A stretch of 64,000 nucleotides of DNA, taken from the IMG/VR virus record IMGVR_UViG_3300017963_000223; one strand, given 5' to 3'. Below the pieces are notes generated by a model. It did not search any database. It was not told where the DNA came from and saw only the letters and a program-made list of their open reading frames with translations. This document shows positions 1 to 64,000 of the stretch, piece after piece. The stretch comes from a virus. Its lineage: Duplodnaviria > Heunggongvirae > Uroviricota > Caudoviricetes. Within the stretch, counting starts at the first letter, position 1, and each line of letters opens with the position of its first letter. The translations under genes and the position numbers were made by a program.

Positions 1-1
1 A

Positions 2-166
2 ACCGTTTGGTGGAACATCCTGACCGTCGCCGCCGGAGCCCTCGCGTGGTTCGCAGGCAACGAGGTCGTGGTCGAGAACTGGGGCGCCGCGATTCCGATT
101 CTGGTCGCCGTCCAGGGCGCAGTGAATATCGCCCTCCGGTTTGTGACCAGCAAGCCCATCGTCTGA
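2..166 (+). CDS. C-terminal fragment of a hydrophobic (membrane) protein, truncated by window start
   Basis: Frame 2 reads TVWWNILTVAAGALAWFAGNEVVVENWGAAIPILVAVQGAVNIALRFVTSKPIV* with GC-rich third positions and TM-like hydrophobicity; stop TGA at 164-166. Preferred over the Arg-rich frame-1 ORF 7..189. Confidence 0.35.
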   Translation, partial: TVWWNILTVAAGALAWFAGNEVVVENWGAAIPILVAVQGAVNIALRFVTSKPIV

Positions 167-237
167 TCCGCGACCCTCCCGCATCATAGACGCAACCCCG
201 GCGCCCAGGCGCCGCTTACCCAAGAAAGAGAATATCG

Positions 238-441
238 ATGTCAGACGTAGTTCGATCAGATTATCCGGCCAAGCCGAGCAACCCACCCGCCTCCATGGGC
301 GCCGTTGGCAACGTAGGCGGTGGCCCAGACCCGGCCGTCGTGCGGCCAGAGCATCCAGCCAAGCCGATGAACCCGCAGGCTTCCATGGGCGCCGTCGACA
401 ATGTCGGTGGCGGCACCGAGAAGCCCGTCGTTCGCGGCTAA
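238..441 (+). CDS. small protein with two tandem ~27-aa repeats (YPAKPxNPxASMGAVxNVGGG)
   Basis: ORF with RBS-like aaagagaa upstream of ATG; internal ~84-bp direct nucleotide repeat giving duplicated peptide motif. Confidence 0.3.
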   Translation: MSDVVRSDYPAKPSNPPASMGAVGNVGGGPDPAVVRPEHPAKPMNPQASMGAVDNVGGGTEKPVVRG

Positions 442-464
442 GAGCCCACCTCGCTGGGCTCCCT

Positions 465-538
465 TCGGGTGTAGCTCAGCCTGGAAGAGCGCGTGGTTTG
501 GGACCATGATGTCGCAGGTTCAAATCCTGTCACCCGGA
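465..538 (+). tRNA. tRNA-Pro (anticodon TGG)
   Basis: Manual cloverleaf: acceptor TCGGGTG/CACCCGG, D-stem GCTC/GAGC, anticodon stem CGTGG/CCATG with loop TTTGGGA (TGG), T-stem GCAGG/CCTGT with TTCAAAT loop, discriminator A. Confidence 0.8.
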
Positions 539-740
539 CTGATAACATGAACAAAGCCTTCTGCCAATGCGGTCGAGAGTGTGAGTGGCCTGAGAGCCAC
601 GACTACGCCCTCTGCCGCTGTAGCAGAACGGTTGAGCCTCAGACGGACATGGAGCGGGCAGACACCCGCCAGATGCACGAAGCGAGGCTACAGCGGATTT
701 ATGATGCGTCTCCGTTTCACTTTCGCCTCAAAGGATAACC

Positions 741-1454
741 ATGAAACCTCGAATCGCCTCACTCGCCCTTCTTTTCTGTTTGACCACGCCGTTTCTCGCC
801 CAGTCCGACCCAACCGCTCCCGCCCCTGCTCCCTCAGCGGCGGCAGCCCAAGACACGGACGACCAGGCCGAGGCGAAAATTGTGCTCGTTGCTCCAACTT
901 CTGCTCGCATCGGTGAGTTGGTCCGCCTTGACGCTTCTGGATCGGTAGCTTCTGAAATTCGGTGGAAGCTGACACCCGGTTCTGTTGACTTCGAGGTGTA
1001 TGATGCCGGAGCACGGGCCGTTTTTTCAGCGAGAGAGGCGGGTGAGTACCAGTTTATTGTGGCATGTGCAAAGGGTGACACCGTCGACTTCACAATTCAT
1101 ATTGTGAAAGTGCTGGCGCCGCCGCCCATGCCACAAACGGACAGCCTCGCGGATTGGATTCCGTACTGGAACTGGACAATCGATCTGCCGAAGGAGGAAA
1201 TTTCGAGCCTGGCAGCCGGTTTTGAGGAGATCGCCGCCCGCGCAGATGAGTTTGAGGACGTGAGCGACTTCATCCGAGCGACAGCGGTGGCCAGTCGAAC
1301 GATCCTTGGGGACCGAATCGACGCATGGAAGCCCTTGCTGGATAAAGTCGGCGCCAACCTGAAGGAGAAAGCAGAAACCGGCGCGATGACGAGCCCTGAA
1401 GAGTGCCGAGCGGAGTGGCTCAGAGTGGCCGAAGGCCTGAAAAACTGCTTGTAG
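741..1454 (+). CDS. secreted protein with N-terminal signal peptide (Ig/PKD-like beta-sandwich region)
   Basis: MKPRIASLALLFCLTTPFLAQS signal-like N-terminus; RBS aaaggataacc before ATG. Confidence 0.55.
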   Translation: MKPRIASLALLFCLTTPFLAQSDPTAPAPAPSAAAAQDTDDQAEAKIVLVAPTSARIGELVRLDASGSVASEIRWKLTPGSVDFEVYDAGARAVFSAREAGEYQFIVACAKGDTVDFTIHIVKVLAPPPMPQTDSLADWIPYWNWTIDLPKEEISSLAAGFEEIAARADEFEDVSDFIRATAVASRTILGDRIDAWKPLLDKVGANLKEKAETGAMTSPEECRAEWLRVAEGLKNCL

Positions 1455-1514
1455 TGCCTGTTTTTTAGGCAGAAATTGGCCATTTGTTGGAAATCACCCA
1501 TCGAAAGGACGGAA

Positions 1515-2510
1515 ATGGACCGACGGAACGCATTGAAGACGATCGCGACGGCAGCCGGGAGCATCTTTGTCCCGACGTTCATCAAAGCCGAGGTCATCAG
1601 GCCGGACACCCGCTTCGGTTGGCACTCAGACCCAGCAAGCCTCCGCGATTTCATCCGACGATACCGGTATCCCTTCGTCTCGCAACTGAATGCGGACATC
1701 AAAGGCACCGGAAAAGGCAAGAAAGCCTTCCTGCACCTCGCTTACGAGCGAGTTTCTGGTAAGAAGTTCGTCCCACACTTCCAAGGGGCCCCAGACTGCG
1801 TCTCCCAGGCGGCAGGATTGGGCGTCGACTTCCTTGCCAGCGTGCAAATTGCCATCAAACGGCAAGCACAGCGTTGGGTCGCCAAGACGGCGACCGAGCC
1901 GATCTACGGCGGCAGCCGAGTTGAGATCGGCGGCTACAGTGGCGGCGGCGGAGGCTCCACCGGCCACTGGGCAGCCGAATGGCTGTCGAAGTACGGCAAC
2001 ATTTTGCGGCAAGAGTACCCCACAGGGCACGATTTCCGCGTTTACAGCGCCTCGAAAGCTGAGGAATTTGGGAGAAAAGGCTGCCCAGATTCGTTAGAGC
2101 CGATCGCGAAGCTTCATCCGGTGAAGAAGGTGGCAATCTGTCGCTCCTACGCCGACCTTTGCGATTTGGTTTACAACGGCATGCCCGTCATGGTTTGCTC
2201 CAATGTTGGGTTCGGCAGCCCCACTTGCACACGCGATTCGGAAGGATTCTTGACTCGAAAGCGACGGCCATGGTATCATGCCATGCTGTTCGGCGGCTAC
2301 GATGACTCGTACCGTCGCAAGGGCGCCTTGTGTTTCAACTCCTGGGGCGAGCGGTGGGTCAACGGCCCAACACGCGGACCTCAACCGGCAGGCACCTTTT
2401 GGATCGATGCCGCCACAGTTGACGCAATGCTCCGTCAAGGTGACTCGTTTGGGTTCAGTGCCTATGTGGGCTTCCCGCGAGTCGTTATTCCACCGTTCAT
2501 TCTGTACTAA
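1515..2510 (+). CDS. Tat-signal papain-like (peptidase C1 family-like) cysteine peptidase
   Basis: Start MDRRNALKTIATAAGSIFVP (twin-arginine motif) with AGGA RBS. Papain-like motifs: QGAPDCVSQAAG (Cys), WYHAMLFGGYD (His), NSWGERWVNG (Asn-Ser-Trp-Gly). ORF 1476 in table is an upstream in-frame extension. Confidence 0.5.
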   Translation: MDRRNALKTIATAAGSIFVPTFIKAEVIRPDTRFGWHSDPASLRDFIRRYRYPFVSQLNADIKGTGKGKKAFLHLAYERVSGKKFVPHFQGAPDCVSQAAGLGVDFLASVQIAIKRQAQRWVAKTATEPIYGGSRVEIGGYSGGGGGSTGHWAAEWLSKYGNILRQEYPTGHDFRVYSASKAEEFGRKGCPDSLEPIAKLHPVKKVAICRSYADLCDLVYNGMPVMVCSNVGFGSPTCTRDSEGFLTRKRRPWYHAMLFGGYDDSYRRKGALCFNSWGERWVNGPTRGPQPAGTFWIDAATVDAMLRQGDSFGFSAYVGFPRVVIPPFILY

Positions 2511-2551
2511 CTAAGCCCCTGCGGGACCCGTGGGGCATCGGGAGAATACCA

Positions 2552-3025
2552 GTGAAAGAGAGGTTCATTCATGGGTTTGCGGCGTTCTACATCATGGCGT
2601 CAATCCTTATCGCTCATTCCGCTTTGGTTACGGCTGAAACGACTGCTTCGCGACACGCTCATCAAGGGAGCGTCGTGGGCGAGATTGAAGACTCTGTACG
2701 GGATCATCAACGACTACATCAGTCTGACGCGAACCAGCCAAGAACCGACAAGTCCTGCTACGTCGTCGAAATCTGGACAGGAGACTGGTGTAGACGATGC
2801 CCAGCCTACAAGCAGCAAGTCGTGCCAACTCTACTGAGTCTCGGCTACACTGTGACGTACAAGGACTGGGATGACGATGCCGAGGAGCGGCCAAAGAACA
2901 TGAGAGCGGTGCCTTCGGTGCGACTGTATTACAAAGGCACGTTCCTCCGTATGTGGGTCGCGCCGCCCGCTATGGCAATCGATCTCTTTGTTGAGCGGCG
3001 AATGTCGCTGAAAGCAGGTGACTGA
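2552..3025 (+). CDS. thioredoxin-like protein (WCRRCP CxxC motif), GTG start
   Basis: ORF with GGGAGA RBS 8 nt upstream of GTG; CxxC preceded by Trp, typical of thioredoxin fold. Confidence 0.45.
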   Translation: MKERFIHGFAAFYIMASILIAHSALVTAETTASRHAHQGSVVGEIEDSVRDHQRLHQSDANQPRTDKSCYVVEIWTGDWCRRCPAYKQQVVPTLLSLGYTVTYKDWDDDAEERPKNMRAVPSVRLYYKGTFLRMWVAPPAMAIDLFVERRMSLKAGD

Positions 3026-3489
3026 TGGCGAAAAGGAAACCTCTTGTAATCACCAACGGCCAGATCGAGCGCCTGCAAAGTGGCGATCGCCTTGATTTGG
3101 CCAACAGCGCGACGAAGCAAAACGATTCTGGCAACACGATCAATATCGCGACGCCGGTTTACGTCAGTGGCAATAATGTGCTACCCGCACAGGCGGACGC
3201 ACAGAGCACCGTTCGAGTGGCGGGCCTTGCAGACGCAACCACCGCCAACGGCAACCCGATCGAAGTGGTTGCTGACGGTGTATTCACCGCGACAACCGGC
3301 GAGTGGGACGCCGTCACTGGTCAGACTGGTGGCTTGACGCCTGGCGCCGACTACTGGCTTAGCGCCGCGACAGCAGGCGAGTTGACAACGACCGCTCCTG
3401 ATGCTGATGGAGAGTTCGTGCAGCGTGTTGGTCACGCTTTGTCGGCGACCGAACTCGAAATCGAAGTGGGGCAGCCGATCAAACTATGA
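3025..3489 (+). CDS. hypothetical phage protein; C-terminal domain paralogous to 12104..12811 product
   Basis: RBS aggtgactgATG; C-terminus GADYWLSAATAGELTTTAPDADGEFVQRVGHALSATELEIEV aligns with GTVYFLHTTDGQMRATPPTGDGEVVVTMGVAVTTTKFDIEV of the 12104 gene. Confidence 0.55.
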   Translation: MAKRKPLVITNGQIERLQSGDRLDLANSATKQNDSGNTINIATPVYVSGNNVLPAQADAQSTVRVAGLADATTANGNPIEVVADGVFTATTGEWDAVTGQTGGLTPGADYWLSAATAGELTTTAPDADGEFVQRVGHALSATELEIEVGQPIKL

Positions 3490-3812
3490 AGCAACCCCTT
3501 ATCATGCGGCAAGGATTGTTCCAAGCCGCAGACGGGGAGCCTCTTCAGATTCTGTCGCTCAACTTCGGGGCCGCCGAGCCGATAGTTGTTGACAGTCGAA
3601 CGATTGTCAAGTCTCAAACCCGCCACACGCTAGTGAGAGGGTCATCGAGACGAGTGAGATGGATTCAAGGTGGTGAGGAAGGAGACTTGCTGCTACTACA
3701 AGGTGATGTCACTTTAGTGTCAGGCGGCAACATCGTTGAAAGGATTGTGTTGAGCACGGATCGAATCACTTCACTCTTGTTTACGGGTGGATTTTGGACA
3801 CCTTTATTGTAG
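3486..3812 (+). CDS. hypothetical protein
   Basis: ORF with ATGA start/stop overlap to upstream gene (translational coupling). Confidence 0.45.
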   Translation: MKQPLIMRQGLFQAADGEPLQILSLNFGAAEPIVVDSRTIVKSQTRHTLVRGSSRRVRWIQGGEEGDLLLLQGDVTLVSGGNIVERIVLSTDRITSLLFTGGFWTPLL

Positions 3813-4189
3813 CTCTTCAGCATGCGGCAGCCGTGGGCGTACTCGCCTGCCTCATCAGTGAAAGCAACATCGCGGCTCCCGTCCGTGACAGATTGGGGTG
3901 GCGAGTCTTGTATTGTCCAATTTGCTTGGGCTTTTGGCTCGCCTTGCCTGCGTTTGTTTACGGCCCGTTGCACTACCTGTTCGTCGTTGCGTTGTCGAAC
4001 GTGTGGATGCTCATCATCTTGAAGGTGTACGCAGAACTCGACGCTATTGGAGACAGTGATGCCGATTCAGAAGTGCAAGACGAAGACCGGCAAGTCGGGC
4101 TTCAAGGCGGGGAAGACAGGGAAATGCTACGCAGGAAAATCAGGGAAGAAGAAAGCCATCAAGCAAGAACTCGCTATAGCCCATTCTAG
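3794..4189 (+). CDS. predicted multi-TM membrane protein (GTG start), acidic C-terminus
   Basis: Hydrophobic segments VGVLACLI, LGFWLALPAFVYGPLHYLFVVALSNVWMLIIL; overlaps previous stop. Function unknown (holin-like topology is only a guess). Confidence 0.4.
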   Translation: MDTFIVALQHAAAVGVLACLISESNIAAPVRDRLGWRVLYCPICLGFWLALPAFVYGPLHYLFVVALSNVWMLIILKVYAELDAIGDSDADSEVQDEDRQVGLQGGEDREMLRRKIREEESHQARTRYSPF

Positions 4190-4207
4190 CGGCAGAAAGC
4201 CACATCT

Positions 4208-4525
4208 ATGAGACTCAAGAGACTTCGCAAGAAGATTCGCAGGCAGGCCAAGCGTGAGTTGCGAACCGGTCGTATCACGCAGCAGCAAGCCGACCATTGT
4301 TTGGCAGTCGCCAATGCTAGCGACGCCGTTCTTCAGAGAGTCAACACACGGATCGAGAACGAGATCAATCCGTGGAATCGCCCCGACGGCCTTGTTGGTG
4401 CAGGTTGGAAAGACTGGCTCTCCAATGCTTGGGACTGGTTCGTTGCGAACTGGCCCAAGATCCTGAACATCATTATGACCGTCGCACCCTTACTGCTAAT
4501 GGAGGCCGATCGTGAAGATTCCTAG
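4208..4525 (+). CDS. hypothetical protein (basic N-terminus)
   Basis: ORF, Arg/Lys-rich N-terminus. Confidence 0.4.
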   Translation: MRLKRLRKKIRRQAKRELRTGRITQQQADHCLAVANASDAVLQRVNTRIENEINPWNRPDGLVGAGWKDWLSNAWDWFVANWPKILNIIMTVAPLLLMEADREDS

Positions 4526-4898
4526 TCCTTTCCCACGTCAACAGCATATCCGCTTCAACGTCAACAACGGCGAGTGTCTTGGTGCGTGCGGCGAAGGGCC
4601 AGAGATCGAGGTCCCTGACATGGCGGTCGAAGTTCTCATTGAGCCGGTCAACAGAGGAAGGTACGATGCCGATGTAATCGGTTCCGGCTATGTCTGGTCG
4701 AAAGAATTCGGCATGCTGAGCGTCGAAGACCATGTGAAGAAGATGCAGATCAAGGAAGAGGAAGCGGCCCTCAAAGCGCGGCAGAAAGCCGAGCGAGATC
4801 GCAAGCGGGAAGAGGCGAAGGTTGCCAAGCCGAAGGCTGAAGTCAAAGTCGATCGGGCACCGTCCGGGATGGCGAAGGTAACGAAAACCAAGAAGTAG
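4512..4898 (+). CDS. hypothetical protein immediately upstream of large terminase (possible small terminase subunit by position)
   Basis: GGAGG RBS before GTG; Lys-rich C-terminus; position directly 5' of terL. Confidence 0.4.
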   Translation: MKIPSPFPRQQHIRFNVNNGECLGACGEGPEIEVPDMAVEVLIEPVNRGRYDADVIGSGYVWSKEFGMLSVEDHVKKMQIKEEEAALKARQKAERDRKREEAKVAKPKAEVKVDRAPSGMAKVTKTKK

Positions 4899-4905
4899 GC
4901 ACGGT

Positions 4906-6567
4906 ATGGGGTTGCTTACTGACTTCGGCGACGTGCTCAAGACGGGATTGGTTTCCCGCACGTTGAGCACATGTAGTCGCTGGGTGACAAAACGCCGGAT
5001 CATGGGCGAGCCCCTGAGTGGTCCTTACGGCTTCAAGTACCATCCTTGGTGCCGCGAGGTCCATGACTCCAGCGCTGGCTTCAACACGATTATGAAGTCA
5101 GCCCAGATGGGGCTGACCGAAGTAGCGATCAATGTCGCGTTCTTCACCGTGGATGTTTTGAAGCGAGATGTATTGTACGTGCTGCCCACAGCCCTCAATG
5201 CGTCAGACTTTAGCAAGTCAAGGTTCAACACTGCCTTGCTGCACAGCGAGTACCTTTCCAACTTGTTCACGGATACGAACTCGGTCGGGCTGAAGCAGGC
5301 GGGCGGAACCAACTTGTACATTCGCGGATCACGCGGAAACTCAAACTTGAAGTCGATACCTGTCTCGGTTCTGATTCTTGATGAAGCAGACGAGATGGAT
5401 CAGCGGGCCATCTGGCTTGCTCTCGAACGACTGTCAGGTCAGCTACACAAGTTCGTGTTCAGTTTGAGCACGCCGACGATCCCGAACTTCGGGATTCACA
5501 AACTGTATTTGCAAGGAACGCAGGAGCACTTCTACTTCAAGTGCCCGCGATGCGGTCGGACCACCGAGTTGCTTTTCCCAGACTGTTTGGAGATCTGTGG
5601 CGAAAGCATAACCGATCCTGACATAAAGCGGTCACATCTGAAGTGCCAGGAATGCAAGAAGGAGATCAAGCACGAAGAGAAGCCCGAGTTTTTGGAGCCC
5701 GCTTACTGGGAACCAACAGTGAGCGTCGATGACGACCATCGTAGTTTCTACATCAATCAGATGTACAGCTACATGGTTAAGCCATGGGAGCTTGCCGCTG
5801 CCTATTTTCGGGGGATCGGTGACGAAGCGGCCATGGTTGAGTTCTTCAACTCAAAGCAGGGCTTGCCTTACATTCCGGACGGTGGGCAAGTCACTGACGG
5901 TGAGATTGAGAACTCTATCCAGGGCTATTTCAAAGAGAATCAGCGTCCCGACATCGGCACCGATCGTTGCATTGTGATGGGCATCGATCAAGGAAAGATG
6001 AACAACGTCGTTGTCGTTGAGTATTTGTTGAAGGGCACCGGCACCGACTTGAATGCGGCGTCGCATGCGAAGATTCTTTGGGAAGGAAAGCTGCCAGGGG
6101 ACGATTTCGAGACGCTAGACCCGCTCATGCGGGAGTGGCAGATTCGGGCGTGTGTTATTGATGCCGACCCGCAAATCAACGACGCACGACGATTCGCTCG
6201 ACGCTTCCCTGGCTACGTGTACCTGTGCCGCTATCGACGGGGCGTCACAGGGAAGGAACTACAAGTTTCAGAAGAAGATAGCGGGGCTCCGATCGTAACA
6301 GTAGATAGGACGAACTGGCTCGACGCCTCAATGGGCCGGTTTCACTCCGATCGCGTTCACGCTCCTGCGGACACGTCGCATGAGTTCAAGGAGCACTTGA
6401 AAGCTCTTGTGCGAACGTATGAGAAGGACGAACTAGGAAATTCCAGAGCCGTCTATTTGAATACCGGCCCTGATCACTTTGCACATGCTTTTAACTATGC
6501 AGAGATCGCTCTCACATTGGCAGCGGGCATCGGGTCAGGTGGGGATGTAGAGGGCGAGGTGCTTTGA
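4906..6567 (+). CDS. terL: terminase large subunit (GpA-like family with zinc ribbon)
   Basis: 553 aa; Walker-B-like VLILDEADEMD; CPRCG...CQECK zinc ribbon as in lambda gpA-type terminases; followed by portal. Confidence 0.8.
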   Translation: MGLLTDFGDVLKTGLVSRTLSTCSRWVTKRRIMGEPLSGPYGFKYHPWCREVHDSSAGFNTIMKSAQMGLTEVAINVAFFTVDVLKRDVLYVLPTALNASDFSKSRFNTALLHSEYLSNLFTDTNSVGLKQAGGTNLYIRGSRGNSNLKSIPVSVLILDEADEMDQRAIWLALERLSGQLHKFVFSLSTPTIPNFGIHKLYLQGTQEHFYFKCPRCGRTTELLFPDCLEICGESITDPDIKRSHLKCQECKKEIKHEEKPEFLEPAYWEPTVSVDDDHRSFYINQMYSYMVKPWELAAAYFRGIGDEAAMVEFFNSKQGLPYIPDGGQVTDGEIENSIQGYFKENQRPDIGTDRCIVMGIDQGKMNNVVVVEYLLKGTGTDLNAASHAKILWEGKLPGDDFETLDPLMREWQIRACVIDADPQINDARRFARRFPGYVYLCRYRRGVTGKELQVSEEDSGAPIVTVDRTNWLDASMGRFHSDRVHAPADTSHEFKEHLKALVRTYEKDELGNSRAVYLNTGPDHFAHAFNYAEIALTLAAGIGSGGDVEGEVL

Positions 6568-6594
6568 TGGCCACGAACACTTAGAGGAAAACTG

Positions 6595-8535
6595 ATGGCA
6601 CGCGACTCAAAATTCCTGACAGCCATACGGCATCCAGAGTACCTTGAGGATGAGGCATACTGGTACGACTGGAGAGATTGCTATAACGGCGGCCAGCGGT
6701 ATGTGCGTCGGAATTTGAAGAAGTTTAGCAATCGGGAAACCTCTGAAGAGTTTGCAAATCGCAAGTTTTTCACGCCAATCCCGAGCTATGCCAAGGCGGC
6801 CGTCAACGATGTCCGTAACGCAATTTTCCAGAGACTTCGAGATGTCTCACGTAGGAACGGCAGCGAGAACTATATGAGGGCGTCGGCCGGGGAGATCGGC
6901 GGCGTCGATAACAAAGGTGCCTCGATGCAATCGTTCCTTGGTATCGATGTGCTCACCGAGTTGCTCGTCATGGGTCGCGTCGGTGTGTACGTCGATATGC
7001 CTCAACTTTCTAGCCCGCGTTCTTTGGCTGACGAGGACAACACCAGACCATATTGCTACATGTACCGTGTCGAAGATATTTTGTCATGGGCGGTAGCGAA
7101 GCCGGAAGAGCCGGGCGACTTCACTGCTTTGCTGCTTCGTGATCGTGGAGTCGATTACAATCAGGGGTTTGCCAATGGTGCATACCTGCCGAGTGGAGGT
7201 TACAATCGATACCGCTTCATGTGGATCGACCCGTTCTCTGGCAAAGTCAAGATGAAGATGTACGACGAGGAAGACAACATCATTGACTTGGACGGTAACA
7301 TCCTTGTCGGTAGGAAGCGGAACGGCCAGGAGAAGGGTCAAATCACTGATGATACGATCGAGATTGAGAACCAAGGTGGTTTGGATGACGAGACGGGCAT
7401 CATCAATCTTGACTTGACGAGACTTCCCTTCACCATGCCAAGCATCGGTTCGAGTCTTTTGAAGGACGTGTACAAGCATCAGGTCGCTTTGTTGAATCTC
7501 GGTTCAAGTGACGTCGCCTATGCGTTGAAGGCAAACATTCCGCTCTACGTTGAGCAGCGTGATACTCGCGCCGTAGGCCATCACTTGAAGCAGTTTGTTG
7601 ATGACGATGGAACCTCTGTTACATCGGATAATCACAAGCCCGGAGAGGAAATGCGCACAGGCGTGTCTCATGGCCGCTACTATGATCTGAAGGCTGATCA
7701 GCCCTCTTTCATTCATCCCAGTCCCGAACCCCTCATGGCGTCAATTAAGCTGCAAGAGAAGCTTGAGGACGACATCAGGAAACTAGTGAACCTCGCTGTG
7801 CAGAACAAGACGGGCCAGCGGGCCATCTCTGCTGAAGCCATGAAGCTGTCGGATCAAGGGTTGGAGGCCGGGCTTTCGTATATCGGTCTGGTGCTGGAGA
7901 ACTCGGAGCGTCAGATCGCTGAACACTGGGCCGCCTATGAAAGCCGCGATCCAGAACAGCGACAGGTTGCCACGATTAAGTACCCGGATCGTTACAGCTT
8001 GAAGAACGATGAGGATCGCGTGAAGGAAGCCACGCAACTGTCCGAACTCATGTACACGGTGCCTGGCGATCAAGTCAAGAAGGAACTGTCGAAGAACATC
8101 GTTACCGCCTTGTTGTCGGGCAAAATCAATACGGCCACGATCGATAAGATCTTCACTGAGATCGACAACGCCAACTACACAACGTCTGATCCCGACATCA
8201 TCATCCGGGCGCACGAAGGCGGTCTGGTCGGCGGCGCCACGGCGTCCCGTGCTATCGGCTTCGACAAGAACGAATGGGGCAAAGCGAAGGAAGACCATAT
8301 CGAACGTGTTCAAGCCATCGCCGACGCTCAAGCCCCTCCCCAACCTGAAGGCGAAGAGGACGAAGAAGGCATGGAAGAAGGCATGGCTGCCAGAGGTGTG
8401 AAGGATGTGGACCCCGACCCTGAATCCGGTAAGAAAGAACGTGAAGCCGCAAACGACACGACTCTGGAAGCCGACAAAAAGAAACCCACGCGAGGTGAAG
8501 GCAAGAGCCTCAAGAAGGGAAGAAAGGAAGACTAA
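6595..8535 (+). CDS. portal protein
   Basis: 646 aa directly after terL, AGAGGAAAA RBS, acidic C-terminal tail (EGEEDEEGMEEGM). Confidence 0.65.
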   Translation: MARDSKFLTAIRHPEYLEDEAYWYDWRDCYNGGQRYVRRNLKKFSNRETSEEFANRKFFTPIPSYAKAAVNDVRNAIFQRLRDVSRRNGSENYMRASAGEIGGVDNKGASMQSFLGIDVLTELLVMGRVGVYVDMPQLSSPRSLADEDNTRPYCYMYRVEDILSWAVAKPEEPGDFTALLLRDRGVDYNQGFANGAYLPSGGYNRYRFMWIDPFSGKVKMKMYDEEDNIIDLDGNILVGRKRNGQEKGQITDDTIEIENQGGLDDETGIINLDLTRLPFTMPSIGSSLLKDVYKHQVALLNLGSSDVAYALKANIPLYVEQRDTRAVGHHLKQFVDDDGTSVTSDNHKPGEEMRTGVSHGRYYDLKADQPSFIHPSPEPLMASIKLQEKLEDDIRKLVNLAVQNKTGQRAISAEAMKLSDQGLEAGLSYIGLVLENSERQIAEHWAAYESRDPEQRQVATIKYPDRYSLKNDEDRVKEATQLSELMYTVPGDQVKKELSKNIVTALLSGKINTATIDKIFTEIDNANYTTSDPDIIIRAHEGGLVGGATASRAIGFDKNEWGKAKEDHIERVQAIADAQAPPQPEGEEDEEGMEEGMAARGVKDVDPDPESGKKEREAANDTTLEADKKKPTRGEGKSLKKGRKED

Positions 8536-8703
8536 ATGGTAGCCAAGTTCAACGGCAAAGGACCGGTCATCAAGAAGGGCGGAGCGAATAAGCCCAGCGG
8601 ACAGCCGGTTCAACCTGCCACCAAGGAAGTCAAGTCACCTTATTCAGAAGCAAAGAAGAAGGGCGGCTCGGCTAGTGTTGGCAGCGGCATCGGCAACTCA
8701 TAA
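8536..8703 (+). CDS. small basic/Gly-rich protein (55 aa)
   Basis: ATG at 8536 with GGAAGAAAGGAAG RBS; not in ORF table because <60 aa. Confidence 0.3.
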   Translation: MVAKFNGKGPVIKKGGANKPSGQPVQPATKEVKSPYSEAKKKGGSASVGSGIGNS

Positions 8704-8714
8704 GGATCACTCAG

Positions 8715-9266
8715 ATGTCTTCATACTACGGCACTCTTAGCGGAGCCAACGACTACTTCGACAACCGCCTACATTCGGAGAGTTGGGGCGATAGTAGTAC
8801 AGCAGATCGTCCCAAGGCGCTGCTTGAAGCGACTCGGCTTATCGATTCGCTGAACTACCGTGGCCTGAAGCATTCTGTGTGGTTGGTGATGTACGAGGAA
8901 GACCCATATCAAACAGGCAACTACACGAAGATTCTTGTGGACCAACCCAGCCGACAGGCCATTATTACTGCGGATGGGACACAAGCGTTGGAGTTTCCTC
9001 GTGGGCAGGATACAACTGTTCCTGAAGAGATTGAGTGGGCGTGCTATGAGATTGCGCTCGCAATTATCGAAGGCTTTGACCCGGAAGACGCCATTGAAAG
9101 GGCGAACATCACCCGGCAAGCATACGCATCCGTTCGGACTACCTACGCCGACGGAAATGCTGCAATGGAATACCTCGGATATGGTATTCCGACGGCCAGA
9201 GTGTGGAGATGGCTCAAGCCATATCTTGTGCTCGACCGTACTATCAGAACCAGTAGGGCCGACTAA
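8715..9266 (+). CDS. hypothetical head-morphogenesis protein
   Basis: ORF between portal and scaffold; RBS aaggatcac. Confidence 0.5.
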   Translation: MSSYYGTLSGANDYFDNRLHSESWGDSSTADRPKALLEATRLIDSLNYRGLKHSVWLVMYEEDPYQTGNYTKILVDQPSRQAIITADGTQALEFPRGQDTTVPEEIEWACYEIALAIIEGFDPEDAIERANITRQAYASVRTTYADGNAAMEYLGYGIPTARVWRWLKPYLVLDRTIRTSRAD

Positions 9267-9282
9267 CGAAAGGTTAGGAACT

Positions 9283-10086
9283 ATGAGAATGTTCTTCAAG
9301 TCTGTTTCCATTTTGTGTTTTGACGGCGACAACGGTGGTGCTGGTGGCGATGCTGGCGGCGCGACTGGTGGCGATGCTGGCGGAAACGCTGGCGGAGACG
9401 CTGGTGGAAGCGGGGGCGGGGATCGCACGTTCACGCAAGCTGAGTTGAACAAGATCCTTGCCGAGGACAAGCGAAAGCATCAGGAGCGGTACGCTCAACT
9501 TGAAAGCGAGCACCGCGAACTGCTGCAAAACCAAAGCCTCACTGAGGAAGAGCGAAAGAAGCTGAACGGTCGAATTGCCGACCTGCAAGCCGCTCAACGA
9601 ACGAAGGAACAGCAGATCGAGTTCGATCGAAAGCAAGCTGAGGAAAAGCACACCGAAGCCCTTACGGCGGCGGAAAAACGAGGCGACCATTGGGAGTCCT
9701 TGTACAAAAAGGAAACCGTGGCTCGTTCATTGCAGGACGCGGCTGCTCAGGGGGATGCTTTCAACCCAGCGCAGATCGTTGGCTTGTTGCAGCCGATGAC
9801 CGAACTCAAAGACATCGAAGGCATTTTGACTCCGATGGTCAGCTTTCCTGACAAAGATGAAAAGACAGGAGAAGATGTTCAAACCCTTTGCACTCCGACC
9901 GACGCCGTGAAGCGTATGCGTCAGTTGCCGAAGGTGTGGGGCAACCTCTTCAAGAGTAACATCGTTAGCGGTGTTGGTGCTGGTCAAGGTGACCCTGCCC
10001 CCTCTGACGCTGACTACAAATCGATGGATGCCGAGACGTATCGCAAGAATCGTGCTGCGATCATCAGTCGGGTATCAGGAAGATAA
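9283..10086 (+). CDS. scaffolding protein with GGDAGG hexapeptide repeats and coiled-coil region
   Basis: ATG at 9283 with AGGTTAGGAA RBS; position just before major capsid; 18-bp tandem nucleotide repeats 9331-9423; charged helical central region. Confidence 0.55.
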   Translation: MRMFFKSVSILCFDGDNGGAGGDAGGATGGDAGGNAGGDAGGSGGGDRTFTQAELNKILAEDKRKHQERYAQLESEHRELLQNQSLTEEERKKLNGRIADLQAAQRTKEQQIEFDRKQAEEKHTEALTAAEKRGDHWESLYKKETVARSLQDAAAQGDAFNPAQIVGLLQPMTELKDIEGILTPMVSFPDKDEKTGEDVQTLCTPTDAVKRMRQLPKVWGNLFKSNIVSGVGAGQGDPAPSDADYKSMDAETYRKNRAAIISRVSGR

Positions 10087-10242
10087 CAGCGACTTAGCTG
10101 CCCAGCTTGGAAGTCCGCGCCTCTAAGCCATCGGGCCAACCGGGAAGACCGGGCGTACTGTGCGTAGAACCAGGGCACGCATAGTGTAAAATACCTGGGA
10201 GTCGGTTTTCACAAACTTACTCGAAACTCAAGGAGTTCCTCA

Positions 10243-11634
10243 ATGAACTTTTACCCCCTTTGCTACGCGAACGATAACGATGCCCTGATTCCCGAACTGT
10301 GGGCGAATGAGTCTCTCGCGATTCTTGAAGAGAACATGGTGATGGCGAATCTCGTCCACCGTGACTTCTCGCCGCTGGTCGCCAGCTACGGCGACGTGGT
10401 CAATACTCGTCGACCGGGCGAGTTCTCGACTAAGCGTAAGGCGCAGGCCGATAGCGTGGTCAGCCAGAACGCTTCCAGCACGAACGTCCAGGTCCCCTTG
10501 GATCAGCACGTTTACGTGACGTTCACCATCAAGGACGAGGAAGCCAGCCTCTCGTTCAAGGAGTTGATCTCTTACTACATGCAGCCCGCTGCCATGCAGA
10601 TGGCTCGCACGGTGGATCGCATTCTGTGCGGTCAGGTGCATCGCTTCTTCACCAACAACTCCGGCAAACTGGCTGGCATGACGTCTTCCAACGCTAAGGA
10701 TTACATCCTGGAAACCCGCGAAGACATGAATGTCAACAAGGCCTACCAGAACGGTCGAAATCTGGTCATCAGCCCGCAGGCTGAGACCGAGATGTTGAAG
10801 ACCGAATTGTTCATCGCTGCGAACCAGCGTGGAGATGGCGGAACGGCCCTCGAAGAGGCTCGCCTTGGTCGTATCCTTGGCTTCGATACCTTCCTGGATC
10901 AGAACGTGAACTACGTCGCGCTGGCTAGCGCCGACACGATCACGCTGAATCATACGGCAGGTGCTTCGGCTGGTGACACGGGCAACAAGACTTGTACCAC
11001 GGCTTCGGCCAACATCGCCAACGGCGCGTTCGTCTGGTTCACGGGCGACCAACAGCCGCAGGTGGTTTCGGCTCACACCGGTACGGGCCCGATCACAGGT
11101 ATCACCCTGGTCGATCCGTACAAGTATGATGTCTCGGCCAACGCGGTTGGCTATGCCTTCAACGCAGCGGACGCTAGCGGCAATTACGCGGTCGGCTACG
11201 ACAAGGGTATCACGCTTGATGGCATCACGGCCAACAAGCTCCCTGTTGTGGGTCAGTTGCTTGCCACCGGCACGGGTGCGACTCGTAAGACGTACACGAT
11301 CATCGAAGTGGACTCGGTCAACACCACGTCCGCCGTTGTGTGGCTGGACCGTCCTCTTGAGGTCGCTATCACTGACGACGACGAAGTGTTCCCCGGCCCG
11401 CATGGCTCGATGTGCATGGCGTTTCATCGGGATGCTCTCGCCCTCGTCAGCCGCCCCTTGGCTCTGCCAGCCGATTCTCTCGGCGTGCAAGCGGCCGTCG
11501 GCAGCTACAATGACTTGGCGATGCGAGTCGCGATGCAGTACGACATCTCCAGCCAGGGCACGATTGTGACCCTCGACATGCTGTGCGGTGTTGCTCTGCT
11601 CGACGTGAACTTGGGCGCTGCTCTCTACGCTTGA
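10243..11634 (+). CDS. major capsid protein
   Basis: 463-aa ORF after scaffold, strong RBS caaggag, followed by strong hairpin terminator. Confidence 0.65.
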   Translation: MNFYPLCYANDNDALIPELWANESLAILEENMVMANLVHRDFSPLVASYGDVVNTRRPGEFSTKRKAQADSVVSQNASSTNVQVPLDQHVYVTFTIKDEEASLSFKELISYYMQPAAMQMARTVDRILCGQVHRFFTNNSGKLAGMTSSNAKDYILETREDMNVNKAYQNGRNLVISPQAETEMLKTELFIAANQRGDGGTALEEARLGRILGFDTFLDQNVNYVALASADTITLNHTAGASAGDTGNKTCTTASANIANGAFVWFTGDQQPQVVSAHTGTGPITGITLVDPYKYDVSANAVGYAFNAADASGNYAVGYDKGITLDGITANKLPVVGQLLATGTGATRKTYTIIEVDSVNTTSAVVWLDRPLEVAITDDDEVFPGPHGSMCMAFHRDALALVSRPLALPADSLGVQAAVGSYNDLAMRVAMQYDISSQGTIVTLDMLCGVALLDVNLGAALYA

Positions 11635-11668
11635 GCCCAACCGGCTTAGGGCCGGATTCGATAGCGTA

Positions 11669-11699
11669 CCCGGCGGGAGGCATCTCACCTCCCGCCGGG
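11669..11699 (+). terminator. perfect 12-bp stem hairpin (cccggcgggagg/cctcccgccggg) after capsid gene
   Basis: Seen directly in sequence; no long T-tract, so intrinsic terminator assignment moderate. Confidence 0.5.
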
Positions 11700-11703
11700 C
11701 CTT

Positions 11704-11776
11704 GCTAGTGTAGCTCAATTGGCAGAGCCGTTGATTTGTAATCAACAGGTTAAAGGTTCGAGTCCTTTCGCTAGCT
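11704..11776 (+). tRNA. tRNA-Thr (anticodon TGT)
   Basis: Manual cloverleaf: acceptor GCTAGTG/CGCTAGC, D-stem GCTC/GAGC, anticodon stem GTTGA/TCAAC loop TTTGTAA, T-stem AAAGG/CCTTT with TTCGAGT loop. Confidence 0.8.
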
Positions 11777-11816
11777 CTACTGTTTGACAGTATCGGACTT
11801 TCTTTGGAGATTTCAC

Positions 11817-12107
11817 ATGGCATGGGCCGACCGATTTCAAGCCGACGCGATCATTGAGCCTTCGGGCTACAGGAAGGTCACTTCTCTCTCGTCAGCCAAG
11901 GGTGTGCTGATCGGCGAAGGTCGTGTCGCACTTATTCAAGCAATCAATCAAAATGTGCGTTACCGTGATGACGGCGTCGACCCGACCGCCAACACAGGGA
12001 TGGTGCTGTTCGCAGGTCAAAGTATCTGGTACACTGGCGATCTACGCGCCATCCGGTTCATTGAGGAAGCAGTAGGGGCCGAAGTCAACATCCTGACGTA
12101 CAAATGA
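11817..12107 (+). CDS. hypothetical protein (96 aa)
   Basis: ATG 11817 with GGAGA RBS 7 nt upstream; ORF table entry 11784 is upstream extension. Confidence 0.5.
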   Translation: MAWADRFQADAIIEPSGYRKVTSLSSAKGVLIGEGRVALIQAINQNVRYRDDGVDPTANTGMVLFAGQSIWYTGDLRAIRFIEEAVGAEVNILTYK

Positions 12108-12811
12108 TCCCATTCGCAAGTAACATCAGAATCCCGATGGCGCCAAATCTAGGCGGAGTCGCCGCCGGTTTGAAAGAGAAGAGGTTGCTTGCGGCCTCGT
12201 CGTTGGCCTTGGTGCATACTGTTTCGCAAACCGGCAACAGGAATGCTGCTGCTGAAAACACACTGCTTTTGGATCACGCAGCCGTGTGGCATAACAACCA
12301 CGCCGAAGACCCCGGCAGCAGCACGTTGAACTTTGCTCAAGGCGCGACGTTCAACATTGAGAGGCCTAGGTCATGTGAGTCGACGTTGTCTTTCAGTCAG
12401 TATGTTCACGTCATTCTTGAAGGCTATCACGCACCTAGCACAACCCTTGCTCTTGTTGCTGGTGAAACGGTCAACGTAGGGGCTCCTGCATACATCACCA
12501 GCAATAACACGGCAAATCTTGCGTCCGCATCCGATGCCGTCAAGTCCAGAGCGATTGGGCTGATAACACAGGCTGCTTCTGCAAACAGCGCCACAATTGT
12601 TCAGACTGATGGCTCGGTAGAGGTCGCAGATTGGACTTCAATCATTGGCGCCGCCGCTCTCACTCCTGGCACGGTTTACTTTCTGCATACTACTGATGGT
12701 CAGATGAGAGCTACGCCACCGACCGGAGACGGAGAGGTCGTAGTGACCATGGGTGTCGCGGTCACAACAACCAAGTTTGACATCGAAGTCAACGAGGTAG
12801 CTGTTCTATGA
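12104..12811 (+). CDS. hypothetical structural protein, C-terminal domain paralogous to 3025..3489 product
   Basis: ATGA overlap coupling; shared C-terminal motif ...DGEVVVTMGVAVTTTKFDIEV. Confidence 0.55.
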   Translation: MIPFASNIRIPMAPNLGGVAAGLKEKRLLAASSLALVHTVSQTGNRNAAAENTLLLDHAAVWHNNHAEDPGSSTLNFAQGATFNIERPRSCESTLSFSQYVHVILEGYHAPSTTLALVAGETVNVGAPAYITSNNTANLASASDAVKSRAIGLITQAASANSATIVQTDGSVEVADWTSIIGAAALTPGTVYFLHTTDGQMRATPPTGDGEVVVTMGVAVTTTKFDIEVNEVAVL

Positions 12812-15800
12812 GCACATACAAACCAACTGTAATCATTGACGGTCGAGAGAATCAGCTTGATGATCCGGACGGGTTGGAAGTTGCTCACCTGACCAGTACC
12901 GATTACGTGCAGTTTGATACCTCTTATGTCGACAGCATTGCGGAAGGTCGTCTTCAATGGAATAGCGAGGACGGCACGTTGGAAGTCGGGATGCCGGGCG
13001 GCGACGTAACACTGCAAATTGGTCAAGAGCAGTTGGTGCGATGTCGAAACGCTTCTGGCAACACGATTAACAACGGAAGTGTAGTCTATGTTAGTGGGCA
13101 ATCTGGAAATAAACCTCTCATTGAGTTGTCCAAAGCTGACGACAAAACGACCGCCATTGTATTTGGAGTGGCCACCGAAGACATTGCAAACAATGATAAT
13201 GGCTATGTCAATGTCGGCGGACTGGTGCGAAGTATGAACACCAACGGCCTCAATGAGGGTGCCTATGTGTTCTTGTCAGCTAACACTGCCGGGGCTCTTG
13301 AAAATTCTCCAGCAACGGCCCCCAATTACAAGGCTCGTGTAGGTTATTGCCTCATAACACATAACACTGAAGGAGTCATATTTGTTGACTCATCAGTCGT
13401 TCCGGTCCTTCAATCCTTATCTAACTGCTTTGGCACCCCATCAGATGACGGCGACCACATGGCATGGGTGTCAGCGAACAGTCGTTTTGAGGTAACCACA
13501 GGAGGCGCCGTCAAAACTGGTTGGAATACTGGAGCAGATACTGAAGCCACCATCACGCACAACAGTGGCAACCTCACCCTCTCTGTTACCCCGACTGGCA
13601 ACAGCTTCGACTTCTGGGTCGAAGGAGACAAGTACACCAAGTCGTCTGCTCAAAGTGCGACCATAACGGACACTGAAGGTCTTTGGTTTTTCTACTTTGA
13701 CTCCACCGGTACTTTGCAAGCCAGTCAAACACCTTGGGTCATAGCCGATGATAACAAAGCTTTGACGGCCATTGCTTATTGGGACGCCGACAACAACGAA
13801 TTTGTTACAGTCGGGCAGGAGTTTCATTCTTGGGTGATGGATGCAGACACCCACGCCCGCTTGCATTACGCAGAAGGGGCAATTTATGCTTCAGGTTTGG
13901 CTCTTGGCAACATGACTGTTGATGGAAATGGTAGCAGTAACACACACGCTCAAGTATCAGTTGGAAATGGGGTATTTTACGATGAAGACATAAAGCATAC
14001 CATCACCGATGGCTCACCGCAAGACCTGTCGCCAACCTTGAATGTCCCTGGTCTTTATCGTTCTGGTGCCTCCGGCCTGTGGCGAAAGATCGCGAACTCA
14101 GATTACCCGATAACCACTACGGGGACCGGACGAGCCGCATGGAATGAGTACACAGCCAACACATGGCAACTGACTGAAGTCACCAACACACGCTACGTAC
14201 TGTCTCATTTGTTTGCGACCAGTGATATTGACAATCCGATTGTGTACGTGGTAGGGCAAAACGAATACGCCACCAAAGCTGCCGCCAGAACCGGAGCAGA
14301 AACGGAGTTGAACACCCTGTTGCTTGGCGACCTTGCTGCGGCGTTTCAAGAGTTCATCCCAATTGCTACTCTTATCTACCAGACGCGGGACTCATACTCT
14401 AATGCGGTCCAGTCTCGTATTGTGTCCACTGAGGAAGGTGATGACTACATTGATTGGCGAGGCTCGGCGACAGCCGCGTCCACAGTCAGCGGCGTCACTG
14501 ACCACGGGCTCCTGTCTGGTTTGACAGCCGACGACCACCCACACTACGCCTTAGCCGATGGCACGCGAACCTTCACCGGTAACGTCACGGTGCAAGGCAC
14601 GGTAAATGCCTACAACTATGACACGGGCAACTACAGAATTGATGAGATAAACTCCCGCCTGCAAATTATGAATCAACGTGATTCGGGAGACACTCACTTC
14701 GACTTCATGCCGGACAAGAACGGTGGGGACGGTGAAGATGATGCAGCTATAAATCTCTGGGCGACCGGAGGTGTCAGCTACGAATACTTGACAATTGGGT
14801 ATGATTCCGACGCCAGCCCGCAGCGATATGTAATCGAGACCCTCGCTATTGGCGCCGGTGTGCATCATCCGATCTACTTCAAGCACTCCGGCTCGGACAT
14901 AATGTCCATCAACTCGACTGGACTCCACATGGCTAGTGGCGCGGATGTCACGGTCAACAGCGGAGACGTTGAAGTCACCAGTGGTAACGTATCTGTCAAC
15001 AGCGGTAACATTGCTGTCACGGATGGCACCATCACTGTCGACGATTACGAAGTCGCCTTGATGCTTGGCGCGAACAAGACCATCTATGTGCGAACGACCG
15101 GAAACGACTCGAATGACGGCACAACAGTCCCCACTGCTTTTTTGACACTAGGCAGGGCACTCACCGAGGTCCGTAAATGGCAGATCGAAGACTATATAGT
15201 TACGGTAGATATTGGTGAGGGTACATACAATATCTCCGGCATTTTGAACCCTTCTTGCACACACGGTTCAAACATTGGCTGGTATGGCAAGGCAACTGAG
15301 TACACAAATCGAACGATCAACAATATCGATGCGTCAACTTCAAACTTAGCTACTGGTTTGGAATACATTGATTTTGATGTCAGCCTTCCATCAGGTTCAG
15401 GTGCCGCAGAAGGTCAATATATCATTATCAAAACTACCTCCGGAGGCACCAACCCCAATTTGGTCAAAGGGGTCCATGAAATTGTCACTTGGAACGGCAC
15501 AACAAATATCGCGACAGTACGATGTGCCCGAACTGACAGTGTGACTACGCTTCCAAGTGGCACAATCACAGCCAACACACTGACACTAGTCAAAACTGTC
15601 TTTTCCTTCAGCGGTTCCCAAGGTATTTATTCAATTGACGGTCTTCATTGTGGTCATTGGGATAACATAGTTGTTGTAGGAGGGGCCGGTTATTCAGGTG
15701 TCTGGATGTCGCGACATTCAACAATTGTCCTCGGTGCTAACTTCGCGACCAGCAATTGGGGCACCAACCTTCATTGTCAGTACCATGCTAGTATATCCGC

Positions 15801-16173
15801 CGACCAGACGGTGCACTCATACTCACATGGGTATCTTGTAACAGCAAGTAGTAGTGGGTCTATATCACTCCGGACTGCGGCCATTTTGAGCGGAGGTCGA
15901 ACCCTAGGGTGTCGAGCTTATGACGGCGGGCTAGTAAATTTTAACAGCGGACAGGTATATTGTGGCGGCCACCCTTACCATGTTCAGTCCACAAGAGGCG
16001 GCACCATTGTCGCCATCAACGCCAACGTCGAAGGCACAGTTGCCGCCGGTAGTATTGCCTTTTACGCGACAAGCGGAGGCGGCATCGATGCAACTGGCGC
16101 CACCGACGATGCCGCAACATCTTACAATACGGCTGCCACTCCTAATGGGGCTGGTGCTTGGATCTCTTACTAG
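12808..16173 (+). CDS. tail fibre / tailspike-like protein (1121 aa) with DDHPHY motif and C-terminal beta-helix-like domain
   Basis: Large Gly/Thr/Ser/Asn-rich ORF; segment HGLLSGLTADDHPHYALADGTRTFTGNVTVQG typical of phage fibre proteins; C-terminal ~400 aa homologous to 16571 gene. Confidence 0.65.
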   Translation: MSTYKPTVIIDGRENQLDDPDGLEVAHLTSTDYVQFDTSYVDSIAEGRLQWNSEDGTLEVGMPGGDVTLQIGQEQLVRCRNASGNTINNGSVVYVSGQSGNKPLIELSKADDKTTAIVFGVATEDIANNDNGYVNVGGLVRSMNTNGLNEGAYVFLSANTAGALENSPATAPNYKARVGYCLITHNTEGVIFVDSSVVPVLQSLSNCFGTPSDDGDHMAWVSANSRFEVTTGGAVKTGWNTGADTEATITHNSGNLTLSVTPTGNSFDFWVEGDKYTKSSAQSATITDTEGLWFFYFDSTGTLQASQTPWVIADDNKALTAIAYWDADNNEFVTVGQEFHSWVMDADTHARLHYAEGAIYASGLALGNMTVDGNGSSNTHAQVSVGNGVFYDEDIKHTITDGSPQDLSPTLNVPGLYRSGASGLWRKIANSDYPITTTGTGRAAWNEYTANTWQLTEVTNTRYVLSHLFATSDIDNPIVYVVGQNEYATKAAARTGAETELNTLLLGDLAAAFQEFIPIATLIYQTRDSYSNAVQSRIVSTEEGDDYIDWRGSATAASTVSGVTDHGLLSGLTADDHPHYALADGTRTFTGNVTVQGTVNAYNYDTGNYRIDEINSRLQIMNQRDSGDTHFDFMPDKNGGDGEDDAAINLWATGGVSYEYLTIGYDSDASPQRYVIETLAIGAGVHHPIYFKHSGSDIMSINSTGLHMASGADVTVNSGDVEVTSGNVSVNSGNIAVTDGTITVDDYEVALMLGANKTIYVRTTGNDSNDGTTVPTAFLTLGRALTEVRKWQIEDYIVTVDIGEGTYNISGILNPSCTHGSNIGWYGKATEYTNRTINNIDASTSNLATGLEYIDFDVSLPSGSGAAEGQYIIIKTTSGGTNPNLVKGVHEIVTWNGTTNIATVRCARTDSVTTLPSGTITANTLTLVKTVFSFSGSQGIYSIDGLHCGHWDNIVVVGGAGYSGVWMSRHSTIVLGANFATSNWGTNLHCQYHASISADQTVHSYSHGYLVTASSSGSISLRTAAILSGGRTLGCRAYDGGLVNFNSGQVYCGGHPYHVQSTRGGTIVAINANVEGTVAAGSIAFYATSGGGIDATGATDDAATSYNTAATPNGAGAWISY

Positions 16174-16182
16174 GAGACAACG

Positions 16183-16527
16183 ATGCCTGCTATTGCACCG
16201 ATCGACAAAACTAACCCGGTTGTCATTCCGGCCCGAGTCGAGAGAACCTACAACGCTCTCGATGTGAAAGAGATCAAAATCACTCGCAGAGGAGATCAAT
16301 ATACTCTTCAAGCGACCTTCCTGCCTCGCGACCCGATCAATGATGAGAACTTGACAACTCACAAACTTACCTGGCTAGTTAGCGACCTTGTTACCTATCT
16401 CTCTGACAAGCCAGGCGCACTGAACAAAGTGAAAGACTTTGTCAAAGCCATAGCGGCCCAAGCTCAGGCCGATCCAGAAGCAGACAAACCACAGACGGTC
16501 GACCCAGGACCGGACCTCGAACCTTAG
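16183..16527 (+). CDS. hypothetical protein between the two fibre genes (possible fibre assembly/attachment factor)
   Basis: ORF with RBS ctaggagacaacgATG. Confidence 0.45.
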   Translation: MPAIAPIDKTNPVVIPARVERTYNALDVKEIKITRRGDQYTLQATFLPRDPINDENLTTHKLTWLVSDLVTYLSDKPGALNKVKDFVKAIAAQAQADPEADKPQTVDPGPDLEP

Positions 16528-16570
16528 TACCTAACTCTTAACCCTACCTTGAACTCTAAAGGACAACACA

Positions 16571-17833
16571 ATGTCTGACCATGGCGCTCTTACCGGTCTT
16601 TCTGACGACGATCATTCTCAATATGTTTTGGCTGATGGCTCACGAGACATCACCGGCAATCAAACAGTCAACGGAGTCGTAACTGCTGAGGATTTTGTTG
16701 ACGATGCTGACAACACAGCCATCAAACTTCTTGATGCAAACAAAACATTCTATGTGAGAACAACGGGTAGCGACTCGAATAACGGTTTGTCGGCTCAATA
16801 TGCTTTCTTGACGTTTGAAAGAGCGATAGAAGAGACACAGAAGTGGAGGACCGGGGATAAGAGCATCACTATCAATGTTGGCTCGGGCAACTATACCAAA
16901 ACGAGTCACATTGACCCAGCGCACAGTGACGGGCATAGGATTACATGGACGGGTGACGCGGATGAGTATACAAGTCGAACGATAAATAACATCGATGCCT
17001 CAACCACACCTTACGTGACCGGTATTGATACTTTTGACTTTGATGTCAGTCTACCAGCAGGCTCAGGGGCAGCCGCCGGACAATTCATTATTGTTAAAGA
17101 AGCTTCAGGAGGCACAAATCCGAATTTGGTAAAAGGCTGCCACCTGATTACCTGGTGGGACTACAACAACAACATCGCCACTGTGACGGTTGCTAGAAAC
17201 AGCAACTCAAGCAAATTGCCGAGTGGCACTATCACAGCTAATGTGACATTGGTAAGAACTGTTAGCGTCACGTCCACTGCGCAAGGCATCTATTCAACGA
17301 GTGGAAAGCACTGTGGCAATTGGAACAACATGGTTTTCAGAGGCTGCGCAGATTACGTGGGTGTTTGGCTGTCGAATCAATCAAAGATCGTCCTGCAAGA
17401 TAACTTTGCTACAGCGATGTGGGAAGAGAATTTGAAGTGTATGAACTCTACTATCGAAGCCAAAGGCTCAGTTCACTCTTTTGCTTTTAACTACATTGTG
17501 TCAGCCAGCGACGGAGGTTTCGTGACACTTCGCGCCGGGAGCATTTTGTCTGGCGCAGCGGGTTTGGCGGCTCGTGCCTACAATAACGGGATGCTAGACC
17601 TTTTAGCTAGCGAGGTATGCTACGGTGGTTACGTGTACAACGTGCAAGCTTTTCAAGGTGGTTTTGTGTCCGCCCAGAACGTCAATGTTGAAGGGTGCGC
17701 GACCACCGGTAGTAATGCTTTCTACGTGACCTCCGGTGGCGGCATCGACTCGTCTGGTGCGACAAACGACGCCGCGACCGCCCGTGGTCAAGAAAGCGCT
17801 CCTGGCGGTAACGGCTCTTACCACGTCTATTGA
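16571..17833 (+). CDS. second tail fibre/tailspike paralog (420 aa)
   Basis: N-terminus HGALTGLSDDDHSQYVLADGSRDITGNQTVNG matches internal motif of 12808 gene; rest aligns with its C-terminal domain (KTIYVRTTGNDSNDG / KTFYVRTTGSDSNNG; SGGTNPNLVKG; SGGGID..GAT.DAAT). Confidence 0.65.
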   Translation: MSDHGALTGLSDDDHSQYVLADGSRDITGNQTVNGVVTAEDFVDDADNTAIKLLDANKTFYVRTTGSDSNNGLSAQYAFLTFERAIEETQKWRTGDKSITINVGSGNYTKTSHIDPAHSDGHRITWTGDADEYTSRTINNIDASTTPYVTGIDTFDFDVSLPAGSGAAAGQFIIVKEASGGTNPNLVKGCHLITWWDYNNNIATVTVARNSNSSKLPSGTITANVTLVRTVSVTSTAQGIYSTSGKHCGNWNNMVFRGCADYVGVWLSNQSKIVLQDNFATAMWEENLKCMNSTIEAKGSVHSFAFNYIVSASDGGFVTLRAGSILSGAAGLAARAYNNGMLDLLASEVCYGGYVYNVQAFQGGFVSAQNVNVEGCATTGSNAFYVTSGGGIDSSGATNDAATARGQESAPGGNGSYHVY

Positions 17834-17848
17834 GAAAGGACTAATACG

Positions 17849-18085
17849 ATGGAACTGATGGACCTTGCGAAAGACTTTGGGCCGCTCGTTGGTATCGTTC
17901 TGTTCTTCATTTGGCGGGACTGGCGACGCGAGCAAAACTTAGTCGATCGAGTCCAGAAGTTGGAGGACTTCAATACTGAAGTCCTCACAACCATCGTGAA
18001 AGAGCAGGCCATGGTCATCGCAACCAACACTGAGGTTGTCAAAGTCAACACCGACCTAATTCGTCGCATCACTGAGGTGAAGTAA
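17849..18085 (+). CDS. small single-TM protein with C-terminal coiled coil
   Basis: LVGIVLFFIW hydrophobic helix; RBS gagaaagga. Confidence 0.45.
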   Translation: MELMDLAKDFGPLVGIVLFFIWRDWRREQNLVDRVQKLEDFNTEVLTTIVKEQAMVIATNTEVVKVNTDLIRRITEVK

Positions 18086-18595
18086 ATGGTTCGACCCAAT
18101 TACAACTTGATTCGATTCATCCGGCGAAGCGTCCGTATGATGAAGAAAGAGTACGGAAACTCGATCACTGTCTACAAGCTTGGAACGGCGACCACGAACT
18201 ACAGCACGGGTGTGAAGACAGAGTCGCACACTTCGACGTTCATTCGTCGTGCTGTGGTGCTTCCTGTCAAGTTGACTCGGGATGTTGTTCAGACGATTTC
18301 GATGATCTCGGCAAACAAGAAGATTGTGCAAGGAGGCACCTTCGACCCAGGTCTTCGGACATTCATCATCGACCGAACTGACGTGGCGACCACCTGGACG
18401 ATCGAGAAGGATGATTGGATCGTCTACGACGGGTCTCGATATGATGTGAAATCCGTCGAAGAATACGAGTACAAAACTGGCTGGATTGTTACAGCCAAGA
18501 AAATTGAAGGCGCTCCGGCGTATGAGGATCACCACCTCAAAACGAATGCGTACCTTCTCTCATTGACACAGACTGCTTCGGCAGTCATAGCTTAA
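18086..18595 (+). CDS. hypothetical protein (possible head-tail joining)
   Basis: ORF with GAGGTGAAG RBS; position between fibres and tail tube. Confidence 0.45.
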   Translation: MVRPNYNLIRFIRRSVRMMKKEYGNSITVYKLGTATTNYSTGVKTESHTSTFIRRAVVLPVKLTRDVVQTISMISANKKIVQGGTFDPGLRTFIIDRTDVATTWTIEKDDWIVYDGSRYDVKSVEEYEYKTGWIVTAKKIEGAPAYEDHHLKTNAYLLSLTQTASAVIA

Positions 18596-18611
18596 CCGGA
18601 GGCAGACGACA

Positions 18612-19097
18612 ATGGACAAGAACCTCGCGCGGTGGATCTTCCAGTCTCTTGCGTCACACTTCAAAAGTGTTGCCGATGGGATCTCTTTACTGTATTTTGT
18701 CGAAGGCATCGACGAGCGATCTAACGACACTATGCAGGACAATCACGTTGAACTCAGAGTGTCCGGACCTGAACTGAAAGAGGTCAGCAACGGCTATTAC
18801 GATGTCAAAGTCATTGTGAACTTCCTGTTCACCAAGAATATGGACGAAGTCAGTGCGGATGCCTTCGACATAATTCAGTGGACTGGTGTGTTTGCGGACG
18901 AGATGTTGAAGCCGATTCCGATCTACAAGCTAGGCACAGGTGCGGAGGACGATGGAACACTTGTTGGGTGTCTCCAAGTACACAAAGGGCGAAACCAAGC
19001 GGTTCGAGTTTTCCACTACGGACAACTCGATAAGGACACCCGTGTAAGACAGTCCGCGATGGACGCCTTGTACGGAATGAACTATCAATCTTCATAA
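18612..19097 (+). CDS. hypothetical protein (possible tail completion)
   Basis: ORF with CCGGAGG RBS. Confidence 0.45.
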   Translation: MDKNLARWIFQSLASHFKSVADGISLLYFVEGIDERSNDTMQDNHVELRVSGPELKEVSNGYYDVKVIVNFLFTKNMDEVSADAFDIIQWTGVFADEMLKPIPIYKLGTGAEDDGTLVGCLQVHKGRNQAVRVFHYGQLDKDTRVRQSAMDALYGMNYQSS

Positions 19098-19109
19098 GGA
19101 GAAACCATA

Positions 19110-19865
19110 ATGGCGCGTATTGAAATGCGTGACGTGACCATCTATTTTCAAGATGGTCTTGCGGGGACGGCCAAGCTCACCGCGAACGGAAGTCAGAACG
19201 ACACCACGATCAATATCAACACTGTCGTTCTCAACACGACCACCACTTGTTTGGTGCCTGTTGGTGCTCGGCTGTATCTTGCTAACGAGACCGCTAACAC
19301 GATCCACACCGTCACGGCTCGTGACCCGTCGACCAACTCCCCGACCACTTGTGTCACCATCACCCCCGCTCTGGGTGCTGGTTCTTACAACAGTGGCAAC
19401 AGTGAGAATGCGGTCACGTTCATCAATCAACGAATCGAGATTCAGATTGGTGAAGGCAACTTGACCTGGACCGAGGCGAAGGAATACGAGTACCTTCGCG
19501 AGCGCGGCGATCTTGACACAGTCAAGGAAGCCGACGAACAGCCGGTCGAGATGTCGCTGGAGTTCGTGTACGAGTACATCAAGACTCAAACCGGTTGCAC
19601 TATTACTCCGGTCGACGCCGTGAAGCGAACTGGCTCGGCATCCGAGTGGGTGTCAAGTTCGAGCGATTTGTGTGAGCCCTACGCTATCGACGTTCTTGCG
19701 AAGCACTGCGTACCGTGCGGAACGGATGAGGACGAGGATGTCCTGTTTACCGACTTCCGTTACGAGTCGCTAGACTTCGATATGGGCGAGGCCACAATTG
19801 CTGTGAGTGGCCGTTGCAACGTCAGTGCGCCGACCGTGACGCGGTCGACTGACGCCGAGTGCTGA
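19110..19865 (+). CDS. major tail (tube) protein, putative
   Basis: 251 aa, strong RBS aaggagaaacc, followed by hairpin terminator and then chaperone-like genes and tape measure. Confidence 0.5.
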   Translation: MARIEMRDVTIYFQDGLAGTAKLTANGSQNDTTININTVVLNTTTTCLVPVGARLYLANETANTIHTVTARDPSTNSPTTCVTITPALGAGSYNSGNSENAVTFINQRIEIQIGEGNLTWTEAKEYEYLRERGDLDTVKEADEQPVEMSLEFVYEYIKTQTGCTITPVDAVKRTGSASEWVSSSSDLCEPYAIDVLAKHCVPCGTDEDEDVLFTDFRYESLDFDMGEATIAVSGRCNVSAPTVTRSTDAEC

Positions 19866-19874
19866 TAACCCCTT

Positions 19875-19908
19875 GTCTAGCGGAGTGGCTTTTGTCGCTC
19901 CGCTAGAC
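19875..19908 (+). terminator. hairpin gtctagcggag...ctccgctagac after major tail gene
   Basis: 11-bp perfect stem with T-containing loop. Confidence 0.45.
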
Positions 19909-19943
19909 ACCTCATTTCCTGCACCTCAACTAGGAGACTTACT

Positions 19944-20396
19944 ATGAAAATTGGCGGTGTTCAAGTCACAAGCAGCGATGCGTTGCTCGTTCTTCCTCGT
20001 TCTGGCGAAGACATTCCGATCAGGGCGAAGGCCGTCTCGATCACTGAGGAGTTTGACGAGAAGTGCCCCGAGCCTATCGTTCCTGTGCTTCAAACGAAAA
20101 ACGGCAAGGAGCCGGATTATGCCGACAAGGACTACAAGGAAGCGATGGAGCGTCGAGGCAAGCTGCGTTTTGCTCTAATGTGTGTTCGATCCCTGGAGCC
20201 TAGCAACATTGAGTGGGACGAAGTGGACGTTGACAAGCCGTCGACTTGGCTCAAGTGGCCGGACGAACTGCAAGCAGCAGGCATCTCGGAGGTCGAGTGC
20301 AACCGAATCCTTGGCTTGGTTCTTGAAGCCAATTCTCTCGATGAGAACAAGATCAAAGAAGCCCGCGCGACTTTTCTACTTGGTCAGGGGGAGTAG
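19944..20396 (+). CDS. tail assembly chaperone-like protein (by position upstream of tape measure)
   Basis: 150 aa acidic protein, RBS ctaggagac. Confidence 0.4.
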   Translation: MKIGGVQVTSSDALLVLPRSGEDIPIRAKAVSITEEFDEKCPEPIVPVLQTKNGKEPDYADKDYKEAMERRGKLRFALMCVRSLEPSNIEWDEVDVDKPSTWLKWPDELQAAGISEVECNRILGLVLEANSLDENKIKEARATFLLGQGE

Positions 20397-20589
20397 CTCG
20401 GAAGGTCCTCTGGCCGAAATATCGAACGGCTGAGTACACGATTTGGGCCGCCTGCTTAGAGCTAGGTATAAGACCCCCAGGCGTGAAGGATCGGTGGGAG
20501 AGCATGGACGCTCTAACGCAGGCGAAGGTCATCGCGTTCTATCAGACCGCCGAGCATGTAAGATCCAAAACAGGGTCACTGAGGTTCTA

Positions 20590-21099
20590 ATGAAGTTCAA
20601 GGCCGACTTCTATGCACTGGATTTTGATGCCGCAGGATATGCTAAAGTCCTTTTGCAATACCTGCGAAGCATCAATGAGAAGGCCGGACAGGCGTGGATA
20701 GACACTGCTGTCAATCAGACACCTATCCCGACTTGGTCAGGTGCTTCACGAGCGACGTTTCAGAAGCTGGCACAAGAACTTGGAACCTCGGTCCCTATTG
20801 GGCCGATCAAATCGTCAATAGACCGGGTAGGCCTTGGAAGAGCCTCCGCTTCTGGCAGCGGGGTGCTTGAAAACAAATCTGAAGGCTATGTTGGTTTCGT
20901 GTATGAAACCAACCTCCGATACCTTGCCTACAATGAATACAATCTTGCTACGGCGGGCCCGCCTCCCCAGCCGTTCAGCAATAACGTGAGGTTCACGCCT
21001 TACAATTTTCAATCACGGGCTCAAGTTGCTTGGCTACAAATAGCTGAGACGGCTAAGCTGCCCAACCCCTGGCGACACTTGAAGAAGAGGAAGATATAG
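20590..21099 (+). CDS. hypothetical tail-assembly protein
   Basis: ATG 20590 with GAGGT RBS; ATGA-type overlap with tape measure start region (stop 21097-21099, next start 21099). Confidence 0.4.
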   Translation: MKFKADFYALDFDAAGYAKVLLQYLRSINEKAGQAWIDTAVNQTPIPTWSGASRATFQKLAQELGTSVPIGPIKSSIDRVGLGRASASGSGVLENKSEGYVGFVYETNLRYLAYNEYNLATAGPPPQPFSNNVRFTPYNFQSRAQVAWLQIAETAKLPNPWRHLKKRKI

Positions 21100-24000
21100 T
21101 GGCTGAGATCAGACAGAAACTTGGCTTCGATGCTCAACAGGCAATTCAAACTCTGAGCCAGTTGACCACCGCCCTCAACAACGCCAACGATGCGTTGGCC
21201 AAAATGAAAACCTCCGCCACTGGTGCGCAGGCACTGACTAAAGTCACAGAAGGAACGAAGAAGGCCTCAAAGGCAGCCAACGAGTTCTTGGTTAGTTGGA
21301 AGACGATTATCCGCGTCCTGGAAACTCAGCTTATCGTTCGCGGTCTCAATACGATGATCACCGGTCTGAAGGAAGCGGTAGAGTCTGCCCGCGAGCTTGG
21401 GTTGGCAATCGAAGAAGTTCGGACGATCGATGCGGCCGGACGCACTGCTGCGGACATCAGTAAGCAGGTGTTGGCATTGTCTGATGCCATTGGTCAAGCT
21501 CCAACAGACTTGGCTGAAGGCCTCTATCAAACCTTGTCGAACCAAGTCGTGGAAGCGGCCGACTCGTTTCAATTTATGAGTGAGTCCGCACGACTCGCCA
21601 AGGTGACGGCGTCCGAGACTGGCGACGCTGTGAATGCCTTGTCTTCGGTGATGAACTCTTACAACAAGTCGATACAAGAGGCCGAGCACGTCTCTGGCAC
21701 GTTGTTTGCGACCGTTGAACAGGGTCGTTTGCGATTGGGAGAAATCGCGAATGTAATCGGTCGAGTGACCCCTCTCACCTCTCAGTTGGCCATTTCGTGG
21801 GAAGAGACGGCTGCTGCAATTGCGACCATGACTCGTCAGGGTGTTCGCGCCGACACAGCGATTACTCAGTTGCGAGCCGTCGTCACCCGCCTGCTGAAAC
21901 CGACCGACGATCTCCGTGAGATCTTCAGGAAGTGGGGCGTCGAGGACGGCCGACAAGCCATTGAGACCTTTGGCGGCCTGACAGGTGTCTTGAGGAAGTT
22001 GTCCGAGGAGACCGGTGGCAACTCGCAAGAGATGGCTGTGCTGCTCCGAAATGTTCGCGCCATCGCTGGTGTGTTCGGCATAATGAATGATGAAGGCAGG
22101 ACCATGGAAGAGATCCTGGGAATCATCACAGAGTCAACAACAGCGGCTACTGACGCCTGGGCCGAATTCACTAAGTCCGATGCGCAAAAGTTGACAGTGG
22201 AGATGCAGAGGTTTGAGAATCTGTTGACCCGCATCGGTAGCAAAAGTCTGCCCACCGTCACGAAAGTGCTTGCTGGATTAGTGACAGGACTGGAAGGCTT
22301 TGGTGTAGGTCTTCAAGTCATCACCGGCACCTGGACTGAAGCAGAGCAGGGTGCTGTAGACTTTGAACACGCCGTACAAAGAGGCATACAGCAAGGGCGG
22401 CAACTTCAAAAAGCCTGGGCAGAAGCCGGTAAAGATGCCTATAGTGTCATCACCAAGGCGTCCCTGAAATACTATGCAGAAGCCAACAAGAAAGAACAGC
22501 AGTTGGCCACTGTACGCGACAACGCCATCGAGAGTGCGACCGCTGCTTTCGAGAACGTCGTTGACAGGTTGACTGACATGTACGCGAACAACTTGAAAAA
22601 GATCGAGAAGTTCGCACAAGAGGCAGCCAGCAACGTGGAAAGTGCGTTCCAAAAGATAGCTGACATCCAGCGTGACATTGCCGATCGCACGTTGGAGCAC
22701 CAACTGGACAAAGCCAAGTCCAACTACAAGAAGCTCGAAGTTTTGAACGAGGCATACTTAGATTCCTTGCAGAAACAACGCAAGGCTGCTGCCGGTATCA
22801 CTGCTGACCCGAAGTCGATAAAGGATTTTGAGGATGCACAGGATGGCTTGATCGATAAACTTGACAGGCGATTGCAGTTATTGAAAGAGATGGATGCGCC
22901 TCAAAGTGTAATCGACAAGACTCAAAAACGCATCACGGATGAATTACGAAATGGTCAGCGTGCTCAAGTGGCATTCGCTAAGCAAAGTGTGGGCGTTATG
23001 CGAACCTCGGACGAGGTGGCCGCCAACTTCTCTGACGTGAATGCTCGCGTGCAAGAAATTGGCAAGCGTATGAAAGAGATCCATGCCGACGGGGTCGTTG
23101 ACCCTGGGGAAGAAGCTGAACTTGCGTCCCTTACTGCTGAGCTAGGAAAGCTCAATGACAAAGCCCAGGAGGCGGCCGATACCATGCGGTCTTTTGGCTT
23201 GGACATTCAATTCAGTGATGTGGTCGATGGACTCACGAACGCCTTGAATCAAGCTCACAAGGACTGGAGTGCAGAGGTTGCGCGAGCCAGATCCGCTTTT
23301 GAGGGTGAGGTCTTCAAGATAAGTGTTGCTCTTGATCCAGAAGGCGCCCGAAGAGAATTTCAGCAGGTCGCAGGTATGGAAGCCGTCCCAGGTGAAGGTG
23401 CGGCAGCTTTTCAAAGGCGTATCGACACAGAGGCCGCTGCCACGTTGCAGAAGCGTCTTGACTTGACCAGCCAAATCCAAGTCCTTGAGAAGCAAAATCA
23501 AGCCCCGCTGAAGGCAACAGTTGATCTTCTAGGTTCTGCGGCGAGAATCAACAGTGAGGATGTGGCCACTTACGCACAGCGGCGACAAGAGGCGAACGGT
23601 TTATTCAGTATCCTGACGGGCCAAAAAGGCACGATGGATATAATTCTGGCGAACGAACAAAATCGCCTAGCAGCGGCATTCTCATTGCAGAACGCATACT
23701 CTGGTATGCTTCAAGATCTGCAAGCCTCCCGCCCTGTTGAGGAGTCTGCTCTTCAAAACTTGAAGGAGCGAACTCAAGAAGCTTTCAACAATAAGAATAT
23801 CAGCCAAGAGCAGTTTGACATCTATCAGCAGATGGGTAAGCAGCTTGACCTTCTTGTGCAGACTAGTCAGCGACAAGCTGAGTTGGAAAGTCAAATGCCT
23901 ACAGAAGAGCGAGCAGCCGCCGCTGAAAAAGTAAAAGCTCAAGCAGACGGTATCGCCGCATCAACTCAGAATGAGTTAAGCATTCGTAGCACTCTCAATG

Positions 24001-24566
24001 AGCGCATGAACACTGCATCTCAGACAATGGAAGGTATGAGAACTTCCACGGAAGGAACCGCAAACGCTGCGGAGAAAACAGCCAACGCTACAGGAGAGGC
24101 CGCCACGCAAGGCGGTAACTTCACCTCTAATGTTGCCGGGGCCGTTGAGCCGCTAGGCACTGCTGCCGGACAAGCAACGGTGCTGGCTGACGAGATGGAG
24201 CGAGCAGCGGCGGCGGCAGCGGCCGTCTCAAATGTATCTGTTCCGACCGGTGGCGGGGCGGCCCAATTCCATGGTGGCTCGTTCTACGCGGACGGAGGTA
24301 TGTTCCGAGGACAGGACCGTCAACTCGCTGCTCTTGCACAAGGCGAGATGGTGATAAACCAAAAGAGTTCGCGTCGATTCTTCTCTGAACTCAACGCAAT
24401 AAACCAAGGCAGCCAGCCTGTGTACCGTGAGCAGGGTGGGCCTGTCACCAATGTAGGTGATGTTAATGTCACGGTTCAAGGCGGAGACTCCTCGCAGCAA
24501 ACGGTGCGCGAGATAGGCCACGCTCTTCGTCGTGAGATCAGGCGTGGCAATATAAAGCTTCGTTAG
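21099..24566 (+). CDS. tail tape measure protein
   Basis: 1155 aa, Ala/Gln/Glu-rich helical, position after chaperones; length implies long non-contractile tail. Confidence 0.8.
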   Translation: MAEIRQKLGFDAQQAIQTLSQLTTALNNANDALAKMKTSATGAQALTKVTEGTKKASKAANEFLVSWKTIIRVLETQLIVRGLNTMITGLKEAVESARELGLAIEEVRTIDAAGRTAADISKQVLALSDAIGQAPTDLAEGLYQTLSNQVVEAADSFQFMSESARLAKVTASETGDAVNALSSVMNSYNKSIQEAEHVSGTLFATVEQGRLRLGEIANVIGRVTPLTSQLAISWEETAAAIATMTRQGVRADTAITQLRAVVTRLLKPTDDLREIFRKWGVEDGRQAIETFGGLTGVLRKLSEETGGNSQEMAVLLRNVRAIAGVFGIMNDEGRTMEEILGIITESTTAATDAWAEFTKSDAQKLTVEMQRFENLLTRIGSKSLPTVTKVLAGLVTGLEGFGVGLQVITGTWTEAEQGAVDFEHAVQRGIQQGRQLQKAWAEAGKDAYSVITKASLKYYAEANKKEQQLATVRDNAIESATAAFENVVDRLTDMYANNLKKIEKFAQEAASNVESAFQKIADIQRDIADRTLEHQLDKAKSNYKKLEVLNEAYLDSLQKQRKAAAGITADPKSIKDFEDAQDGLIDKLDRRLQLLKEMDAPQSVIDKTQKRITDELRNGQRAQVAFAKQSVGVMRTSDEVAANFSDVNARVQEIGKRMKEIHADGVVDPGEEAELASLTAELGKLNDKAQEAADTMRSFGLDIQFSDVVDGLTNALNQAHKDWSAEVARARSAFEGEVFKISVALDPEGARREFQQVAGMEAVPGEGAAAFQRRIDTEAAATLQKRLDLTSQIQVLEKQNQAPLKATVDLLGSAARINSEDVATYAQRRQEANGLFSILTGQKGTMDIILANEQNRLAAAFSLQNAYSGMLQDLQASRPVEESALQNLKERTQEAFNNKNISQEQFDIYQQMGKQLDLLVQTSQRQAELESQMPTEERAAAAEKVKAQADGIAASTQNELSIRSTLNERMNTASQTMEGMRTSTEGTANAAEKTANATGEAATQGGNFTSNVAGAVEPLGTAAGQATVLADEMERAAAAAAAVSNVSVPTGGGAAQFHGGSFYADGGMFRGQDRQLAALAQGEMVINQKSSRRFFSELNAINQGSQPVYREQGGPVTNVGDVNVTVQGGDSSQQTVREIGHALRREIRRGNIKLR

Positions 24567-24595
24567 CCTCTTTTCCCTTTTCAAGGAGCATTGTA

Positions 24596-25090
24596 ATGCA
24601 ACATCCTATGGCTATTTCAGGTCGCTTTGTCGTCGAGCACCGGGACTGCGATGACACTCTCAAAGCAATCTACGAGGTCCCGAATGGTATCGTGGACGTC
24701 GGCTTGAACCACATCCTTGACACTCAGTTCAATGGTGGTTCGCAGATTTCGACGTGGTACATCGGCCTAGTCGACAACTCCGGTTTCTCGGCATTTGCTG
24801 ACGCTGACACGTTGGCCTCACACGCTGGCTGGTCTGAGTTCACCAGCTACACTGAGTCAAATCGTGTGACTTGGTCAAGCGGTGCGGCGTCGGCACGAGC
24901 GGTCAGCAACAGCTCGACGGCTGATTTCTCTATCAATGCCACCGGTAACGTCAAGGGCATCTTCGTGTCCTCGAACAATGTCAAATCGACCGGAAACACG
25001 GGCACGCTTTGGTCAACGGCCGCGTTCTCGTCTGTCGTTGCCACGGCTAACGGCGACACGCTGAAGGTAACGTACACCGTCAGCGGCTAA
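24596..25090 (+). CDS. hypothetical tail protein
   Basis: RBS caaggagc; followed by intrinsic terminator. Confidence 0.5.
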   Translation: MQHPMAISGRFVVEHRDCDDTLKAIYEVPNGIVDVGLNHILDTQFNGGSQISTWYIGLVDNSGFSAFADADTLASHAGWSEFTSYTESNRVTWSSGAASARAVSNSSTADFSINATGNVKGIFVSSNNVKSTGNTGTLWSTAAFSSVVATANGDTLKVTYTVSG

Positions 25091-25099
25091 CCCGTCTTC

Positions 25100-25144
25100 G
25101 TCTTGAGAAGGTGGCGCCGACGCCACCTTCTCAAGACTTTGTTT
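25100..25144 (+). terminator. rho-independent terminator (17-bp stem gtcttgagaaggtggcg/cgccaccttctcaagac + TTTGTTT)
   Basis: Perfect inverted repeat followed by T-rich tract. Confidence 0.7.
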
Positions 25145-25166
25145 ACTCGCACCGTAGGAGCAACAA

Positions 25167-25658
25167 ATGGCTACTCGACTTGGCCCTATCTCCTCCTTCC
25201 CTGCCACAGTAGCGAAGACATATCCTGATGTCATCAAGACTGCTTCAAATGACTACTGGGTCGAAGGTCTTGGAGTGATGGCGTCCCTCGACGCGGACGC
25301 GGAGCTTCACTATATCTGGCACGTTCCGAAAGGCACACTGCCCACTGGTACTTGCAAGCTGGAAGTCATCATGTTCTCTTATGATGCCTCTGGTAATGCT
25401 GCTTTCAATCCGAAGTGGAAGTCGGTCGCCTTCGATGAGAACATGGACCTAGCAGCCGGTAGTTTGAACGCCGAAGGCGAAAGCACCATCTCTTGGACCT
25501 ATGGTGCTAACGCACATGAAATGAGGCGTGCTACTGTCAATCTTGACGCTGACACAGTTGTCGCCGACGAGTTCATCCAGATGCGTCTGGCACTCATCTC
25601 GACCAACTGGACTCTGAATCAGCGTAGCATCGTGCTTCCCTCGATCATCTGGGAATAG
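25167..25658 (+). CDS. hypothetical tail protein
   Basis: RBS gtaggagc. Confidence 0.5.
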   Translation: MATRLGPISSFPATVAKTYPDVIKTASNDYWVEGLGVMASLDADAELHYIWHVPKGTLPTGTCKLEVIMFSYDASGNAAFNPKWKSVAFDENMDLAAGSLNAEGESTISWTYGANAHEMRRATVNLDADTVVADEFIQMRLALISTNWTLNQRSIVLPSIIWE

Positions 25659-25680
25659 CCTTCTTTGACGGAGAGGCCTT

Positions 25681-27693
25681 ATGGCTTGGACATTCAATGG
25701 CACCGGTTCGCAAACCACTATACCAAACGGCTCCCATCTCAATATCCCAGATGGTGACTGGGGCTTCTATGGGTGGTTCCGTCTTGAGTCGGATCTTAGC
25801 GGCACCGCTATCAGGCGCCTCCTTGCTTGGGGCACGCCTGCCGCCACGCCCCACCTTCAGATATTCTACATCGAGAAGGACTCTGGATTCGGCAACGCCG
25901 ACCGCCTCAGTGGTCGGTTCATTGATGCTGCTGGCAACGACACAGGTATCATATACCCGAACTTCACCTTGTCCAATCATCTTAGCGATTGGCTTGGCTG
26001 GTGTTTCACGCATGAAGAGTCGACAAACACCACACGGATTCGGATCTTTGATACTGTCACCCGGTTCACTTACACACAGACCTCCGTCCAGGCTTTAGGT
26101 GCTGTCTCCACTGCGAATATCGGCGGCCCTCTCTACATCGGGGCGACCAACGCTGGAACAAATACGACCAGATTCAAAGGCGACATGTACGAAGTAACGT
26201 ACACGCCTAACCTAAACCTCGACTTCAACACCATTTGGGGAGCCTATAATCGCGGCAAGCGAGGGTTTCGCTCCTCTTCCGTCGGCTGGTCCGTTCCTAT
26301 GTTGGGCGACCGGACAGAGGTGTGGGGCTCCGGCAACACAATCATCACGCCGTCTTCGACGAACGTGTCAACGGCGACCTATGACAACCCGCAGCTAGAA
26401 CTGACCTCGCGACGAAGACTGGTCACGTTGGAAGGTCGCGAAGACTTGGCGACTCAGAACGTCACAAGCACGCTGAACTTCACTCAAAATGCTGCCACAC
26501 CTCTTCAAGAAGTGTCGGCCAACAATACTTTGAATTTTGTGCAGTCACTTCTTTGCTGCACTGATATTCCCGCATCTGCCAGCAACGCCTTGACTCTGAC
26601 TGATGTCGCCGGTCAAACGCTGGAGCTTTCTGGCAACAATGTGATGGTGTTCGCTAGTGTTGTTGGACACTTGAATCTCGTCAACGATCGTGCGCCATGC
26701 GGCAGCACGCTCAATCTAGTGCAACTAGTGGAGGTGGCGGACAATCGTAATCCAACGAATAATCTTGGTCTCACTCAGACTGTAAATGTGCAAGCCCCGA
26801 TCAAGCCGGTGATCACTCAACTTCTGGGCATCACACATCACACCACCACGCCGCATCGAGCGTTTGTCACTCAGAATCTTGGTATCACAGATGCTTTGGT
26901 CACCCCGCTTCCAACGCAGTCGGTAACCAGCACGTTGAACTTTGTGCAAGACGCGCCGATCGGCAACGTCGATAGCACGTTGAACTTCGTGCAAACGATT
27001 ACCTTTTCAAAGTCTCTGACTGCTCGAAATACCATAAACCTGACTCACGAGATGAGCAGGATTATGATCTATAATCGAACGCTCACCCACAACAATGTTG
27101 TTGGGCATGCTCTTACATGGTACGAAGACTCTCCGTGTGGCAGGAAGCAATATACTCCGTTCCAAGGAGAGAATACGCTTCCATTGGATGTGACTTTGCC
27201 AAGCAACACGCTAGGAGATCCGCAAGGTGAAGACGCGACCTTCAAGTTGTACATACCATACCTCGGCGTGCATACAAGTGAAGTAGAGCTACGCCAACCT
27301 GAGTTGGATAACCGAGATCGCAATGCTTTCAGTCGGGCCAGCCAGGAAACACGCGGCGGTAAGCTGATCATTTTCTCTGATCCTATTTGGCCAAAGATCC
27401 GCACCTTAGCAATCACAGTTGTTGGGCTGACCGAAACTCAGGTGGACGCTTATCAGGCTTTCGCATTGTCGACCGTCGGGCAAGAGATCGGCTTGACTGA
27501 CTGGGAAGGCCGTCTTTGGAAAGGCTTCATCAAGAATCCAAATGAGCGAGCCACGCAAGACGGGAGATCGCGGTGGACGGTCACCTTTGAGTTTGAAGGC
27601 GAGATGCTGGACGTTCAGCAGCCTGGTGAAGAAGGAGACGGCAACGGAATGGCAATGAATCTCACACACTCAGCGACGGTGGTAAAAGTATGA
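25681..27693 (+). CDS. tail protein with N-terminal lectin/LamG-like region and C-terminal LNFVQ repeats
   Basis: 670 aa; repeated TLNF(T/V)Q motifs; RBS gacggagagg. Confidence 0.5.
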   Translation: MAWTFNGTGSQTTIPNGSHLNIPDGDWGFYGWFRLESDLSGTAIRRLLAWGTPAATPHLQIFYIEKDSGFGNADRLSGRFIDAAGNDTGIIYPNFTLSNHLSDWLGWCFTHEESTNTTRIRIFDTVTRFTYTQTSVQALGAVSTANIGGPLYIGATNAGTNTTRFKGDMYEVTYTPNLNLDFNTIWGAYNRGKRGFRSSSVGWSVPMLGDRTEVWGSGNTIITPSSTNVSTATYDNPQLELTSRRRLVTLEGREDLATQNVTSTLNFTQNAATPLQEVSANNTLNFVQSLLCCTDIPASASNALTLTDVAGQTLELSGNNVMVFASVVGHLNLVNDRAPCGSTLNLVQLVEVADNRNPTNNLGLTQTVNVQAPIKPVITQLLGITHHTTTPHRAFVTQNLGITDALVTPLPTQSVTSTLNFVQDAPIGNVDSTLNFVQTITFSKSLTARNTINLTHEMSRIMIYNRTLTHNNVVGHALTWYEDSPCGRKQYTPFQGENTLPLDVTLPSNTLGDPQGEDATFKLYIPYLGVHTSEVELRQPELDNRDRNAFSRASQETRGGKLIIFSDPIWPKIRTLAITVVGLTETQVDAYQAFALSTVGQEIGLTDWEGRLWKGFIKNPNERATQDGRSRWTVTFEFEGEMLDVQQPGEEGDGNGMAMNLTHSATVVKV

Positions 27694-28076
27694 GCTTCAT
27701 CATAAGAGGCCCGTATCCAGGGCTTGTAACAACAACTCTGCTTCCTGCACCTCAGTGGGGCGATTCAAAGTCTTTGACATCAACAGTGATCAGCCAGAGG
27801 TCCATGAACGGCACACTGTACACCTACGTCAAGAGCCGTGATGGCAGGAAGCGGTTCCTCTGGCGGTTTGAGATCGCTCGCAACAAAGCTTTGGAGTTGC
27901 GAGAGTTCATCAATACTTACTTTGGAAAGATCGTCCAAGTAACTGACCACGACGGCGATATATGGGTCGGCTATCTTCGCAACAACCCTTTTGAATTCAT
28001 GGGCGCCGGGAGGGCGGGCCCAAGTTGGCCTGGCGGCGAGACCATGACTATTGAACTGGAGTTTGAAGAACGATGA
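27690..28076 (+). CDS. hypothetical tail protein
   Basis: ATGA overlaps both neighbours. Confidence 0.5.
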   Translation: MSFIIRGPYPGLVTTTLLPAPQWGDSKSLTSTVISQRSMNGTLYTYVKSRDGRKRFLWRFEIARNKALELREFINTYFGKIVQVTDHDGDIWVGYLRNNPFEFMGAGRAGPSWPGGETMTIELEFEER

Positions 28077-31000
28077 GAACAGTAACAGCTAACGCCTCGG
28101 CCTCACTGTCACAGAATACAGGCGCGGAGATGATTGTGCTGCTGGAAGTCGAATGGTCTTCCGGTGGCACTTATCTTTACTCTGACCAGACATTCAATGG
28201 CGCTGATCCAAAGATCATCGCTATCGACGGTTTCGACTCCTCTATGATTCTGGAAGGCTCCAGTGACACTCAAGAGTTAGGCGTCGTGCTCGACGACAGC
28301 GATGGCAGCATCCGAGCAATCTATGACAGCTTGGATGTTCACAAGCGTCCTGCGCGTGTCTATTTGGTTCATAAAGGCTTGACGACACTGGATAAGATCT
28401 TGGTTTTCAAAGGCCAGCTTGTCACCCCCATCGAGTGGGACGAAGCCCAAAGAGCTATCTCGTTCAACATCCTCTCCGAACTGGATGCCCGCCAAGTAGG
28501 CTTCAGTATGGAAGAGGGCGACTTCCCGAACATCCCAGAAGAGGCGCTGGGAAAGGCGTGGCCGCTCGTATTTGGTCAGGTTTGTCACCTGCCCGCCGTC
28601 AAAGTGCGAGCGCCACGCCGAGGTTATTTGCAGGCAGGGACCGGTATCCATGACTTCACTCTTCAGCCGCGAATCTGCCAAGCCATGCAGATTCAGTGCG
28701 CTGTTCAGTCGACCGGCACCCACAACGGCACCGACACTGTTGGCCCTGACCTGGAGTGCGTGAACCGTCGGTTCGGCGAGATCTGTAAACTGAGAGATCT
28801 CTATAACCAGCAGGTTGCCTACGAGCATGCCACGTTGAACATTTACAACGGAGTGTCCTTTCCTCAAGGCGAGCGATTGTCAATTCACATCGACTCATCC
28901 ACCTACAACGGCACGTTCAACGGTAATACGTTCACTGTGTTCTCTCGTCAACACCCTGAGTGGGCGACCTTCAACCATCAGCAGTGTGTGTCAGTCAATG
29001 ATGTTCACTACTCCCAGGTTCCAGGAAGGGCTCAGTACGGAGGCACAAACAACATTCGCCAAGGTGCGGGCGGCAACTACGATCCAGACAGCACCTACCA
29101 CCTAACAACTGAAGGTGCGGAATTCTTCTCAGGTAACCGGGCGTGGGTCCCTGATGAAAACGTGTCAGCATTCGTTCCGAATCAGTCGCAAGAGCAGGCG
29201 TTCGCATCTTGTGACGCCGCACTTGTCAGCACCCCAGGAATGGCAGGAGGCCCGAAAGAATCCTGGGAGATCTATGATACCATGGAAGAATCCACCTTCT
29301 GGTGGGCACCTGCTGGTTCCGAAGTTTACTATGAAGGCGAGCAGGAGATCCTCTACATCGTGTCTTTGCTGCCCGGCACAGTTGACAAAGTGTCGGCGTT
29401 TCGTCAAGCCCCGAACGGGTTCCGCTATCTGACAGAAGTTCAGGCGGATCGCTACACTGTCTATGAGACCGACTACGACGGCTACCAAGTCGTAGAGATC
29501 GGTATGGACAAAGCGCTGTCTCACTACTATGACTCAACGACTCAAGAGAGCGAAGGTTGGGAAGACCAAATCTATGTCTCGTTCACTTCATCAGTCGGCC
29601 CGAGTCCGTGCGACATCATCGAGTGGCTGGTCAACAAGTACACTGACTTAACGGTCGACGCCACATCGTTCGCCAGTGTCAAGACGCTGTTGACCAACTA
29701 TCCAAATAACTTCTACCTGTTGGACCGGCCAGACGTCTTCGATTTGATCAACGATATTGCGTATCAGTCGCGGTGCGCGGTCTACATACGAAACGACGTG
29801 GTTTACATCCGCTACTTGTCGTATGAACCAACCAGCGTCCGGACACTATCTGAGAGCGACATTCTGTTTGGCACATTCAAGGAAAGCTTCAGTGCGACGG
29901 AGGATGTGGCCACTACACACAATATCGATTGGAAGACCGGCGGGGCCGCTGTTCGAGACGACCAAACTCCTGAGCGGAAGTTGATCCTGAAGTACAATGT
30001 TGACAAGTATGGAACGGTCGAATCAGATTGGGACTACTACACCTACAATATCTATGAGAACGTCTTGAAGTCGGGCACCTTCTGGCTGATACGCAAGTCG
30101 AACTCATGGAAGAGACTTCAGTTTCAGTTGCCTCTCAAGCACATCGACTTGGACGTAGGTGACGCGGTCACAATAAACGTGGCGCAATTCAACAGCAGCC
30201 CAATCAAATGCGTCATCGAATCGATGAACGTCAACCCAGATGATTACACGATCGACGTGTCTGTCTGGACCCCGATCCGGGTAGGTGAGGACACTCCGTA
30301 CTTCTGGGCATGGCCGTCGCAACAAGTGGCGCACCAGATTTGGCCCCTCAGCGGCGATACGCACGGAGGTGGCGGGTACGACTTCGATGTCACCCCGCCT
30401 GTCAATCACATCCTGCTTGGGGGCTCCGGCAGCGAAGACCAGATCGTCATCTCGTCAGGTGACAAGAACCCAAGTGACTTGGATGATTCTCTTCTCACGC
30501 CTCGGTGCCCGGTGAGCAACTACCTGAATTTCAATGAGAAGCCGCCCGAGATCGTCGCCAAGGAGATCGCTCAGTCAGCCGCAAGGCAAGCCACAGAGAG
30601 CACCATGACTGAGGGCAACCCAAGAGCCGGAAACAAAGCCAAGACCGAAGGTGCCGAGTGCGGCAAGTCGTTTGCAGGTTGCGGCTACAAGGTCATCATC
30701 ACTTGGCATAGGTCGACCAAGCAGGGTCAAGCCTACGCTTTGGGTGGCCCGCCTGTCAACAGCGATGGTCCGTGTGGTGGCCCGTGCTCTTGTCGAGGCG
30801 GCTGCCCGTCATGCACCGGCCCGATCTATCAATCCTGCCATACCTTTGGTACGGTGTGGTCGGCCAAGTGGTTCGCTCAGTACATGTGGGCGACGTATGG
30901 CAACAGGATTGGCTGGTACTGGCAGTGTCAGCAGACAGCGGTCATCGCCACCAAAGTGCAGAATGGAAGCCACGCGGCCGAGTACACCAACAATGGAGCC

Positions 31001-31162
31001 GACTGCATGGACGCCGGGAGCAGCAGCGCGACTTCCGAGTCCCCGGACGGCAGCGTGGCGGCCGAAACGATTCTCCCGACGGGCTTGACTGGCAACGAGC
31101 CGGTTTACTGCACCTACTATCCGAACGATCCTGGGTGTACTGAAGAGGAGGAGGAAGCCTAA
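28073..31162 (+). CDS. tail tip / central tail fibre (host-specificity J-like) protein with Cys-rich C-terminus
   Basis: 1029 aa distal to tape measure; C-terminal CGGPCSCRGGCPSCTGP cluster. Confidence 0.6.
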   Translation: MRTVTANASASLSQNTGAEMIVLLEVEWSSGGTYLYSDQTFNGADPKIIAIDGFDSSMILEGSSDTQELGVVLDDSDGSIRAIYDSLDVHKRPARVYLVHKGLTTLDKILVFKGQLVTPIEWDEAQRAISFNILSELDARQVGFSMEEGDFPNIPEEALGKAWPLVFGQVCHLPAVKVRAPRRGYLQAGTGIHDFTLQPRICQAMQIQCAVQSTGTHNGTDTVGPDLECVNRRFGEICKLRDLYNQQVAYEHATLNIYNGVSFPQGERLSIHIDSSTYNGTFNGNTFTVFSRQHPEWATFNHQQCVSVNDVHYSQVPGRAQYGGTNNIRQGAGGNYDPDSTYHLTTEGAEFFSGNRAWVPDENVSAFVPNQSQEQAFASCDAALVSTPGMAGGPKESWEIYDTMEESTFWWAPAGSEVYYEGEQEILYIVSLLPGTVDKVSAFRQAPNGFRYLTEVQADRYTVYETDYDGYQVVEIGMDKALSHYYDSTTQESEGWEDQIYVSFTSSVGPSPCDIIEWLVNKYTDLTVDATSFASVKTLLTNYPNNFYLLDRPDVFDLINDIAYQSRCAVYIRNDVVYIRYLSYEPTSVRTLSESDILFGTFKESFSATEDVATTHNIDWKTGGAAVRDDQTPERKLILKYNVDKYGTVESDWDYYTYNIYENVLKSGTFWLIRKSNSWKRLQFQLPLKHIDLDVGDAVTINVAQFNSSPIKCVIESMNVNPDDYTIDVSVWTPIRVGEDTPYFWAWPSQQVAHQIWPLSGDTHGGGGYDFDVTPPVNHILLGGSGSEDQIVISSGDKNPSDLDDSLLTPRCPVSNYLNFNEKPPEIVAKEIAQSAARQATESTMTEGNPRAGNKAKTEGAECGKSFAGCGYKVIITWHRSTKQGQAYALGGPPVNSDGPCGGPCSCRGGCPSCTGPIYQSCHTFGTVWSAKWFAQYMWATYGNRIGWYWQCQQTAVIATKVQNGSHAAEYTNNGADCMDAGSSSATSESPDGSVAAETILPTGLTGNEPVYCTYYPNDPGCTEEEEEA

Positions 31163-31755
31163 TGGAGCCATGCAAGAAGCGACAGAAGATCGTCAAGAAA
31201 CCGAGCAACGAAGTTCGTTTCCGCTGCATGAATGATAAGTGCAGTTTCATGGGCAACGTCGTGGATGAAGGCATCTGTTCTAGGTGTCCTGTCCGTGCGA
31301 AGGAGCATAAGAAGCCCTGCGCAATTCGACGTAAGCAAGTCCGTAAGCAGCCCGCCCCCGCTCCTGGAGTCTTCCCAACAGAGGAGATGCTGAATATCAG
31401 CGACGAAGAAGTTCGGGAGATGATTCAAGACGCTGGGCTTGACATGGAGGAGTTGGAGCAGGAGGTGCTCCAACGAGAGCCCACGCCGGAGGGCGAGGTC
31501 CCCAGCTACCCGCCACTCTCCATGCAGGCGTGGTTCTACAAGGAGGCACTCATACGCTGGAACAAGGCAGGGAGGCCAAAGCGGTCGGACGACGAAGTGA
31601 GGGAGCTTCTCGACGGCCACTGCAAAGTGTGCTCGTGGTTTGACGCTGAGAAGAACCGCTGCAAAGGTTGTGGCTGTGCTATCTCTGAAAGTTCGATTGC
31701 CATCTTCAACAAGCTCCGGATGGGGACCGAGCACTGCCCACAGGAGAAATGGTGA
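31162..31755 (+). CDS. Cys-rich (two zinc-ribbon-like clusters) protein
   Basis: CxxxC...CSRC and CKVC...CKGCGC motifs. Confidence 0.45.
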   Translation: MEPCKKRQKIVKKPSNEVRFRCMNDKCSFMGNVVDEGICSRCPVRAKEHKKPCAIRRKQVRKQPAPAPGVFPTEEMLNISDEEVREMIQDAGLDMEELEQEVLQREPTPEGEVPSYPPLSMQAWFYKEALIRWNKAGRPKRSDDEVRELLDGHCKVCSWFDAEKNRCKGCGCAISESSIAIFNKLRMGTEHCPQEKW

Positions 31756-32315
31756 TGGAAGCTGCTTTCGCTTGGCTTGGTCAGATATTCGAGGCGTTGC
31801 TTGAGTTCGTGCCGCGTCGGATCATCGTGCGTGCGACCGAGGGAGGAGTCAAGTGGAGCCTGTGGCGGGAGCCCAAGGAGGTGAAGCCCGGTATCCGAAT
31901 TTACTGGCCCTTCATCTCAGATGTTGAAGTGATTGTGACGGCGAGGCAATCATTCAACACCCCTCACGAGCCGTTGCAAACGAACGACGGTATTGAGGTC
32001 GTGGCGGGTGGCGTCGTTGTCTACAACATCAACGACGTTGTGCGGGCGATCGGCAAACAGAACTGGTCGCCAGAGAACACCGCCCAAGACATTGTCCAGG
32101 CGGTGCTTGCTGACGTTGTGATCTCTCATTCGCACGATGACCTTCTGGCCGGTTTGAGTGGCGAGATCGAGAAAGAGATCACTGAGAAGTGTCGAAAGCA
32201 GTTGAGGAAATACGGCGTGTACGTCGAGCGAGCAGGGCTATGCGCCTTTTCTTCGACCCGCAACTGGCATCACTCAGGCATCAACATTCAGGTGAATCAT
32301 GGCGAAGAAGTGTAG
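31749..32315 (+). CDS. SPFH/band-7 (stomatin/prohibitin-like) domain protein
   Basis: Segment IEVVAGGVVVYNINDVVRAIGKQNW...AQDIVQAVLADVVISHSHDDLLAG...KYGVYVERAGL matches SPFH-domain pattern. Confidence 0.5.
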   Translation: MVMEAAFAWLGQIFEALLEFVPRRIIVRATEGGVKWSLWREPKEVKPGIRIYWPFISDVEVIVTARQSFNTPHEPLQTNDGIEVVAGGVVVYNINDVVRAIGKQNWSPENTAQDIVQAVLADVVISHSHDDLLAGLSGEIEKEITEKCRKQLRKYGVYVERAGLCAFSSTRNWHHSGINIQVNHGEEV

Positions 32316-32431
32316 AAAGTGCCGCGAAGGCAAGCCGAATATGGACTTCAGCCCAAAAAGACCGCCTCGCGGCTCCCTCCGAAAACGGGAGCGCCAGGCG
32401 ATGAGGGCCGCGAAGATGGCTAAGATGGCGG

Positions 32432-33049
32432 CTATCCGTGAAGGAACCGCATGATCGAGGCGTACAGCTTTGCTGTCGCAATGCAGTCGGCTAAAGCGTC
32501 GTGTGCATTGTCGAGTGTGATGTCGAACTTCTTACACAAGTCTCCAAGGTTGACGAAGCCGAAGGGCGGTTTCCGGCCATGCCACGAATACAGGTCGTCG
32601 ATGCTGGACGCTAGCGTCATCGTGTCTCTGGCTGTCGACTGCCACAACTCGTTGAACCCCTCCATACCGAGCCAGGGAATGAGCATCGAACGCTCAAACG
32701 CCCAGTTGTGTGCCAGAGGAATCAGTCGCTTTTTGTGCGGCAGATTGAGCTTCCGGAACCAGTCGTGGAACAGTTCGATCGCTTGCTCCTGAGAGGGGCA
32801 GCCTTCAAGGCTTTCCAGTGTGATGCCGTGCTTTCGAGTGGCCCCAGCATTGATCCTCTCTGGGTGATCCGGATAGATGTTCATGTAGAAGAACCTCTTC
32901 TCCGGGTCCGGTTCGAGATGCTGGTTGAGCGGCAGCACCGCGATCTGAATGATCTCATGCCACCCAGGCAGCGTGCCGGTCGTCTCCACATCCACTGCAC
33001 ACATACAGTGGCCCCATTGACTTTGTAGTCCTGGCATCACGGCCTCCAC
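32432..33049 (-). CDS. DnaQ-like DEDDh 3'-5' exonuclease
   Basis: Exo motifs AVDVETTG (I), HNWAFE (II), HDALAD (III). Confidence 0.65.
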   Translation of the reverse strand: MEAVMPGLQSQWGHCMCAVDVETTGTLPGWHEIIQIAVLPLNQHLEPDPEKRFFYMNIYPDHPERINAGATRKHGITLESLEGCPSQEQAIELFHDWFRKLNLPHKKRLIPLAHNWAFERSMLIPWLGMEGFNELWQSTARDTMTLASSIDDLYSWHGRKPPFGFVNLGDLCKKFDITLDNAHDALADCIATAKLYASIMRFLHG

Positions 33050-33777
33050 ATCGGGGCAAAGTATTGGGCAACAAGGGCGTCGAACGCCTCGCTGCGAGGG
33101 GCGTCCAATATGACGAATTTGATCTCCTTAGTTTCATCCTGACAGGGCGGGGCCTCGGGACCGATCGGGACGTCGAAGATTTCGCCACAGGCAACGCACT
33201 CTCGTCCATGGTCCGTCAGCCATGTGAAATCAAAGCCACACTTTGGGCATTCACCGTCTATGACTGCCTCATCCCACTCGAATTCAAGCTCACAAGTGTG
33301 TGTAAATTTGACGTCATCAAACGGGGAGATGTACCATGTTGAGTCTGGCGGATCACCATCGCACTCGGCAGCCCATCCTTCAACGGCCTTTTCGTCCTGC
33401 TTCTCCTCCTTGGCCTCCCGCTTCTTCTTCTCCTCGGCCCAGTGTTTGGCACATCCGGCCCAAATCTCATCGTCGCGAGCGGGCAGTTCGGGGTAGTTGA
33501 GTTCGAGCAGGGCACACATGTTCCACACCGCATGGGCGATGTGCAGACAGCCGGTGTCCGGGTCGTAGACTTCGCCGTTGAAGATGTAGTTCAGGTGGCG
33601 GAACATACTGTTCCAATACTCATCGTCCGGCTTGTTGCCTAGTCGCCAGTTGCCGTCATTGTACTTGATGGCTCCCATCTCTTTCACTCGGGCGATCGCT
33701 TCCGCCATTCTAGGGAAGCTCCGCATGAAGTAAGACATCATGGGCTTGTCGTCATTGAAACGTAAGGCTTCACTCAT
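33037..33777 (-). CDS. phage dNTP pyrophosphohydrolase-like (DUF5664-like) N-terminal domain protein with C-terminal zinc ribbon
   Basis: KYNDGNWRLG...HIAHAVWNMCALLE motif recalled from phage dATP/dGTP pyrophosphohydrolase family; CPKCG...CVACG. Confidence 0.4.
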   Translation of the reverse strand: MSEALRFNDDKPMMSYFMRSFPRMAEAIARVKEMGAIKYNDGNWRLGNKPDDEYWNSMFRHLNYIFNGEVYDPDTGCLHIAHAVWNMCALLELNYPELPARDDEIWAGCAKHWAEEKKKREAKEEKQDEKAVEGWAAECDGDPPDSTWYISPFDDVKFTHTCELEFEWDEAVIDGECPKCGFDFTWLTDHGRECVACGEIFDVPIGPEAPPCQDETKEIKFVILDAPRSEAFDALVAQYFAPMWRP

Positions 33778-36533
33778 GTCAAATCATCCTCTCTTACTAG
33801 GAATCGGCCGTCCCTCACGAACGGCACACTCGGTTTGGTGTTTGGGTCCAACGATAGGTTTCCTATGATCGCTTGGTTGTGATGGCGAGAAGTCCCTAGC
33901 ATAAGCTTCTCAGACACAATCGCGCGTATCGTATGTTGCTTCCATTCACTCTGTTGAAATACTTCCAGCGAAGCTTGAAACGCTTTCACAAACTCAGTGA
34001 AGCGAATTGCCGCACCAGGGATCTTGTAGCAGTGGTCGGCGATGAACTGCTCAAGCTCATCGACGTTGTCGGCGGCAGCATCGTGCTTGCCTTGAGTTTC
34101 TATCACCGGCAGCATCATACGGCCCGTGGCTTCCGGTCTCTCGTAATTGAGGAGTGTATACATGAAGTGGGGTGCCTCTTGCCGTAGGAGTTCAAACAGT
34201 CGATCCTTTGGGATTTCTTCTTCAAGCGCGGGCACGTTCATCGCCGTGATTCGTGTATCGTCCGGCAGCACAGGGAGGGCTCGCCTAGTGTTTGCCAATT
34301 GAACGAAGTGCAAAGTGTTCGTAATGGTTCTTGGCTGTCCATACTTGGCGTGCAAACAGAAAGTCAGACCGGTAGTCCAGTCCTTGATTCGATTGTATGC
34401 TGTCGCACCAGCCTTGGCGATGTTGACTTCATCAATCACCGCCAACACTACACCCTCCAATTCCCCGTTGTAGCCTTGGTCCGAGGTCAGAGCCTTGTCC
34501 GCCCGCTCCATACCGCCCGGAGTCATCAACAGATCAATAGCCTCATAGAAGCTTGACTTCCCACTGTTCTGCGGGCCATACATGAAGAGGTAGGGTAGCT
34601 TGCCGTGTGGGTTTTGTATCATGCTGGCAACCCACGCGGTCAAATAATCACCGCCGGTAGTGATGTTCCAGTCTTTGCACCAAGGCAGGTCAGGGATGTA
34701 GTCGCTCAATTCAACGCCGCAGTGCCCCATCACACGATCCCACGTTGGGTGTATCGGGGATTCGTCTTCCCCCAATTCTACAGGAGCGTAGACAAGCTGG
34801 GTTGCCTTCCTGTTCCATTGGCGCCCTCCTGGGTACTCGGGCTGAAATGGCTCGTTGATGAGCGACCACGCTTTGTAAACCGCGCCGCCTAGTATCGGAG
34901 CGGGCTTGTTGAATCCCTCTTTCGCGAGGAACGAACTAATGTTGTCGCGCGGGTGGTTTATCCACCTATTGTCATGGTCCTTCATTACCCACGAGTCAAA
35001 CTGAGCCATGCCTTCGGACTCCGTCTTCAAGGCTCGAATCTTCTCGTCAAGTTCAGACCAGATCGCCTCCTCTTTCACTTCATTGTCAGATGTTTCGATC
35101 GCGCCATCTAGCCAGCGTTCCCAGCCCTTTGCGGTCTTGACAAACCGAGGGAACTCAGGGCGTCTATCTCCCCGTTTCTTCTCGATCACCATAACTACCT
35201 TACCACGATCGTTGACGTATAGCGACAACCCGCGATCGACAGCCTTCTCCGGCACAGGTACGTTGGACTTGAGAATCTTCAGCGCCTCTTTCAGGTCTTC
35301 AACTGTTTCAAAGAGGAAGCCCTGTTTCTCTTCTGGGCCTTCATATCCATTGCACGCCAGACAGATCTGACGCAGGGTGGAGGGGAAGTTGAGGGTGGTG
35401 TGCGTCCACTTGCCCTGCTGATCCCACATCGGGTGCTCGTCCGTCCCCTCGCCAAACCGGTACACGTCCCACGCCCCATCGGGCTTTGGTCGCATGAAAC
35501 AGTTGGGCTTGCCAGGATCGCTGTCCAGCGAATTGGTATCGAACAGTCCTTTCATCGGGTGGCCCCGCTCGGCCCAGTCGTCGAACACGGCCTTGATACC
35601 TGCGGTGTGTCCCTGCCACAAGTGGTGGTCGGACACCCACAAGCTGGTGTGACCGGTGGACTCAAGGTCTTCCAGAACTTTCAGGTGCTGCTCATCGAGC
35701 GGCACCTTGGCGACGGCCTGGGTCATCTCATCAAGAACGTCTTCGTCGCCTGATGGTGTTCCGTCGGCGGTCCATCCTTGGACTCGCACTCGGGCTCTGC
35801 TGCCGGAGACAACTTCGAGATTGTCTCGCCAGTTGGGCGGGACATGCGCGGCAGTCAGAATTTGTGTCGCTGGTTTGACTTGGGCATAGCCTTGGTTCTC
35901 GGCTGTGGCGTTCTCATGGTGAATCCACATCACGCCTCCGCACACATCAACACTCGCTTCAACGTCGAGTCCGGTGTGCTTGGCGATGAGCGGGATGAAC
36001 GCCCGCGCGATCGCGGCATGCTCAGTATGGTTCACGGTAACTGGAGCGTCGTTCTCATCGAACCAGATATAGATGTGACGACCCGCACCGCGAGTCGAGC
36101 GGATGACTTCGAGCCAGGGCACGTCGATCTTGTCCAGCTTGGCGAGTTCCTCATCGGAGACGCCGACGCCTTTCGCGTGCCCTATAATACTGTCGAAGTC
36201 GTAACCCAGGCCGATAGTCTTCTGGTTCTTCCAGTCCCACCATGTTGTGCCAATGCACTTCATGCGGGTCTCGACTATATAGGGGATGGGCGGGTCCGAA
36301 TAGTTGGCATTTCCTGCTGAGTCATAAGGCCAGCGGTGGGAGCCGAAGACCTCCCCATCCTGCTCAAACTTGCCATTGTCAAGCTTTACGCCAGCACTTC
36401 GACACATGATCTGTGTCTCAAACCGACCTGGGTCGGCGCCCCACCGCCCTATAAGCTCTGGATGGTTATGCTGCTTTGACAGCACGTTGTTGTAGAAGGC
36501 CTTGTAGGCCTCGGTTGTGCGTGTATTACGCAT
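33774..36533 (-). CDS. DNA primase / SF3 helicase (D5/P4-type primase-helicase)
   Basis: Walker A YGPQNSGKSSF, Walker B VLAVIDEV; start ATG at 36533 (MRNTRTTEAYK) with GGAG RBS; the table ORF to 36800 is an upstream in-frame extension. Confidence 0.75.
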   Translation of the reverse strand: MRNTRTTEAYKAFYNNVLSKQHNHPELIGRWGADPGRFETQIMCRSAGVKLDNGKFEQDGEVFGSHRWPYDSAGNANYSDPPIPYIVETRMKCIGTTWWDWKNQKTIGLGYDFDSIIGHAKGVGVSDEELAKLDKIDVPWLEVIRSTRGAGRHIYIWFDENDAPVTVNHTEHAAIARAFIPLIAKHTGLDVEASVDVCGGVMWIHHENATAENQGYAQVKPATQILTAAHVPPNWRDNLEVVSGSRARVRVQGWTADGTPSGDEDVLDEMTQAVAKVPLDEQHLKVLEDLESTGHTSLWVSDHHLWQGHTAGIKAVFDDWAERGHPMKGLFDTNSLDSDPGKPNCFMRPKPDGAWDVYRFGEGTDEHPMWDQQGKWTHTTLNFPSTLRQICLACNGYEGPEEKQGFLFETVEDLKEALKILKSNVPVPEKAVDRGLSLYVNDRGKVVMVIEKKRGDRRPEFPRFVKTAKGWERWLDGAIETSDNEVKEEAIWSELDEKIRALKTESEGMAQFDSWVMKDHDNRWINHPRDNISSFLAKEGFNKPAPILGGAVYKAWSLINEPFQPEYPGGRQWNRKATQLVYAPVELGEDESPIHPTWDRVMGHCGVELSDYIPDLPWCKDWNITTGGDYLTAWVASMIQNPHGKLPYLFMYGPQNSGKSSFYEAIDLLMTPGGMERADKALTSDQGYNGELEGVVLAVIDEVNIAKAGATAYNRIKDWTTGLTFCLHAKYGQPRTITNTLHFVQLANTRRALPVLPDDTRITAMNVPALEEEIPKDRLFELLRQEAPHFMYTLLNYERPEATGRMMLPVIETQGKHDAAADNVDELEQFIADHCYKIPGAAIRFTEFVKAFQASLEVFQQSEWKQHTIRAIVSEKLMLGTSRHHNQAIIGNLSLDPNTKPSVPFVRDGRFLVREDDLT

Positions 36534-36559
36534 GTCGTCTCCATTACGATTCTCGAAGT

Positions 36560-37045
36560 GTCTACCTATACTGTATGCAGATTCAATAATTCGACAACCC
36601 TGAAAATCTGTCTTGTGATGATTTTCTGCTGTCTCACCACCCACCGGAGGGAGCGGAATGGCGCCGGAGTTCTTGCGTGGCCGCCCTTCCAGTAGGTGGG
36701 CGGGTGGGAACCTACTTTGTGGTTTGGCTCTCCCTCGCTTTGCCTGTAACACCCCATTAGAGGGAGCGGAACGGCGCGCGCCATTCCGCTCCCTCCGCAT
36801 GGGGGTGTGTAACGCAAGTCCTTGGCGCCGAAAGACTTATGAAGACCTTTTCAAGAGCGCCGGAACCGGAGTCACAAAAGAAGTCATCCGCGAATTTGTG
36901 CAAGTTGCACAAATCACACTAGAAGAGTCTTTTGGAACTCCGCATTCCGGCGCCCGCATTAGCAGTTGGAAAATCACCTGAAAATTCGACTTTTTGTCGA
37001 TTTGATGGTTGTCGGAAGGCCAGATCTGCATACAGTATAGGTAGA
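36560..37045. promoter_or_regulatory. bidirectional control region / candidate replication origin bounded by 21-bp inverted repeat ctacctatactgtatgcagat and containing GAGGGAGCGGAA iterons and hairpins
   Basis: IR copies at 36562-36582 and 37025-37045 (reverse complement); both sit 5' of divergent genes as TTGTCG-N17-ACAGTATAG; centre has 3 copies of GAGGGAGCGGAA(T/C)GGCGC (36648, 36752, inverted 36779-36795) and AGTAGGT/ACCTACT hairpin. Confidence 0.5.
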
Positions 37046-37048
37046 GCA

Positions 37049-37984
37049 ATGAACGATACCCAAAAGGAAATCCCGATCAAGCAGATCATGCGACCGAAGC
37101 ACCCAATCCGGGCTCTTCGTCGCAACGCGCCGGAATACATCGAGATGCTGGAGTCGATTCGGAAAGACGGCGTCCTTCAGCCGATCCTCGTGCGACCGTG
37201 CGACCCCAGCACGGGCTTTCAGTACGAGGTGGTCGAAGGCTGGCATCGTTATGAGACCTCAAAGGAGTGTGGCTTGGAAACGATCCCGGCCCTTGTGAAA
37301 GACTTGACAGATGACGAAGTGCTTGTCATACAATTGAAATGCAACGCCATTCGTCCGGTGACCCATACGTTTGAGTATGCTCGTCGGCTGAAGCTTCTTA
37401 TGGATAAGGGCTTGACGATTGTTCAACTCTCACAACTAGTTGACAAGAGCGTTCAATGGGTCAGGGATCAACTTCAACTCAACCGATTATGTGAGGAAGC
37501 CAGAGCGCCCATCGAGCAGGGCGAGATAAGAATGCAGTCGGCTCTTGCTTTAGCAAACTTGCCGCAAGATTTGCAGCCTAAGTTTGTTGATGACGCGATA
37601 GCCTTGAAGGCAAAGGACTTTGTCGATCGCGCCGAGTACGCTTTGCGTGATTTCAAGTCTTGCCTTCAACGAGAGCACGAAGCAGATAAGTTAGCTGGGG
37701 TCGTGAAACCCCGCCTGCAAGCCGTCAACATACTGAAACGTGAGACGGTTAAGCCTAAGAACGCCAAACGTGTCCTGAAGGCCGCAGGGGCGAAGACAGC
37801 ACTAGACGGCTGGCGTGCGTGTCTCGCTTGGGTGTTTTCTATTGATCCCATCTCAGTCAAGAACAGAGTAGCCGGAAATAAGGAGGGCCGCGAGGGCGTA
37901 ATAGCAAATCAACAAGAGTACAGAGAACTGAATCGATCGCTGATTGAACAATTTGTGAAACCTCATTTGAAAACTGGAGACTAA
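37049..37984 (+). CDS. ParB-like nuclease domain protein
   Basis: ParB N-terminal domain pattern IPIKQI..P...R.......IEMLESIRKDGVLQPILVRP....FQYEVVEGWHRYE; ATG immediately after control-region motif with no RBS (likely leaderless). Confidence 0.6.
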   Translation: MNDTQKEIPIKQIMRPKHPIRALRRNAPEYIEMLESIRKDGVLQPILVRPCDPSTGFQYEVVEGWHRYETSKECGLETIPALVKDLTDDEVLVIQLKCNAIRPVTHTFEYARRLKLLMDKGLTIVQLSQLVDKSVQWVRDQLQLNRLCEEARAPIEQGEIRMQSALALANLPQDLQPKFVDDAIALKAKDFVDRAEYALRDFKSCLQREHEADKLAGVVKPRLQAVNILKRETVKPKNAKRVLKAAGAKTALDGWRACLAWVFSIDPISVKNRVAGNKEGREGVIANQQEYRELNRSLIEQFVKPHLKTGD

Positions 37985-37988
37985 GACT

Positions 37989-38684
37989 ATGTCGAATGAA
38001 CTCGTACCTTTCAAAGTCAACCTTCCTGCCGTCACCAAAGAGCAACTGAACGCCCTTGACGAGGTCGCAAAGGGCTCGGAATTCCTTCCGCGTATCCAGC
38101 TTATCACCAAAGGTAAGTACGTGGACACCGGCAAGATCAAGCCCGGCCGCTGGGGCGTCCCCTTGCCAGGAGGAGATGACATCGACGACCTCGGGGAGTC
38201 GATTGACGTTGTGCCGTGGGCGGTTCGCCCGAAGGCGTTGGATGTGGCCGACAAGGACGCTATCGTATCGGTCTATGAAACAAGTGACCCCGAGTTTCAG
38301 CGGATCAAGAACGCTCCGAAGAACACGGGCTGCATGTGGGGCCCCTCCTTCCTCGTCCTTGAACGCAGCACCGGCAAGTTGTACGAACTCTACTTCGGCA
38401 ACAAGTCCGGTCGACAGGAAGCTGGCAAGCTGAAGCCATTCTTGCCCACCGAGGAGAACGGCGGCCAAGCGAGTCCTGCAACGCTGAACATCCGTTACGT
38501 GAAGATGCCGGAGTACGGCTGGCATGTTCCCGTTGTAACGAAGTGCTCGGAGCCCTTCGATCCGAAGGCCGTACAGGTCACGCCTGATCAATTGATCGAA
38601 GAGCGTGTGAAGTTCCTCAACCCTGAGAAGGGCGCGGAGAAGGTCTCCGAAGAGGAGCAAACCACGCAGGAGCGCGCTCGCTAG
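37989..38684 (+). CDS. hypothetical protein (231 aa)
   Basis: ORF followed by hairpin terminator. Confidence 0.5.
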   Translation: MSNELVPFKVNLPAVTKEQLNALDEVAKGSEFLPRIQLITKGKYVDTGKIKPGRWGVPLPGGDDIDDLGESIDVVPWAVRPKALDVADKDAIVSVYETSDPEFQRIKNAPKNTGCMWGPSFLVLERSTGKLYELYFGNKSGRQEAGKLKPFLPTEENGGQASPATLNIRYVKMPEYGWHVPVVTKCSEPFDPKAVQVTPDQLIEERVKFLNPEKGAEKVSEEEQTTQERAR

Positions 38685-38698
38685 CCTGCATCTTCATA

Positions 38699-38731
38699 CC
38701 CGCGAGGCCTCCGGTTGCGGGGCCTCGCGGG
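38699..38731 (+). terminator. hairpin cccgcgaggcc...ggcctcgcggg
   Basis: 11-bp perfect stem, followed by cctttcatc. Confidence 0.5.
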
Positions 38732-38752
38732 CCTTTCATCAAAGAAAGCACC

Positions 38753-39284
38753 ATGGACCAAACACCTGACGCCGACTTAACCGCAGTCCTCGCATGGAGC
38801 GTCGAAAACGACATCACGTTCTCCATAGACAATGACGATGGAGTCCTTGTCGTTCGAGCACGCTGCAACAACATTTCATCTGAGTACAAGATCAATGAAC
38901 CCTACTCCGGACCACAACTTGGAGCTTCCGTCTGGGCCGCCCTTTTCGCTGTCAAGTACGGAACAGAGCACCACGCCCGCTTTGGATTCTTCCCACCAAG
39001 ACCAACTCAACAGACTCGCCCTGGCAAAGGCCCAGGTGGAGTTGACGGAAGCCAGCCTCAAGGTGCAGATAGCGAAGGAGCGATTGAAGGAAGCGGAGCA
39101 GGAGCATCTTTCATCCCGGATGCTGAATCTGCCTCACCGAGCATTACCCATCAAGATTTACAATGACGGCCTGGTCTGGGTCGCGAAGTACGAATGTGCT
39201 GAAGGCGAGCCGGTGGTGGGTCGCGGCGAAAGCCCTCAACTCGCACTGGTCGACTTTGATCATCACTGGTTAGGATTGAAATGA
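38753..39284 (+). pseudogene. hypothetical gene apparently split by a +1 frameshift near 38985-39000 (frames 38753.. and ..39284)
   Basis: N-terminal part codes well in frame of 38753 (to ...YGTEHH); C-terminal coiled-coil part codes well in the frame of ORF 38832..39284 (from ...QDQLNRLALAKAQ); the other frame in each half is low-complexity. Confidence 0.3.
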
Positions 39285-39445
39285 TGCGTGACTTCAAGAA
39301 GTCTGCAAAGGAGAAGGCCAAATCGGACCCGGCATACCGTGATGGCCTTTTGGTTGAAGCGGCCGAGGCCATCGATCGTGGTGAACATGATGTAGCAGAC
39401 ATCCTTCTATCTGAATATCAAGACGCATGCACGGAGTTGGAATGA
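39281..39445 (+). CDS. small protein (54 aa)
   Basis: ATGA overlaps with neighbours at both ends. Confidence 0.3.
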   Translation: MMRDFKKSAKEKAKSDPAYRDGLLVEAAEAIDRGEHDVADILLSEYQDACTELE

Positions 39446-39957
39446 GCGGCGTAGCCTTAGTACAGTTTTCCGATGTCGATCTGAAGACCTTGCTGCCTAT
39501 TGGCCGGGAGGCGTTCGATCGAAACCTTGCGGCCAATGCCGATAGCCAAGGGCATGAGCCTCCGTTGCATCACATGCTGTGCGTCGCAGGGATGAAGAAC
39601 CCGCAGGCGAAGACAGCCGAGGACACCCGGCCGTATGCCAACCTTTTCCACGCTGGCTTTCTGATCGTGTGCAACGATCGTGATGCTGCTGAAATCTTGG
39701 AGGTGGCGGGTATGCCGTCCGTCATGGTAGAGACAGTTGAGCGGGGATACGTCGCCCTCTTCATCTCAGGCTCGGTCGCACAGTGGCGGGAGGCCGTGCT
39801 GCGTGGCTGCCAGCCGGAGGTAAGCCGGGGCACCCGGCAGATCTACAACGGGGTCTATACGAAGTTCAAGTCAATGGGACTAGCCGGTCTGTTCAACGTG
39901 AAGTCCAAACCGAGCCGCCGCGACCAAACTTTCCTTTTGGAATACAAACCCTCTTGA
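39442..39957 (+). CDS. hypothetical protein
   Basis: ATG 39442 overlapping upstream stop; table ORF 39427 is extension. Confidence 0.45.
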   Translation: MSGVALVQFSDVDLKTLLPIGREAFDRNLAANADSQGHEPPLHHMLCVAGMKNPQAKTAEDTRPYANLFHAGFLIVCNDRDAAEILEVAGMPSVMVETVERGYVALFISGSVAQWREAVLRGCQPEVSRGTRQIYNGVYTKFKSMGLAGLFNVKSKPSRRDQTFLLEYKPS

Positions 39958-39986
39958 CACAAGCCACTCCGTATGGTATACTTGAG
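39954..39986 (+). promoter_or_regulatory. phage promoter copy 1: TTGACA-N17-TGGTATACTTGA
   Basis: TTGACA 39954-39959, TATACT 39977-39982; ATG of SNF2 gene at 39990 (leaderless-like). Confidence 0.6.
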
Positions 39987-39989
39987 ATA

Positions 39990-41912
39990 ATGATTGAATC
40001 CATCAAGCTAGTAACGACGACTCCCAAAGGCACCAAGCTGAAGGTGCCCGCGAAGATTGAGCGCACTGAAGGTCGCATCTTCTTTGTGCAGTCGCCCTTT
40101 CACTTGAAGGACGAGATCAAGGCGATGAAGGGCTCGAAGTGGCACGGCTACATGCCGGGCGACGGGCGGAAGATGTGGTCCGTCGAAGACTGCTGCCGCA
40201 ACAACTTCCAGCTTGACTTCATGCAGGGCGGGAACCCCTACGCCAACTGGGATCAGCCACTGCGGAACTTCGGGTACTCCCGCCCACTGTTCGACCACCA
40301 GAAGCTGATGGCCGATCACTGCCTGACGTACCACTACAAGATTCTTGCGGCCGAGATGGGCGTGGGCAAAACCCTATCCGCGATCGAGGTGATAGAGAAG
40401 TCCGGGGAGCTTGACTGGTGGTGGGTGGCTCCCAAGTCGGGCCTCGCTGCCGTTGAGCGGGAGTTCGAGAAGTGGAACCTTCAAGTGACCCCACGGATGC
40501 TGACCTACGATCGGCTCCGCATTGAGATGGAACGGTGGCAGTCTGGCGACCCGGCCCCTCGCGGCGTCATCTTTGATGAGTCCTCCCGGCTCAAGACGGC
40601 CACGTCCAAGCGGACCAAGGCCGCCATGCACCTTGCCGACAGTGTTCGGGCCGAGCACGGCTGGGACGGCTACGTGATCCTCATGTCCGGAACACCCGCT
40701 CCCAAGTCGCCTGTCGATTGGTGGGCGCAGGCTGAGGTCTGCTATCCAGGGTTTGTTAAGGAAGGCAACATCAAGGCCTTTGAGTGGCGGCTCGCCATCT
40801 TCGAGAAGCACATCACATCTGCCGGAGAGTTCTGGAAGCGGAAGACCTGGAGAGATGATGAGAACAAGTGCAACAAGTGTGGCGAGTACGCGGACCATGA
40901 AAGTCACACCCTGGATGAGATGGACGAGATGTTTGGCAACGAAGCCAGTCACGAGTTCGAGCCCAGCAAGAACGAGGTGGGCTATCTCCGTCCACGACTG
41001 GAAGGCCTAGTCCTCCCGCTCGCCAAGAAGGACTGCTTGGACATCCCAGAGAAGATCTACCGTGCTGTCGAATTGTCTCCGACCTCCACGATCAAGCGAG
41101 TCGGGAAGGCCCTGGCCAAGTCCGCCATCTCCGCGATCCAAGGCCTCACATGGCTGCGGGAACTGAGCGACGGGTTCCAGTACAACCAAGTACAGAGCGA
41201 GAAAGAGCCCCTCATCACTTGCCCGGTATGCAAAGGCGCCAAGGAAGTCAAGCAGTGGTTCAATCGTCACACCAACGAGCTTGCCTACATCGACCCGAAC
41301 CTGGCGGTAGATGAAGACGACTATGAACTGCGAATGGATACATGCCCCCGTTGCGAAGGCGACGGGATGGTCCCGAACATGGTCCGCGAGACCAAGGAGA
41401 TTCGATGTCCAAAGGACCAAGCCTGTCGTGACCTGCTGGAAGAGAACGAAGACCAAGGGCGCATCGTGTTCTTCGCAGGCTTCCAGGGCTCGATCGATCG
41501 CATCGTCGCCCTCTGCCACAAGCATCATTGGAATGTTGTGAAGGTCGACGGGCGTGGCTGGAAGATCTTGCCGTGCGGTGACGAGAAGACGCCGAAGAAG
41601 GTGAAGCCGTTAAGCTACTGGGCCAACCTGGACAACGAGCGTGTCGCGTTCGTCGCCCACCCAGAGTCGGGTGGTATGGGGCTCACGTTAACGGAGGCTC
41701 GCATGGCAGTCTTCTACTCGAATGACTTCAAGCCGGAGAGCCGGATGCAGGCCGAGGATCGTATCCATAGGCCGGGCATCGACGAGAACAAAGGTGCAAC
41801 CATCGTCGACCTGTTCCATCTCGGGACGGATCGTAAGGTGCTTAACGTGTTACGCGATAACCGCAGACTGGAACAGATGACTCTTGGAGAGATGAGGGCT
41901 ATGGTAGAATGA
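39990..41912 (+). CDS. SNF2-family DNA helicase with internal zinc-ribbon insertions
   Basis: Walker A AAEMGVGKT, DExx FDESSRL, helicase-C region; CNKCG and CPVC...CPRC insertions. Confidence 0.7.
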   Translation: MIESIKLVTTTPKGTKLKVPAKIERTEGRIFFVQSPFHLKDEIKAMKGSKWHGYMPGDGRKMWSVEDCCRNNFQLDFMQGGNPYANWDQPLRNFGYSRPLFDHQKLMADHCLTYHYKILAAEMGVGKTLSAIEVIEKSGELDWWWVAPKSGLAAVEREFEKWNLQVTPRMLTYDRLRIEMERWQSGDPAPRGVIFDESSRLKTATSKRTKAAMHLADSVRAEHGWDGYVILMSGTPAPKSPVDWWAQAEVCYPGFVKEGNIKAFEWRLAIFEKHITSAGEFWKRKTWRDDENKCNKCGEYADHESHTLDEMDEMFGNEASHEFEPSKNEVGYLRPRLEGLVLPLAKKDCLDIPEKIYRAVELSPTSTIKRVGKALAKSAISAIQGLTWLRELSDGFQYNQVQSEKEPLITCPVCKGAKEVKQWFNRHTNELAYIDPNLAVDEDDYELRMDTCPRCEGDGMVPNMVRETKEIRCPKDQACRDLLEENEDQGRIVFFAGFQGSIDRIVALCHKHHWNVVKVDGRGWKILPCGDEKTPKKVKPLSYWANLDNERVAFVAHPESGGMGLTLTEARMAVFYSNDFKPESRMQAEDRIHRPGIDENKGATIVDLFHLGTDRKVLNVLRDNRRLEQMTLGEMRAMVE

Positions 41913-42076
41913 GACTCGATGACTTTCTCAATCGATTGGAATGCTTAGGCGAGACGGACTCTGAAGTCTGCATCGAAGTGAACGGCATTGTTCATGTGGT
42001 GCAAGACGTGTACGATGACTCGCAAGGCATCACTATTGTTGTCGACACTGACGCCGAAGAGAGGGCGATGCGGTGA
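41909..42076 (+). CDS. small acidic protein (55 aa)
   Basis: ATGA overlap with SNF2 stop. Confidence 0.3.
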   Translation: MRLDDFLNRLECLGETDSEVCIEVNGIVHVVQDVYDDSQGITIVVDTDAEERAMR

Positions 42077-42081
42077 GGCGA

Positions 42082-42273
42082 ATGATAGTGTTCAAAAGAC
42101 CTGATGGTGTTCGATTCGCGATCGCCGCTCCCGATATTCGACAAGTTTTTCAACGGGCTGACCTTGTCTCATGTGACATTTTCTTCCTGGATTCCAAGAA
42201 AACATTACATACAGAAGTCGTCTCCGGTACATTCGACAACATCATAACTCGAATTGAAGAGAACACCGAATGA
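42082..42273 (+). CDS. small protein (63 aa)
   Basis: ATG with GAGG 4 nt upstream; stop overlaps next start. Confidence 0.35.
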   Translation: MIVFKRPDGVRFAIAAPDIRQVFQRADLVSCDIFFLDSKKTLHTEVVSGTFDNIITRIEENTE

Positions 42274-43463
42274 GATGTACAGCTACCACCTGCCCTGCGT
42301 GCGGCTCAAACGACGTTGAACTGTTGATTGACATGGGCGAGCAGCCGATGTCCCTTGTCGCGTTGGAGAAAGACCCACACCACTCCAAGGTGCAGGAGTG
42401 TTATCCTATCGTGATGCTAATCTGTCGAAACTGCACACACGTCTTCAATAGCGAGTACAAGAGCGAGAATGTCAAGTACACGGCCGCAGGCTGCCGCATG
42501 TTCAATGCTGGGTCTGGGTGGCAAGAGCATATCAACGATGTCTATCAAATGCTGCATCCGATCACGGCAGATGAGGCTCTTGATCTGGTAATTGAGATCG
42601 GGGCAGGTGACTGCGAGTTTCTTGCGGGTATTGACACTAAGGCCGGGAAGATCGCGGTCGATCCGTGCGAGTCGGTACTGAATGCCGCGAGGTATGGCTT
42701 CACATTCTATCGCGAGCACTTCGATCCGGTTCAGCACATCCCCAGAGGAGCGGGGAATGTGCTTCTTGTTTTGCGACATTTGCTGGAGCACTTTGAGCGT
42801 CCTCGCGACATCCTTGAAAGTATCGCCCGCGCCACCAAGGCTCGGCCTAACCCGTCCATCCTCTACATCGAGGTGCCGTCGTGTGAGAATGCTCTTCGCC
42901 GATGTCGCATTGAAGACTGGACCTACGAGCATCCACAGCACTTCACTGTAGGCAGCATGCGGGCTTTGCTCCGGTCAGCCGGGCTCGATCACTTCATCGT
43001 GTTGCCGAAGTATAGTGGTGAGGTTCTCTCAGTCATCGTGAAGATTGCACCGGAGGAGCCCCACGACTCCGACCTATGTACCGATCTTGTCCTTATGGAC
43101 TATGAGCGGATGGAGCAAAACATCGCACGAGAGATGGGCTGGATGCGTCATCATTCTCTCAACACGGTCTTCTGGGGCGGGGCGGGTAAGTCGGCGATGT
43201 TCATTCGCAAGTTCCACTTGCCGGAAGATGACACGACTGTCGTTGATAGTGATGAAGAGAAGTGGGGCATGTGCGTTCCCGGCACCGGCATCAAGATTCA
43301 GCCACCGAACATCCTTTATCATGTTCGGCCAGATTACGTCATCGCCACAACGTCGTGGCGAGCGGACGACATCCGAGACGAGATCGTTCGTGATGACATC
43401 CCATGTAAAACGCTCCTCAAATTTGAGGGCGGAGAATTGAGGGAGGTTCCTCTTGGCAGGTAA
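42270..43463 (+). CDS. SAM-dependent methyltransferase of the sugar C-methyltransferase type (N-terminal zinc ribbon + class I MTase + C-terminal domain)
   Basis: N-terminal CPACGS...QPMSL...CRNC zinc-binding motif, motif I VIEIGAGDCEF; architecture as in NDP-hexose C-methyltransferases (TylCIII-like). Confidence 0.65.
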   Translation: MRCTATTCPACGSNDVELLIDMGEQPMSLVALEKDPHHSKVQECYPIVMLICRNCTHVFNSEYKSENVKYTAAGCRMFNAGSGWQEHINDVYQMLHPITADEALDLVIEIGAGDCEFLAGIDTKAGKIAVDPCESVLNAARYGFTFYREHFDPVQHIPRGAGNVLLVLRHLLEHFERPRDILESIARATKARPNPSILYIEVPSCENALRRCRIEDWTYEHPQHFTVGSMRALLRSAGLDHFIVLPKYSGEVLSVIVKIAPEEPHDSDLCTDLVLMDYERMEQNIAREMGWMRHHSLNTVFWGGAGKSAMFIRKFHLPEDDTTVVDSDEEKWGMCVPGTGIKIQPPNILYHVRPDYVIATTSWRADDIRDEIVRDDIPCKTLLKFEGGELREVPLGR

Positions 43464-45339
43464 GAAGCCCACGAAGCACCAGAAACGGATCATCAAGAAC
43501 AGGAAGCAAAAGGCCGTCCGCCAGCGCAAGGACCGCCGTGCTCAGCCCATCTGCTTGCCGCCACCCAGCCCGGAAGTCGGAATCCCTGATTTCGATCTCG
43601 CCTTGGCCTATGATTTGATCTCCCGTAGCGACCCTCGGGTGTGGAGTGAGTTCCTCAAATATCTTGGGTGGTTTGAGCAGCATCACTATCTCAAGTTCGG
43701 ACGGGAAGCGATCAAGTGCCTGAACAGATTTGCTGCCGCTTTTAGCGCGGCGATCGCCAAGGAGGACTGCCTGCCTCCGTCAGATGAAGCTATCAACTTG
43801 ATTCAGTCCAATCACTTGATACACCACCTCGTTGCATCGTCGTCGTATCAGGACTGTGACACCTTGTTGGACATGTCTCTCGGCCTGCAAAACAACTTGC
43901 CGAAGCTTCTCATGTTGCAGAACCCTCGCTGCAAGATTCAGATCGACCAGAAGAAGTTCTTTGACATGGAACCCTGGCTGGCGTCGCTCTGGTTCAACTC
44001 GTACCCGCTCGGCATCTCGTCGCCGACGGAGTTGATCCAGAAGAACATGTACCGACACTTTGAGTGCATGGACGAGCGGTGGGTGCCAACAACCCACGTC
44101 GTCTCCGGCCTCTACTTCTCCTGCACCTATCATAACCCGGCAGCGGTCCCTCGCGTCAAGCGGATCATCAACAAAGCGATCAAAGCCAGCCGAAAGAGAT
44201 GTCCGAAGTTTGTGAACAATCCGAATCCGGACTCGGTTGCCATCATCACGAACAAGTGGCATCGAAACCACGCGGTCTACAAGTCCGCCTCTCCCCTGGT
44301 AGAGCAGTTGGTTGGTAAGAAGCGGCTGACTCTCATCTGGTGCGGTGACAAGGACTCCATGCCGGACACGACTGTCACCAACTACTTCAACCAAGTTGCT
44401 CACTGTTACTTCCAGTCGAATGGCGAACTGATCATTCCGGCCGAGTTGCAGAGCAATGACTTTGGGATGATCTACTTCCCCGACATTGGTATGAGTGACG
44501 AATCTATCTGGCTGTCGAACTGTCGGATGGCGCCGATCCAGGCCGTCGGCTATGGCCACCCCGACACGACGGGCGAGGGCAACGAGATCGACTACTTCGT
44601 TGGCGGTCAGGTTGAGGCCGACTCAGCCGACTTCTACTCGGAGACAATGGTTCTGCTTCCTGGCTTGGCACAAGAGCCCGCTTGGCCGACCGCCCCTCGG
44701 CAGAACAACTACAAGGACGATGGAGTAGTGCGGGTCAATTGCGTGTGGGGCCCGGACAAGTACAATTTCTCCCTGCTGTCTATGCTCAAAAAGATCAACG
44801 AAGAGGTCGCCAAAATCGACCCTGAGTCGAAGCATGAGTTTCACTTGTTCGCCAGCCCCGGCATCAATCGATACGCAGCGCTGCCGCCATTCAGTCGTGA
44901 GATCGCACAACTCCTGCCCAACGCGGTGCTTCACTCTGAGCAGGAATACTTCGACTACATGGTCAACGCCGAGATGCACGACTTCGCCCTGAACTCGTTC
45001 CCGTTCGGCTGTTACAACGTGTTGATCGAGAGCCTGTACATGGGTCTGCCCTTCCTCTCGCTCGTTGGCGAGAGATTCTACAACCGGGCGGGCATGTACT
45101 TGAACGAGCAGGTTGGCATGGACGAGAACAACTTCCATGATCCGGTGGAGCTTATCGAGAAAGCGGCCGAGTTGATCACCAACCCTGATGAGTTGAGGCG
45201 TCAGAGAAGCCATCTGGCATCCATAGACCTGAAGGAGCGGCTCTTCACGCTGAAGGGAGATCACTTCCTCGAAGCAGTGGAATATATGCAAGAAAATCAC
45301 CCCTTCACAGAGACGAAGAAGATCGGAGTTGACGCATGA
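43453..45339 (+). CDS. glycosyltransferase, GT41 (O-GlcNAc-transferase-like) catalytic domain
   Basis: C-terminal HDFALNSFPFGCYNVLIESLYMGLPFLSLVGERFYNRAGMYLNEQVGMDE resembles OGT-family motif LDTFPYNGHTT..D.LWMGVPVVT..GE.FASRV; start codon uncertain (TTG 43453; first in-frame ATG is far downstream). Confidence 0.5.
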   Translation: MAGKKPTKHQKRIIKNRKQKAVRQRKDRRAQPICLPPPSPEVGIPDFDLALAYDLISRSDPRVWSEFLKYLGWFEQHHYLKFGREAIKCLNRFAAAFSAAIAKEDCLPPSDEAINLIQSNHLIHHLVASSSYQDCDTLLDMSLGLQNNLPKLLMLQNPRCKIQIDQKKFFDMEPWLASLWFNSYPLGISSPTELIQKNMYRHFECMDERWVPTTHVVSGLYFSCTYHNPAAVPRVKRIINKAIKASRKRCPKFVNNPNPDSVAIITNKWHRNHAVYKSASPLVEQLVGKKRLTLIWCGDKDSMPDTTVTNYFNQVAHCYFQSNGELIIPAELQSNDFGMIYFPDIGMSDESIWLSNCRMAPIQAVGYGHPDTTGEGNEIDYFVGGQVEADSADFYSETMVLLPGLAQEPAWPTAPRQNNYKDDGVVRVNCVWGPDKYNFSLLSMLKKINEEVAKIDPESKHEFHLFASPGINRYAALPPFSREIAQLLPNAVLHSEQEYFDYMVNAEMHDFALNSFPFGCYNVLIESLYMGLPFLSLVGERFYNRAGMYLNEQVGMDENNFHDPVELIEKAAELITNPDELRRQRSHLASIDLKERLFTLKGDHFLEAVEYMQENHPFTETKKIGVDA

Positions 45340-46604
45340 CGATATTGAACAAGGACACAGTAGCGAAGATCAAAGACCACCTGATTCGCAAAGACCTGAC
45401 CCAGAAACAGATCGGCCAGAAGTTCGGAGTCAGCCGATCGGTCATCAGCGACATTGCGTGTGGGCGGGTCCACAAGGGTGTGAAGCCTTCCAATGAGGCC
45501 ACCCCTGAAGAATCTGAGATCTTCAAGCTGCAAGCGGAGGTCACCCACTTACGTGAAGAGCGAAACGACGCCCGACGCAAGCTGAAGGCCGCCGCGAAGA
45601 CGCAGGGGTTGTTTGATGCGATCACTGAAGAGATCGAAAGCACGATCGTTCCGATGCGTCCTCTCCCTCCTGCTCGTCGGACACTTGAAGCCCCGGCCAA
45701 ACAGTTGACCGAGCACCTTGTCCTGCACTTGTCGGACGGGCATCACGATCAGGTAGTCACCCGCGAGGACACGGGCGGCCTGGAAGAGTACAACTTTCCC
45801 ATCAGCCTCTGCCGCGCGGAGCAGTTGGTCGACACGACCATCAAGTTCACGCAGCAGACGCTGGCCTCAACCTACAGCTTCCCCACCTTGACGGTGCTGG
45901 CCTACGGTGATCACACCAGCGGGGAGATTCACGGAGCCGTCCGTCGAAGCTACTTCAAGAACTGCTTCAAGAACTGCCACGCGACAGGTCAGTTGCACGC
46001 CTTGATGTATCGCGACTTTGCTCCGTACTTTCAGCAGATCAATGTGATCTATGTGCCTGGCAATCACGGTCGCCGCACTCAGAAAAAGGATTACCATGGT
46101 GCCCATGACAACTGGGACTACCTGATTGCCAAGATGGCTCAGATGTACTGTCGAGGAATCGACAACATCAACTTCGTGATCCCAAATGCCTTTTCCGCTG
46201 TCGTCGACATTGACGGCGTGGGCTTCCACATCAGCCACGGGGACGACATTCGCTCGCAGTTGGGCATCCCGTGGTATGGTTTGGAGAAGCGGAAGCATCG
46301 CCTCATGGCTCTCGAAGGGGTTCGCCAAGGCGTCCCCATCAAATACTACTGTTGCGGACACTTCCATCGTCCCGGCACGACGACCGAGATCGATGGCGAG
46401 TTGATCCTGAACGGAGCGTGGCCTGCCACTGATGCTTATGCGTTCAACGCGCTGGGCGGGTTCACGGAGCCAAACCAGTTGATCCACGGTGTCAACAAGA
46501 AGTATGGCATTACGTGGAGGCTCCCAGTGAAGCTTCGCTGCGAGTACGAGAAAACAGGGCCGCGACGTTACCGGCTCGAAGACATGGACGAAGTTTCTAT
46601 CTAA
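45336..46604 (+). CDS. HTH DNA-binding domain fused to calcineurin-like metallophosphoesterase
   Basis: HTH KQIGQKFGVSRSVISDIACG; MPP motifs LSDGHHD, GDHTSGE, VPGNHG, SHGD, GHFH. Confidence 0.6.
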   Translation: MTILNKDTVAKIKDHLIRKDLTQKQIGQKFGVSRSVISDIACGRVHKGVKPSNEATPEESEIFKLQAEVTHLREERNDARRKLKAAAKTQGLFDAITEEIESTIVPMRPLPPARRTLEAPAKQLTEHLVLHLSDGHHDQVVTREDTGGLEEYNFPISLCRAEQLVDTTIKFTQQTLASTYSFPTLTVLAYGDHTSGEIHGAVRRSYFKNCFKNCHATGQLHALMYRDFAPYFQQINVIYVPGNHGRRTQKKDYHGAHDNWDYLIAKMAQMYCRGIDNINFVIPNAFSAVVDIDGVGFHISHGDDIRSQLGIPWYGLEKRKHRLMALEGVRQGVPIKYYCCGHFHRPGTTTEIDGELILNGAWPATDAYAFNALGGFTEPNQLIHGVNKKYGITWRLPVKLRCEYEKTGPRRYRLEDMDEVSI

Positions 46605-46628
46605 CTCGTTTCTTTAGGAGGCCTTTTC

Positions 46629-47351
46629 ATGGCTGGTGTTATTGCGACTCTTTTGACAAGTGCCAAGGCGATTTCCAAAGTGGACGCCGGTAATCGGGCC
46701 AAGCAGCGTCATGCTTATGACGAACTGATCCAGTTACAGGGCAAGGGCGATCCGACCCTGGCGTCACCTTACCTTGCCGCATCGGCAGTATCGACTATCG
46801 CCGCCAACGGCGGCACAAGCGGCAACTTCAAGATCACCATCAACTTCCCTGAGCAGAGCGTTGCTGTTACGACGGCGAACATTGCTTACAACGCGGCTGA
46901 GGCCGCGATCCAGTCGGCAATTGACACGGCGTTGAATGGTCAGACGATCAAGGCCACTTATGTGGCAGGGCATGTTGATGCCGGGTCTTGTGCAAACATG
47001 GCTTCGGCTTCGTGTAACATCACGGCCAACGGTGCGTCTGTCAATCAGGCTCACATGGTTGTGACGACCACGAATGTTGATCTTGACGTGGCGGCCCCTG
47101 CTGTAACGGTGGTGACGGTCGGAACGATCAACCGCCCGGCGGAAGCCATCCTTGCTCTCTACAGTTGTCTCACCCCGGCGTCGGCACCTTTGGGGTATGG
47201 CATCACCCCTGGGGAGAGCGATTACGAGGTCGGCGGCAACCCGCTCAGCCTCAGTCCTGGTTTGAAGGACCTGCTTGTGACGGAGGTGGAAGTCACCGAG
47301 AACGAGGTGCTGGGTCAATTCTTCCGCACCCAGATCGAATGCGTGGGCTAA
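46629..47351 (+). CDS. Ala/Thr-rich hypothetical protein
   Basis: RBS taggaggcc; followed by terminator. Confidence 0.5.
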   Translation: MAGVIATLLTSAKAISKVDAGNRAKQRHAYDELIQLQGKGDPTLASPYLAASAVSTIAANGGTSGNFKITINFPEQSVAVTTANIAYNAAEAAIQSAIDTALNGQTIKATYVAGHVDAGSCANMASASCNITANGASVNQAHMVVTTTNVDLDVAAPAVTVVTVGTINRPAEAILALYSCLTPASAPLGYGITPGESDYEVGGNPLSLSPGLKDLLVTEVEVTENEVLGQFFRTQIECVG

Positions 47352-47391
47352 CCCCACTGGAGTAGGAGCCACACTGTCTTGATGGATTATC

Positions 47392-47424
47392 AGCGGCAGC
47401 ATCGCAAGGTGCTGCCGCTTTTTC
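47392..47424 (+). terminator. rho-independent terminator agcggcagca...tgctgccgct + TTTTCC
   Basis: 10-bp stem, T-tract. Confidence 0.6.
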
Positions 47425-47436
47425 CATATTTTCTAC

Positions 47437-47468
47437 TTGACTTTCTGGCTCCATGTGGTATACTTGAT
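47437..47468 (+). promoter_or_regulatory. phage promoter copy 2 (TTGACT-N16-TGGTATACTTGA)
   Basis: -10 TATACT 47459-47464; RBS AGGAG then ATG 47482. Confidence 0.6.
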
Positions 47469-47481
47469 ATAGGAGAACACA

Positions 47482-47799
47482 ATGAACGTACAGACTGATC
47501 TTTCCCAGTATGATGCCATGGAGCGTGCTCAATACTACCTACAGGTGGGCGCCTTATGGGAGCATGTCCGCGAGCACCTTGGTGAGGATACCCACAGGCG
47601 GGTGGTGTCGTTCCTGTTTCGCGAGGACTTCCTTGAAGAGCACCAGCGTACATTCCCTTCGTTGGGAGAATTTCCATTGTTGCCCGGTAAAGCCCTCAAC
47701 GCCGCACGTTTGGACAACGACGACATAGTGCCCTTCCCGCCGTTTCCCACTCCTGAAGTTCCCGGCTCCATGCCGGTCAAACTGACGAGGATTCAATGA
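47482..47799 (+). CDS. promoter-proximal early protein, unknown function
   Basis: First ORF after promoter copy 2. Confidence 0.5.
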   Translation: MNVQTDLSQYDAMERAQYYLQVGALWEHVREHLGEDTHRRVVSFLFREDFLEEHQRTFPSLGEFPLLPGKALNAARLDNDDIVPFPPFPTPEVPGSMPVKLTRIQ

Positions 47800-48101
47800 A
47801 ACATTGCCAGATCATTTACGGCCGGGTCACAGTCTTTGACGGAGTGATTCAAGAACTGAACGTGTTTGTGTGGGAACTGGAGCCACTTGATGATCAGACA
47901 AGGTCTGTTCGCGAGTGGGTTGAAGAGTACATCCGGGAAGATGTGGGCTTGCTCTCGACTATCGGTATCAAAGACACTGGCGGGTGGGAAGCGGTTTTCT
48001 CTGCGACAATTCACGCAGGCTCTTGGTATCCTGATGAAGGTGCAGATATTGTGTTGAGAGACTGGCAGTCACAACAACTACCTTCGGAGATGTTTGAATG
48101 A
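47796..48101 (+). CDS. hypothetical protein
   Basis: ATGA coupling. Confidence 0.45.
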   Translation: MKHCQIIYGRVTVFDGVIQELNVFVWELEPLDDQTRSVREWVEEYIREDVGLLSTIGIKDTGGWEAVFSATIHAGSWYPDEGADIVLRDWQSQQLPSEMFE

Positions 48102-48466
48102 GTCAACTACCTTGTCCGTTCAACGAACTGGACTACACCGGCCTGATCTTTCAGGCTGAGTATTCCATGTGTTCTGCGGCCACGAAGATTTACATCGCTC
48201 GCCGGAAGTTTGAGGGCGGGCAGTCCGTCGGCACCGAGTTCGCGAAACTGGAGTGGGAGGAGATCGACCCCAGCAACATACCGGAGCCAACCATCGTTTG
48301 TCGCGACAGGGAAGACGGCAACGAACTTCAAAACCTGTTCAACTCGCTTTGGCAAATGGGCTTCCGCCCGCCGAAGCACGACCCGTCCGGTGAGGTGATT
48401 CAAGCAAAGGATCAAAACCTTGCCGATCTCCGTAAGATTCTTTTCAATCAACTTGGACTGGAGTAA
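48098..48466 (+). CDS. hypothetical protein
   Basis: ATGA coupling. Confidence 0.45.
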   Translation: MSQLPCPFNELDYTGLIFQAEYSMCSAATKIYIARRKFEGGQSVGTEFAKLEWEEIDPSNIPEPTIVCRDREDGNELQNLFNSLWQMGFRPPKHDPSGEVIQAKDQNLADLRKILFNQLGLE

Positions 48467-48469
48467 CTG

Positions 48470-49273
48470 ATGAGCGACCGAACTGACAATTACCTGTTTG
48501 TATGTGTTCTTATTGCTTTGCTGTGCTTGGGTGCCTGTCTCATGGCTGGGGCGGCTAATGGCGCCGAGCAGCCCAAGGGCGAGTGGGTCCGCGTGTCTGT
48601 GAAGACTGATACCACAATCAACAGCGGGACCGGCTACTATCTCGGCGGCGGTGTTGTTGTGGCAGAGCAGGAGCTTGCGAGAGGCTCCATCAACATGCGA
48701 GCCAAGGTCACGTTTCCATGCGGCAAGATTTACCACGGAACCATCATCTTTCAAGATCGCCGACCCGACTTGTGCTTCATCAAGCTGGACCACATGCCTA
48801 AAGGACTCAGGCTGGTAGGGCGTTATCACCAGCGAGGGCGGACCAGCAACTTCTTTCGGCGGGTGTCCAACCAGCAGGCCACACCCACGCAGCAAGCATT
48901 GATCGATGCCGTGCGAGCCCACCCGGATGCCCCGGCGAGCGCCAACGGCAAGTTCGATTCGATGCTCGCCAAGGAGGCGGAGCGACACTCGCTGCATCAG
49001 GCCCGGATTCAGAAACAGGGACACCACAACTGGGATCGTCGCTTCCGTCGGATCAACGCACAGTTGCCTGCGGGTCTAACGGCCTGCGAAGTCTGTGCGG
49101 AGAGTTGGCCGGGACAAACCTTGGAGGAGGCAGCCGCCGAGTGTGTCAATAGCTGGCGGCAGTCCCCAGGCCATTGGAGGGCAGTCAGCGGAGAGTGCCC
49201 GCTTTACGGTTACGACATGAAGCGAGGCCGCAACGGTGTGTGGTATGCCACCGGCATCTTCGGCCAGGAGTGA
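48470..49273 (+). CDS. secreted/membrane-anchored protein, possible CAP/SCP-like C-terminal domain
   Basis: N-terminal hydrophobic LFVCVLIALLCLGACLMAGAA; C-terminal HNWDRRF...GHWRAV motifs weakly CAP-like. Confidence 0.4.
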   Translation: MSDRTDNYLFVCVLIALLCLGACLMAGAANGAEQPKGEWVRVSVKTDTTINSGTGYYLGGGVVVAEQELARGSINMRAKVTFPCGKIYHGTIIFQDRRPDLCFIKLDHMPKGLRLVGRYHQRGRTSNFFRRVSNQQATPTQQALIDAVRAHPDAPASANGKFDSMLAKEAERHSLHQARIQKQGHHNWDRRFRRINAQLPAGLTACEVCAESWPGQTLEEAAAECVNSWRQSPGHWRAVSGECPLYGYDMKRGRNGVWYATGIFGQE

Positions 49274-49276
49274 CAC

Positions 49277-49513
49277 ATGAAGATACTTGCCACGACACCT
49301 TTTTCATCTCCGATACATTGTGCTCCCGGTGACATGTTGAGAGTCATCTGGCGCAATGAGCAACGCACCACGATGGAAACCAAAATCGAAAAGGCTCAAG
49401 TGTTGGATACCGCAGTGTTGGTGGAGTATGAAGCTGGTGAAGCAAAGGAGCTTGGATTCAGGGAAGTCTTAGGCGTGTTTGCCGGGGAGGCGATCAATGA
49501 AGACGCTCGCTGA
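49277..49513 (+). CDS. small protein, tandem paralog A
   Basis: Similar C-terminal half to next gene (VLVEYEAGEAKELGFREVLGVFAGE vs IVQLDSEEARQLGLKSALGVLEGR). Confidence 0.4.
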   Translation: MKILATTPFSSPIHCAPGDMLRVIWRNEQRTTMETKIEKAQVLDTAVLVEYEAGEAKELGFREVLGVFAGEAINEDAR

Positions 49514-49775
49514 ACGTGACTTTGCTACACCGTGGCGGTTTGAAGATAAGCTTTTGGTTCGGTGGTATGAGGGGCAGACAGAGATCGCACCGCTGGCTGG
49601 GCGGGAGGCGAGTCGTTTCAAAGTCCATGAAGACGTGCGATGCGAACAAGAGATGACTCTTGAGAAGCCTCACGTTATTGACCACGCACGCATTGTGCAG
49701 CTTGACTCAGAAGAAGCCAGACAACTTGGTCTCAAGAGTGCTCTCGGCGTTTTGGAAGGAAGAAAACTAACTTGA
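49497..49775 (+). CDS. small protein, tandem paralog B
   Basis: ATGA overlap start at 49497. Confidence 0.4.
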   Translation: MKTLAERDFATPWRFEDKLLVRWYEGQTEIAPLAGREASRFKVHEDVRCEQEMTLEKPHVIDHARIVQLDSEEARQLGLKSALGVLEGRKLT

Positions 49776-49803
49776 CTTTTGGAGGTTTGTATGATAGACT
49801 TGA
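49772..49803 (+). promoter_or_regulatory. phage promoter copy 3 variant (TTGACT-N17-TAGACTTGA)
   Basis: Spacer ...gtatga matches copy at 54607 (gtatgatatacttga vs gtatgatagacttga). Confidence 0.45.
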
Positions 49804-49917
49804 TAGGGCCCTGGATAGGGCTAGGCACGATCGTCACCTTGACGCTCTTCATCCTTGCGGTGGGCTTCCGGCTCATCGACATCGTCACTCGTGTCGGCGG
49901 TGAAGAGGATCAGCCGG

Positions 49918-52512
49918 ATGGCTATAACGGCGAGGAATAGCGTGAGATTCAGAAGAGATGCCTATTATATTGATAGTGAGACCTGTGGGTTCCACGGGCT
50001 CGCTACCCTCATACAATGGGCGTATGAGGATGGCGATGTCCACCTGCACAACCTGTGGGACGTGCCGGTCCAAGAGACCCTCGACCTGATCGAGCGGTTC
50101 TGCGGGTCGACGTGCGTCTTCTTCAACGCGACTTACGACTGGTTCCATCTGTGCAAGATCTATACAATGTGGAGCCTGCTGCCGCCGGACGCCATACCCG
50201 CCAACCTCCCGACCTCCACACTGGTGGAAGCCGAGAAGGAGGCACGGGACGGCCCCTGCCTCAAGCCCAAGGATGTGATGTGCCTGATGATGCACAGCCG
50301 CAAGGGCGAGTTCCAAACTCTCATGTCGCGGCATGACGTGAAGGTCACGAAGGTGCCCACTCCATTGGCCGAGCCGCTCCGTAATGTGTTGGAAGGCCTG
50401 ATCGAGTTCGACGGCATCTTGTTCGCTGGCCGAGCCAACCCCAACGCTCCGAAGTGGGGCGTCTACGATCGGATCAAGAAGGGCAAGGAAGACACGGTTG
50501 ACCCGAATTTCAAAGACGTGACGCTCAAGTTCAAGCCTGCTCGCGGGTTGAAATATCTCGCCCAGCACTGCCTTGGCCTGGACCCTGAGTTCCACTCGTT
50601 CAAGGATGTATATCCGGAACGGGAGGGGCAGAAGTTGTTTGAGTTGGGCTACGCCCCCTTCGCCCTGGCGGTGTCGGACGCAGACCAGGGCTGGAAGGTC
50701 TACGACAAAAACAACAAGCTGAAAGGCCGAGCATGGCCTGCACTTATTCACTATGACATTGACCATTGGAGAGAGAATGACGAAGCGCGACGCTATGCAA
50801 GAGACGACGTTGTTTACACCCGGCTTCTGGATGAATACTTTGGATTCCCTGAATCCGGCGATACGGACTCGGTGCTCTCCTGCATGGTGGCTGCCGTCCG
50901 GTGGCATGGTTTCGTCGTCGACACTGAGGCGATCACCCAGCTACACGCAAAATCCAAAAGGGTGCTTGAGGCATCCCCAGTAAACATCAACAAACCGTCT
51001 CAGGTCAAAAGATACATCCGCGAGGTGATGGCCGAGGAAGAGGCGACCCTCATCGACAAGAGCACGAAGAAAGCCAACCTGGAGAAGATCCGGGCGGACT
51101 ACGTTGTGATGCCCGACTCGGAAGACTTCGACCCGGAACTCGGCGGCGAGTTGTGTGTGCGTTGCCTGGGCGATGGTTGTGTCCGCTGCGAAGGCCGAGG
51201 CTATCTGCCCGAGGGTCCTACCCTGGCGTCCAAGCGGGCGGACGAGATTCTCAAGTGCAAGATCGCCGCGAAGGAAGTCGAACTCTACACCAAACTGCTC
51301 AAAGCGGGACGATTTCACGCGGCCTTCAAGGTGATCGGAACACTTTCCAGCAGAATGGCCGGAGGTGAAGGCCTCAACGCTCAGGGCATCAAAGGCTCGG
51401 CCGAGGTTCGTGGGGCGTTCCCTCTCAAGTGGGACGGGATGATCCTGTGCGGCGGCGACTTCGACGGGTTCGAGGTTACGATCGCTGACGCTGTGTTCGG
51501 CGACGAGAAGCTACGCACCAACTTGCTGGCGGGTGTCTCCATCCACACGATGATGGCGGAGAAGATCTACCCGAACAAGACCCGCGAGCAGATAAAGGCC
51601 AGCAAAGGCTTTGCCGACGGTGGCGACATCGACATGTACACTCGCGGCAAACAGGCGGTGTTCGCCACACTGTACGGCGGGGATGCCAACACGATCAACA
51701 AGAAGCTGTCTATTCCGAAGAAGATCGCCGAGGCGGCCTTCGACGGCTTCCAGGAGGAATACCCCGGCATCAAGGAGACCCGCGAGCAGATCGCAGAAAG
51801 GTTCCAAGCATTGGAGCAGCACGGTGAGGTGGGGACCGGCCACATCAGCTACAAGAAACCCGACGATTATATTGAGACCTTCCTCGGCTTCCGACGATAT
51901 TTCACGCTGGAGAACAAAATCGCGAAGGCCTTGTACGATCTGGCGCACAACACCCCTGTCGCATGGAGAAAGCTGGACTGGAAAGTCGTCCGACGCGACA
52001 GGGAGCAGTCTCCGGCGGGCGCCATCTCCTCGGCCCTGTACGGAGCGGCCTTCCAAATCCAGGCCAGCACCATCCGAGCCGCCAACAACCACTTGATCCA
52101 GTCGCCGGGCGCCCAGATCACCAAGCAGTTGCAGCGAAACATCTGGGACTTACAGCCCTGGGGTGTGAGCGAGTGGAGGGTGGCCCCGATCAACGTCCAT
52201 GACGAAGTGCTGAGCGTGACCGTGCCGGACGCCGTCGAAGAGGTCACAGCGGTCACGGTGGAGACCGTCGAGTCGTTTCGTGACAGGGTGCCGCTGATTG
52301 GAATGGATTGGGTAAAAAGTATGGAAAACTGGGCGGGCAAGAAGGGCGGAGGCGAGAACCTGGAAGTCAAGATCAGCCCGCACGGCATCTCCGGCTGGAA
52401 CGATGAAGACACCGAGTACGTCGAGCCAGTCAGCGCCCAAGAGTTAGACGACCTGGACGAAGAGGACGACCCCTGCCCCGTGAACAATGAATACCTGGAG
52501 AGCCTGATATGA
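49918..52512 (+). CDS. family A DNA polymerase with N-terminal 3'-5' exonuclease domain
   Basis: Exo I YYIDSETCGF; motif A DFDGFEVTIADAVFGDEKL; motif B RGKQAVFATLYGG; motif C VHDEV. Start 49918 (ATG) or 49941 (GTG) uncertain. Confidence 0.8.
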   Translation: MAITARNSVRFRRDAYYIDSETCGFHGLATLIQWAYEDGDVHLHNLWDVPVQETLDLIERFCGSTCVFFNATYDWFHLCKIYTMWSLLPPDAIPANLPTSTLVEAEKEARDGPCLKPKDVMCLMMHSRKGEFQTLMSRHDVKVTKVPTPLAEPLRNVLEGLIEFDGILFAGRANPNAPKWGVYDRIKKGKEDTVDPNFKDVTLKFKPARGLKYLAQHCLGLDPEFHSFKDVYPEREGQKLFELGYAPFALAVSDADQGWKVYDKNNKLKGRAWPALIHYDIDHWRENDEARRYARDDVVYTRLLDEYFGFPESGDTDSVLSCMVAAVRWHGFVVDTEAITQLHAKSKRVLEASPVNINKPSQVKRYIREVMAEEEATLIDKSTKKANLEKIRADYVVMPDSEDFDPELGGELCVRCLGDGCVRCEGRGYLPEGPTLASKRADEILKCKIAAKEVELYTKLLKAGRFHAAFKVIGTLSSRMAGGEGLNAQGIKGSAEVRGAFPLKWDGMILCGGDFDGFEVTIADAVFGDEKLRTNLLAGVSIHTMMAEKIYPNKTREQIKASKGFADGGDIDMYTRGKQAVFATLYGGDANTINKKLSIPKKIAEAAFDGFQEEYPGIKETREQIAERFQALEQHGEVGTGHISYKKPDDYIETFLGFRRYFTLENKIAKALYDLAHNTPVAWRKLDWKVVRRDREQSPAGAISSALYGAAFQIQASTIRAANNHLIQSPGAQITKQLQRNIWDLQPWGVSEWRVAPINVHDEVLSVTVPDAVEEVTAVTVETVESFRDRVPLIGMDWVKSMENWAGKKGGGENLEVKISPHGISGWNDEDTEYVEPVSAQELDDLDEEDDPCPVNNEYLESLI

Positions 52513-52784
52513 CCCCGGAACTCAGTGAAGCGGCCCGAAAGTGCCCGTTCGTCAAGACGATGCTCCAGACAGGTGAGACGCCAGACGCAATCATCCTGAT
52601 GCTGGTCAAACTGAAGGCCCAATTGTTGGAAGACGTTTCCGAACTGAAACTGTTGGTGCCAAAGCGTGTCAAAATGTCGGACGGCAGTATGAGGATTTGG
52701 CGCTGCCCCGAGGAGTGTATCCCGAAGGACGAGTACAGTTCCGTGGAGATAGGAAACGTAAACTACAAGATTCGGAGAACCTGA
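52509..52784 (+). CDS. hypothetical protein
   Basis: ATGA coupling to polymerase. Confidence 0.4.
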   Translation: MTPELSEAARKCPFVKTMLQTGETPDAIILMLVKLKAQLLEDVSELKLLVPKRVKMSDGSMRIWRCPEECIPKDEYSSVEIGNVNYKIRRT

Positions 52785-52785
52785 T

Positions 52786-53043
52786 ATGCCGTTCATTCGC
52801 ATTCCCAAGACGATGCCGGTCTACTTCCTTCGCAAGAAGGGAACCACCGACCAGTTCTATCAGAGGCGGGGCGGCCGGAAGTGCCACTCCGGGTGCAAGC
52901 GAGGAACTCGCACCGCTATCTGGGGCCCGATGACTACTGCCGCCTGCTGGACCTCGCCGAACGGACCCCGCCCCATCAAGGGGCGGGTCGGCGGCGAGAT
53001 TGTGGCCTTTGCTCTAACCATTGAAGAAGGAGAAGCACTATGA
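52786..53043 (+). CDS. hypothetical basic protein
   Basis: ORF. Confidence 0.4.
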   Translation: MPFIRIPKTMPVYFLRKKGTTDQFYQRRGGRKCHSGCKRGTRTAIWGPMTTAACWTSPNGPRPIKGRVGGEIVAFALTIEEGEAL

Positions 53044-53234
53044 GCGCACGACCTGAGCCTTTACTACCTCCCACGTCTCCATTGATGCCGTACCGGAGCC
53101 GCCTGTGGGTCGCTCCCGGTCCTGGCGGGTTCTCCGTGATGTTTATGAATGATCGCCCGAAGTGGTGGTATCGTTTGTGGCAGCGGCTGTTCTTGGGCTT
53201 CGTCTGGGAGGACATCAGTGAGCAGAACTCGTAA
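53040..53234 (+). CDS. hypothetical protein
   Basis: ATGA coupling. Confidence 0.35.
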   Translation: MSARPEPLLPPTSPLMPYRSRLWVAPGPGGFSVMFMNDRPKWWYRLWQRLFLGFVWEDISEQNS

Positions 53235-53297
53235 GGGGTCAAAAGGCCCAGGATGGCAATACTGGAGTCGCCGAGGACATAATTTGCCGGAATTCAT

Positions 53298-53329
53298 TTG
53301 ACATTCCCAAGTTTTGTGGTATACTTGAA
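53298..53329 (+). promoter_or_regulatory. phage promoter copy 4 (TTGACA-N16-TGGTATACTTGA)
   Basis: TATACT 53320-53325; RBS AAGGAG; ATG 53358. Confidence 0.6.
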
Positions 53330-53357
53330 GTATACAGCAAACAACAAGGAGACAAGC

Positions 53358-53627
53358 ATGAATGACAAAGCAGTGTTGAACATCCAGCGTCAGGTTGACA
53401 CCCTCAGCGACGGGCACCGAGCCGTCGTTGACCAAGCCGTGAAGGCGACGGGAATGATCGTCAGGATGGATGATCGCCTGGAATCAAAGGGCGGAGCCGG
53501 TATGCTGTCTAGGCTGTCTGGCAAGGGACTGGAAGAACTGCGATACCTTCTTCTGGCTCAGGCCGCTCGTGCCTTGCGGGTGTGTGCCGAGGTCGAAGAA
53601 ATCCAAAGAACCCTGAAGGTTAACTGA
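53358..53627 (+). CDS. promoter-proximal early protein, unknown function
   Basis: ATG 53358 after AAGGAG RBS. Confidence 0.5.
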   Translation: MNDKAVLNIQRQVDTLSDGHRAVVDQAVKATGMIVRMDDRLESKGGAGMLSRLSGKGLEELRYLLLAQAARALRVCAEVEEIQRTLKVN

Positions 53628-53629
53628 CC

Positions 53630-53824
53630 ATGAAGAAATGTAACCAGTGTGGATCAGACGCGACCTGCAAACTCACTTGGGGCGGGAAGGGTCGAGCGAG
53701 CGAGTTTCTTTGCGCCTTTCACATGCACGAAGTTTGTGAGAGAATCAACCCACAACTGAAAGCAGGGACGATGTGGTGTGTCATTGAAAAAGTGGAGGAA
53801 GACCTTGAACCAGCCAACGCCTAA
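53630..53824 (+). CDS. small zinc-ribbon protein (CNQCG...C...C)
   Basis: ORF. Confidence 0.4.
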   Translation: MKKCNQCGSDATCKLTWGGKGRASEFLCAFHMHEVCERINPQLKAGTMWCVIEKVEEDLEPANA

Positions 53825-54233
53825 GCAACTTGCACGCCTGCCGAAGTGGGCGCAAGAGCACATCGCAGACCTTGATCGACAGCGGCGAGTTGCCATCCGC
53901 GCCCTGGAGAGGTTCCAAGACTCCAACGAGCCGACGCCGGTTTCCTATGAGGAGTTTGAGAACCTCGATGGTGCGCCACAGTTCTTCAAGCGGTATATCG
54001 ACACACACTGCGTCGAGTTCACCAAGAACGGCGTCACCCTGACAGTGACGTTGCTTGATGATACCCGAGGCATCGCACTGTCCTGGGGCCCGGAAGGCGG
54101 GCACGGTCTTGGTGATATGTGCTTCACCCCGACCAGCTACCAACAGGCTCGGATCACCAACTTGGCGTACCAGCCTAACGAGTACAAATCACTGATGCAG
54201 AGAAAAAGAAAACAAGAAAGGGTAAAAGCATGA
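53805..54233 (+). CDS. hypothetical protein (TTG start after GGAGGA; alternative GTG at 53778)
   Basis: No in-frame ATG until late; RBS ggagga 6 nt before TTG. Confidence 0.4.
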   Translation: MNQPTPKQLARLPKWAQEHIADLDRQRRVAIRALERFQDSNEPTPVSYEEFENLDGAPQFFKRYIDTHCVEFTKNGVTLTVTLLDDTRGIALSWGPEGGHGLGDMCFTPTSYQQARITNLAYQPNEYKSLMQRKRKQERVKA

Positions 54234-54589
54234 CTGTAAAAGACATGCAGAAAATCACCCAGAAAGCAAAGGAAGAGGCCGAACGACAAGAGGAGGAAGA
54301 AAAGAGACAAGCGGACCTCAAGCAGCGAAAAGCCCAGGAGGCCGAAAAGCATTGGTGGCTTGATAAAGGAATCCCGAAAATCCTCGACAACATCAAATGT
54401 GCTGCCAAGCGTGGCGAGGACACCTATGAAGAAGTGATTGATTGTTGTCCTGACTATGTTGTAGAAAGGCTAGAGAAAGAAGGCTTTACAATAAATCTCA
54501 CAACTGAAAAACGTGGCGTGCGTTTAGGTCGTGGAGACGGCGATAGTTGGGAATGCTACTATGCTCACGTCCTAGTAGTGAAATGGTGA
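54230..54589 (+). CDS. hypothetical protein with charged helical N-terminus
   Basis: ATGA coupling. Confidence 0.45.
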   Translation: MTVKDMQKITQKAKEEAERQEEEEKRQADLKQRKAQEAEKHWWLDKGIPKILDNIKCAAKRGEDTYEEVIDCCPDYVVERLEKEGFTINLTTEKRGVRLGRGDGDSWECYYAHVLVVKW

Positions 54590-54606
54590 AGGCAGAAGAA
54601 AACCAC

Positions 54607-54639
54607 TTGACAAATGGCATTTCGTATGATATACTTGAG
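54607..54639 (+). promoter_or_regulatory. phage promoter copy 5 (TTGACA-N17-TGATATACTTGA) upstream of tRNA-Asn
   Basis: TATACT 54630-54635; tRNA begins ~87 nt downstream. Confidence 0.55.
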
Positions 54640-54721
54640 TGTATCCTTTGAGAAAGCAAACCGACACACTCAAGCCCTGAGGACAGAACGATGCCGTCTT
54701 GTTAGACTAAAGCTCTAACCC

Positions 54722-54794
54722 TGTACAGTAGCTCAATGGGTAGAGCACCTGACTGTTAATCAGGTGGTTGCTGGTTCAAGTCCAGCCTGTACAG
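54722..54794 (+). tRNA. tRNA-Asn (anticodon GTT)
   Basis: Acceptor TGTACAG/CTGTACA, D-stem GCTC/GAGC, anticodon stem CCTGA/TCAGG loop CTGTTAA, T-stem GCTGG/CCAGC loop TTCAAGT. Confidence 0.8.
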
Positions 54795-54813
54795 CTAACC
54801 CTGGAGACCTGAG

Positions 54814-54999
54814 ATGACACGACAAGAAGCGATCGACAAAGGCTTTGTGTTCTATTGCTTGGAGTGTACGGCCGTGTACAAGAAAGTTCCGACGCGGGAT
54901 TACGCAGACGGCCACAGCCACCGGCAATTGGAGTCATGCCGTCGGTGCGGGTGCGACCTGTTTGCAAGACTTGACAACAACGAGAGAGCCAAAGCATGA
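54814..54999 (+). CDS. small zinc-ribbon protein
   Basis: CLEC...CRRCGC. Confidence 0.4.
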   Translation: MTRQEAIDKGFVFYCLECTAVYKKVPTRDYADGHSHRQLESCRRCGCDLFARLDNNERAKA

Positions 55000-55577
55000 A
55001 CAGCCCATACATCGCCATCGACATCGAGACGACCGGCACCGACCCAGAGCGACACCAAGTCCTGGAGATCGCGGCAGTCTACAACCAGCAGTGCGTTGAT
55101 GTGATTGACTGCCCAACCTTTCATACCATAGTTAATCCGGGCGAGATTGTTGGCACCTCTTACGCCTTGAACATGAACGCTCGAATCCTTGAGCATCTCG
55201 CAAGTGGCCTGGGCTGGGCGCCCGCCACCGCAATGGTTCAGTTGATGAACTGGGTGGGGGACCTCCGCAATCGATTCAACATCGATAAGTTTCACCTGAT
55301 TGGGAAGAACGTCGCTTCATTTGATCTTCAGTTTCTGAAACGTGTCCATGGCTGGAATAAGAACTACTTCAGCCACCGGCACTTGGATGTTGGCTCTCTC
55401 TATTCGACGCCCGCCGGTATAGCTAGTCAAGACGAACTGGCTGAGCACTTGATAGCGGAGGCCGGGATCGAAGGCTGCCCGCATGAGGCCCTGTTTGATG
55501 CTCGCGTGTCGCTTGAACTGGCTCGCCGGGCTTGGCGGGACATGCTTGAGCCGCCCTACGGAGCCCAAGGACTTTGA
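54996..55577 (+). CDS. second DnaQ-like DEDDh 3'-5' exonuclease
   Basis: IAIDIETTG (Exo I), ...HEALFDA (Exo III). Confidence 0.65.
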   Translation: MNSPYIAIDIETTGTDPERHQVLEIAAVYNQQCVDVIDCPTFHTIVNPGEIVGTSYALNMNARILEHLASGLGWAPATAMVQLMNWVGDLRNRFNIDKFHLIGKNVASFDLQFLKRVHGWNKNYFSHRHLDVGSLYSTPAGIASQDELAEHLIAEAGIEGCPHEALFDARVSLELARRAWRDMLEPPYGAQGL

Positions 55578-55597
55578 TCAAAATCCGAAGAAATCAC

Positions 55598-55630
55598 TTG
55601 ACAAACCGCTGCGAGTATGGTATACTTGTA
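55598..55630 (+). promoter_or_regulatory. phage promoter copy 6 (TTGACA-N17-TGGTATACTTGT)
   Basis: TATACT 55621-55626; RBS AAGGAGG; ATG 55645. Confidence 0.6.
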
Positions 55631-55644
55631 ATAAGGAGGCCACA

Positions 55645-55932
55645 ATGGCTAACAAGACGCGAAAACACCTGCTGACTCTGACTCGCCCGCAACTGATCGC
55701 CTTGGCGGTACAGAAGAAGGTGATGACTTACCAAGACGCCGCCGCCAAGACGAAAGAGCAGCTTGCTGATCTTTTGTGGGGTGTGGTGGGTCTCCTGAAA
55801 CCCGCCAAGACCTGGGATCTTGATGACGACATCCTTGACAATGATCAGCGGGTCATTGAAGAAATCGCTGGAACAACCCCTGGAGACATCATCGATGGAA
55901 CAGAGAGCGGAGAAGCTCCGGTCCCTGTGTGA
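55645..55932 (+). CDS. promoter-proximal early protein, unknown function
   Basis: ATG 55645. Confidence 0.5.
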   Translation: MANKTRKHLLTLTRPQLIALAVQKKVMTYQDAAAKTKEQLADLLWGVVGLLKPAKTWDLDDDILDNDQRVIEEIAGTTPGDIIDGTESGEAPVPV

Positions 55933-56155
55933 GTCAGGGACACCTGCCGACCTTTGGGACTTCATCTCCAATGAGACAGAGATCGATCGCCATGTTTGCA
56001 AGGAGGTCGTCTTCCAAATAATCTTCGGAGCCAAAGTCATCGAAACCGCAATCGAATACGGCCTGATGCTTGCCGAAATGGTGTGCATCCGGGCCGCCTT
56101 CGACCAGTACACCCATGAACACAGGAAAAGCGATGCCGTACATCAAGAAAACTGA
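55895..56155 (+). CDS. hypothetical protein overlapping previous gene by 38 nt
   Basis: ATG 55895 in alternate frame; coding-like composition. Confidence 0.35.
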   Translation: MEQRAEKLRSLCESGTPADLWDFISNETEIDRHVCKEVVFQIIFGAKVIETAIEYGLMLAEMVCIRAAFDQYTHEHRKSDAVHQEN

Positions 56156-56771
56156 CCGAGCGAAACTCGACGTGATGATCGACGGGCTCGTCCCGAAGAT
56201 CAGAGACCTAAACCGCAACCAAGCGAGCGAGCTTGTTGCCAACCTCGTGATCTACGCCCTGACCTCTACCTGCCGCCAATACATGGTTGGTGCTCAGATC
56301 GACAGTATCGTCAAAGATCTCGCCAACCGAATCGAGACTCGCGGCGAGGCTAACTATTGTCTCTGTCGCATCTTGCTGGAGGGTATGAAACCAGAAACTG
56401 GCTGGTCTTACCACTCACTCAGTGATATGGTGGCGGCGGGTAAGATGGCGATCACCAAGGTCTTCGACGTACAACAGCTTGAATCCCTCGGCGACGCCGA
56501 CGTATTCGACGCCGTTGCAGCATTAGATGATGCGACGGTCGAGATCGAGCGCCGCCTGCTGAGTCCTTATGAGGACAAAGCCATCCTGAAGAACGGCGAC
56601 ATGCCGTGCTTCAACGAGCCCTTTGCCTTGAGGCCACTCAGTAATCCAAAGGTGACTTGCGGGTGCGTGTGTGATCCGTGCCGGTGCGAGCCACTCCCGC
56701 CGATCACCGAAGCGTTCACTCAGGAGCAATACGACGCCATTGATGAGGAGCGCAGACAAGACGAAGGGTAG
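56133..56771 (+). CDS. hypothetical protein with C-terminal Cys cluster
   Basis: ATG 56133 with AGGAAAAG RBS. Confidence 0.45.
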   Translation: MPYIKKTDRAKLDVMIDGLVPKIRDLNRNQASELVANLVIYALTSTCRQYMVGAQIDSIVKDLANRIETRGEANYCLCRILLEGMKPETGWSYHSLSDMVAAGKMAITKVFDVQQLESLGDADVFDAVAALDDATVEIERRLLSPYEDKAILKNGDMPCFNEPFALRPLSNPKVTCGCVCDPCRCEPLPPITEAFTQEQYDAIDEERRQDEG

Positions 56772-56773
56772 CT

Positions 56774-57190
56774 GTGGAACCGAAGAAGTTCAGGAGCAAG
56801 ACCGGCCCGGAAGCCATCATCCAGCGGGAGTTCATCAGCTACCTGAAAGACAGGGGGTGGCATGTTGAAAGAATGATCGGGAACCAACTACAGAAGGGCA
56901 TCCCCGACATTTACATCATGCACCCGTCGCACGGCTGCCGCTGGATCGACTTGAAGAACCCGATTGACTATGAATTCACCCGAGCACAGAGAATCAAATG
57001 GCCGATCTGGGAAGCCCACGGCATCGGCATCTGGATCATAACGGGCTGGTCAGATGAGGACTACGCGAAACTTTGGAAGCCGCCGAACTGGCGAGAGTAT
57101 TGGAAGCCGAAATACGATGAAGAGGCTGAGGAACTAGCACAATCATTGCAGGAACTGTTTGATGAATTTGAAGAAGACAATCTTGCTTGA
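56774..57190 (+). CDS. VRR-NUC (PD-(D/E)xK) nuclease domain protein
   Basis: GIPDIYIMHP...RWIDLK motif; GTG start. Confidence 0.5.
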   Translation: MEPKKFRSKTGPEAIIQREFISYLKDRGWHVERMIGNQLQKGIPDIYIMHPSHGCRWIDLKNPIDYEFTRAQRIKWPIWEAHGIGIWIITGWSDEDYAKLWKPPNWREYWKPKYDEEAEELAQSLQELFDEFEEDNLA

Positions 57191-57794
57191 CCTGGACGGC
57201 GTGCTGATCGACATGGTCGTGCCTCTTATGCAGTGGTGGGGCGTCCGCATCACAGGTGAAGCACAGTACCCGCGAGACTTTGGGTGGGATGTGAAAGGCG
57301 CCATCTCCTACGCCCTGGAAATACAGGGAAGGAGAAACAAGTCGAAGACCGTCCATGATATGTCGAGAAAGGAATTTTGGCACACTATGCCTTACTCCTT
57401 CTGGCGAGATCTTCTGCCCTATCCGACAGTCGATGCTTTTGTTAGGTTCCTTGAGCAGCAGGGGCTGGACATATACTTTATGACAGCCCACGCTAACCCC
57501 GACTGCGCCTCCGCCAAGCTGAATTGGATCAATGACTACTTCCCGAGGTATTGGGATCGAGTTCTCGTCGGCCACCCGAAGCATCTCGCTGCCAACTCGC
57601 AATCGATCCTGATTGATGACAGTGACAAAAACTGCGACGACTTTATAGCGGCCGGAGGCTTGGCCATTCTATGTCCGAGACCTTGGAACAGGAGGTGGGG
57701 CGAGTCGAGAGGTTTCAATTCGTGCCCTGAACCACGTCCCCTGGAACATGATACTGTTATCAAAAACCTCTACGAAATCGCGGAGCGGCTATGA
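57159..57794 (+). CDS. HAD-superfamily 5'(3')-deoxyribonucleotidase-like hydrolase
   Basis: HAD motif I LLDLDGVL; later IDDS. Confidence 0.55.
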   Translation: MMNLKKTILLDLDGVLIDMVVPLMQWWGVRITGEAQYPRDFGWDVKGAISYALEIQGRRNKSKTVHDMSRKEFWHTMPYSFWRDLLPYPTVDAFVRFLEQQGLDIYFMTAHANPDCASAKLNWINDYFPRYWDRVLVGHPKHLAANSQSILIDDSDKNCDDFIAAGGLAILCPRPWNRRWGESRGFNSCPEPRPLEHDTVIKNLYEIAERL

Positions 57795-58294
57795 GATTAC
57801 AAGGAGCAAACCAGAACGATTGTGTCGCCGCCTCGCTCGCTATGTTGCTTGGCGTCAGCATGGAGCACATCAAGGGTCGGTTGTTCGTCGCACTCACGAG
57901 ACCGTTCCCTAATCCGTGGGCAGAGTTTCCAAAAGTCCCGGACATGAACGTCATTTGTGACTGGCTATGGGAAAAGCACAAAGTAGCATTGACTCCGTTC
58001 GAGTACGATCCGCAATGCTCCCCTCACAAAGATTGTCCGCCCGTCTCAGTGTATCCTCAAACTTGTGGCTCCCTGCATGTAGATGCTGACTGGGCATTCA
58101 ACAAGCAGACGGCGTATGGCCCAGGGTTGTTTGAGGGCTGCATCGTCGGCAAAGAGATCGGCCACATGTGTGCTTGGGATGGGCAGACCATCTTCGATCC
58201 GCGAGGCTACTGCTATTCACGCAACGTCGCGCAAACGAAATTCAACTATCAGATCACACGCTTCTGGTTAGCAACCAAAGGAGAAGCGTTATGA
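57791..58294 (+). CDS. peptidase C39-like domain protein
   Basis: QNDCVAASLAMLLG resembles C39 catalytic Cys motif (Q..DCG.A.LAM...G); His in GHMCAWDG. Confidence 0.4.
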   Translation: MRLQGANQNDCVAASLAMLLGVSMEHIKGRLFVALTRPFPNPWAEFPKVPDMNVICDWLWEKHKVALTPFEYDPQCSPHKDCPPVSVYPQTCGSLHVDADWAFNKQTAYGPGLFEGCIVGKEIGHMCAWDGQTIFDPRGYCYSRNVAQTKFNYQITRFWLATKGEAL

Positions 58295-58992
58295 ACTACA
58301 TCCACTTGAAGCACTACCACACGAATGTGATGAACTTTGAGCATCCTATGCTTGATGATGTGGTCGAGTCTTATGATAGTGATAAGCTTGACGCCCTTGC
58401 CTGGAAAGTTGTCGATGGGGCCGATCCTGAAGAGTTGGTGTTGGCTCTTCGGTCTTGCCTCAAGTTGCTGGTGGGTCGGCTCCTCGGCAACTGGCCAGAG
58501 AGCGAGCCTTATGTGGATGATATGGTCAGTGAGGGCTTCGCTGAGATCGTTCGGCTATGTAACGACATCCCGGAAGACCTGCTGGCGGAGAAAAGCATCT
58601 TCAAGATCGCTGACTCTCGCGCACAGGCCGGTATTGAAAGAATGTTGAATAGTTTGAGAGCCCTTGCAGCCGTCAGTCCTAGAACTCAGATGGCACGATT
58701 CAACCGAGATGAGGACCCTTTCTATGTCCAAAGTGTGAGCGACTCAACACTGCGGACTCCAGAAGATGAGACGGCTTGGCACCCGATTGAAGACGGGGAT
58801 GAGCAGATCAGAGATGTGTTGGAGTCTATCAGAATGCTTCCACCCTCTGATGAAATTGACAAGAAGATACTCAATCCTCTCTATTGGAACATGTCGGATT
58901 CAGAATTAGCAAACGAAGTGGGAGTCAGTAGGCAAGCTATCCGAAAACGGAAGCGTCGCCTTTACAATCAATATCTCAAAATTACGGAGTAA
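58291..58992 (+). CDS. phage-encoded ECF-like sigma factor
   Basis: C-terminal region-4 HTH MSDSELANEVGVSRQAIRKRKRRL; region-2-like segment upstream; ATGA coupling. Confidence 0.55.
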   Translation: MNYIHLKHYHTNVMNFEHPMLDDVVESYDSDKLDALAWKVVDGADPEELVLALRSCLKLLVGRLLGNWPESEPYVDDMVSEGFAEIVRLCNDIPEDLLAEKSIFKIADSRAQAGIERMLNSLRALAAVSPRTQMARFNRDEDPFYVQSVSDSTLRTPEDETAWHPIEDGDEQIRDVLESIRMLPPSDEIDKKILNPLYWNMSDSELANEVGVSRQAIRKRKRRLYNQYLKITE

Positions 58993-58995
58993 GCC

Positions 58996-59466
58996 ATGAA
59001 GAAGTCGTTTTGCGCGTTTTGTATCCTTGCGTTGCTCGCCATGAACATCACGATGGCTGTAGGCGTCGCCAATACTGAGTGGTGTGCCGCACGATGGGCC
59101 GAGCGAGTGAGCAGCTATGAGGAAGTTCGGCAATTGAATCGGGAGCTTTATGTCTCGAATCAGTATTCGTCTCATCTCGTTGAAGGCGTGAGGATGCTGG
59201 CGGTGGAAAACGGCCTCTTATGTGAGCGAGACATTGCGGCAGCGAAGGTCGTCATGCAGTACGAGGAAGAAAATCGACGACTGAAAACGTCGCTCGGCGA
59301 CGCCTGCAAAAGACTCGAAGAGCAGATCGATCAGATCAACACGCTGATGGATGAAGTCGAGAATCTCAGGTGGCAGATCAAAGTCTTGGAAGACGCGATC
59401 GCCAGATCCAATGAAGAAGAGCCTCCCGCAACTGATGAAACTGTTTCACCAACGAGGACACTATGA
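58996..59466 (+). CDS. N-terminally anchored coiled-coil protein
   Basis: Hydrophobic N-terminus then heptad-rich region; topology recalls i-spanins or anti-sigma factors. Confidence 0.4.
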   Translation: MKKSFCAFCILALLAMNITMAVGVANTEWCAARWAERVSSYEEVRQLNRELYVSNQYSSHLVEGVRMLAVENGLLCERDIAAAKVVMQYEEENRRLKTSLGDACKRLEEQIDQINTLMDEVENLRWQIKVLEDAIARSNEEEPPATDETVSPTRTL

Positions 59467-59900
59467 AAGACGAAGCCCCGAAAGTGCCGTTCCGATTATC
59501 AGAGGTCCCGTCCCTCGCCCCGATTGTCACCCAGGCGATCATCGACGCGGGAATCTCAATTGTACAAGGCCGAGTGACTGACACCAACGGTCAGATATTT
59601 GCCAACTTCTCAATCTCGTCCAGCGAGGTGGCAGAGATGACGGCCTCCGACCTTTTCCTTGACTTCCTGAAACCCGCAACAGAAGAGGTGGCCAAGAAGA
59701 TCATCAAGTACGCAGGGGATTGCAACCTGTGTACATCGGCCGCCCCGCTGCCGCCAAAGGGAAGCCCTGTTGTCGGGTTCCGCTGTATCGGCGGTTTGAT
59801 TCCGGTGAACATCTATGTTGCACGTAGACAATCGCCGGATCGTCATCAGTTCATCATCGAAACCCGTGTCACTCGTGTGGAGAAAGAAGATGGCGCGTAG
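59463..59900 (+). CDS. hypothetical protein
   Basis: ATGA coupling. Confidence 0.4.
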   Translation: MKDEAPKVPFRLSEVPSLAPIVTQAIIDAGISIVQGRVTDTNGQIFANFSISSSEVAEMTASDLFLDFLKPATEEVAKKIIKYAGDCNLCTSAAPLPPKGSPVVGFRCIGGLIPVNIYVARRQSPDRHQFIIETRVTRVEKEDGA

Positions 59901-60984
59901 AGAATTCTTACAGCTTGCGAAGAAGTTCACGCTGGGCAAGGATGATCCCAGCGGCATGTTCATCTCGGAGAAGCTCGACGGGACTCGGGTGTTCTGGGAC
60001 GGCGGCATCTCGCGTGGCATGTCGACCATCGAAGTGCCTTGGGCCAACGTCGTCAACCCAAAGACCGGGGAGTTGAAGCCCAAGATCAAAGAAAGAGCAA
60101 CCGGCCTCTGGTCGCGATACGGCAACCCGATCATCGCCCCAGACTGGTGGTTGAACCGCCTGCCGCAGATCTTCCTTGACGGTGAGTTGTTTGCGGGTAG
60201 GGGCAACTTCCAGACGCTCCGGTCGATCGTGGCAAAGGATGTCGCCGACGAAGCGGCTTGGCGGGATGTTCAATTTGCAGCGTTCGGCTGCCCTTCCGCT
60301 GAGCAGGTATTCGCTCCTGGCGAAATCAAGAACTCAAACATGGTGCTCGACATCCACCCGATGGTTATCACACAGTTCCTCCGTAGCCGAATCGAAAGGG
60401 GCTTTGCAGAAGAGTTATCATACGCCTATACACACACCTTCACGTTCGAGCAAGAACTGAAACACCTTCAAAGTGCCCTTCCCCAGGACGACTTGGTCTA
60501 TCTACATCGCCACGTCCAGTTGCCGGGCGATCGCTCAGCAGCCGAATCGCACATGGGCCGGTTCATGGATGAGGTGTTGAACGAAGGCGGTGAGGGCGTC
60601 ATGCTCCGTGACCCGCAAGCGATCTGGACGCCCAAGCGTGTGAAGAGCCTGCTGAAGCTGAAGCCGTTCAGTGACGATCAGGGGACGTTGATCGGCTTTG
60701 TCTCCGGGCGGCAAACTGACAAAGGCAGTAAGCTGCGTGGACTGATTGGCGCCATGGTTCTTGACTATAAGGGCAAGCGACTGGAGTTGAGCGGGTTCAC
60801 CGATGAGGAGCGACGGTTTGCCACTGAGGGGATGACGAAGTTTGCCTACAACAACCCCGGTGAAGAAATGTCTTTCCACTTCCAGGGGAAACACTTCAAA
60901 GTCGGCGACACGATCGAATTCCGCTACCGAGAGCTATCTGATGATGGAATCCCGAAGGAGGCCCGCTACCTGCGAAAGACCTGA
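59890..60984 (+). CDS. ATP-dependent DNA ligase
   Basis: Motif I SEKLDGTR; motif IV EGVMLRDP; motif V LLKLKP; size typical of T7-like ligases. Confidence 0.75.
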   Translation: MARREFLQLAKKFTLGKDDPSGMFISEKLDGTRVFWDGGISRGMSTIEVPWANVVNPKTGELKPKIKERATGLWSRYGNPIIAPDWWLNRLPQIFLDGELFAGRGNFQTLRSIVAKDVADEAAWRDVQFAAFGCPSAEQVFAPGEIKNSNMVLDIHPMVITQFLRSRIERGFAEELSYAYTHTFTFEQELKHLQSALPQDDLVYLHRHVQLPGDRSAAESHMGRFMDEVLNEGGEGVMLRDPQAIWTPKRVKSLLKLKPFSDDQGTLIGFVSGRQTDKGSKLRGLIGAMVLDYKGKRLELSGFTDEERRFATEGMTKFAYNNPGEEMSFHFQGKHFKVGDTIEFRYRELSDDGIPKEARYLRKT

Positions 60985-61158
60985 GCCGGTAGCGTATGAT
61001 GTGAGTATCAAGGTGGAGAACGGAAGCTTCACCGTCGAGATCAGGGAGGACGCGGAAGTCAAAAGGTTTCCCGCTCGCTCGTTGAGACATGCTCAAGCAA
61101 TCAGGAATTTCCTTGGGCCGGATGTTTACGAAGGATCGCTGACAACAATGAAGAGGTC

Positions 61159-61389
61159 GTGATGTCGGACAAGAAAGTCAAGGATAAGCACATCACTCGG
61201 AAAGGTCATGCAGGCTTAATTTACCTAGCGACCGTGGAGTATTATCAAGATCGACCGTTCCGTGATGAACACTTCCCTGTAGTGAGAGAGTTCTCAGACT
61301 TGAAAGCGGCTCAGAAGTTTCTGGAGAAGTATCCGCGAGACGTTTGGGACGGGCTAGCACACAAAGGCAGAAAACAACCCATACTGTAG
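61159..61389 (+). CDS. hypothetical protein
   Basis: ORF. Confidence 0.4.
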   Translation: MMSDKKVKDKHITRKGHAGLIYLATVEYYQDRPFRDEHFPVVREFSDLKAAQKFLEKYPRDVWDGLAHKGRKQPIL

Positions 61390-61396
61390 GAAGACA

Positions 61397-61813
61397 ATGC
61401 TTGAAGTGAAGTGCTATGGCGGCCCAGCGCACGGGCGCACAATGAAGTTGACCGACCATGCGGTCCCTCGAATTGAGATGATACCTAAGCCTCATCTCCT
61501 GCCCCGTCTCAGTTCGATGCCCTTTGACATGATACCGCCTGCCCCGATCGCCTACGAGACCTGCACATACTATCTGCAAACGCACCGACAGTATGGGGTC
61601 ACTGAATGGCACTCCGAAGTCTATCGACAGTTAATGGTCTTGGTGCTAGATGGCGCCGATCTGACGATCCGCGAGGAGCACGACCTGGAACGCGACCTGG
61701 AACGAGTCCCATGGATTTGGAAGCACAAGCCATCAATCCTGCGCTGGTTTGAGGCATGGTGGGAGAAAGCCCTCCACGATGAGGGTGTGAAGAAAGCAAA
61801 AGTCTACTACTAA
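61397..61813 (+). CDS. hypothetical protein
   Basis: ORF. Confidence 0.4.
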   Translation: MLEVKCYGGPAHGRTMKLTDHAVPRIEMIPKPHLLPRLSSMPFDMIPPAPIAYETCTYYLQTHRQYGVTEWHSEVYRQLMVLVLDGADLTIREEHDLERDLERVPWIWKHKPSILRWFEAWWEKALHDEGVKKAKVYY

Positions 61814-61828
61814 CCCGAGGAGTGTCCG

Positions 61829-62137
61829 ATGCGAGAACAGTTGCTTGCCATGTTGAAGCCTTACATTTCTGACGTTGAACAATGCAACTCAGTTGTTGAG
61901 AAGCTAGTCGATCTCATCGAAGAACACCGTGAGTTGCAGGTTGAGATCGCCCGAGACGAAGGTTATGACTCAGGTCGGGCTGACGGCCTAGCTGAAGGCC
62001 ATGACGAAGGCTATGACGAAGGCTATGACGAAGGCTCTGACGAAGGCAAGGAGGAAGGCTACGACGATGGCTACACCAGAGGGTATAACCATGGATACGG
62101 TGAAGGCTACGACGACGGCATCGACGAAAGAATGTGA
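61829..62137 (+). CDS. highly acidic protein with (D/E)EGYD tandem repeats
   Basis: EGHDEGYDEGYDEGSDEGKEEGYDDGY...; encoded by 12-bp tandem repeats. Confidence 0.5.
   Translation: MREQLLAMLKPYISDVEQCNSVVEKLVDLIEEHRELQVEIARDEGYDSGRADGLAEGHDEGYDEGYDEGSDEGKEEGYDDGYTRGYNHGYGEGYDDGIDERM
61978..62095 (+). repeat. 12-bp tandem repeat (gacgaaggctat-like) array inside acidic-protein gene
   Basis: gaaggccatgacgaaggctatgacgaaggctatgacgaaggctctgacgaaggc... Confidence 0.6.
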
Positions 62138-62150
62138 ATTTCTTTGTGAT

Positions 62151-62188
62151 TTGACTTGACAAACACCATCCCGTAGGGTATACTTTAG
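62151..62188 (+). promoter_or_regulatory. phage promoter copy 7 (tandem TTGACT/TTGACA -35, N17, GGTATACTTTA)
   Basis: TATACT 62179-62184; RBS GTAGGAGA; ATG 62201. Confidence 0.6.
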
Positions 62189-62200
62189 TAGGAGACCAAC

Positions 62201-63037
62201 ATGCTTGACAAACTAGTGAACAAACATGGGCAGGTGATTGAAGGCTCAGAAAACTATGAGCCCAAAAAGACACACCTTGACCTATTCAAGGCGCTGGCTG
62301 CTCAGCCTGATGACACTCGTGGTATGAAGCAGGCTTTGCTGATTCTATCGACGCCTCGTTGCGGGTCGACTCTCTTCTGCGAGGCGCTGAACAACACTCG
62401 TCAGCTTGGCGTCGCTGACGAGTGGCTGAACTATGAATACTTCTCTGCCTGGGCGGCCGTTCTTGATTTGAACCACTTTGACTTGAACGAGTACATGACC
62501 TGGGTTTCCCGAAAAACGATGCGAAACACCGGGGTGCTGGTGATCAATTGGCATGTCGGTCAGATCATCGCCATGAACCATGATTTTGGTCTCGGCCTTC
62601 AATCGATAGACTTCAAGAAGATCGTCTATCTGACACGACGAGACAAGATTGCTCAGGCTGTGTCTCTTGCGAAAGCGATTGTCACGAACCAATTCCGCTC
62701 GTATGAGGAAGCCGAGGAGAGTCCAGACAAGGAAGGCGGGCTTTCGCTTCCGTCGATCGCCAAGTCCTTGTACAGTATCACCGATTTCGACGGTGTCGTC
62801 CGCACCCACTTCAGCAAGGAGATTGACTACACCTGGGACTATGAGGACTTCAGACAACTCGGCAGCGACACAGTTCCGCCGCACGAAAGCTATGAGATCA
62901 TCTTGAGAGAATTCGGCGGCGTCCCTCAACCTTGCTATTCGGCAGGCAATTTGAAGAAGCAGGGAGGTGATGAAAACGCGCAAGCTGCCGCCCGCTTTCT
63001 GAAATACATCACAGGAGAGCCCAATGAGAACGATTGA
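62201..63037 (+). CDS. Stf0-like sulfotransferase
   Basis: N-terminal LLILSTPRCGSTLFCEALNN...G..DEWLNYEYF matches Stf0/sulfotransferase PAPS-binding P-loop region (..RSGSTLL.E.L...G..GEP.E.F). Confidence 0.55.
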   Translation: MLDKLVNKHGQVIEGSENYEPKKTHLDLFKALAAQPDDTRGMKQALLILSTPRCGSTLFCEALNNTRQLGVADEWLNYEYFSAWAAVLDLNHFDLNEYMTWVSRKTMRNTGVLVINWHVGQIIAMNHDFGLGLQSIDFKKIVYLTRRDKIAQAVSLAKAIVTNQFRSYEEAEESPDKEGGLSLPSIAKSLYSITDFDGVVRTHFSKEIDYTWDYEDFRQLGSDTVPPHESYEIILREFGGVPQPCYSAGNLKKQGGDENAQAAARFLKYITGEPNEND

Positions 63038-64000
63038 AAAACTGTCGCCCACCAGCCTGCATTTGTGGGAAAGAGACCGCGACGGCTTCTACGTGAAGTA
63101 CCTCTCTGAGGCGCCCAAACCGTGGGAGCCTCAAACCGAGGCGATGACAATTGGTAGTGCGTTTGACGCCTTCGTTAAGTGCTCGCTGCATTATCACTTG
63201 TTTGGCCACGACGGCGACGGTGAGTACGATCTCAAGACGCTACTGGAGAAGCAGTGCCAGGTCGCTGAATTGAGGCCTTGGGCTTGGGAAGCTGGCAAGT
63301 ACGCCTTCGACTGTTACCGCACATGGGGTTGTTACGACGAACTGCTTAGCGAGTTGCAACAGAGCGAGGAAGACCCTCAGTTTGAGTTTGAGCTACGCGG
63401 AACAGTCGGGGGCGTGCCCCTTGTCGGCAAGCCTGACTTGTGGTATCGCAAGACTATCCAAGTCATCTATGACTGGAAGGTGATGGGCTTCTGCTCACGC
63501 CATCCACAGTCTCCGAAAAAGTTCTACAAGACATGCCGTGATTGCTGGGGCGATGATCGTGCGAAACCGACTCGCGGTTTCAAAGGCAAGCCTTTGGCGC
63601 ACAAAGGCTACAAGGAGATCGACCACCACGGCCATAAGATCGGTGGCCACTTCCTTGAAGAGGTCGACAAGAAGTGGGCGGATCAAATCGCGATCTACGG
63701 GTGGATGTCCGGTGTGTCAGTTGGAGATGAAGACACTGTGGTGGGTATCGACCAACTGGCCTGCAAGCCGTCACCTGACCCTGACAAAGAACGGTTCCCG
63801 CTTATCCGGGTGGCTCAGCATCGTTGTCGTATTTCGCATGTCTATCAGCAGCAGCTTGTCGCCCGCTTGCAAGATTGCTGGAATCAGATTCAGTCCGGGT
63901 GGATTTTCCCCGACTTGTCCCGTGAGGAAAGTGACGAGCGGTGCGAAATGATGGACTTGCAGCTTCAGGGCGACGCCGCTGGATTCAGTAAAGAGGCTGT
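63024..64000 (+). CDS. PD-(D/E)xK family nuclease (Cas4/RecB-like), 3'-truncated by window end
   Basis: Open frame from ATG 63024 to window end; motif GKPDLWYRKTIQVIYDWKV; multiple Cys. Not in ORF table because no stop in window. Confidence 0.5.
   Translation, partial: MRTIEKLSPTSLHLWERDRDGFYVKYLSEAPKPWEPQTEAMTIGSAFDAFVKCSLHYHLFGHDGDGEYDLKTLLEKQCQVAELRPWAWEAGKYAFDCYRTWGCYDELLSELQQSEEDPQFEFELRGTVGGVPLVGKPDLWYRKTIQVIYDWKVMGFCSRHPQSPKKFYKTCRDCWGDDRAKPTRGFKGKPLAHKGYKEIDHHGHKIGGHFLEEVDKKWADQIAIYGWMSGVSVGDEDTVVGIDQLACKPSPDPDKERFPLIRVAQHRCRISHVYQQQLVARLQDCWNQIQSGWIFPDLSREESDERCEMMDLQLQGDAAGFSKEA

Follow-up and report, generated by a model that had tools for sequence, protein, structure and literature searches.

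What is the function of the gap of about 0.5 kb (positions 36534-37048) that separates the divergently transcribed genes for a primase-helicase and a ParB protein in the genome of an uncultured tailed phage? The window analysed here, by which we mean the whole stretch of 64 kb, encodes a terminase, a tape-measure protein, a family A DNA polymerase (the 885-aa ORF), a ligase and three tRNA genes, while no RNA polymerase gene was found among the window genes. An earlier note on this DNA had suggested that the gap is a candidate replication origin equipped with twin promoters and iterons, or alternatively a structured ncRNA. As outlined in Table 1, two mirror-image promoter-like arms form the outside of the gap and enclose a core of about 440 bp, which is built of repeated, genome-specific words in both orientations. 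Origins in uncultured phages are almost never identified, and the gap represents a precisely bounded candidate of about 0.5 kb.

Table 1. Positions of the features found in the gap and of the two genes that flank it
Feature	Positions	Strand	Description
Primase-helicase gene	33774-36533	-	919 aa; N-terminal AEP-fold primase and D5/NrS-1-type SF3 helicase
5' leader of the primase mRNA (putative)	36534-36560	-	Conserved TAGACACTTCGAGA, then, 4 nt upstream of the ATG, the Shine-Dalgarno GGAGA (complement of 36538-36542)
Left promoter-like arm	36561-36597	-	22-bp repeat copy 36561-36582; -10-like TACAGT (complement of 36570-36575); -35-like TTGTCG (complement of CGACAA, 36592-36597)
Small palindrome GAAAATC-N11-GATTTTC	36602-36626		Directly inward of the left arm; from sequence and MFE fold
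Repeat A (CACCACCCACCGGAGGGAGCGGAATGGCGC)	36635-36664	+	Left arm of the inverted repeat, spanning about 170 bp, that closes the left domain
AGTAGGT/ACCTACT hairpin	36691-36716	+	Arms 36691-36697 and 36710-36716; loop is the G-tract motif GGGCGGGTGGG (36698-36708)
Repeat B (GAGGGAGCGGAACGGCGC)	36760-36777	+	Direct copy of A; forms a 36-bp palindrome without spacer with the start of A'
Repeat A'	36778-36807	-	Inverted copy; pairs with A along 30 nt and with B along 18 nt
Middle hairpin AAGTC...GACTT	36816-36838		Family-wide TAAGTCC-like motif; from sequence, folds and relatives
Right stem-loop of about 100 nt	36856-36954		Tandem words CCGGAACCGGAG (36860-36871) face CTCCGCATTCCGG (36938-36950)
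Small palindrome AAATTCGAC-N5-GTCGATTT	36982-37003		Adjoins the right arm; from sequence, MFE fold and alignment
Right promoter-like arm	37009-37045	+	-35-like TTGTCG 37009-37014; -10-like TACAGT 37031-37036; 22-bp repeat copy 37024-37045, ending in TAGA
ParB/Spo0J/Noc-type protein gene	37049-37984	+	311 aa; N-terminal ParB domain and HTH

The flanking genes and the relatives of the gap

Domain and family matches show that the two genes flanking the gap are true members of the kinds to which they had been assigned. The primase-helicase carries DUF5906, which denotes the D5/NrS-1-type SF3 helicase domain (PMC9611036), and structure modelling of this protein covered residues 1-440. The gene starts at the ATG at 36533, where the matches to its homologues begin. 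A start further upstream, in the frame that remains open up to 36800, was rejected since this extension is not conserved; the open frame through the gap is an annotation trap that inflates the gene to 1008 aa. The leader motif TAGACACTTCGAGA is also kept in relatives, in which the leader on the primase side, 27 nt long and containing GGAG, is conserved. On the other side of the gap, the ParB protein matched the Pfam families ParB_N and HTH_ParB and scored above the cutoff of TIGR00180. Its sequence hits in the PDB were Spo0J, ParB and Noc (E from 2e-20 to 1e-9), together with a weak hit to KorB (8qa8).

Gap sequences were obtained from about 24 distinct metagenomic relatives with primase identities of 36-87%, and the primase-helicase has at least 147 metagenomic homologues (36-86% identity). 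No match was seen when the region was compared by blastn with phage and plasmid collections or when the primase was compared by tblastn with the phage record collection INPHARED; likewise, the genome-contig scan gave no relatives and the viral-contig scan with ParB gave nothing. A 15-mer DNA scan yielded 66 hits, only two of which are known relatives, the rest looking like chance. In all seven loci with gene calls the order of genes is the same (a 231-aa protein, ParB, the gap, the primase-helicase, a MazZ-like enzyme and an RNase T-type exonuclease), and the length of the gap varies from 407 to 873 nt. The MazZ-like gene brought up a possible Z-genome context, which was discarded since the ORFs scanned gave no PurZ-like hit. 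Alignment of the gap at the DNA level was obtained for the closest clade only (L070, L001, L002 and L075), the other relatives giving short patches. The architecture of the gap is kept in the relatives despite a core sequence that can barely be aligned outside this clade.

Translation of the region, and in particular of a 107-aa ORF (36658-36981), had been named in the earlier note as one finding that would overturn its interpretation. This ORF does exist, but it is not conserved as a coding sequence. Where the DNA of relatives is 70-81% identical, the core ORFs share 46-61% amino acid identity, and they fade in the more distant relatives; the flanking proteins are 42-89% identical across relatives. 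The coding reading was examined for the 107-aa ORF on the plus strand, ORFs of 83 and 70 aa on the minus strand and the 89-aa upstream extension of the primase, and it was rejected because no frame is conserved. At the level of sequence comparison, these results show that the gap is non-coding and that it is kept in position and architecture across a large family of uncultured phages.

The promoter-like arms

The left arm faces the primase gene and lies 27 nt from its start, while the right arm faces parB. The outer repeat they share, TCTACCTATACTGTATGCAGAT, is a perfect 22-bp inverted repeat with its copies 485 bp apart, one base longer than the 21-bp repeat reported before. A search of the 64 kb that tolerated up to 3 mismatches turned up no copies beyond these two, and none appeared in 100 shuffled sequences. 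The context TTGTCG-N17-ACAGTATAG described in the earlier note is present on both sides, each TTGTCG being 17 nt away, and is read here as TTGTCG-N16-TACAGT. The second inverted pair proposed to nest inside the first held up in part: CGACAACC and GGTTGTCG are inverted with respect to each other, whereas CCTGAAAAT is a direct repeat. The arm hexamers agree with the E. coli sigma-70 consensus at 8 of 12 positions, which is below the scan threshold, and this consensus may not be that of the host; the arms are therefore regarded as putative promoters. Promoters for a T7-like phage RNA polymerase were also considered and rejected, given that no gene for such a polymerase was found and that good copies of the arm motif number just two.

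In 21 relatives, some of them with a primase identity of 36-42%, twin arms were seen as an inverted repeat that abuts both genes and ranges in length from 9 to more than 40 bp. Reading outward, each arm consists of a -35-like motif shared by the two arms of a genome, a stretch of about 16-18 nt, TACAAT or TACAGT (or a CTATAG variant), 5-6 nt and TAGA(C/G). In many relatives the hexamer of the TACAAT/TACAGT type, followed by TAGA, stands at a fixed distance from both start codons. The parB ATG lies 3 nt past the right arm in this genome and 3-6 nt past TAGAn in most relatives, and because of this short distance in the present genome the parB mRNA is predicted to be nearly leaderless. Moreover, the two arms of a genome co-vary, as seen in L002, where TTGTCG is changed to TTGCCG and ACTGTA to ATTGTA on both sides. 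On the outside the likeness of the two arms ends at TAGA, and on the inside it reaches as far as the -35-like motif, which would be the footprint of two promoters that point outward, not inward. The twin outward promoters suggested before thus gain support from comparative evidence: the arms recur in every relative checked, they abut both start codons and they co-vary.

GAAAAT-type words, which in this genome form a palindrome next to the left -35-like element (Table 1), are found again at the two ends of the gap in relatives, as read by eye. The near-identity of the arms together with the adjacent palindromes of this type probably lets one regulator control both operons, and ParB or a small repressor are candidates for this role.

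Repeats and hairpins of the core

In the left domain, the three copies of GAGGGAGCGGAAYGGCGC described before, two direct and one inverted, are present at 36647 (+), 36760 (+) and 36778 (-). No other copy was found in the window with up to 3 mismatches, the expected number being 0.17. The hairpin reported for this part of the core is also present, but instead of a 12-bp stem it has arms of 18 nt with one mismatch and no spacer. Copy 1 pairs in addition with copy 3 over 30 nt (87%), and the inverted repeat of the left domain, in which 36645-36664 is paired with 36778-36797, extends to these 30 nt. An equivalent perfect inverted repeat in relatives has a length of 13-30 bp, spans 132-176 bp and is located about 100 nt from the primase ATG, with perfect arms at the same offset in nine relatives. 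Compared to L001, the A/A' repeat of L070 shows a compensatory change from CCCACC/GGTGGG to CCCGCC/GGCGGG. The AGTAGGT/ACCTACT hairpin was likewise found as reported, and the G-tract motif GGGCGGGTGGG in its loop occurs at the same offset in five relatives. A G-quadruplex was considered for this motif, which is kept in seven relatives, but was rejected as there are mostly just three G-tracts.

The most widely conserved feature found in the core is the right stem-loop, which was not singled out in the earlier note. Its centre is more A+T-rich and contains the palindrome ATTTGTGCAA-G-TTGCACAAAT at 36894-36914. The right module folds as a hairpin of 92-129 nt in each of 14 relatives, and the hairpin spans about 76-109 bp in most relatives, distant ones included. 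A covariance model was made for this hairpin from 8 sequences and applied to the relatives and to about 20 unrelated control loci; it finds the hairpin at the expected place in 6 relatives outside the model and in none of the control loci. In the structure-aware alignment, 21 of the 30 pairs of the hairpin have changed on both sides while still being paired (two Watson-Crick types). It should be underlined that the covariance-model alignment was needed for this, since MAFFT alone gave a poor consensus structure consisting of the outer stem only.

The GAGGGAGCGGAA iterons of the earlier note are real repeats, but they turned out to be only part of a word system that is built on the short word CGGAR. 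This word occurs 11 times in 441 bp, more densely than anywhere else in the 64-kb window, and is often preceded by the family-wide motif CCACCC. Every relative has equivalent words of its own: CCGGAR is used here and in L074, L084 and L085, GACGGCA in L087, GCGGAG in L083 and L090, GGGGAG in L076, L082 and L086, and TTGGAT in L092. In L003, ATCCAC words cluster in the gap and were considered as DnaA boxes, but none of them fits the full consensus.

Several small hairpins that are not made of these words are also kept by changes on both sides, among them the tip palindrome, the middle hairpin and TCGAC/GTCGA. The tip palindrome ATTTGTGCAA/TTGCACAAAT corresponds to AAATCCTTG/CAAGGATTT in L002, where it is still paired, and the small palindrome next to the right arm reads TCGGCA/TGCCGA in relatives compared to TCGAC/GTCGA here. 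Since these non-word hairpins are maintained by two-sided changes, the formation of a hairpin seems to matter in itself, which speaks against the gap being purely a set of protein sites. Such changes point to the folding of single strands; they fit DNA that is extruded or unwound, and they fit RNA, including a sense/antisense pair, just as well.

The alternative that has to be weighed at this point is that the core of about 440 nt is transcribed as a large structured ncRNA, or as a sense/antisense pair like RNA I/RNA II of ColE1, controlling replication or the expression of the flanking operons. In its favour is the exceptional fold stability on both strands: the 441-nt core folds far better than shuffled sequences, with z-scores of -7.3 for the plus strand and -9.3 for the minus strand, and the cores of relatives fold comparably well, with equally good consensus folds on both strands. 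A sense/antisense pair would account for the absence of a favoured strand; with regard to the choice of strand, the comparison of fold energies followed the G+T content and not function, and is therefore uninformative. An RNA would also be consistent with the domain layout being kept, with two-sided pair changes even in hairpins outside the repeated words, with the conserved loop-like motifs TAAGTCC, GGGCGGGTGGG and CTAGRGG, and with the left arm also containing TTACGA-N17-TATACT, which faces inward.

The mismatches, however, point in another direction. An RNA that is folded from one strand is expected to tolerate G·U pairs and to avoid A·C. In the long helices of 17 relatives, 1246 Watson-Crick pairs were counted compared to 8 G·T, 20 A·C and 36 mismatches of other kinds, and 7 further loci gave 560 Watson-Crick pairs compared to 3 G·T, 6 A·C and 12 others, which together amounts to 1806 Watson-Crick pairs as opposed to 11 G·T, 26 A·C and 48 isolated mismatches of other kinds. 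The right hairpin contains about as many G·T (26) as A·C (27) mismatches, which together modestly outnumber the others (41); such an equality would be expected if transitions land on either arm of a duplex repeat. Wobble-type mismatches are rare and without strand preference, and perfect Watson-Crick pairing runs through the helices for up to 30 bp; to our knowledge, such near-perfect runs without wobble preference are not typical of structured RNAs. In most relatives the number of direct repeats is about half that of the inverted ones or higher, and words recur about every 11 nt in several of them, and neither these direct repeats with their phasing nor the tandem word arrays are necessary for the folding of an RNA. 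A covariance-model search of the central segment against Rfam, covering 36000-37600, gave no match at E up to 10. The consensus scan, whose promoter model may not be that of the host, detected neither promoter nor terminator in the core, and the arm similarity that ends at TAGA fits outward promoters. Taken at the sequence level, the mismatch pattern and the direct repeats fit repeats that act as DNA rather than an RNA made from one strand. The structured ncRNA offered as an alternative in the earlier note is therefore disfavoured, on account of the Rfam result, the lack of a wobble strand bias, the many direct repeats and the scan of the core that gave no promoter or terminator, and we consider transcription of the core as such an RNA or RNA pair to be unlikely. 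Quite unlikely, too, is the more specific version in which the core is transcribed as a new family of large structured RNAs, possibly a sense/antisense pair, that primes or throttles replication by the AEP-primase/SF3-helicase, the DNA repeats being the footprint of the RNA; if true, it would concern a widespread lineage of uncultured sediment phages.

As a separate observation, isolated A·C mismatches (26) exceeded G·T (11) in the alignment-free count, a point against the origin reading given below in that it hints, weakly, at a preference for the minus strand.

A candidate origin and its known counterparts

With moderate confidence, we read the gap 36534-37048 as a phage replication origin combined with an early control region, and the right stem-loop is a candidate for the core origin. 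This reading is supported by the position of the gap between divergent replication operons with synteny kept and an AEP primase plus SF3 helicase beside it, and by the arms, the left-domain repeat and the right hairpin, which keep their layout and span while the sequence drifts. The DNA-like pattern of mismatches and repeats, the non-coding nature of the gap and the negative Rfam search also speak for it. Features of an iteron origin that the gap shows are three copies of an 18-mer and 11 CGGAR words in a non-coding stretch, with a gene of the initiator type adjacent. The candidate origin of the earlier note is accordingly retained on comparative evidence, as an iteron-bearing region between a true primase-helicase gene and a true ParB gene, and this main interpretation is the best one available. 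The gap would be a variant of known origin types and not a new kind of element. Against the origin reading, GC skew gave no signal in the window, the arm hexamers are weak, and a strongly A+T-rich unwinding element is absent from the gap, where G+C dips only moderately, to 0.34-0.38 within 36550-36625 and to 0.40 within 36875-36925 (the window value being 0.53).

It is also conceivable that the repeats serve mainly as a ParB-binding platform rather than an origin, either as a parS-like cluster or as a KorB-like operator that silences or coordinates the divergent operons. ParB-family proteins bind palindromes, and the gap abuts a canonical gene of the ParB/Spo0J/Noc type with HTH, whose product also gave the weak PDB hit to KorB. 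The identical arms suggest shared regulation, and the GAAAAT-type words and small palindromes beside both -35-like elements are more conserved in sequence across the family. On the other hand, no canonical parS was found in or near the gap, the sole match with up to 3 mismatches being located at 12454 and at chance level, and a ParA partner was not detected near parB, where the conserved 231-aa neighbour has no family hit. The core words are wholly different between relatives, yet the first 100 residues of ParB are 42-70% identical. Nested inverted repeats spanning 100-170 bp are, furthermore, atypical of parS. We therefore regard a role mainly in ParB binding as improbable; the ParB-platform and origin readings are nevertheless compatible, and both functions could share the gap. 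Finally, a mobile or rearranging element, such as a MITE or a segment made invertible by the 22-bp inverted repeat, is hardly credible even though the terminal inverted repeats are perfect and separated by 485 bp and the interior is highly structured, as there is no recombinase or transposase nearby, no match in phage or plasmid collections and a single copy in the window, while the same locus is occupied in all of the about 24 relatives and the arms diverge along with the genome and always abut both start codons.

If the gap is an origin, the following sequence of events can be envisaged. Host RNA polymerase would fire outward from both arms, producing a nearly leaderless mRNA of the parB operon to the right and an mRNA of the primase-helicase operon with a Shine-Dalgarno site to the left. 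Two polymerases moving apart would under-wind the DNA between them, which in turn would favour the opening or extrusion of the palindromic core. The neighbouring AEP-primase/SF3-helicase could then recognise the word arrays, assemble head to head over the right stem-loop, melt its more A+T-rich centre and prime synthesis, while one regulator would coordinate both arms.

The closest documented analogue of the gap is the stem-loop origin of the Sulfolobus plasmid pRN1, while the repeated words recall the P4 ori and the iterons of RSF1010. ORF904 of pRN1 is an AEP primase plus SF3 helicase, and the origin is a stem-loop of about 100 nt whose structure is conserved while its sequence is not, and whose integrity is required for replication (PMC4234260). 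In the model proposed by the authors of that work the stem-loop is where hexamers assemble, and they suspected that negative supercoiling is required; they did not detect specific binding by the Rep protein. Similar stem-loops were proposed for the Bordetella phages BIP-1/BPP-1 (PMC4234260). The likeness lies in the AEP-primase/SF3-helicase protein and in a stem-loop of about 100 nt beside its gene (here 36856-36954), in which pairing is kept while the sequence drifts. In contrast, the pRN1 stem-loop is downstream of the rep gene and has no iterons, whereas the one studied here is upstream, in a divergent promoter gap, and consists of repeated words. The downstream position in pRN1 and the negative Rep binding result speak against the origin reading. 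The element may thus work like the pRN1 family, but because of its upstream position and repeated words it is not classed as a member.

The conserved blueprint of the family, with about two dozen natural sequence variants of the gap and at least 147 primase-helicase homologues, makes it possible to ask how an AEP-primase/SF3-helicase picks its start site, by words or by stem-loop, a question left open by the pRN1 work. One can also ask whether divergent transcription helps to open such origins, and how word specificity is swapped among relatives. The family offers a natural experiment on the recognition of start sites by AEP/SF3 replicases.

With the satellite phage P4, whose ori/crr is bound by the alpha primase-helicase (also summarised in PMC4234260), the gap shares a single primase plus SF3-helicase initiator and short direct and inverted repeated words near its gene. 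The alpha primase of P4 is, however, of the bacterial Toprim type and not AEP, and P4 has two separated sites, ori and crr. We know of no long stem-loop architecture or twin promoters described for P4. The oriV of RSF1010 combines iterons with the hairpins ssiA/ssiB on opposite strands (PMC4234260). It differs from the gap in depending on three separate proteins (RepA, RepB' and RepC), in its tandem 20-mer iterons and in having no divergent twin promoters.

In the core origins of polyomaviruses and papillomaviruses, short words (GAGGC in SV40) flank a centre that can be melted, forming inverted arrays on which an SF3 helicase is assembled head to head. The same inverted-array logic is seen in the right hairpin; these are eukaryotic viruses with another origin-binding domain, and there is no evidence that the DNA elements are homologous. 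The KorB OB sites of plasmid RK2 and parS resemble the gap in that the gene for a ParB-type HTH protein lies beside palindromes overlapping divergent promoters. They differ in that the gap has neither a parS consensus nor a ParA, and its repeats are long, nested and genome-specific.

Start of parB and variants of the gap

The ATG of parB lies only 3-6 nt past the conserved TAGAn that closes the promoter-like arm, in the window (37042-37051) as well as at the equivalent sites in relatives, and no Shine-Dalgarno sequence precedes the start codon at these positions. This short distance, together with the absence of a Shine-Dalgarno sequence, implies that the parB mRNA would be nearly leaderless in most relatives.

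The gap is organised differently in some of the metagenomic loci (L numbers) that carry its equivalent. At 4801-5109 in L002 and, in L070, ~520-830 nt upstream of the primase start codon, an extra ORF of ~100 aa separates the right promoter arm from parB; both relatives are close ones. L070 retains a second arm copy and part of the 5' end of parB, a pattern that resembles the insertion of a gene through promoter duplication. In L072 and L097, which are mutually 99.8% identical, the gap is enlarged to ~750-870 nt and modules of the left domain (the part of the core closed by an inverted repeat of ~170-bp span) are visibly repeated, which suggests that tandem duplication can enlarge the core.

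Sequence motifs within the gap

The G-tract motif GGGCGGGTGGG recurs with unchanged offset and strand in L001, L002, L070, L074 and L081, and the L002 version (GGGCGGGCGGGTGGG) contains four G3 tracts. This motif may be able to fold into a plus-strand quadruplex.

In the relative of 42% identity (L003/L079), the repeated word of the gap (650 nt upstream of the primase) is (T/C)ATCCAC, the DnaA-box core. Seven of the 11 copies present in this 14.7-kb locus fall within the gap, and none matches the full TTWTNCACA consensus.

Flanking genes and tRNA genes

Several metagenomic homologues of the primase-helicase (P0002, P0003, P0007, P0020 and others, as well as that of L075) are ~1240 aa long and match the LAGLIDADG/intein families PF14528 and PF14890 in Pfam; the length and these matches suggest that inteins are inserted in their helicase part. 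Upstream of the true primase start, the frame stays open for 89 more codons (36534-36800, minus strand), giving a 1008-aa ORF, and the called ParB of L093 (387 aa) also apparently extends into the gap. Such overlong open frames are a trap for automatic gene callers.

Features of the window, with coordinates and strand
Feature	Position	Strand	Remark
MazZ-like dATP/dGTP diphosphohydrolase (PF18909)	33037-33777	-	directly after primase-helicase
G-tract motif GGGCGGGTGGG	36698-36708	+	in hairpin loop
~231-aa protein	37989-38684	+	always after parB
tRNA-Pro-TGG	465-539		
tRNA-Thr-TGT	11704-11777		
tRNA-Asn-GTT	54722-54795		

The order primase-helicase to MazZ-like gene is common to the window and all seven loci with gene calls (L093-L099). 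The scanned ORFs showed no PurZ-like gene, and on the basis of these ORFs a 2-aminoadenine (Z) genome is therefore not indicated. The ~231-aa protein, whose counterparts in L093-L099 measure 227-243 aa, has no match in Pfam, PHROGs or NCBIfam; it is a conserved partner of ParB without an assigned family.

The window also carries three phage-borne tRNA genes (Pro-TGG, Thr-TGT and Asn-GTT). Two long overlapping ORFs that run on opposite strands (10240-11823) enclose the one for Thr-TGT.

Follow-up and report, generated by a model that had tools for sequence, protein, structure and literature searches.

Seven near-identical promoter elements in the replication half of an uncultured tailed phage, probably read by the host RNA polymerase

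Introduction

Which RNA polymerase, guided by which sigma factor, would read the seven near-identical promoter-like elements that recur along the replication half of an uncultured tailed phage is the question that this locus raises. The phage (~100 kb, 54% GC) belongs to a lineage found often in metagenomes (its capsid gene has 99 matches in IMG/VR) and has no close cultured relative: megablast matches are confined to its tRNA-Asn, and neither its polymerase nor its terminase exceeds 27% identity to those of cultured phages. One stretch of 64,000 nucleotides, called here the window, was analysed together with metagenomic relatives (loci designated L001 and the like).

Promoters that depend on the host sigma factor are textbook features of phage early regions. 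In large lytic phages, the early sigma-A promoters of SPO1 and the early sigma-70 promoters of T4 and T5 are multiple and near-consensus, and surpass typical host promoters in strength and uniformity. As phage promoters, the elements described here are ordinary and do not represent a new element, and the host RNA polymerase with its primary (sigma-70/sigma-A-type) sigma factor very probably reads them as strong promoters. They provide a well-supported map of the transcription units in the replication half of a lineage without a cultured relative.

Detection and placement of the motif

All seven copies listed in an initial, sequence-only reading were found at their coordinates on the + strand (table 1), and follow the form cTTGAC(A/T)-N16/17-TA(T/G)ACT-T(G/T)(A/T). 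The −35 hexamer is TTGACA in five copies and TTGACT in two, the −10 hexamer is TATACT in six and TAGACT in one, with A(−11) and T(−7) kept, and the spacer measures 17 in five copies and 16 in two. The extended flanks attributed to a sigma-70-type promoter are borne out as well, the TG of the extended −10 being present in 6/7 and replaced by GGG at 62156. The exact pattern TTGACA-N15-18-TATACT is matched five times in the window against 0.01 expected, and a relaxed scan (at most one mismatch per hexamer) returned the seven and two weak sites, at 29429 (+) and 51008 (−). When a position weight matrix built from the seven was run on the window, only these copies (37.6–41.8 bits) exceeded random-sequence maxima (4.6–13.5 bits), within which the next distinct site (10.2 bits) falls; the matrix having been trained on the same sites, the informative part is the empty gap and not the absolute scores.

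Table 1. Promoter elements and associated features in the window. Leader lengths were computed with the start site assumed 7 nt after the −10 hexamer.
Feature	Coordinates	Strand	Description	Downstream start
P1	39954..39985	+	TTGACA-N17-TATACT-TGA	SNF2-type helicase, ATG 39990, 8 nt past −10; leader ~1 nt
P2	47437..47467	+	TTGACT-N16-TATACT-TGA	AGGAGA from about +1, then ATG 47482; leader 11 nt
P3	49772..49803	+	TTGACT-N17-TAGACT-TGA; weakest match of the seven	family-A DNA polymerase, GTG 49942; leader about 135 nt
P4	53298..53328	+	TTGACA-N16-TATACT-TGA	ATG 53358; leader 26 nt
P5	54607..54638	+	TTGACA-N17-TATACT-TGA	tRNA-Asn (54722-54795); leader 80 nt
P6	55598..55629	+	TTGACA-N17-TATACT-TGT	AAGGAGG from about +2, then ATG 55645; leader 12 nt
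P7	62156..62187	+	TTGACA-N17-TATACT-TTA; no TG	AGGAGA from about +1, then ATG 62201 (Stf0-like sulfotransferase); leader 10 nt
Intrinsic terminator	47392-47419	+	12-bp stem then TTTTTCC; dG −27 kcal/mol; closes the P1 unit	
Gene for divergent sigma-70-family-like protein	58291..58992	+	233 aa; inside the P6 unit	

Placement with respect to gene starts is non-random. All seven copies lie at gene boundaries of the replication/nucleotide-metabolism half and are co-oriented with its genes, and the scan of the window found none at 1–39,953 and none on the minus strand. Between 39.9 and 64 kb, eight + strand intergenic gaps measure 35 nt or more and six of them contain a copy, while P1 occupies a gap of 32 nt. 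The absence of the motif from the window's structural module, already noticed in the sequence-only reading, extends to about 1 Mb of the relatives' structural modules, where it is nearly absent (five sites in 998 kb, both strands counted, against 24 sites in 119 kb of their non-structural DNA, at no more than one mismatch). The accompanying idea that the motif defines the early/middle transcription units does not hold for all units of the non-structural half: the minus-strand exonuclease/primase block at 32432–36800 and the + strand genes at 37046–39957 have no copy. No convincing −35/−10 pair was seen in the divergent region between that block and 36.9–39.9 kb, though it is conserved in L217 and L218, and a search for relatives by ParB returned one distant match only.

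Leaders, terminators and transcription units

The start codon is phase-locked to the predicted transcription start, in that the message would either be leaderless or carry its Shine–Dalgarno sequence from about +1. At P1, the upstream ORF (39427–39957) ends with its TGA inside the −35 hexamer and the helicase mRNA is predicted to be effectively leaderless, its ATG being backed by homology from residue 1 in L001. A short-leader gene had been claimed for each copy; this stands for only some, the predicted leaders running from ~1 nt at 39954 and 10–12 nt at 47437, 55598 and 62156 through 26 nt at 53298 to 80 nt at 54607 and ~135 nt at 49772. As anticipated, one copy precedes a tRNA: downstream of P5, the tRNA-Asn is followed by a small zinc-ribbon ORF (54814–54999) and by a gene at 54996–55577, and P5 is predicted to drive all three. 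P6 heads a unit of ~6.5 kb that holds the sigma-like gene and a DNA ligase gene. The −35 hexamer of P3 contains the stop of the upstream ORF, and its spacer contains the GGAGG-ATG (49791) of a small membrane-protein ORF (49791–49940); given this overlap with a Shine–Dalgarno sequence and start codon, P3 may be weak or partly coincidental.

Upstream terminators, said to be usual, are the exception: the one in table 1 is the only one directly upstream of any copy (47437, 1/7), and no terminator-like hairpins beyond background were found upstream of the other six. Since only one unit is terminator-insulated, most copies would act as internal boosters on top of read-through. Upstream of 55598, a hairpin lies inside the coding sequence and has no T-run.

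Conservation in metagenomic relatives

In relatives of 35–76% protein identity, orthologous genes and tRNA-Asn are preceded by copies with diverged spacers, and where a window gene has no copy its counterparts in the relatives have none either. Orthologous copies of P4 were found in L004, L005 and L006, of P6 in L004 and L005, and of P7 in L004, L005, L006/L007 and L008, while the TAGACT copy before the polymerase recurs in L008 (cf. P3); the promoter/tRNA-Asn pair of P5 is kept in L004, L005 and L008, and in L006 has a small ORF between its members. In the relatives' loci with called genes, about 20 of 23 sites lie at gene boundaries; three family sites are intragenic (L006 10281, L006 12927 and L008 16341).

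Conservation reaches flank positions that were not used in searching. Over 35 distinct sites from the window and its relatives, T(−17) is found in 29/35, G(−14) in 29/35, G(−13) in 24/35, T(−6) in 32/35 and A(−4) in 29/35, and the same set has R(−16) in 31/35 and T(−15) in 23/35; spacer sequences vary, and information content is ~0.1–0.4 bit right after the TGA. An ORF of 50 codons or more begins with an ATG placed 5–8 nt past the −10 hexamer at 9/34 family sites, some of which coincide with gene starts called independently; these messages would be leaderless, and the geometry is the one expected if transcription starts there.

Probable recognition by the host polymerase

The published grammar of sigma-70 promoters includes a TG or TRTG extended element, a start 7 bp past the −10 and a Y(−1)R(+1) step (PMC12641261), and the features of the window and family motif match it. 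As in the extended −10 promoters of Kuo et al. (2025, PMC12641261), T-R-T-G-n abuts the −10 hexamer, the modal spacer is 17 bp, and the predicted start, 7 bp past the −10, falls on Y(−1)R(+1) in 4/7 copies, or in 6/7 if one base earlier is allowed.

The host polymerase would meet a near-perfect −35 (cTTGACa) separated by 16–17 bp from a −10 (TATACT) in which the critical A(−11) and T(−7) are preserved. TRTGn precedes this hexamer as the extended −10, a T-G/T-A discriminator follows it, and some copies have A-rich, UP-like DNA further upstream. Transcription would begin ~7 nt past the −10, in many cases with T at −1 and A at +1, and the transcripts would start at the start codon itself (leaderless helicase), at a Shine–Dalgarno sequence (10–12 nt leaders) or upstream of the tRNA. 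The copies would split the co-directional replication/nucleotide-metabolism array (39.9–64 kb) into seven overlapping units, probably pre-late and either early or middle in timing, and the sigma-like factor, DNA polymerase, helicase, ligase, tRNA-Asn and sulfotransferase are, accordingly, predicted to be pre-late products.

Like the early promoters of SPO1, T4 and T5, the copies cluster in the non-structural region with a common orientation and are missing from late genes, and, as in the SPO1 cascade of gp28 and gp33/34, the phage encodes a sigma-like factor of its own. Unlike those phages, to which it is unrelated (its terminase is at most 26% identical to that of any cultured phage), it has TATACT and not TATAAT as −10 hexamer, and many units would be leaderless or have the Shine–Dalgarno sequence at +1. 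The lambda PL and T7 A1 promoters have GATACT as −10 and TTGACA or TTGACT as −35 at 17 bp. The shared ACT ending and the consensus −35 at that distance may be taken as a lead, although the first −10 base is T here and not G, and hosts and phages are unrelated. The single TTGACC-N17-TATACT reported among heterogeneous host-type promoters in the Felix O1 paper is uninformative in this respect.

In an unbiased count of TTGAC-N17/18-TANNNT across the family, TATACT outnumbers TATAAT by 24:3; this preference for C at −8 is not accounted for by the Escherichia coli consensus. The TATACT bias, the encoded sigma-like protein, the three intragenic sites and the overlap at P3 are the points to be set against recognition by the host sigma.

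Occurrence in unrelated phages

The extended motif TTGACA-N13/14-TGGTATACTTGA (18 specified bases) occurs in at least 120 IMG/VR contigs. Among those listed, 118/120 share no protein with the window and have a median GC of 38%; relatedness was judged by a tblastn search with 33 proteins of the window as queries, the sigma-like protein among them, and this search identified two related loci. The presence of the same 18 bases in at least 118 unrelated phage contigs makes the element generic and not a promoter specific to this phage family.

The sigma-like protein and alternative readings

The product of the gene at 58291, taken in the sequence-only reading for a phage sigma factor, appears to resemble one in predicted fold but escapes the Pfam sigma-2 and sigma-4 models, Pfam matches being limited to HTH_AsnC-type and HTH_24 in its C-terminal part. 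With its AF2 model (pLDDT 83), the top Foldseek matches are nearly all sigma factors (sigma-32, SigE, AlgU, SigK, sigma-S and sigma-A; best E = 9.6e-4, with TM scores of 0.2–0.4 owing to domain orientation), and hhalign places it collinear with RpoE over sigma-2 and sigma-4 (pairwise E = 0.0036, probability 9%, the RpoE sequence being approximate). No match was found among PDB sequences or, by tblastn, in phage records. Conserved throughout the phage family, the protein is plausibly a divergent sigma factor and a candidate for transcription of the genes without the motif.

That this protein, and not the host primary sigma, reads the seven elements, as the middle promoters of a phage-sigma regulon with a consensus that resembles that of sigma-70 by chance and with C at −8 and TGA as specificity marks, is unlikely. 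Its presence and conservation, and a TATACT bias and conserved T-G-A after the −10 that exceed what the canonical consensus needs, would fit such a regulon. Its gene, however, lies downstream of P6, in a unit headed by the same motif and with no other promoter-like site seen before it in the window, so that the host polymerase must read P6 first. Moreover, the −35 and −10 hexamers fit the universal primary-sigma consensus at 11/12 positions, with TRTGn in addition, and the identical 18 bases recur in phages that are unrelated and mostly of low GC. Characterised phage sigma factors (SPO1 gp28 and gp33/34, T4 gp55) are known for recognition sequences that differ from the host consensus, which also counts against recognition by the phage protein.

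It is decidedly unlikely that the copies are mainly recombination boundaries, with promoter activity secondary, in the manner of the mobile promoter/terminator cassettes (promoter-early stem-loops, PeSLs) that shuffle accessory genes. PeSLs are documented in T4-like phages (PMC2839356, PMC4122927) and likewise place a conserved early-promoter sequence at the boundaries of variable blocks; here, the genes that lie between conserved copies are not the same in all relatives (L005 has radical-SAM, RNase T and HNH genes where L004 and the window differ), and aaatccgaagaaa(t/c)cacTTGACAaacc is near-identical in the window, L004 and L005, whose flanking proteins are ~59% identical. The PeSL model was nonetheless rejected, as the defining stem-loop/terminator half is missing at 6/7 copies, and the stretch of shared identity, ~30 bp with spacers that diverge, leaves little for homologous recombination to act on. 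Recombination at the copies would, in any case, be compatible with promoter function, adding to it and not replacing it.

Hardly credible is an operator at the −10 block GGTATACTTGA, with its palindrome GTATAC, through which a phage or host regulator would switch the units together and whose binding, instead of sigma contacts, would explain conservation beyond the hexamers: HTH proteins are encoded nearby, the −10 of P4 lies within an inverted repeat (GTATACTT-G-AAGTATAC, 53319–53335), and P5 has TTGAGTGT...ACACTCAA across its predicted start, an arrangement also kept in L004 and L005, but a common operator was rejected since symmetry centres differ among copies and information collapses directly past the TGA, and the conserved flanks are known sigma contacts (TRTGn/region 3.0, discriminator/region 1.2).

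Possible host

Relatives of the major capsid protein (MCP), at 33–54% identity, lie within MAG contigs (137 kb to 4.2 Mb) of Thermoguttaceae and Planctomycetaceae, and it can be suggested, tentatively, that the phage family infects Planctomycetota and that its promoter set reports the primary-sigma grammar of that phylum. If so, this grammar would combine cTTGACa-N17 with a Firmicutes-style TRTGn, a −10 of TATACT (C at −8) and TGA as discriminator, and its transcripts would often be leaderless. TRTG is common in Firmicutes, in a survey of 49 species from which Planctomycetota are absent (Kuo et al. 2025, PMC12641261); the setting here differs, with a phage of 54% GC whose nearest genome-embedded relatives are in Planctomycetota MAGs. 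A literature search gave no usable description of a Planctomycetes promoter consensus, and the motif was not found in the Planctomycetota prophage-like loci, which cover structural genes only.

The conserved set, with its leaderless or minimal-leader architecture, could serve as a source of portable strong promoters. Should the link to Planctomycetota hold, the seven copies and ~30 orthologues would be such promoters for a phylum in which genetic tools are scarce and would give a first view of its core-promoter preferences, and the phage would run a two-stage programme, first with the host sigma and then with its own.

Late genes

A switch of the late genes to the phage sigma is plausible. No late-promoter motif could be defined in the structural-module gaps that were inspected, and the structure of the capsid leader gave no Rfam match at gathering score or E ≤ 1. 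The sequence (C/T)TTACTCG, with two copies too few to be claimed as a late-promoter motif for the phage sigma, precedes the starts of the capsid gene (10216) and of 25167 by 23–25 nt.

A discrete family of seven motif copies

Exact matches to TTGACA-N15-18-TATACT number five on the plus strand, against 0.01 expected from dinucleotide-preserving shuffles, and allowing at most one mismatch per hexamer brings in the copies at 47437 (TTGACT) and 49772 (TTGACT/TAGACT) and otherwise just two weak sites (29429, plus strand; 51008, minus strand). When a two-block position weight matrix (PWM) derived from the seven copies (P1–P7) was used to scan both strands of the 64-kb window, the copies scored 37.6–41.8 bits and the next distinct site 10.2 bits, a value falling inside the best-match range (4.6–13.5) of 20 random Markov-1 sequences; since the matrix was fitted to the seven, the informative part is the empty score gap. 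The copies, all on the plus strand between 39,954 and 62,187, are a discrete family of exactly seven, without a graded tail. Thus, the sites listed by the sequence-only reading are confirmed by both pattern counts and PWM gap, and a PWM scan of the kind proposed there, here over the window, separates them cleanly.

Anatomy and specificity of the motif

In an alignment of 35 distinct sites, drawn from the window and from six non-structural loci in relatives and chosen on the two hexamers alone, positions outside the selection are also conserved, namely the C ahead of TTGAC (20/35), T(-17) (29/35), R(-16) (31/35), T(-15) (23/35), G(-14) (29/35) and G(-13) (24/35) upstream of the -10 hexamer, and T(-6) (32/35), G/T(-5) (33/35) and A(-4) (29/35) past it. 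Across these sites the spacer length is fixed at 16–17 bp, the remaining spacer sequence varies, and the DNA directly 5′ of the -35 hexamer is A-rich. Together these features follow the sigma-70/sigma-A promoter grammar that Kuo et al. 2025 (PMC12641261) review, with an extended -10 element of the TRTGn type and a discriminator. When TTGAC-N17/18-TANNNT was counted without bias over the DNA that supplied these sites, the plus strand gave TATACT 24 times, TATAAT three times and TAGACT twice, and the minus strand no recurring hexamer; the excess of TATACT over TATAAT indicates that C at -8 is a real family-wide preference.

The idea of a phage-specific element was not sustained. At least 120 IMG/VR contigs contain the 18 specified bases, TTGACA-N13/14-TGGTATACTTGA, the chance expectation being of order 10 (a rough figure, for an assumed collection size), and, among the matches listed, 118 of 120 contigs, of median GC 38%, share no protein with the window. 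By its sequence, the element is a generic near-consensus promoter.

Gene starts, leaders and terminators

Features of the window and leaderless sites of relatives (leader lengths assume a start site 7 nt past the -10 hexamer)
Feature	Position	Strand	Remarks
P1	39954	+	leader 1 nt; SNF2-type helicase ATG 39990
P2	47437	+	leader 11 nt; Shine-Dalgarno from about +1
P3	49772	+	about 135 nt to polymerase GTG at 49942
P4	53298	+	leader 26 nt
P5	54607	+	80 nt to tRNA-Asn
P6	55598	+	leader 12 nt; Shine-Dalgarno from about +1
P7	62156	+	leader 10 nt; Shine-Dalgarno from about +1
Leaderless arrangement	window 39983-39992; L001 7714, 8221; L006 8467, 14670; L008 2127, 5715, 13382
Intrinsic terminator	47392-47419		dG -27 kcal/mol, then TTTTTCC
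Small ORF	49791-49940	+	49 aa
Inverted repeat	54635-54673	+	TTGAGTGT...ACACTCAA
Palindrome	36894-36914		ATTTGTGCAA-G-TTGCACAAAT
Structural module	1-32.3 kb	+
Large terminase	4906	+	structural module
Portal	6595	+	structural module
Scaffold	8935	+	structural module
Major capsid	10243	+	structural module
Tape measure	21099	+	structural module
Exonuclease subunit, pyrophosphohydrolase-like protein, primase	32.4-36.8 kb	minus
ParB-like protein, SNF2-type helicase, C-methyltransferase, exonuclease	within 37-64 kb	+
Family-A DNA polymerase, ATP-dependent ligase, Stf0-like sulfotransferase	within 37-64 kb	+
Accessory enzymes	42270-45339	+
Stf0-type sulfotransferase	62201-63037	+
Sigma-like protein	58291-58992	+
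tRNA-Pro-TGG	465-539	+
tRNA-Thr-TGT	11704-11777	+
tRNA-Asn-GTT	54722-54795	+
Structured element	10098-10232	+	about 100 nt, between scaffold and major capsid genes
(C/T)TTACTCG	10216-10223; 25142-25149	+	23-25 nt ahead of capsid and 25167 start codons
Strong hairpins	about 11665-11700; 19880-19920; 25095-25135; 38700-38740		first one after capsid gene

The copies had been said to precede short-leader genes, which holds for only some of them, the leaders being 1–12 nt at P1, P2, P6 and P7 and about 135 nt at P3; one does stand ahead of a tRNA. The helicase start at P1 is confirmed by homology from residue 1 in the relative locus L001. The -35 hexamers of P1 and P3 contain the TGA that ends the preceding ORF, and from 39.9 to 64 kb six of the eight plus-strand intergenic gaps measuring 35 nt or more hold a copy.

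At 9 of 34 family sites, the -10 hexamer is followed after 5–8 nt by an ATG that has no Shine-Dalgarno sequence and begins an ORF of 50 codons or more, about one such case being estimated by chance, and some of these ATGs are independently called gene starts (e.g. L006 8502 and L008 2161, in relatives' non-structural loci). That start codons are phase-locked to the predicted +1 is the strongest support here, if indirect, for initiation at that point. The recurrent leaderless arrangement would imply that the phage's host translates leaderless mRNAs.

Two local features lie at P3 and P5. The small ORF at P3 encodes a predicted transmembrane helix (MIDLIGPWIGLGTIVTLTLFILAVGF...), and its GGAGG-N5-ATG sits within the P3 spacer, so that it would be translatable only from read-through transcripts. 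The inverted repeat at P5, kept in the relatives' loci L004 and L005, covers the predicted tRNA-Asn promoter start site and +25 to +32, and may serve as a protein-binding site or, were transcription to begin further upstream, as a 5′ hairpin.

Contrary to the view that copies usually follow an upstream terminator, P2 alone (1/7) adjoins one. The best local hairpins ahead of the other six are within the genomic background, P6 excepted, where a -20.9 kcal/mol hairpin without a T-run lies within the upstream coding sequence. Most copies would therefore boost read-through transcription rather than head insulated units. The proposal that the motif defines the early/middle units is also to be narrowed, no copy being found in the minus-strand block or in the plus-strand genes at 37046–39957, nor a convincing -35/-10 pair in the conserved divergent region between that block and 37046. 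In this region, between the primase and ParB-like genes, lies a perfect palindrome with 10-bp arms; at this place L217 and L218, two relatives, carry an inverted repeat that differs in sequence, within DNA that is otherwise conserved. The palindrome is either a hairpin or a candidate operator that changes together with its regulator. For the ParB-like gene, the probable start is about 37046 (MNDTQKEI) rather than 36932.

Conservation and restriction to the non-structural module

Copies matching P4 (ahead of the 53358 gene), P5 (tRNA-Asn), P6 (55645 gene) and P7 (sulfotransferase gene) are found ahead of the orthologues in L004 and L005, whose sigma-like protein is 76% identical to that of the window; the sulfotransferase and tRNA copies are also present in L006 and L008 (about 50% identity of that protein), and L008 has a TAGACT variant ahead of its polymerase cluster. 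The methyltransferase, exonuclease, sigma-like and ligase genes have no copy in the window or in relatives. P6 has no counterpart ahead of the orthologue in L002, L006 or L008, from which it appears that copies are gained and lost. Eighty capsid-centred loci (998 kb, both strands) yielded five matches at up to one mismatch, against 24 on the plus strand of the relatives' non-structural loci (119 kb), a density about 40-fold higher in the latter; the structural module, free of copies in the window, is thus almost free of them in the relatives.

Recognition of the probable promoters and the sigma-like protein

The seven copies are probably promoters read by the host primary sigma factor, and would drive pre-late expression of genes for replication and nucleotide metabolism, of a tRNA and of the phage's sigma-like factor. 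Large phages such as SPO1 and T4 pair an early region of strong, uniform host-type promoters with a sigma factor of their own, an arrangement that the window resembles.

That the motif is instead recognized by a phage sigma factor is unlikely, because the sigma gene itself sits behind the motif, the fit to the universal consensus is near-perfect and unrelated phages often carry the sequence too. The location of the 58291 gene within the P6 unit is consistent with a cascade in which the host sigma acts first and the phage sigma later. The copies are less likely still to be recombination cassettes similar to the promoter/stem-loop (PeSL) elements of T4-like phages: gene turnover is seen at copy-marked boundaries, but the defining stem-loop is missing at six of the seven. 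A shared operator is the most improbable reading, as the copies have no symmetry in common.

As for the 'phage sigma' itself, Pfam recognizes only a C-terminal HTH_AsnC-type/HTH_24 domain in the 58291 protein, and PDB searches with its sequence and with a 31-sequence profile returned no sigma factor. On the other side, its AlphaFold2 model (pLDDT 83; all-helical, two domains, disordered linker) retrieves with Foldseek almost only sigma factors (best E 9.6e-4), including sigma-32, SigE, AlgU, SigK, CnrH, sigma-S and sigma-A, the low TM scores being expected of a flexible two-domain protein. With hhalign, E. coli RpoE aligns collinearly over sigma-2 and sigma-4 (pairwise E = 0.0036, probability 9%). 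The protein is conserved, in a constant gene neighbourhood, in every relative examined, and is reasonably likely to be a divergent sigma-70-family factor.

Mildly unusual in the set are the TATACT preference, the presence of a TRTGn of Firmicutes style in a phage of 54% GC with a wider family embedded in Planctomycetota genomes, and the frequent leaderless or Shine-Dalgarno-at-+1 architecture. It is possible, if doubtful, that the promoters report the core-promoter grammar of Planctomycetota, of which a literature search found no description.

The phage and its relatives

By sequence comparison, the window belongs to a tailed phage without a close cultured relative: tRNA-Asn gave the sole megablast match among 50,697 phage records, and identity to cultured phages is at most 27% for terminase and polymerase. 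Searches retrieved three IMG/VR contigs of relatives with the polymerase, 99 metagenome matches with the capsid protein and, for the 58291 protein, 40 homologues whose contigs reach 105 kb, so that the full genome is probably about 100 kb and the window a part of it. Capsid relatives of 33–54% identity lie within Thermoguttaceae and Planctomycetaceae MAG contigs of 137 kb to 4.2 Mb, and further ones on one Anaerolinea MAG contig and one 'uncultured archaeon' contig. The Thermoguttaceae and Planctomycetaceae placements hint, but do not prove, that Planctomycetota are hosts of the wider family, and the capsid relatives on MAG contigs (L090, L091, L093, L094 and L095) suggest temperate relatives infecting them.

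The accessory enzymes are unusual and may modify DNA or glycans; they include a protein resembling C-methyltransferases (Methyltransf_13/14/23), a 628-aa protein whose N-terminus gives a weak HMW1C-like match, and the sulfotransferase, conserved across the family. Of the three tRNA genes, only that for tRNA-Asn has its own promoter copy.

A structured element upstream of the capsid gene

The most interesting by-product, possibly more novel than the promoters, is the structured element, which was aligned in 22 relatives with 68–98% identical capsid proteins. It comprises a long interrupted hairpin with an almost invariant loop, GTCCGCGCC, a small hairpin, CCGG-gaaga-CCGG, and a third hairpin of variable stem and invariant CCAGGG loop, which could possibly pair with a downstream invariant CCTGGG to form a pseudoknot; on the 3′ side ACTTACTCA is followed by a Shine-Dalgarno sequence. 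Covariation is clear, with 85.6% of cells paired versus 15–52% in slid controls and both sides changed in 15 of 21 pairs, and Rfam gave no match at gathering score or E ≤ 1. It has the look of an RNA leader, not described before, that regulates the capsid mRNA in cis or stabilises it.

The octamer (C/T)TTACTCG, with two copies too few to judge, might mark a processing site or belong to a late promoter; it lies directly 3′ of a strong hairpin near 25167 and 3′ of the structured element at the capsid gene.

Follow-up and report, generated by a model that had tools for sequence, protein, structure and literature searches.

A phage-borne gene pair encoding a sugar C-methyltransferase-type enzyme and an NGT-like GT41 glycosyltransferase, with a predicted cytoplasmic acceptor

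The 64,000 nt of tailed-phage DNA analyzed here (hereafter the window; the pieces studied centre on positions 42270–46604) carry two adjacent genes, one for an enzyme of the NDP-sugar 3-C-methyltransferase type (MT) and one for an HMW1C/NGT-like glycosyltransferase of family GT41 (GT), which, judging from their sequences and genomic neighborhoods, form a real functional pair, inseparable across a deep phage clade. We propose, with about even confidence, that this two-gene cassette passes a tailored NDP-ketosugar to a cytoplasmic acceptor, most probably a protein. According to this proposal MT would methylate a host-made NDP-4-keto-(6-deoxy)hexose, while GT would take the MT-tailored sugar, or a close relative of it, as the donor and would glycosylate a soluble cytoplasmic acceptor, probably a protein, at sites selected by a rule other than the canonical sequon. 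The substrate of MT is taken as host-made because genes for a sugar kinase, nucleotidyltransferase or dehydratase are lacking in the phage, and a protein is regarded as the most probable acceptor because all GT41 enzymes characterized so far act on proteins and GT retains the all-α domain that binds peptides.

Genomic context of the MT-GT pair

The phage identity of the window is backed by genes for terminase, portal, tape measure and PolA. The three plus-strand ORFs of MT, GT and an HTH-metallophosphoesterase (EXO) were confirmed (397, 628 and 422 aa, respectively; Table 1); GT begins with a TTG codon 11 nt inside the end of MT, and GT and EXO overlap by 4 nt. The putative promoter, which is a consensus match only, agrees with the consensus at 11 of 12 positions and has the top score in the region, and the terminator-like hairpin is followed by the next promoter-like site at 47437–47464. 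The 55-aa ORF preceding MT is kept in 6 close relatives, while p240 has no match in Pfam, PHROG or PDB and follows EXO in no more than 10 close relatives. Such an arrangement indicates that the MT-GT cassette is translationally coupled and transcribed with replication genes from a predicted host-type promoter. Neither enzyme of the pair has predicted transmembrane segments, i.e. both are expected to be soluble.

Table 1. Coordinates of the predicted operon components and of the sulfotransferase gene in the window
Feature	Position	Strand	Basis
Putative sigma-70-like promoter of the operon	39954..39982	+	TTGACA-17-TATACT, extended-10 TG; 8 nt 5' of SNF2 start 39990
SNF2-family helicase, operon gene 1	39990..41912	+	Pfam SNF2-rel_dom + Helicase_C; phrog_62 5e-51
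Two small ORFs (55, 66 aa) between SNF2 and MT	41909..42273	+	stop/start codons overlap
MT, NDP-sugar 3-C-methyltransferase type	42270..43463	+	Pfam, family profile, Foldseek
GT, HMW1C/NGT-like GT41 glycosyltransferase	43453..45339	+	phmmer, family profile, AF2/Foldseek
EXO, HTH + metallophosphoesterase nuclease	45336..46604	+	phrog_284 1.4e-37; five motifs
p240, Ala/Thr/Val/Gly-rich, last operon gene	46629..47351	+	ORF; no family match
Intrinsic-terminator-like hairpin ending the operon	47392..47419	+	12-bp stem, 8 GC pairs, T-run
Stf0-family sulfotransferase	62201..63037	+	Pfam PF09037 2e-11; PAPS-binding motifs

MT is located directly upstream of GT in 38/38 IMG/VR loci, with GT identity down to 30%, and the same order recurs in the loci L003 and L013. 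The pair is present also on two cellular-looking contigs (L088 and L093), and its members are close neighbors in L082; in L088 it adjoins genes for a GHMP kinase, an NTP-transferase, an NDP-sugar epimerase/dehydratase and a HAD hydrolase. Nine phage relatives possess a second GT41, and in distant relatives a small metallophosphoesterase and an RNA ligase flank the pair. In the wider GT family we found fusions or adjacencies with GT4, GT14, Methyltransf_23 and sulfotransferase domains, which by sequence is the pattern of glycan-building enzymes; with such partners, it is plausible in principle that methyl, glycosyl and sulfo chemistry are combined on a single glycan. Some of the fused relatives carry a bare Methyltransf_23 only, without the sugar C-methyltransferase C-terminal domain, and one bacterial homolog adjoins a PKMT-like protein methyltransferase.

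The GT subfamily is large, with >150 cluster representatives at at least 295 bits (with this profile ApNGT reaches 143 bits). It has essentially no members in 185,579 reference genomes and is thus not prophage-borne. The initial annotation considered this gene content unusual for a phage, which was borne out by the lack of any match for it in INPHARED and of any NGT-like fold in BFVD. The co-occurrence in relatives, suggested there as a check, held for MT, which always accompanies GT in the 38 loci, and was not seen for the Stf0-like sulfotransferase, which turned up in no relative examined.

Domain architecture and active sites of MT and GT

The earlier prediction of a TylCIII-type sugar C-methyltransferase is well supported. 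MT passes the Pfam cut-offs of Methyltransf_14 (28.8 vs 23.5) and Methyltransf_23 (27.1 vs 27) and stays slightly below that of Methyltransf_13 (31.1 bits vs 31.3), all three matches being colinear. The profile of the MT family matched MtmC (4rv9, 2e-26) and TcaB9 (3ndi, 2e-14) over positions 2–347, and the best 18 Foldseek matches were all sugar C3-methyltransferases, with an E-value gap of 11 orders of magnitude to any other methyltransferase. The three-domain architecture of NDP-sugar 3-C-methyltransferases is complete in MT: a Cys4 zinc ribbon (C8, C11, C52, C55), a class I SAM Rossmann domain with the motif EIGAGD at 109 and, at the C-terminus, a nucleotide-binding-like domain (GGAGKS at 303, DSDEEKWG at 326), whose motifs are common to MtmC and TcaB9. 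MT residues H174, E220 and H221 align with H181, E224 and H225 of TcaB9, and are invariant both in the alignment of 27 phage family sequences and in a 26-sequence alignment that adds a bacterial homolog. Two other residues, Y76 and Y222 of TcaB9, correspond to C75 and T218, so that three of the five probed active-site residues are conserved.

Genes supplying an NDP-4-keto-hexose (nucleotidyltransferase, 4,6-dehydratase) were found neither in the window nor in L041 or 80 phage loci (tblastn and Pfam lists; 73 kb), hence the phage would depend on the host. The missing separate ketoreductase is not decisive, since the nearest relative of MT with a solved structure, MtmC, combines 4-ketoreductase and 3-C-methyltransferase activities in one enzyme (PMC10269268). 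We note as points against our preferred explanation that Y76 and Y222 of TcaB9 are not kept, and that no source of the NDP-4-keto sugar is seen in the 73 kb or in the 80 related loci.

GT comprises a polybasic N-terminal tail (aa 1–30), an all-α domain (aa ~49–245) and a GT-B catalytic domain (aa ~254–600). Pfam Glyco_transf_41, one of the families named in the initial annotation, gave no match, and HMW1C_N alone appeared, under its cut-off (18.6 bits). The phmmer search retrieved NGT structures at ~3e-24, and the GT family profile matched ApNGT at 6e-41 over ~500 positions. The AF2 model (pLDDT 90.3) exhibits TM-scores of 0.72–0.78 to ApNGT/AaNGT (3q3e, 8j30, 8p0o in the PDB) according to Foldseek, compared with ~0.5 to OGT or SPY, and Pfam detected no TPR repeats. 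Thus, sequence comparisons and the model agree that GT is a GT41-like enzyme, as proposed earlier, of the HMW1C/NGT subfamily and not, as the likeness to O-GlcNAc transferase would have it, of the TPR-bearing OGTs.

The predicted donor site of GT (K436, H273, G368-H369, N522, E526, Y502) is invariant in 36 family members and corresponds to K441, H277, G370-H371, N521, D525 and Y501 of ApNGT, where the roles of the nucleotide-sugar-site residues have been described (PMC10507012, PMC10466321). The counterpart of ApNGT H495 is ambiguous: H494 of GT is invariant and is displaced by two residues in the alignment. In NGTs the acceptor dyad Arg177/Asp215 reads the +2 Ser/Thr of N-X-S/T, and the R177A and D215A variants are inactive (PMC10507012). 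The position of Asp215, aligned at high posterior probability, is occupied by Gly219 in GT and by G (18), S (9), C (4), A (2) or N (1), and never by Asp, in the 36 family members; Asp is missing from this column also in seven homologs at a greater distance, encoded on non-viral contigs from metagenomes. In the column of Arg177, where the alignment is unreliable, there is no conserved basic residue. The lack of the sequon-reading Asp215 suggests that the acceptor rule of GT differs from N-X-S/T; with Asp215 replaced and the counterpart of Arg177 not located, Asn itself is no more than a candidate for the residue that is modified. No enrichment of N-X-S/T was detected among 49 window proteins and the capsid protein (maximum z 2.35), and no adhesin-like gene is located near GT. 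The glycosylation of virion proteins is possible, with no sequon enrichment in the protein sequences to point to it. The polybasic tail, which is Lys/Arg-rich and whose net charge ranges from +6 to +12, is a feature of most GT family members and is missing from the shorter, more distant ones; we know of no NGT with such a tail.

Or perhaps the two enzymes divide the labor differently, GT transferring an ordinary host sugar (e.g. glucose from UDP-Glc) and MT methylating the attached sugar or the acceptor? We consider this unlikely. The UDP-binding residues of those NGTs that use UDP-Glc are preserved in GT, the phage is devoid of ketosugar-supplying genes, the two tyrosines of TcaB9 are not conserved in MT, and the stand-alone Methyltransf_23 fusions without the C-terminal domain, as well as the bacterial homolog beside the PKMT-like enzyme, would agree with such a scheme; however, MT retains all three domains, the C-terminal motifs of MtmC and TcaB9 and the H/E-H triad, and its bacterial ortholog in L088 has genes for a kinase, a nucleotidyltransferase and a dehydratase as neighbors. 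The bare Methyltransf_23 fusions by themselves are compatible both with methylation that follows the transfer and with tailoring of the donor.

Alternative targets and neighboring genes

The initial annotation suggested nucleic-acid hypermodification as one of the possible functions. In this scenario GT would attach the sugar tailored by MT to phage DNA, or to RNA/tRNA, as a means of evading host nucleases, similarly to the T4 glucosyltransferases, whose substrate is freshly replicated DNA. MT and GT indeed reside inside a replication operon, between SNF2 and EXO and upstream of PolA, most GT members exhibit the Lys/Arg-rich tail, a metallophosphoesterase and an RNA ligase are found beside the pair in distant relatives, and the phage encodes nucleotide-pool enzymes (a MazZ-like protein, NT5C, MazG and dCMP deaminase). 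On the other hand, the 73 kb examined of the 93.7-kb contig yielded neither a hydroxymethylase of the thymidylate-synthase type nor TET/5mYOX nor a C5-methyltransferase, one relative possesses an ordinary ThyX, and the shorter, more distant GT members have no polybasic tail. All characterized GT41 enzymes act on proteins, and the nearest cellular homologs of the pair sit in sugar/glycan clusters rather than in DNA-modification clusters. The known phage DNA glycosyltransferases exhibit other folds, either GT-A (JGT/TarP-like) or T4-BGT-like (bioRxiv 10.1101/2023.12.21.572611), while GT is GT41/NGT-like. A nucleic-acid target is therefore quite improbable, and the hypermodification claim is not supported by the gene content. 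The position in the replication operon and the polybasic tail would, as such, fit a nucleic-acid target too.

The neighbors of the pair do not appear to take part in its function. EXO shows weak Pfam matches (Metallophos_2 1.9e-3, HTH_3 3.5e-3), matches the 'exonuclease' family phrog_284 over aa 56–391 and possesses all five calcineurin-like phosphoesterase motifs (DGHH 134, GDH 191, GNH 242, SHGDD 300, GHFH 341), in agreement with the domains annotated earlier; family and motifs identify it as a phage Mre11/SbcD-type metallophosphoesterase nuclease. The upstream SNF2 helicase was likewise confirmed. In ~24 relatives a ParB-SNF2-EXO-PolA backbone, with SNF2 and EXO in the same order, lacks MT-GT (in the loci L015–L040 EXO is present and the pair is absent), which places EXO and SNF2 outside the glycosylation unit. 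Both are, as far as gene order and families tell, replication/recombination genes with no part in the MT-GT function, EXO being co-transcribed with the pair. Consequently SNF2, taken earlier as a hint of DNA modification, represents backbone synteny.

The Stf0-family sulfotransferase annotated at 62201 is genuine by its Pfam match (PF09037, 44.3 bits vs the cut-off of 22; this family and not Sulfotransfer_4) and its predicted PAPS-binding motifs TPRCGST (aa ~51–57) and RRDKIAQAVS (aa ~146–155), i.e. 5'-PSB and 3'-PB, whereas a link with the MT-GT pair is at most hypothetical; a search by sequence found no solved Stf0 homolog. It lies 16 kb from MT-GT, past PolA and ligase, in another gene block, with a PD-(D/E)XK-like nuclease-like ORF, a GNAT and a DNA methyltransferase as neighbors. 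We found no Stf0 in relatives from IMG/VR or in the related loci examined.

The idea that MT, GT, the HTH-phosphoesterase and Stf0 constitute one module acting on a single glycan or nucleic-acid modification, with SNF2 as an accessory, thus survives for the MT-GT pair and is otherwise extremely unlikely. MT, GT and EXO are predicted to be co-transcribed, with overlapping stop and start codons, and sulfotransferase-GT41 fusions and adjacencies are known in the wider family; however, the fusions involve a family other than Stf0, the phage Stf0 has unrelated neighbors, and EXO, with its full Mre11/SbcD-type motif set, belongs to the backbone.

Phages are well known to encode glycosyltransferases that modify O-antigen or teichoic acid, e.g. 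TarP. The pair could accordingly be imagined to alter envelope glycans of the host (LPS, S-layer or adhesins), resulting in a superinfection block or, as proposed initially, in lysogenic conversion, and NGTs do naturally modify surface adhesins before export (PMC10507012), but this has hardly any likelihood in view of the soluble enzymes with no membrane segment, the lack of an integrase among the ORFs scanned, the essential absence of the GT family from the reference genomes and the predicted expression with replication genes of an apparently lytic phage.

Comparison with known glycosylation systems

GT resembles HMW1C, ApNGT and AaNGT in its all-α and GT-B domains, its length of ~620 aa and its solubility, and differs from them in many respects: the identity is 18–20%, Asp215 is replaced by Gly/Ser/Cys/Ala/Asn and Gln469 by Ala/Pro/Gly in the phage family, there are additional invariant acidic residues (D344 and E350) besides the polybasic tail, and the phage enzyme is always paired with a C-methyltransferase-type enzyme and has no adhesin substrate gene nearby. 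NGT genes may be followed by a second, glycan-extending transferase (ngt-agt), to which the second GT41 in nine phage relatives and the GT4 in bacterial relatives bear a likeness. MT shares with MtmC, TylC3, TcaB9 and KijD1 the zinc ribbon, the class I SAM domain and the C-terminal domain, colinear over ~350 residues; unlike them, it shows 17–20% identity to these enzymes, is not surrounded by a deoxysugar pathway, has a GT41 rather than a natural-product GT1 as a partner, and differs in the modeled position of its C-terminal domain (pTM 0.68, TM ~0.5).

In the virion O-glycosylation of mycobacteriophages (Che8-type), phage glycosyltransferases modify phage proteins in the cytoplasm with host nucleotide sugars; these enzymes belong to other GT families, none of them, to our knowledge, GT41 or NGT-like, and they target Ser/Thr-rich extensions at the C-termini of capsid and tail-tube proteins, whereas no such extension or enrichment was found here. 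The phage DNA glycosyltransferases (T4 α/β-GT and those associated with 5mYOX/TET or ThyS) are similar to GT in their broadly GT-B character and early/middle expression with replication genes, and unlike it in being BGT- or JGT-like rather than GT41/NGT-like; moreover, no maker of hydroxymethyl-pyrimidine was found in the 73 kb of our phage that were examined. Another system with virus-encoded cytoplasmic glycosylation is that of the chloroviruses, eukaryotic giant viruses whose capsid N-glycans contain Glc-β-Asn at non-sequon sites and methylated sugars; we know of no identified Asn-glucosylating enzyme of chloroviruses, and the comparison with the phage pair is an analogy that does not include homology.

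It is tempting to speculate that GT, through the amide/imidic-nitrogen chemistry of NGTs, links DNA or RNA directly to a C-methyl-branched sugar, with no hydroxymethyl-pyrimidine intermediate. We regard this as very unlikely; if true, such a direct route (e.g. to an exocyclic amino group or a tRNA base) would represent a new class of nucleic-acid hypermodification, carried out by a polybasic-tailed enzyme of a replication operon. In a milder version, the pair would provide the first cytoplasmic sequon-independent N-glycosylation of a bacterial virus, placing a branched methyl sugar on virion or host proteins.

The MT-GT pair and its genomic setting

MT, a sugar C-methyltransferase-like protein, and GT, an HMW1C/NGT-like protein of family GT41, are an obligate pair: in all 38 IMG/VR loci collected with the GT profile, where GT identity ranges from 65% down to 30%, GT is directly preceded by an MT homolog on the same strand, usually with an overlap. 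A second GT41 paralog is present in 9 of these loci, and the pair is kept despite changed surroundings, as in the phage locus L013, which reads ThyX, RNR, MT, GT, GT, RNA ligase and EXO (the HTH-metallophosphoesterase). The distant GT-bearing phages (L013:3996-9919; L060, L063-L081) carry a 196-aa metallophosphoesterase upstream of the pair and an OB-fold RNA ligase (Pfam RNA_ligase and PHA02142) downstream of it; in the close clade all that is left is a 105-aa protein, located upstream of MT and clustering with the RNA ligase.

The window stems from a tailed phage and corresponds to the 93,682-bp metagenomic contig ena:ERZ27256798:k141_859899; in addition to the features in the table it encodes a scaffold protein, primase, ParB, SNF2 helicase, family A DNA polymerase and ligase. 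Stop/start codon overlaps join SNF2, two small ORFs (p55 and p66), MT, GT and EXO; together with p240, the last gene, these look like one early or middle transcription unit, within which MT and GT appear to be co-transcribed and translationally coupled. The initial annotation had located MT, GT and EXO correctly (all three on the plus strand) and had combined them with SNF2 into a larger modification module. The larger module is disfavoured, as the order ParB-p231-SNF2-EXO-PolA occurs in about 24 more distant phages in which the MT-GT slot is taken by other small genes or by nothing. Thus, MT-GT is an accessory cassette occupying a variable position within the replication module, and EXO and SNF2 are replication and recombination backbone genes. 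EXO matches phrog_284 'exonuclease' (1.4e-37) and possesses all five metallophosphoesterase motifs. PADLOC detected no defence-system similarity for MT, GT, EXO, p240 or Stf0.

Features of the window and of the adjoining 9 kb (L041)
Feature	Position	Strand	Remark
tRNA-Pro(TGG) gene	465-539		
Large terminase	4906-6567		
Portal	6595-8535		
Major capsid protein	10243-11634	+	463 aa
tRNA-Thr(TGT) gene	11704-11777		directly 3' of capsid gene
1121-aa protein	12808-16173		N-terminus weakly Phage_cement_2-like
Tape measure	21099-24566		
SPFH/Band-7 domain protein	31749-32315		Pfam 1.1e-16; at end of structural module
Nucleotide-pool enzymes	33037-33777	-	
	57159-57794	+	
	L041:14074-15947		
Sigma-70-type promoter	39954-39982		near consensus, extended -10; directly 5' of SNF2 start; consensus match alone
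MT	42270-43463	+	
GT	43453-45339	+	
GT N-terminal tail	43453-43545		residues 1-30
EXO	45336-46604	+	
p240	46629-47351		
Strong hairpin and T-run	47392-47419		3' of p240
tRNA-Asn(GTT) gene	54722-54795		
Stf0	62201-63037	+	
Stf0 and following genes	62201-64000; L041:10001-13276		

The longest ORF in the capsid region, a 527-aa minus-strand frame (10240-11823), is spurious, and the true gene there is the capsid gene on the plus strand, whose product has 80 relatives in IMG/VR (48-98% identity). The nucleotide-pool enzymes comprise a MazZ-like protein with a dATP/dGTP diphosphohydrolase domain (PF18909, 2.5e-21), an NT5C deoxynucleotidase, a nucleoside deoxyribosyltransferase-like protein, dCMP deaminase and MazG. 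The MazZ-like gene prompted the idea of a Z-genome, which is unsupported, as no PurZ-like ORF was detected among the scanned proteins. The p240 protein is rich in Ala, Thr, Val, Gly and Asn and appears more structural-like than replication-like; it has no detectable homolog in Pfam, PHROGs or the PDB, and its presence 3' of EXO in 10 close relatives only rules it out as a universal acceptor.

Stf0 is a genuine sulfotransferase, as initially annotated, and shows no positional link to the MT-GT module with which it had been grouped, being located 16 kb downstream of the pair among a PD-(D/E)XK-like ORF, a GNAT, an N6/N4 DNA methyltransferase, dCMP deaminase and MazG. It overlaps the start of the PD-(D/E)XK-like ORF (346 aa, motif GKPDL...DWK), after which follow the GNAT acetyltransferase and the DNA methyltransferase. 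Relatives of Stf0 were found neither in IMG/VR nor in the related loci examined.

Predicted activities of MT and GT

Pfam searches identified three colinear sugar C-methyltransferase domains in MT with marginal scores, and the profile of the MT family (27 members) matched MtmC (4rv9; 2e-26), as well as TcaB9 and KijD1 (about 2e-14), over nearly the whole protein. The best 18 PDB matches of the AlphaFold model (pLDDT 91.6) are all sugar C-methyltransferases of the MtmC/TcaB9/KijD1 type (E 1e-22 to 1e-19), with the next class of methyltransferases coming in at about 1e-8; the low TM-score of about 0.5 reflects a different placement of the C-terminal domain in the model. MT exhibits a Cys4 zinc ribbon, and its invariant residues H174, E220 and H221 align with H181, E224 and H225 of TcaB9, while Y76 and Y222 of TcaB9 are not kept (Cys75 and Thr218 in MT); the roles of the TcaB9 residues are taken in part from the titles of PDB entries.

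The Pfam model Glyco_transf_41 gave no match to GT, the sole match being a sub-threshold one to HMW1C_N. A phmmer search of the PDB, on the other hand, matched residues 149-593 with the cytoplasmic N-glycosyltransferases (NGTs; about 3e-24), followed by XcOGT (1.6e-8) and SPINDLY (about 2e-5), and the profile of 36 GT homologs matched ApNGT over about 500 positions including the all-alpha domain (6e-41). The AF2 model of GT (pLDDT 90.3, pTM 0.88) superimposes on ApNGT and AaNGT with TM-scores of 0.72-0.78, versus about 0.5 on OGTs. With the residue roles taken from studies of AaNGT and ApNGT (PMC10507012, PMC10466321), the donor-side residues are complete and invariant in the GT family: K436 (ApNGT K441), H273 (H277), G368-H369, N522 and E526 (D525). 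The alignments show the predicted cofactor and donor sites of MT and GT to be intact, and GT is predicted to work like a GT41 nucleotide-sugar transferase.

The acceptor side is different. In NGTs, Asp215 reads the +2 Ser/Thr of the N-X-S/T sequon, and its mutation inactivates or relaxes the enzymes (PMC10507012, PMC10466321). At this position the GT family exhibits Gly, Ser, Cys, Ala or Asn, with Asp in 0 of 36 members, and Asp is likewise missing from seven more distant homologs on non-viral metagenome contigs; GT hence lacks a defining residue of an N-X-S/T-specific NGT. In the column of NGT Arg177 the alignment posterior is low and the equivalent cannot be placed. The N-terminal tail of GT is rich in Lys and Arg (net +12 over the first 45 aa) and was modelled as a long helix. 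Its composition, but not its sequence, is kept in most members of the family (net +6 to +12), and the shortest, most distant members lack the tail. A polybasic N-terminal tail is not known from NGTs.

Distribution and the wider GT41 subfamily

MT and GT have become fixed in a deep phage clade whose genomes measure roughly 60-120 kb; the sole hint of the host is a few GT-family members in bins labelled Planctomycetota. A search of GT against 185,579 reference genomes (GTDB) found the family to be almost absent, with just two distant matches on small MAG contigs, and it is therefore not prophage-borne. This near-absence, and the predicted solubility of both enzymes (neither has a predicted membrane segment), disfavour the lysogenic conversion of host surface glycans considered in the initial annotation.

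Among 1.84 billion cluster representatives we detected 586 GT homologs at E <= 1e-30; more than 150 homologs reach 295 bits or more along their full length, versus 143 bits for ApNGT with the same profile, and the phage GT belongs to a large uncharacterised GT41 subfamily. On the cellular-looking contig L088, MT and GT overlap in that order (357 and 552 bits when scored with the phage profiles) and adjoin a GHMP kinase, an NTP-transferase, an NDP-sugar epimerase/dehydratase and a HAD hydrolase, which are predicted to be the genes needed for making an NDP-4-keto sugar. The pair on another such contig, L093, is accompanied by an acetyltransferase, another methyltransferase and a radical-SAM enzyme. 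Two more cellular-looking contigs (L089, L090) combine GT41 with GT4, epimerase/dehydratase, methyltransferase and a TPR-sulfotransferase, and two others (L091, L092) couple it to a sulfotransferase-like protein beside two further glycosyltransferases. Domain fusions of the types Methyltransf_23-GT41, GT4-GT41, Branch(GT14)-GT41 and Sulfotransfer_4-GT41 were also found (homologs P0296, P0318, P0321, P0362 and P0380). From these contexts and fusions we infer that the subfamily primes or builds short, decorated glycans, being a putative, uncharacterised glycan-building toolkit, and that the phage clade captured a minimal MT-GT core.

The wider subfamily also contains proteins in which GT41 is repeated in tandem, two or three times over. 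On a bacterial contig (L086:574-4223), an NGT-like GT41 divergently adjoins a 522-aa methyltransferase with PKMT-type domains (MethyTransf_Reg, WHD_PKMT), a second, independent GT-methyltransferase pairing, there of the protein-lysine type.

Proposed reaction, acceptor and significance

In the proposed reaction, MT would methylate an NDP-4-keto-(6-deoxy)hexose supplied by the host; tblastn searches of the window, the next 9 kb and 80 related phage loci found no kinase, nucleotidyltransferase, dehydratase or GT4 homologs. As MtmC is a bifunctional 4-ketoreductase and 3-C-methyltransferase (PMC10269268), the missing separate reductase gene alone is no argument against sugar-nucleotide chemistry. 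GT would use the sugar made by MT, or a related sugar, to glycosylate an acceptor in the cytoplasm. This acceptor is most likely a protein, because every GT41 enzyme characterised so far modifies proteins and because GT has kept the peptide-binding all-alpha domain. The site rule would differ from N-X-S/T, and N-X-S/T counts compared with shuffles gave no signal of enrichment in 49 window proteins and the true capsid protein. A comparison of the capsid protein with 77 relatives revealed a variable Ala/Thr/Ser/Gly-rich loop (residues 228-262) in the close clade, where Asn236 and Asn248 are invariant (33/33) and are followed at +2 variably by T, A or V. These asparagines were rejected as evidence of glycosylation, given the varying +2 residue and their absence from the distant clade, including one GT-bearing phage.

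Or perhaps GT could modify a nucleic acid? The location of MT-GT in a replication operon, the polybasic tail of GT, and the RNA ligase and phosphoesterase that adjoin the pair in distant relatives would agree with such an acceptor. However, no TET enzyme and no enzyme making hydroxymethyl-pyrimidines occurs among the proteins scanned in the window and the next 9 kb, the cellular relatives of the pair lie in glycan contexts, and the phage DNA glycosyltransferases known so far belong to other fold families (bioRxiv 10.1101/2023.12.21.572611). A protein is still the preferred acceptor. As to the order of the two steps, the Methyltransf_23-GT41 fusions would be consistent with methylation after sugar transfer.

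Phage glycosylation in general is already known, as are both enzyme families. The literature searched holds no description of a phage enzyme related to the cytoplasmic N-glycosyltransferases, neither the region nor GT has a match in 50,697 GenBank phage records (INPHARED; blastn and tblastn), and no NGT-like fold is present in the BFVD collection of predicted viral protein structures. MT-GT forms a compact cassette of two genes, amenable to co-expression and hence to direct testing, and the acceptor-reading residue of the GT subfamily differs from that of the NGTs used in glycoengineering. With a protein as acceptor, phage glycosylation of virion or host proteins would extend to an N-linked-type enzyme, and the family could be a source of NGT variants whose site specificity is relaxed or novel and whose donor is an unusual branched sugar; if the acceptor is a nucleic acid, this would be a new hypermodification chemistry. 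Interest would rise sharply with a nucleic-acid acceptor, or with a demonstration of sequon-independent N-glycosylation of virion or host proteins.
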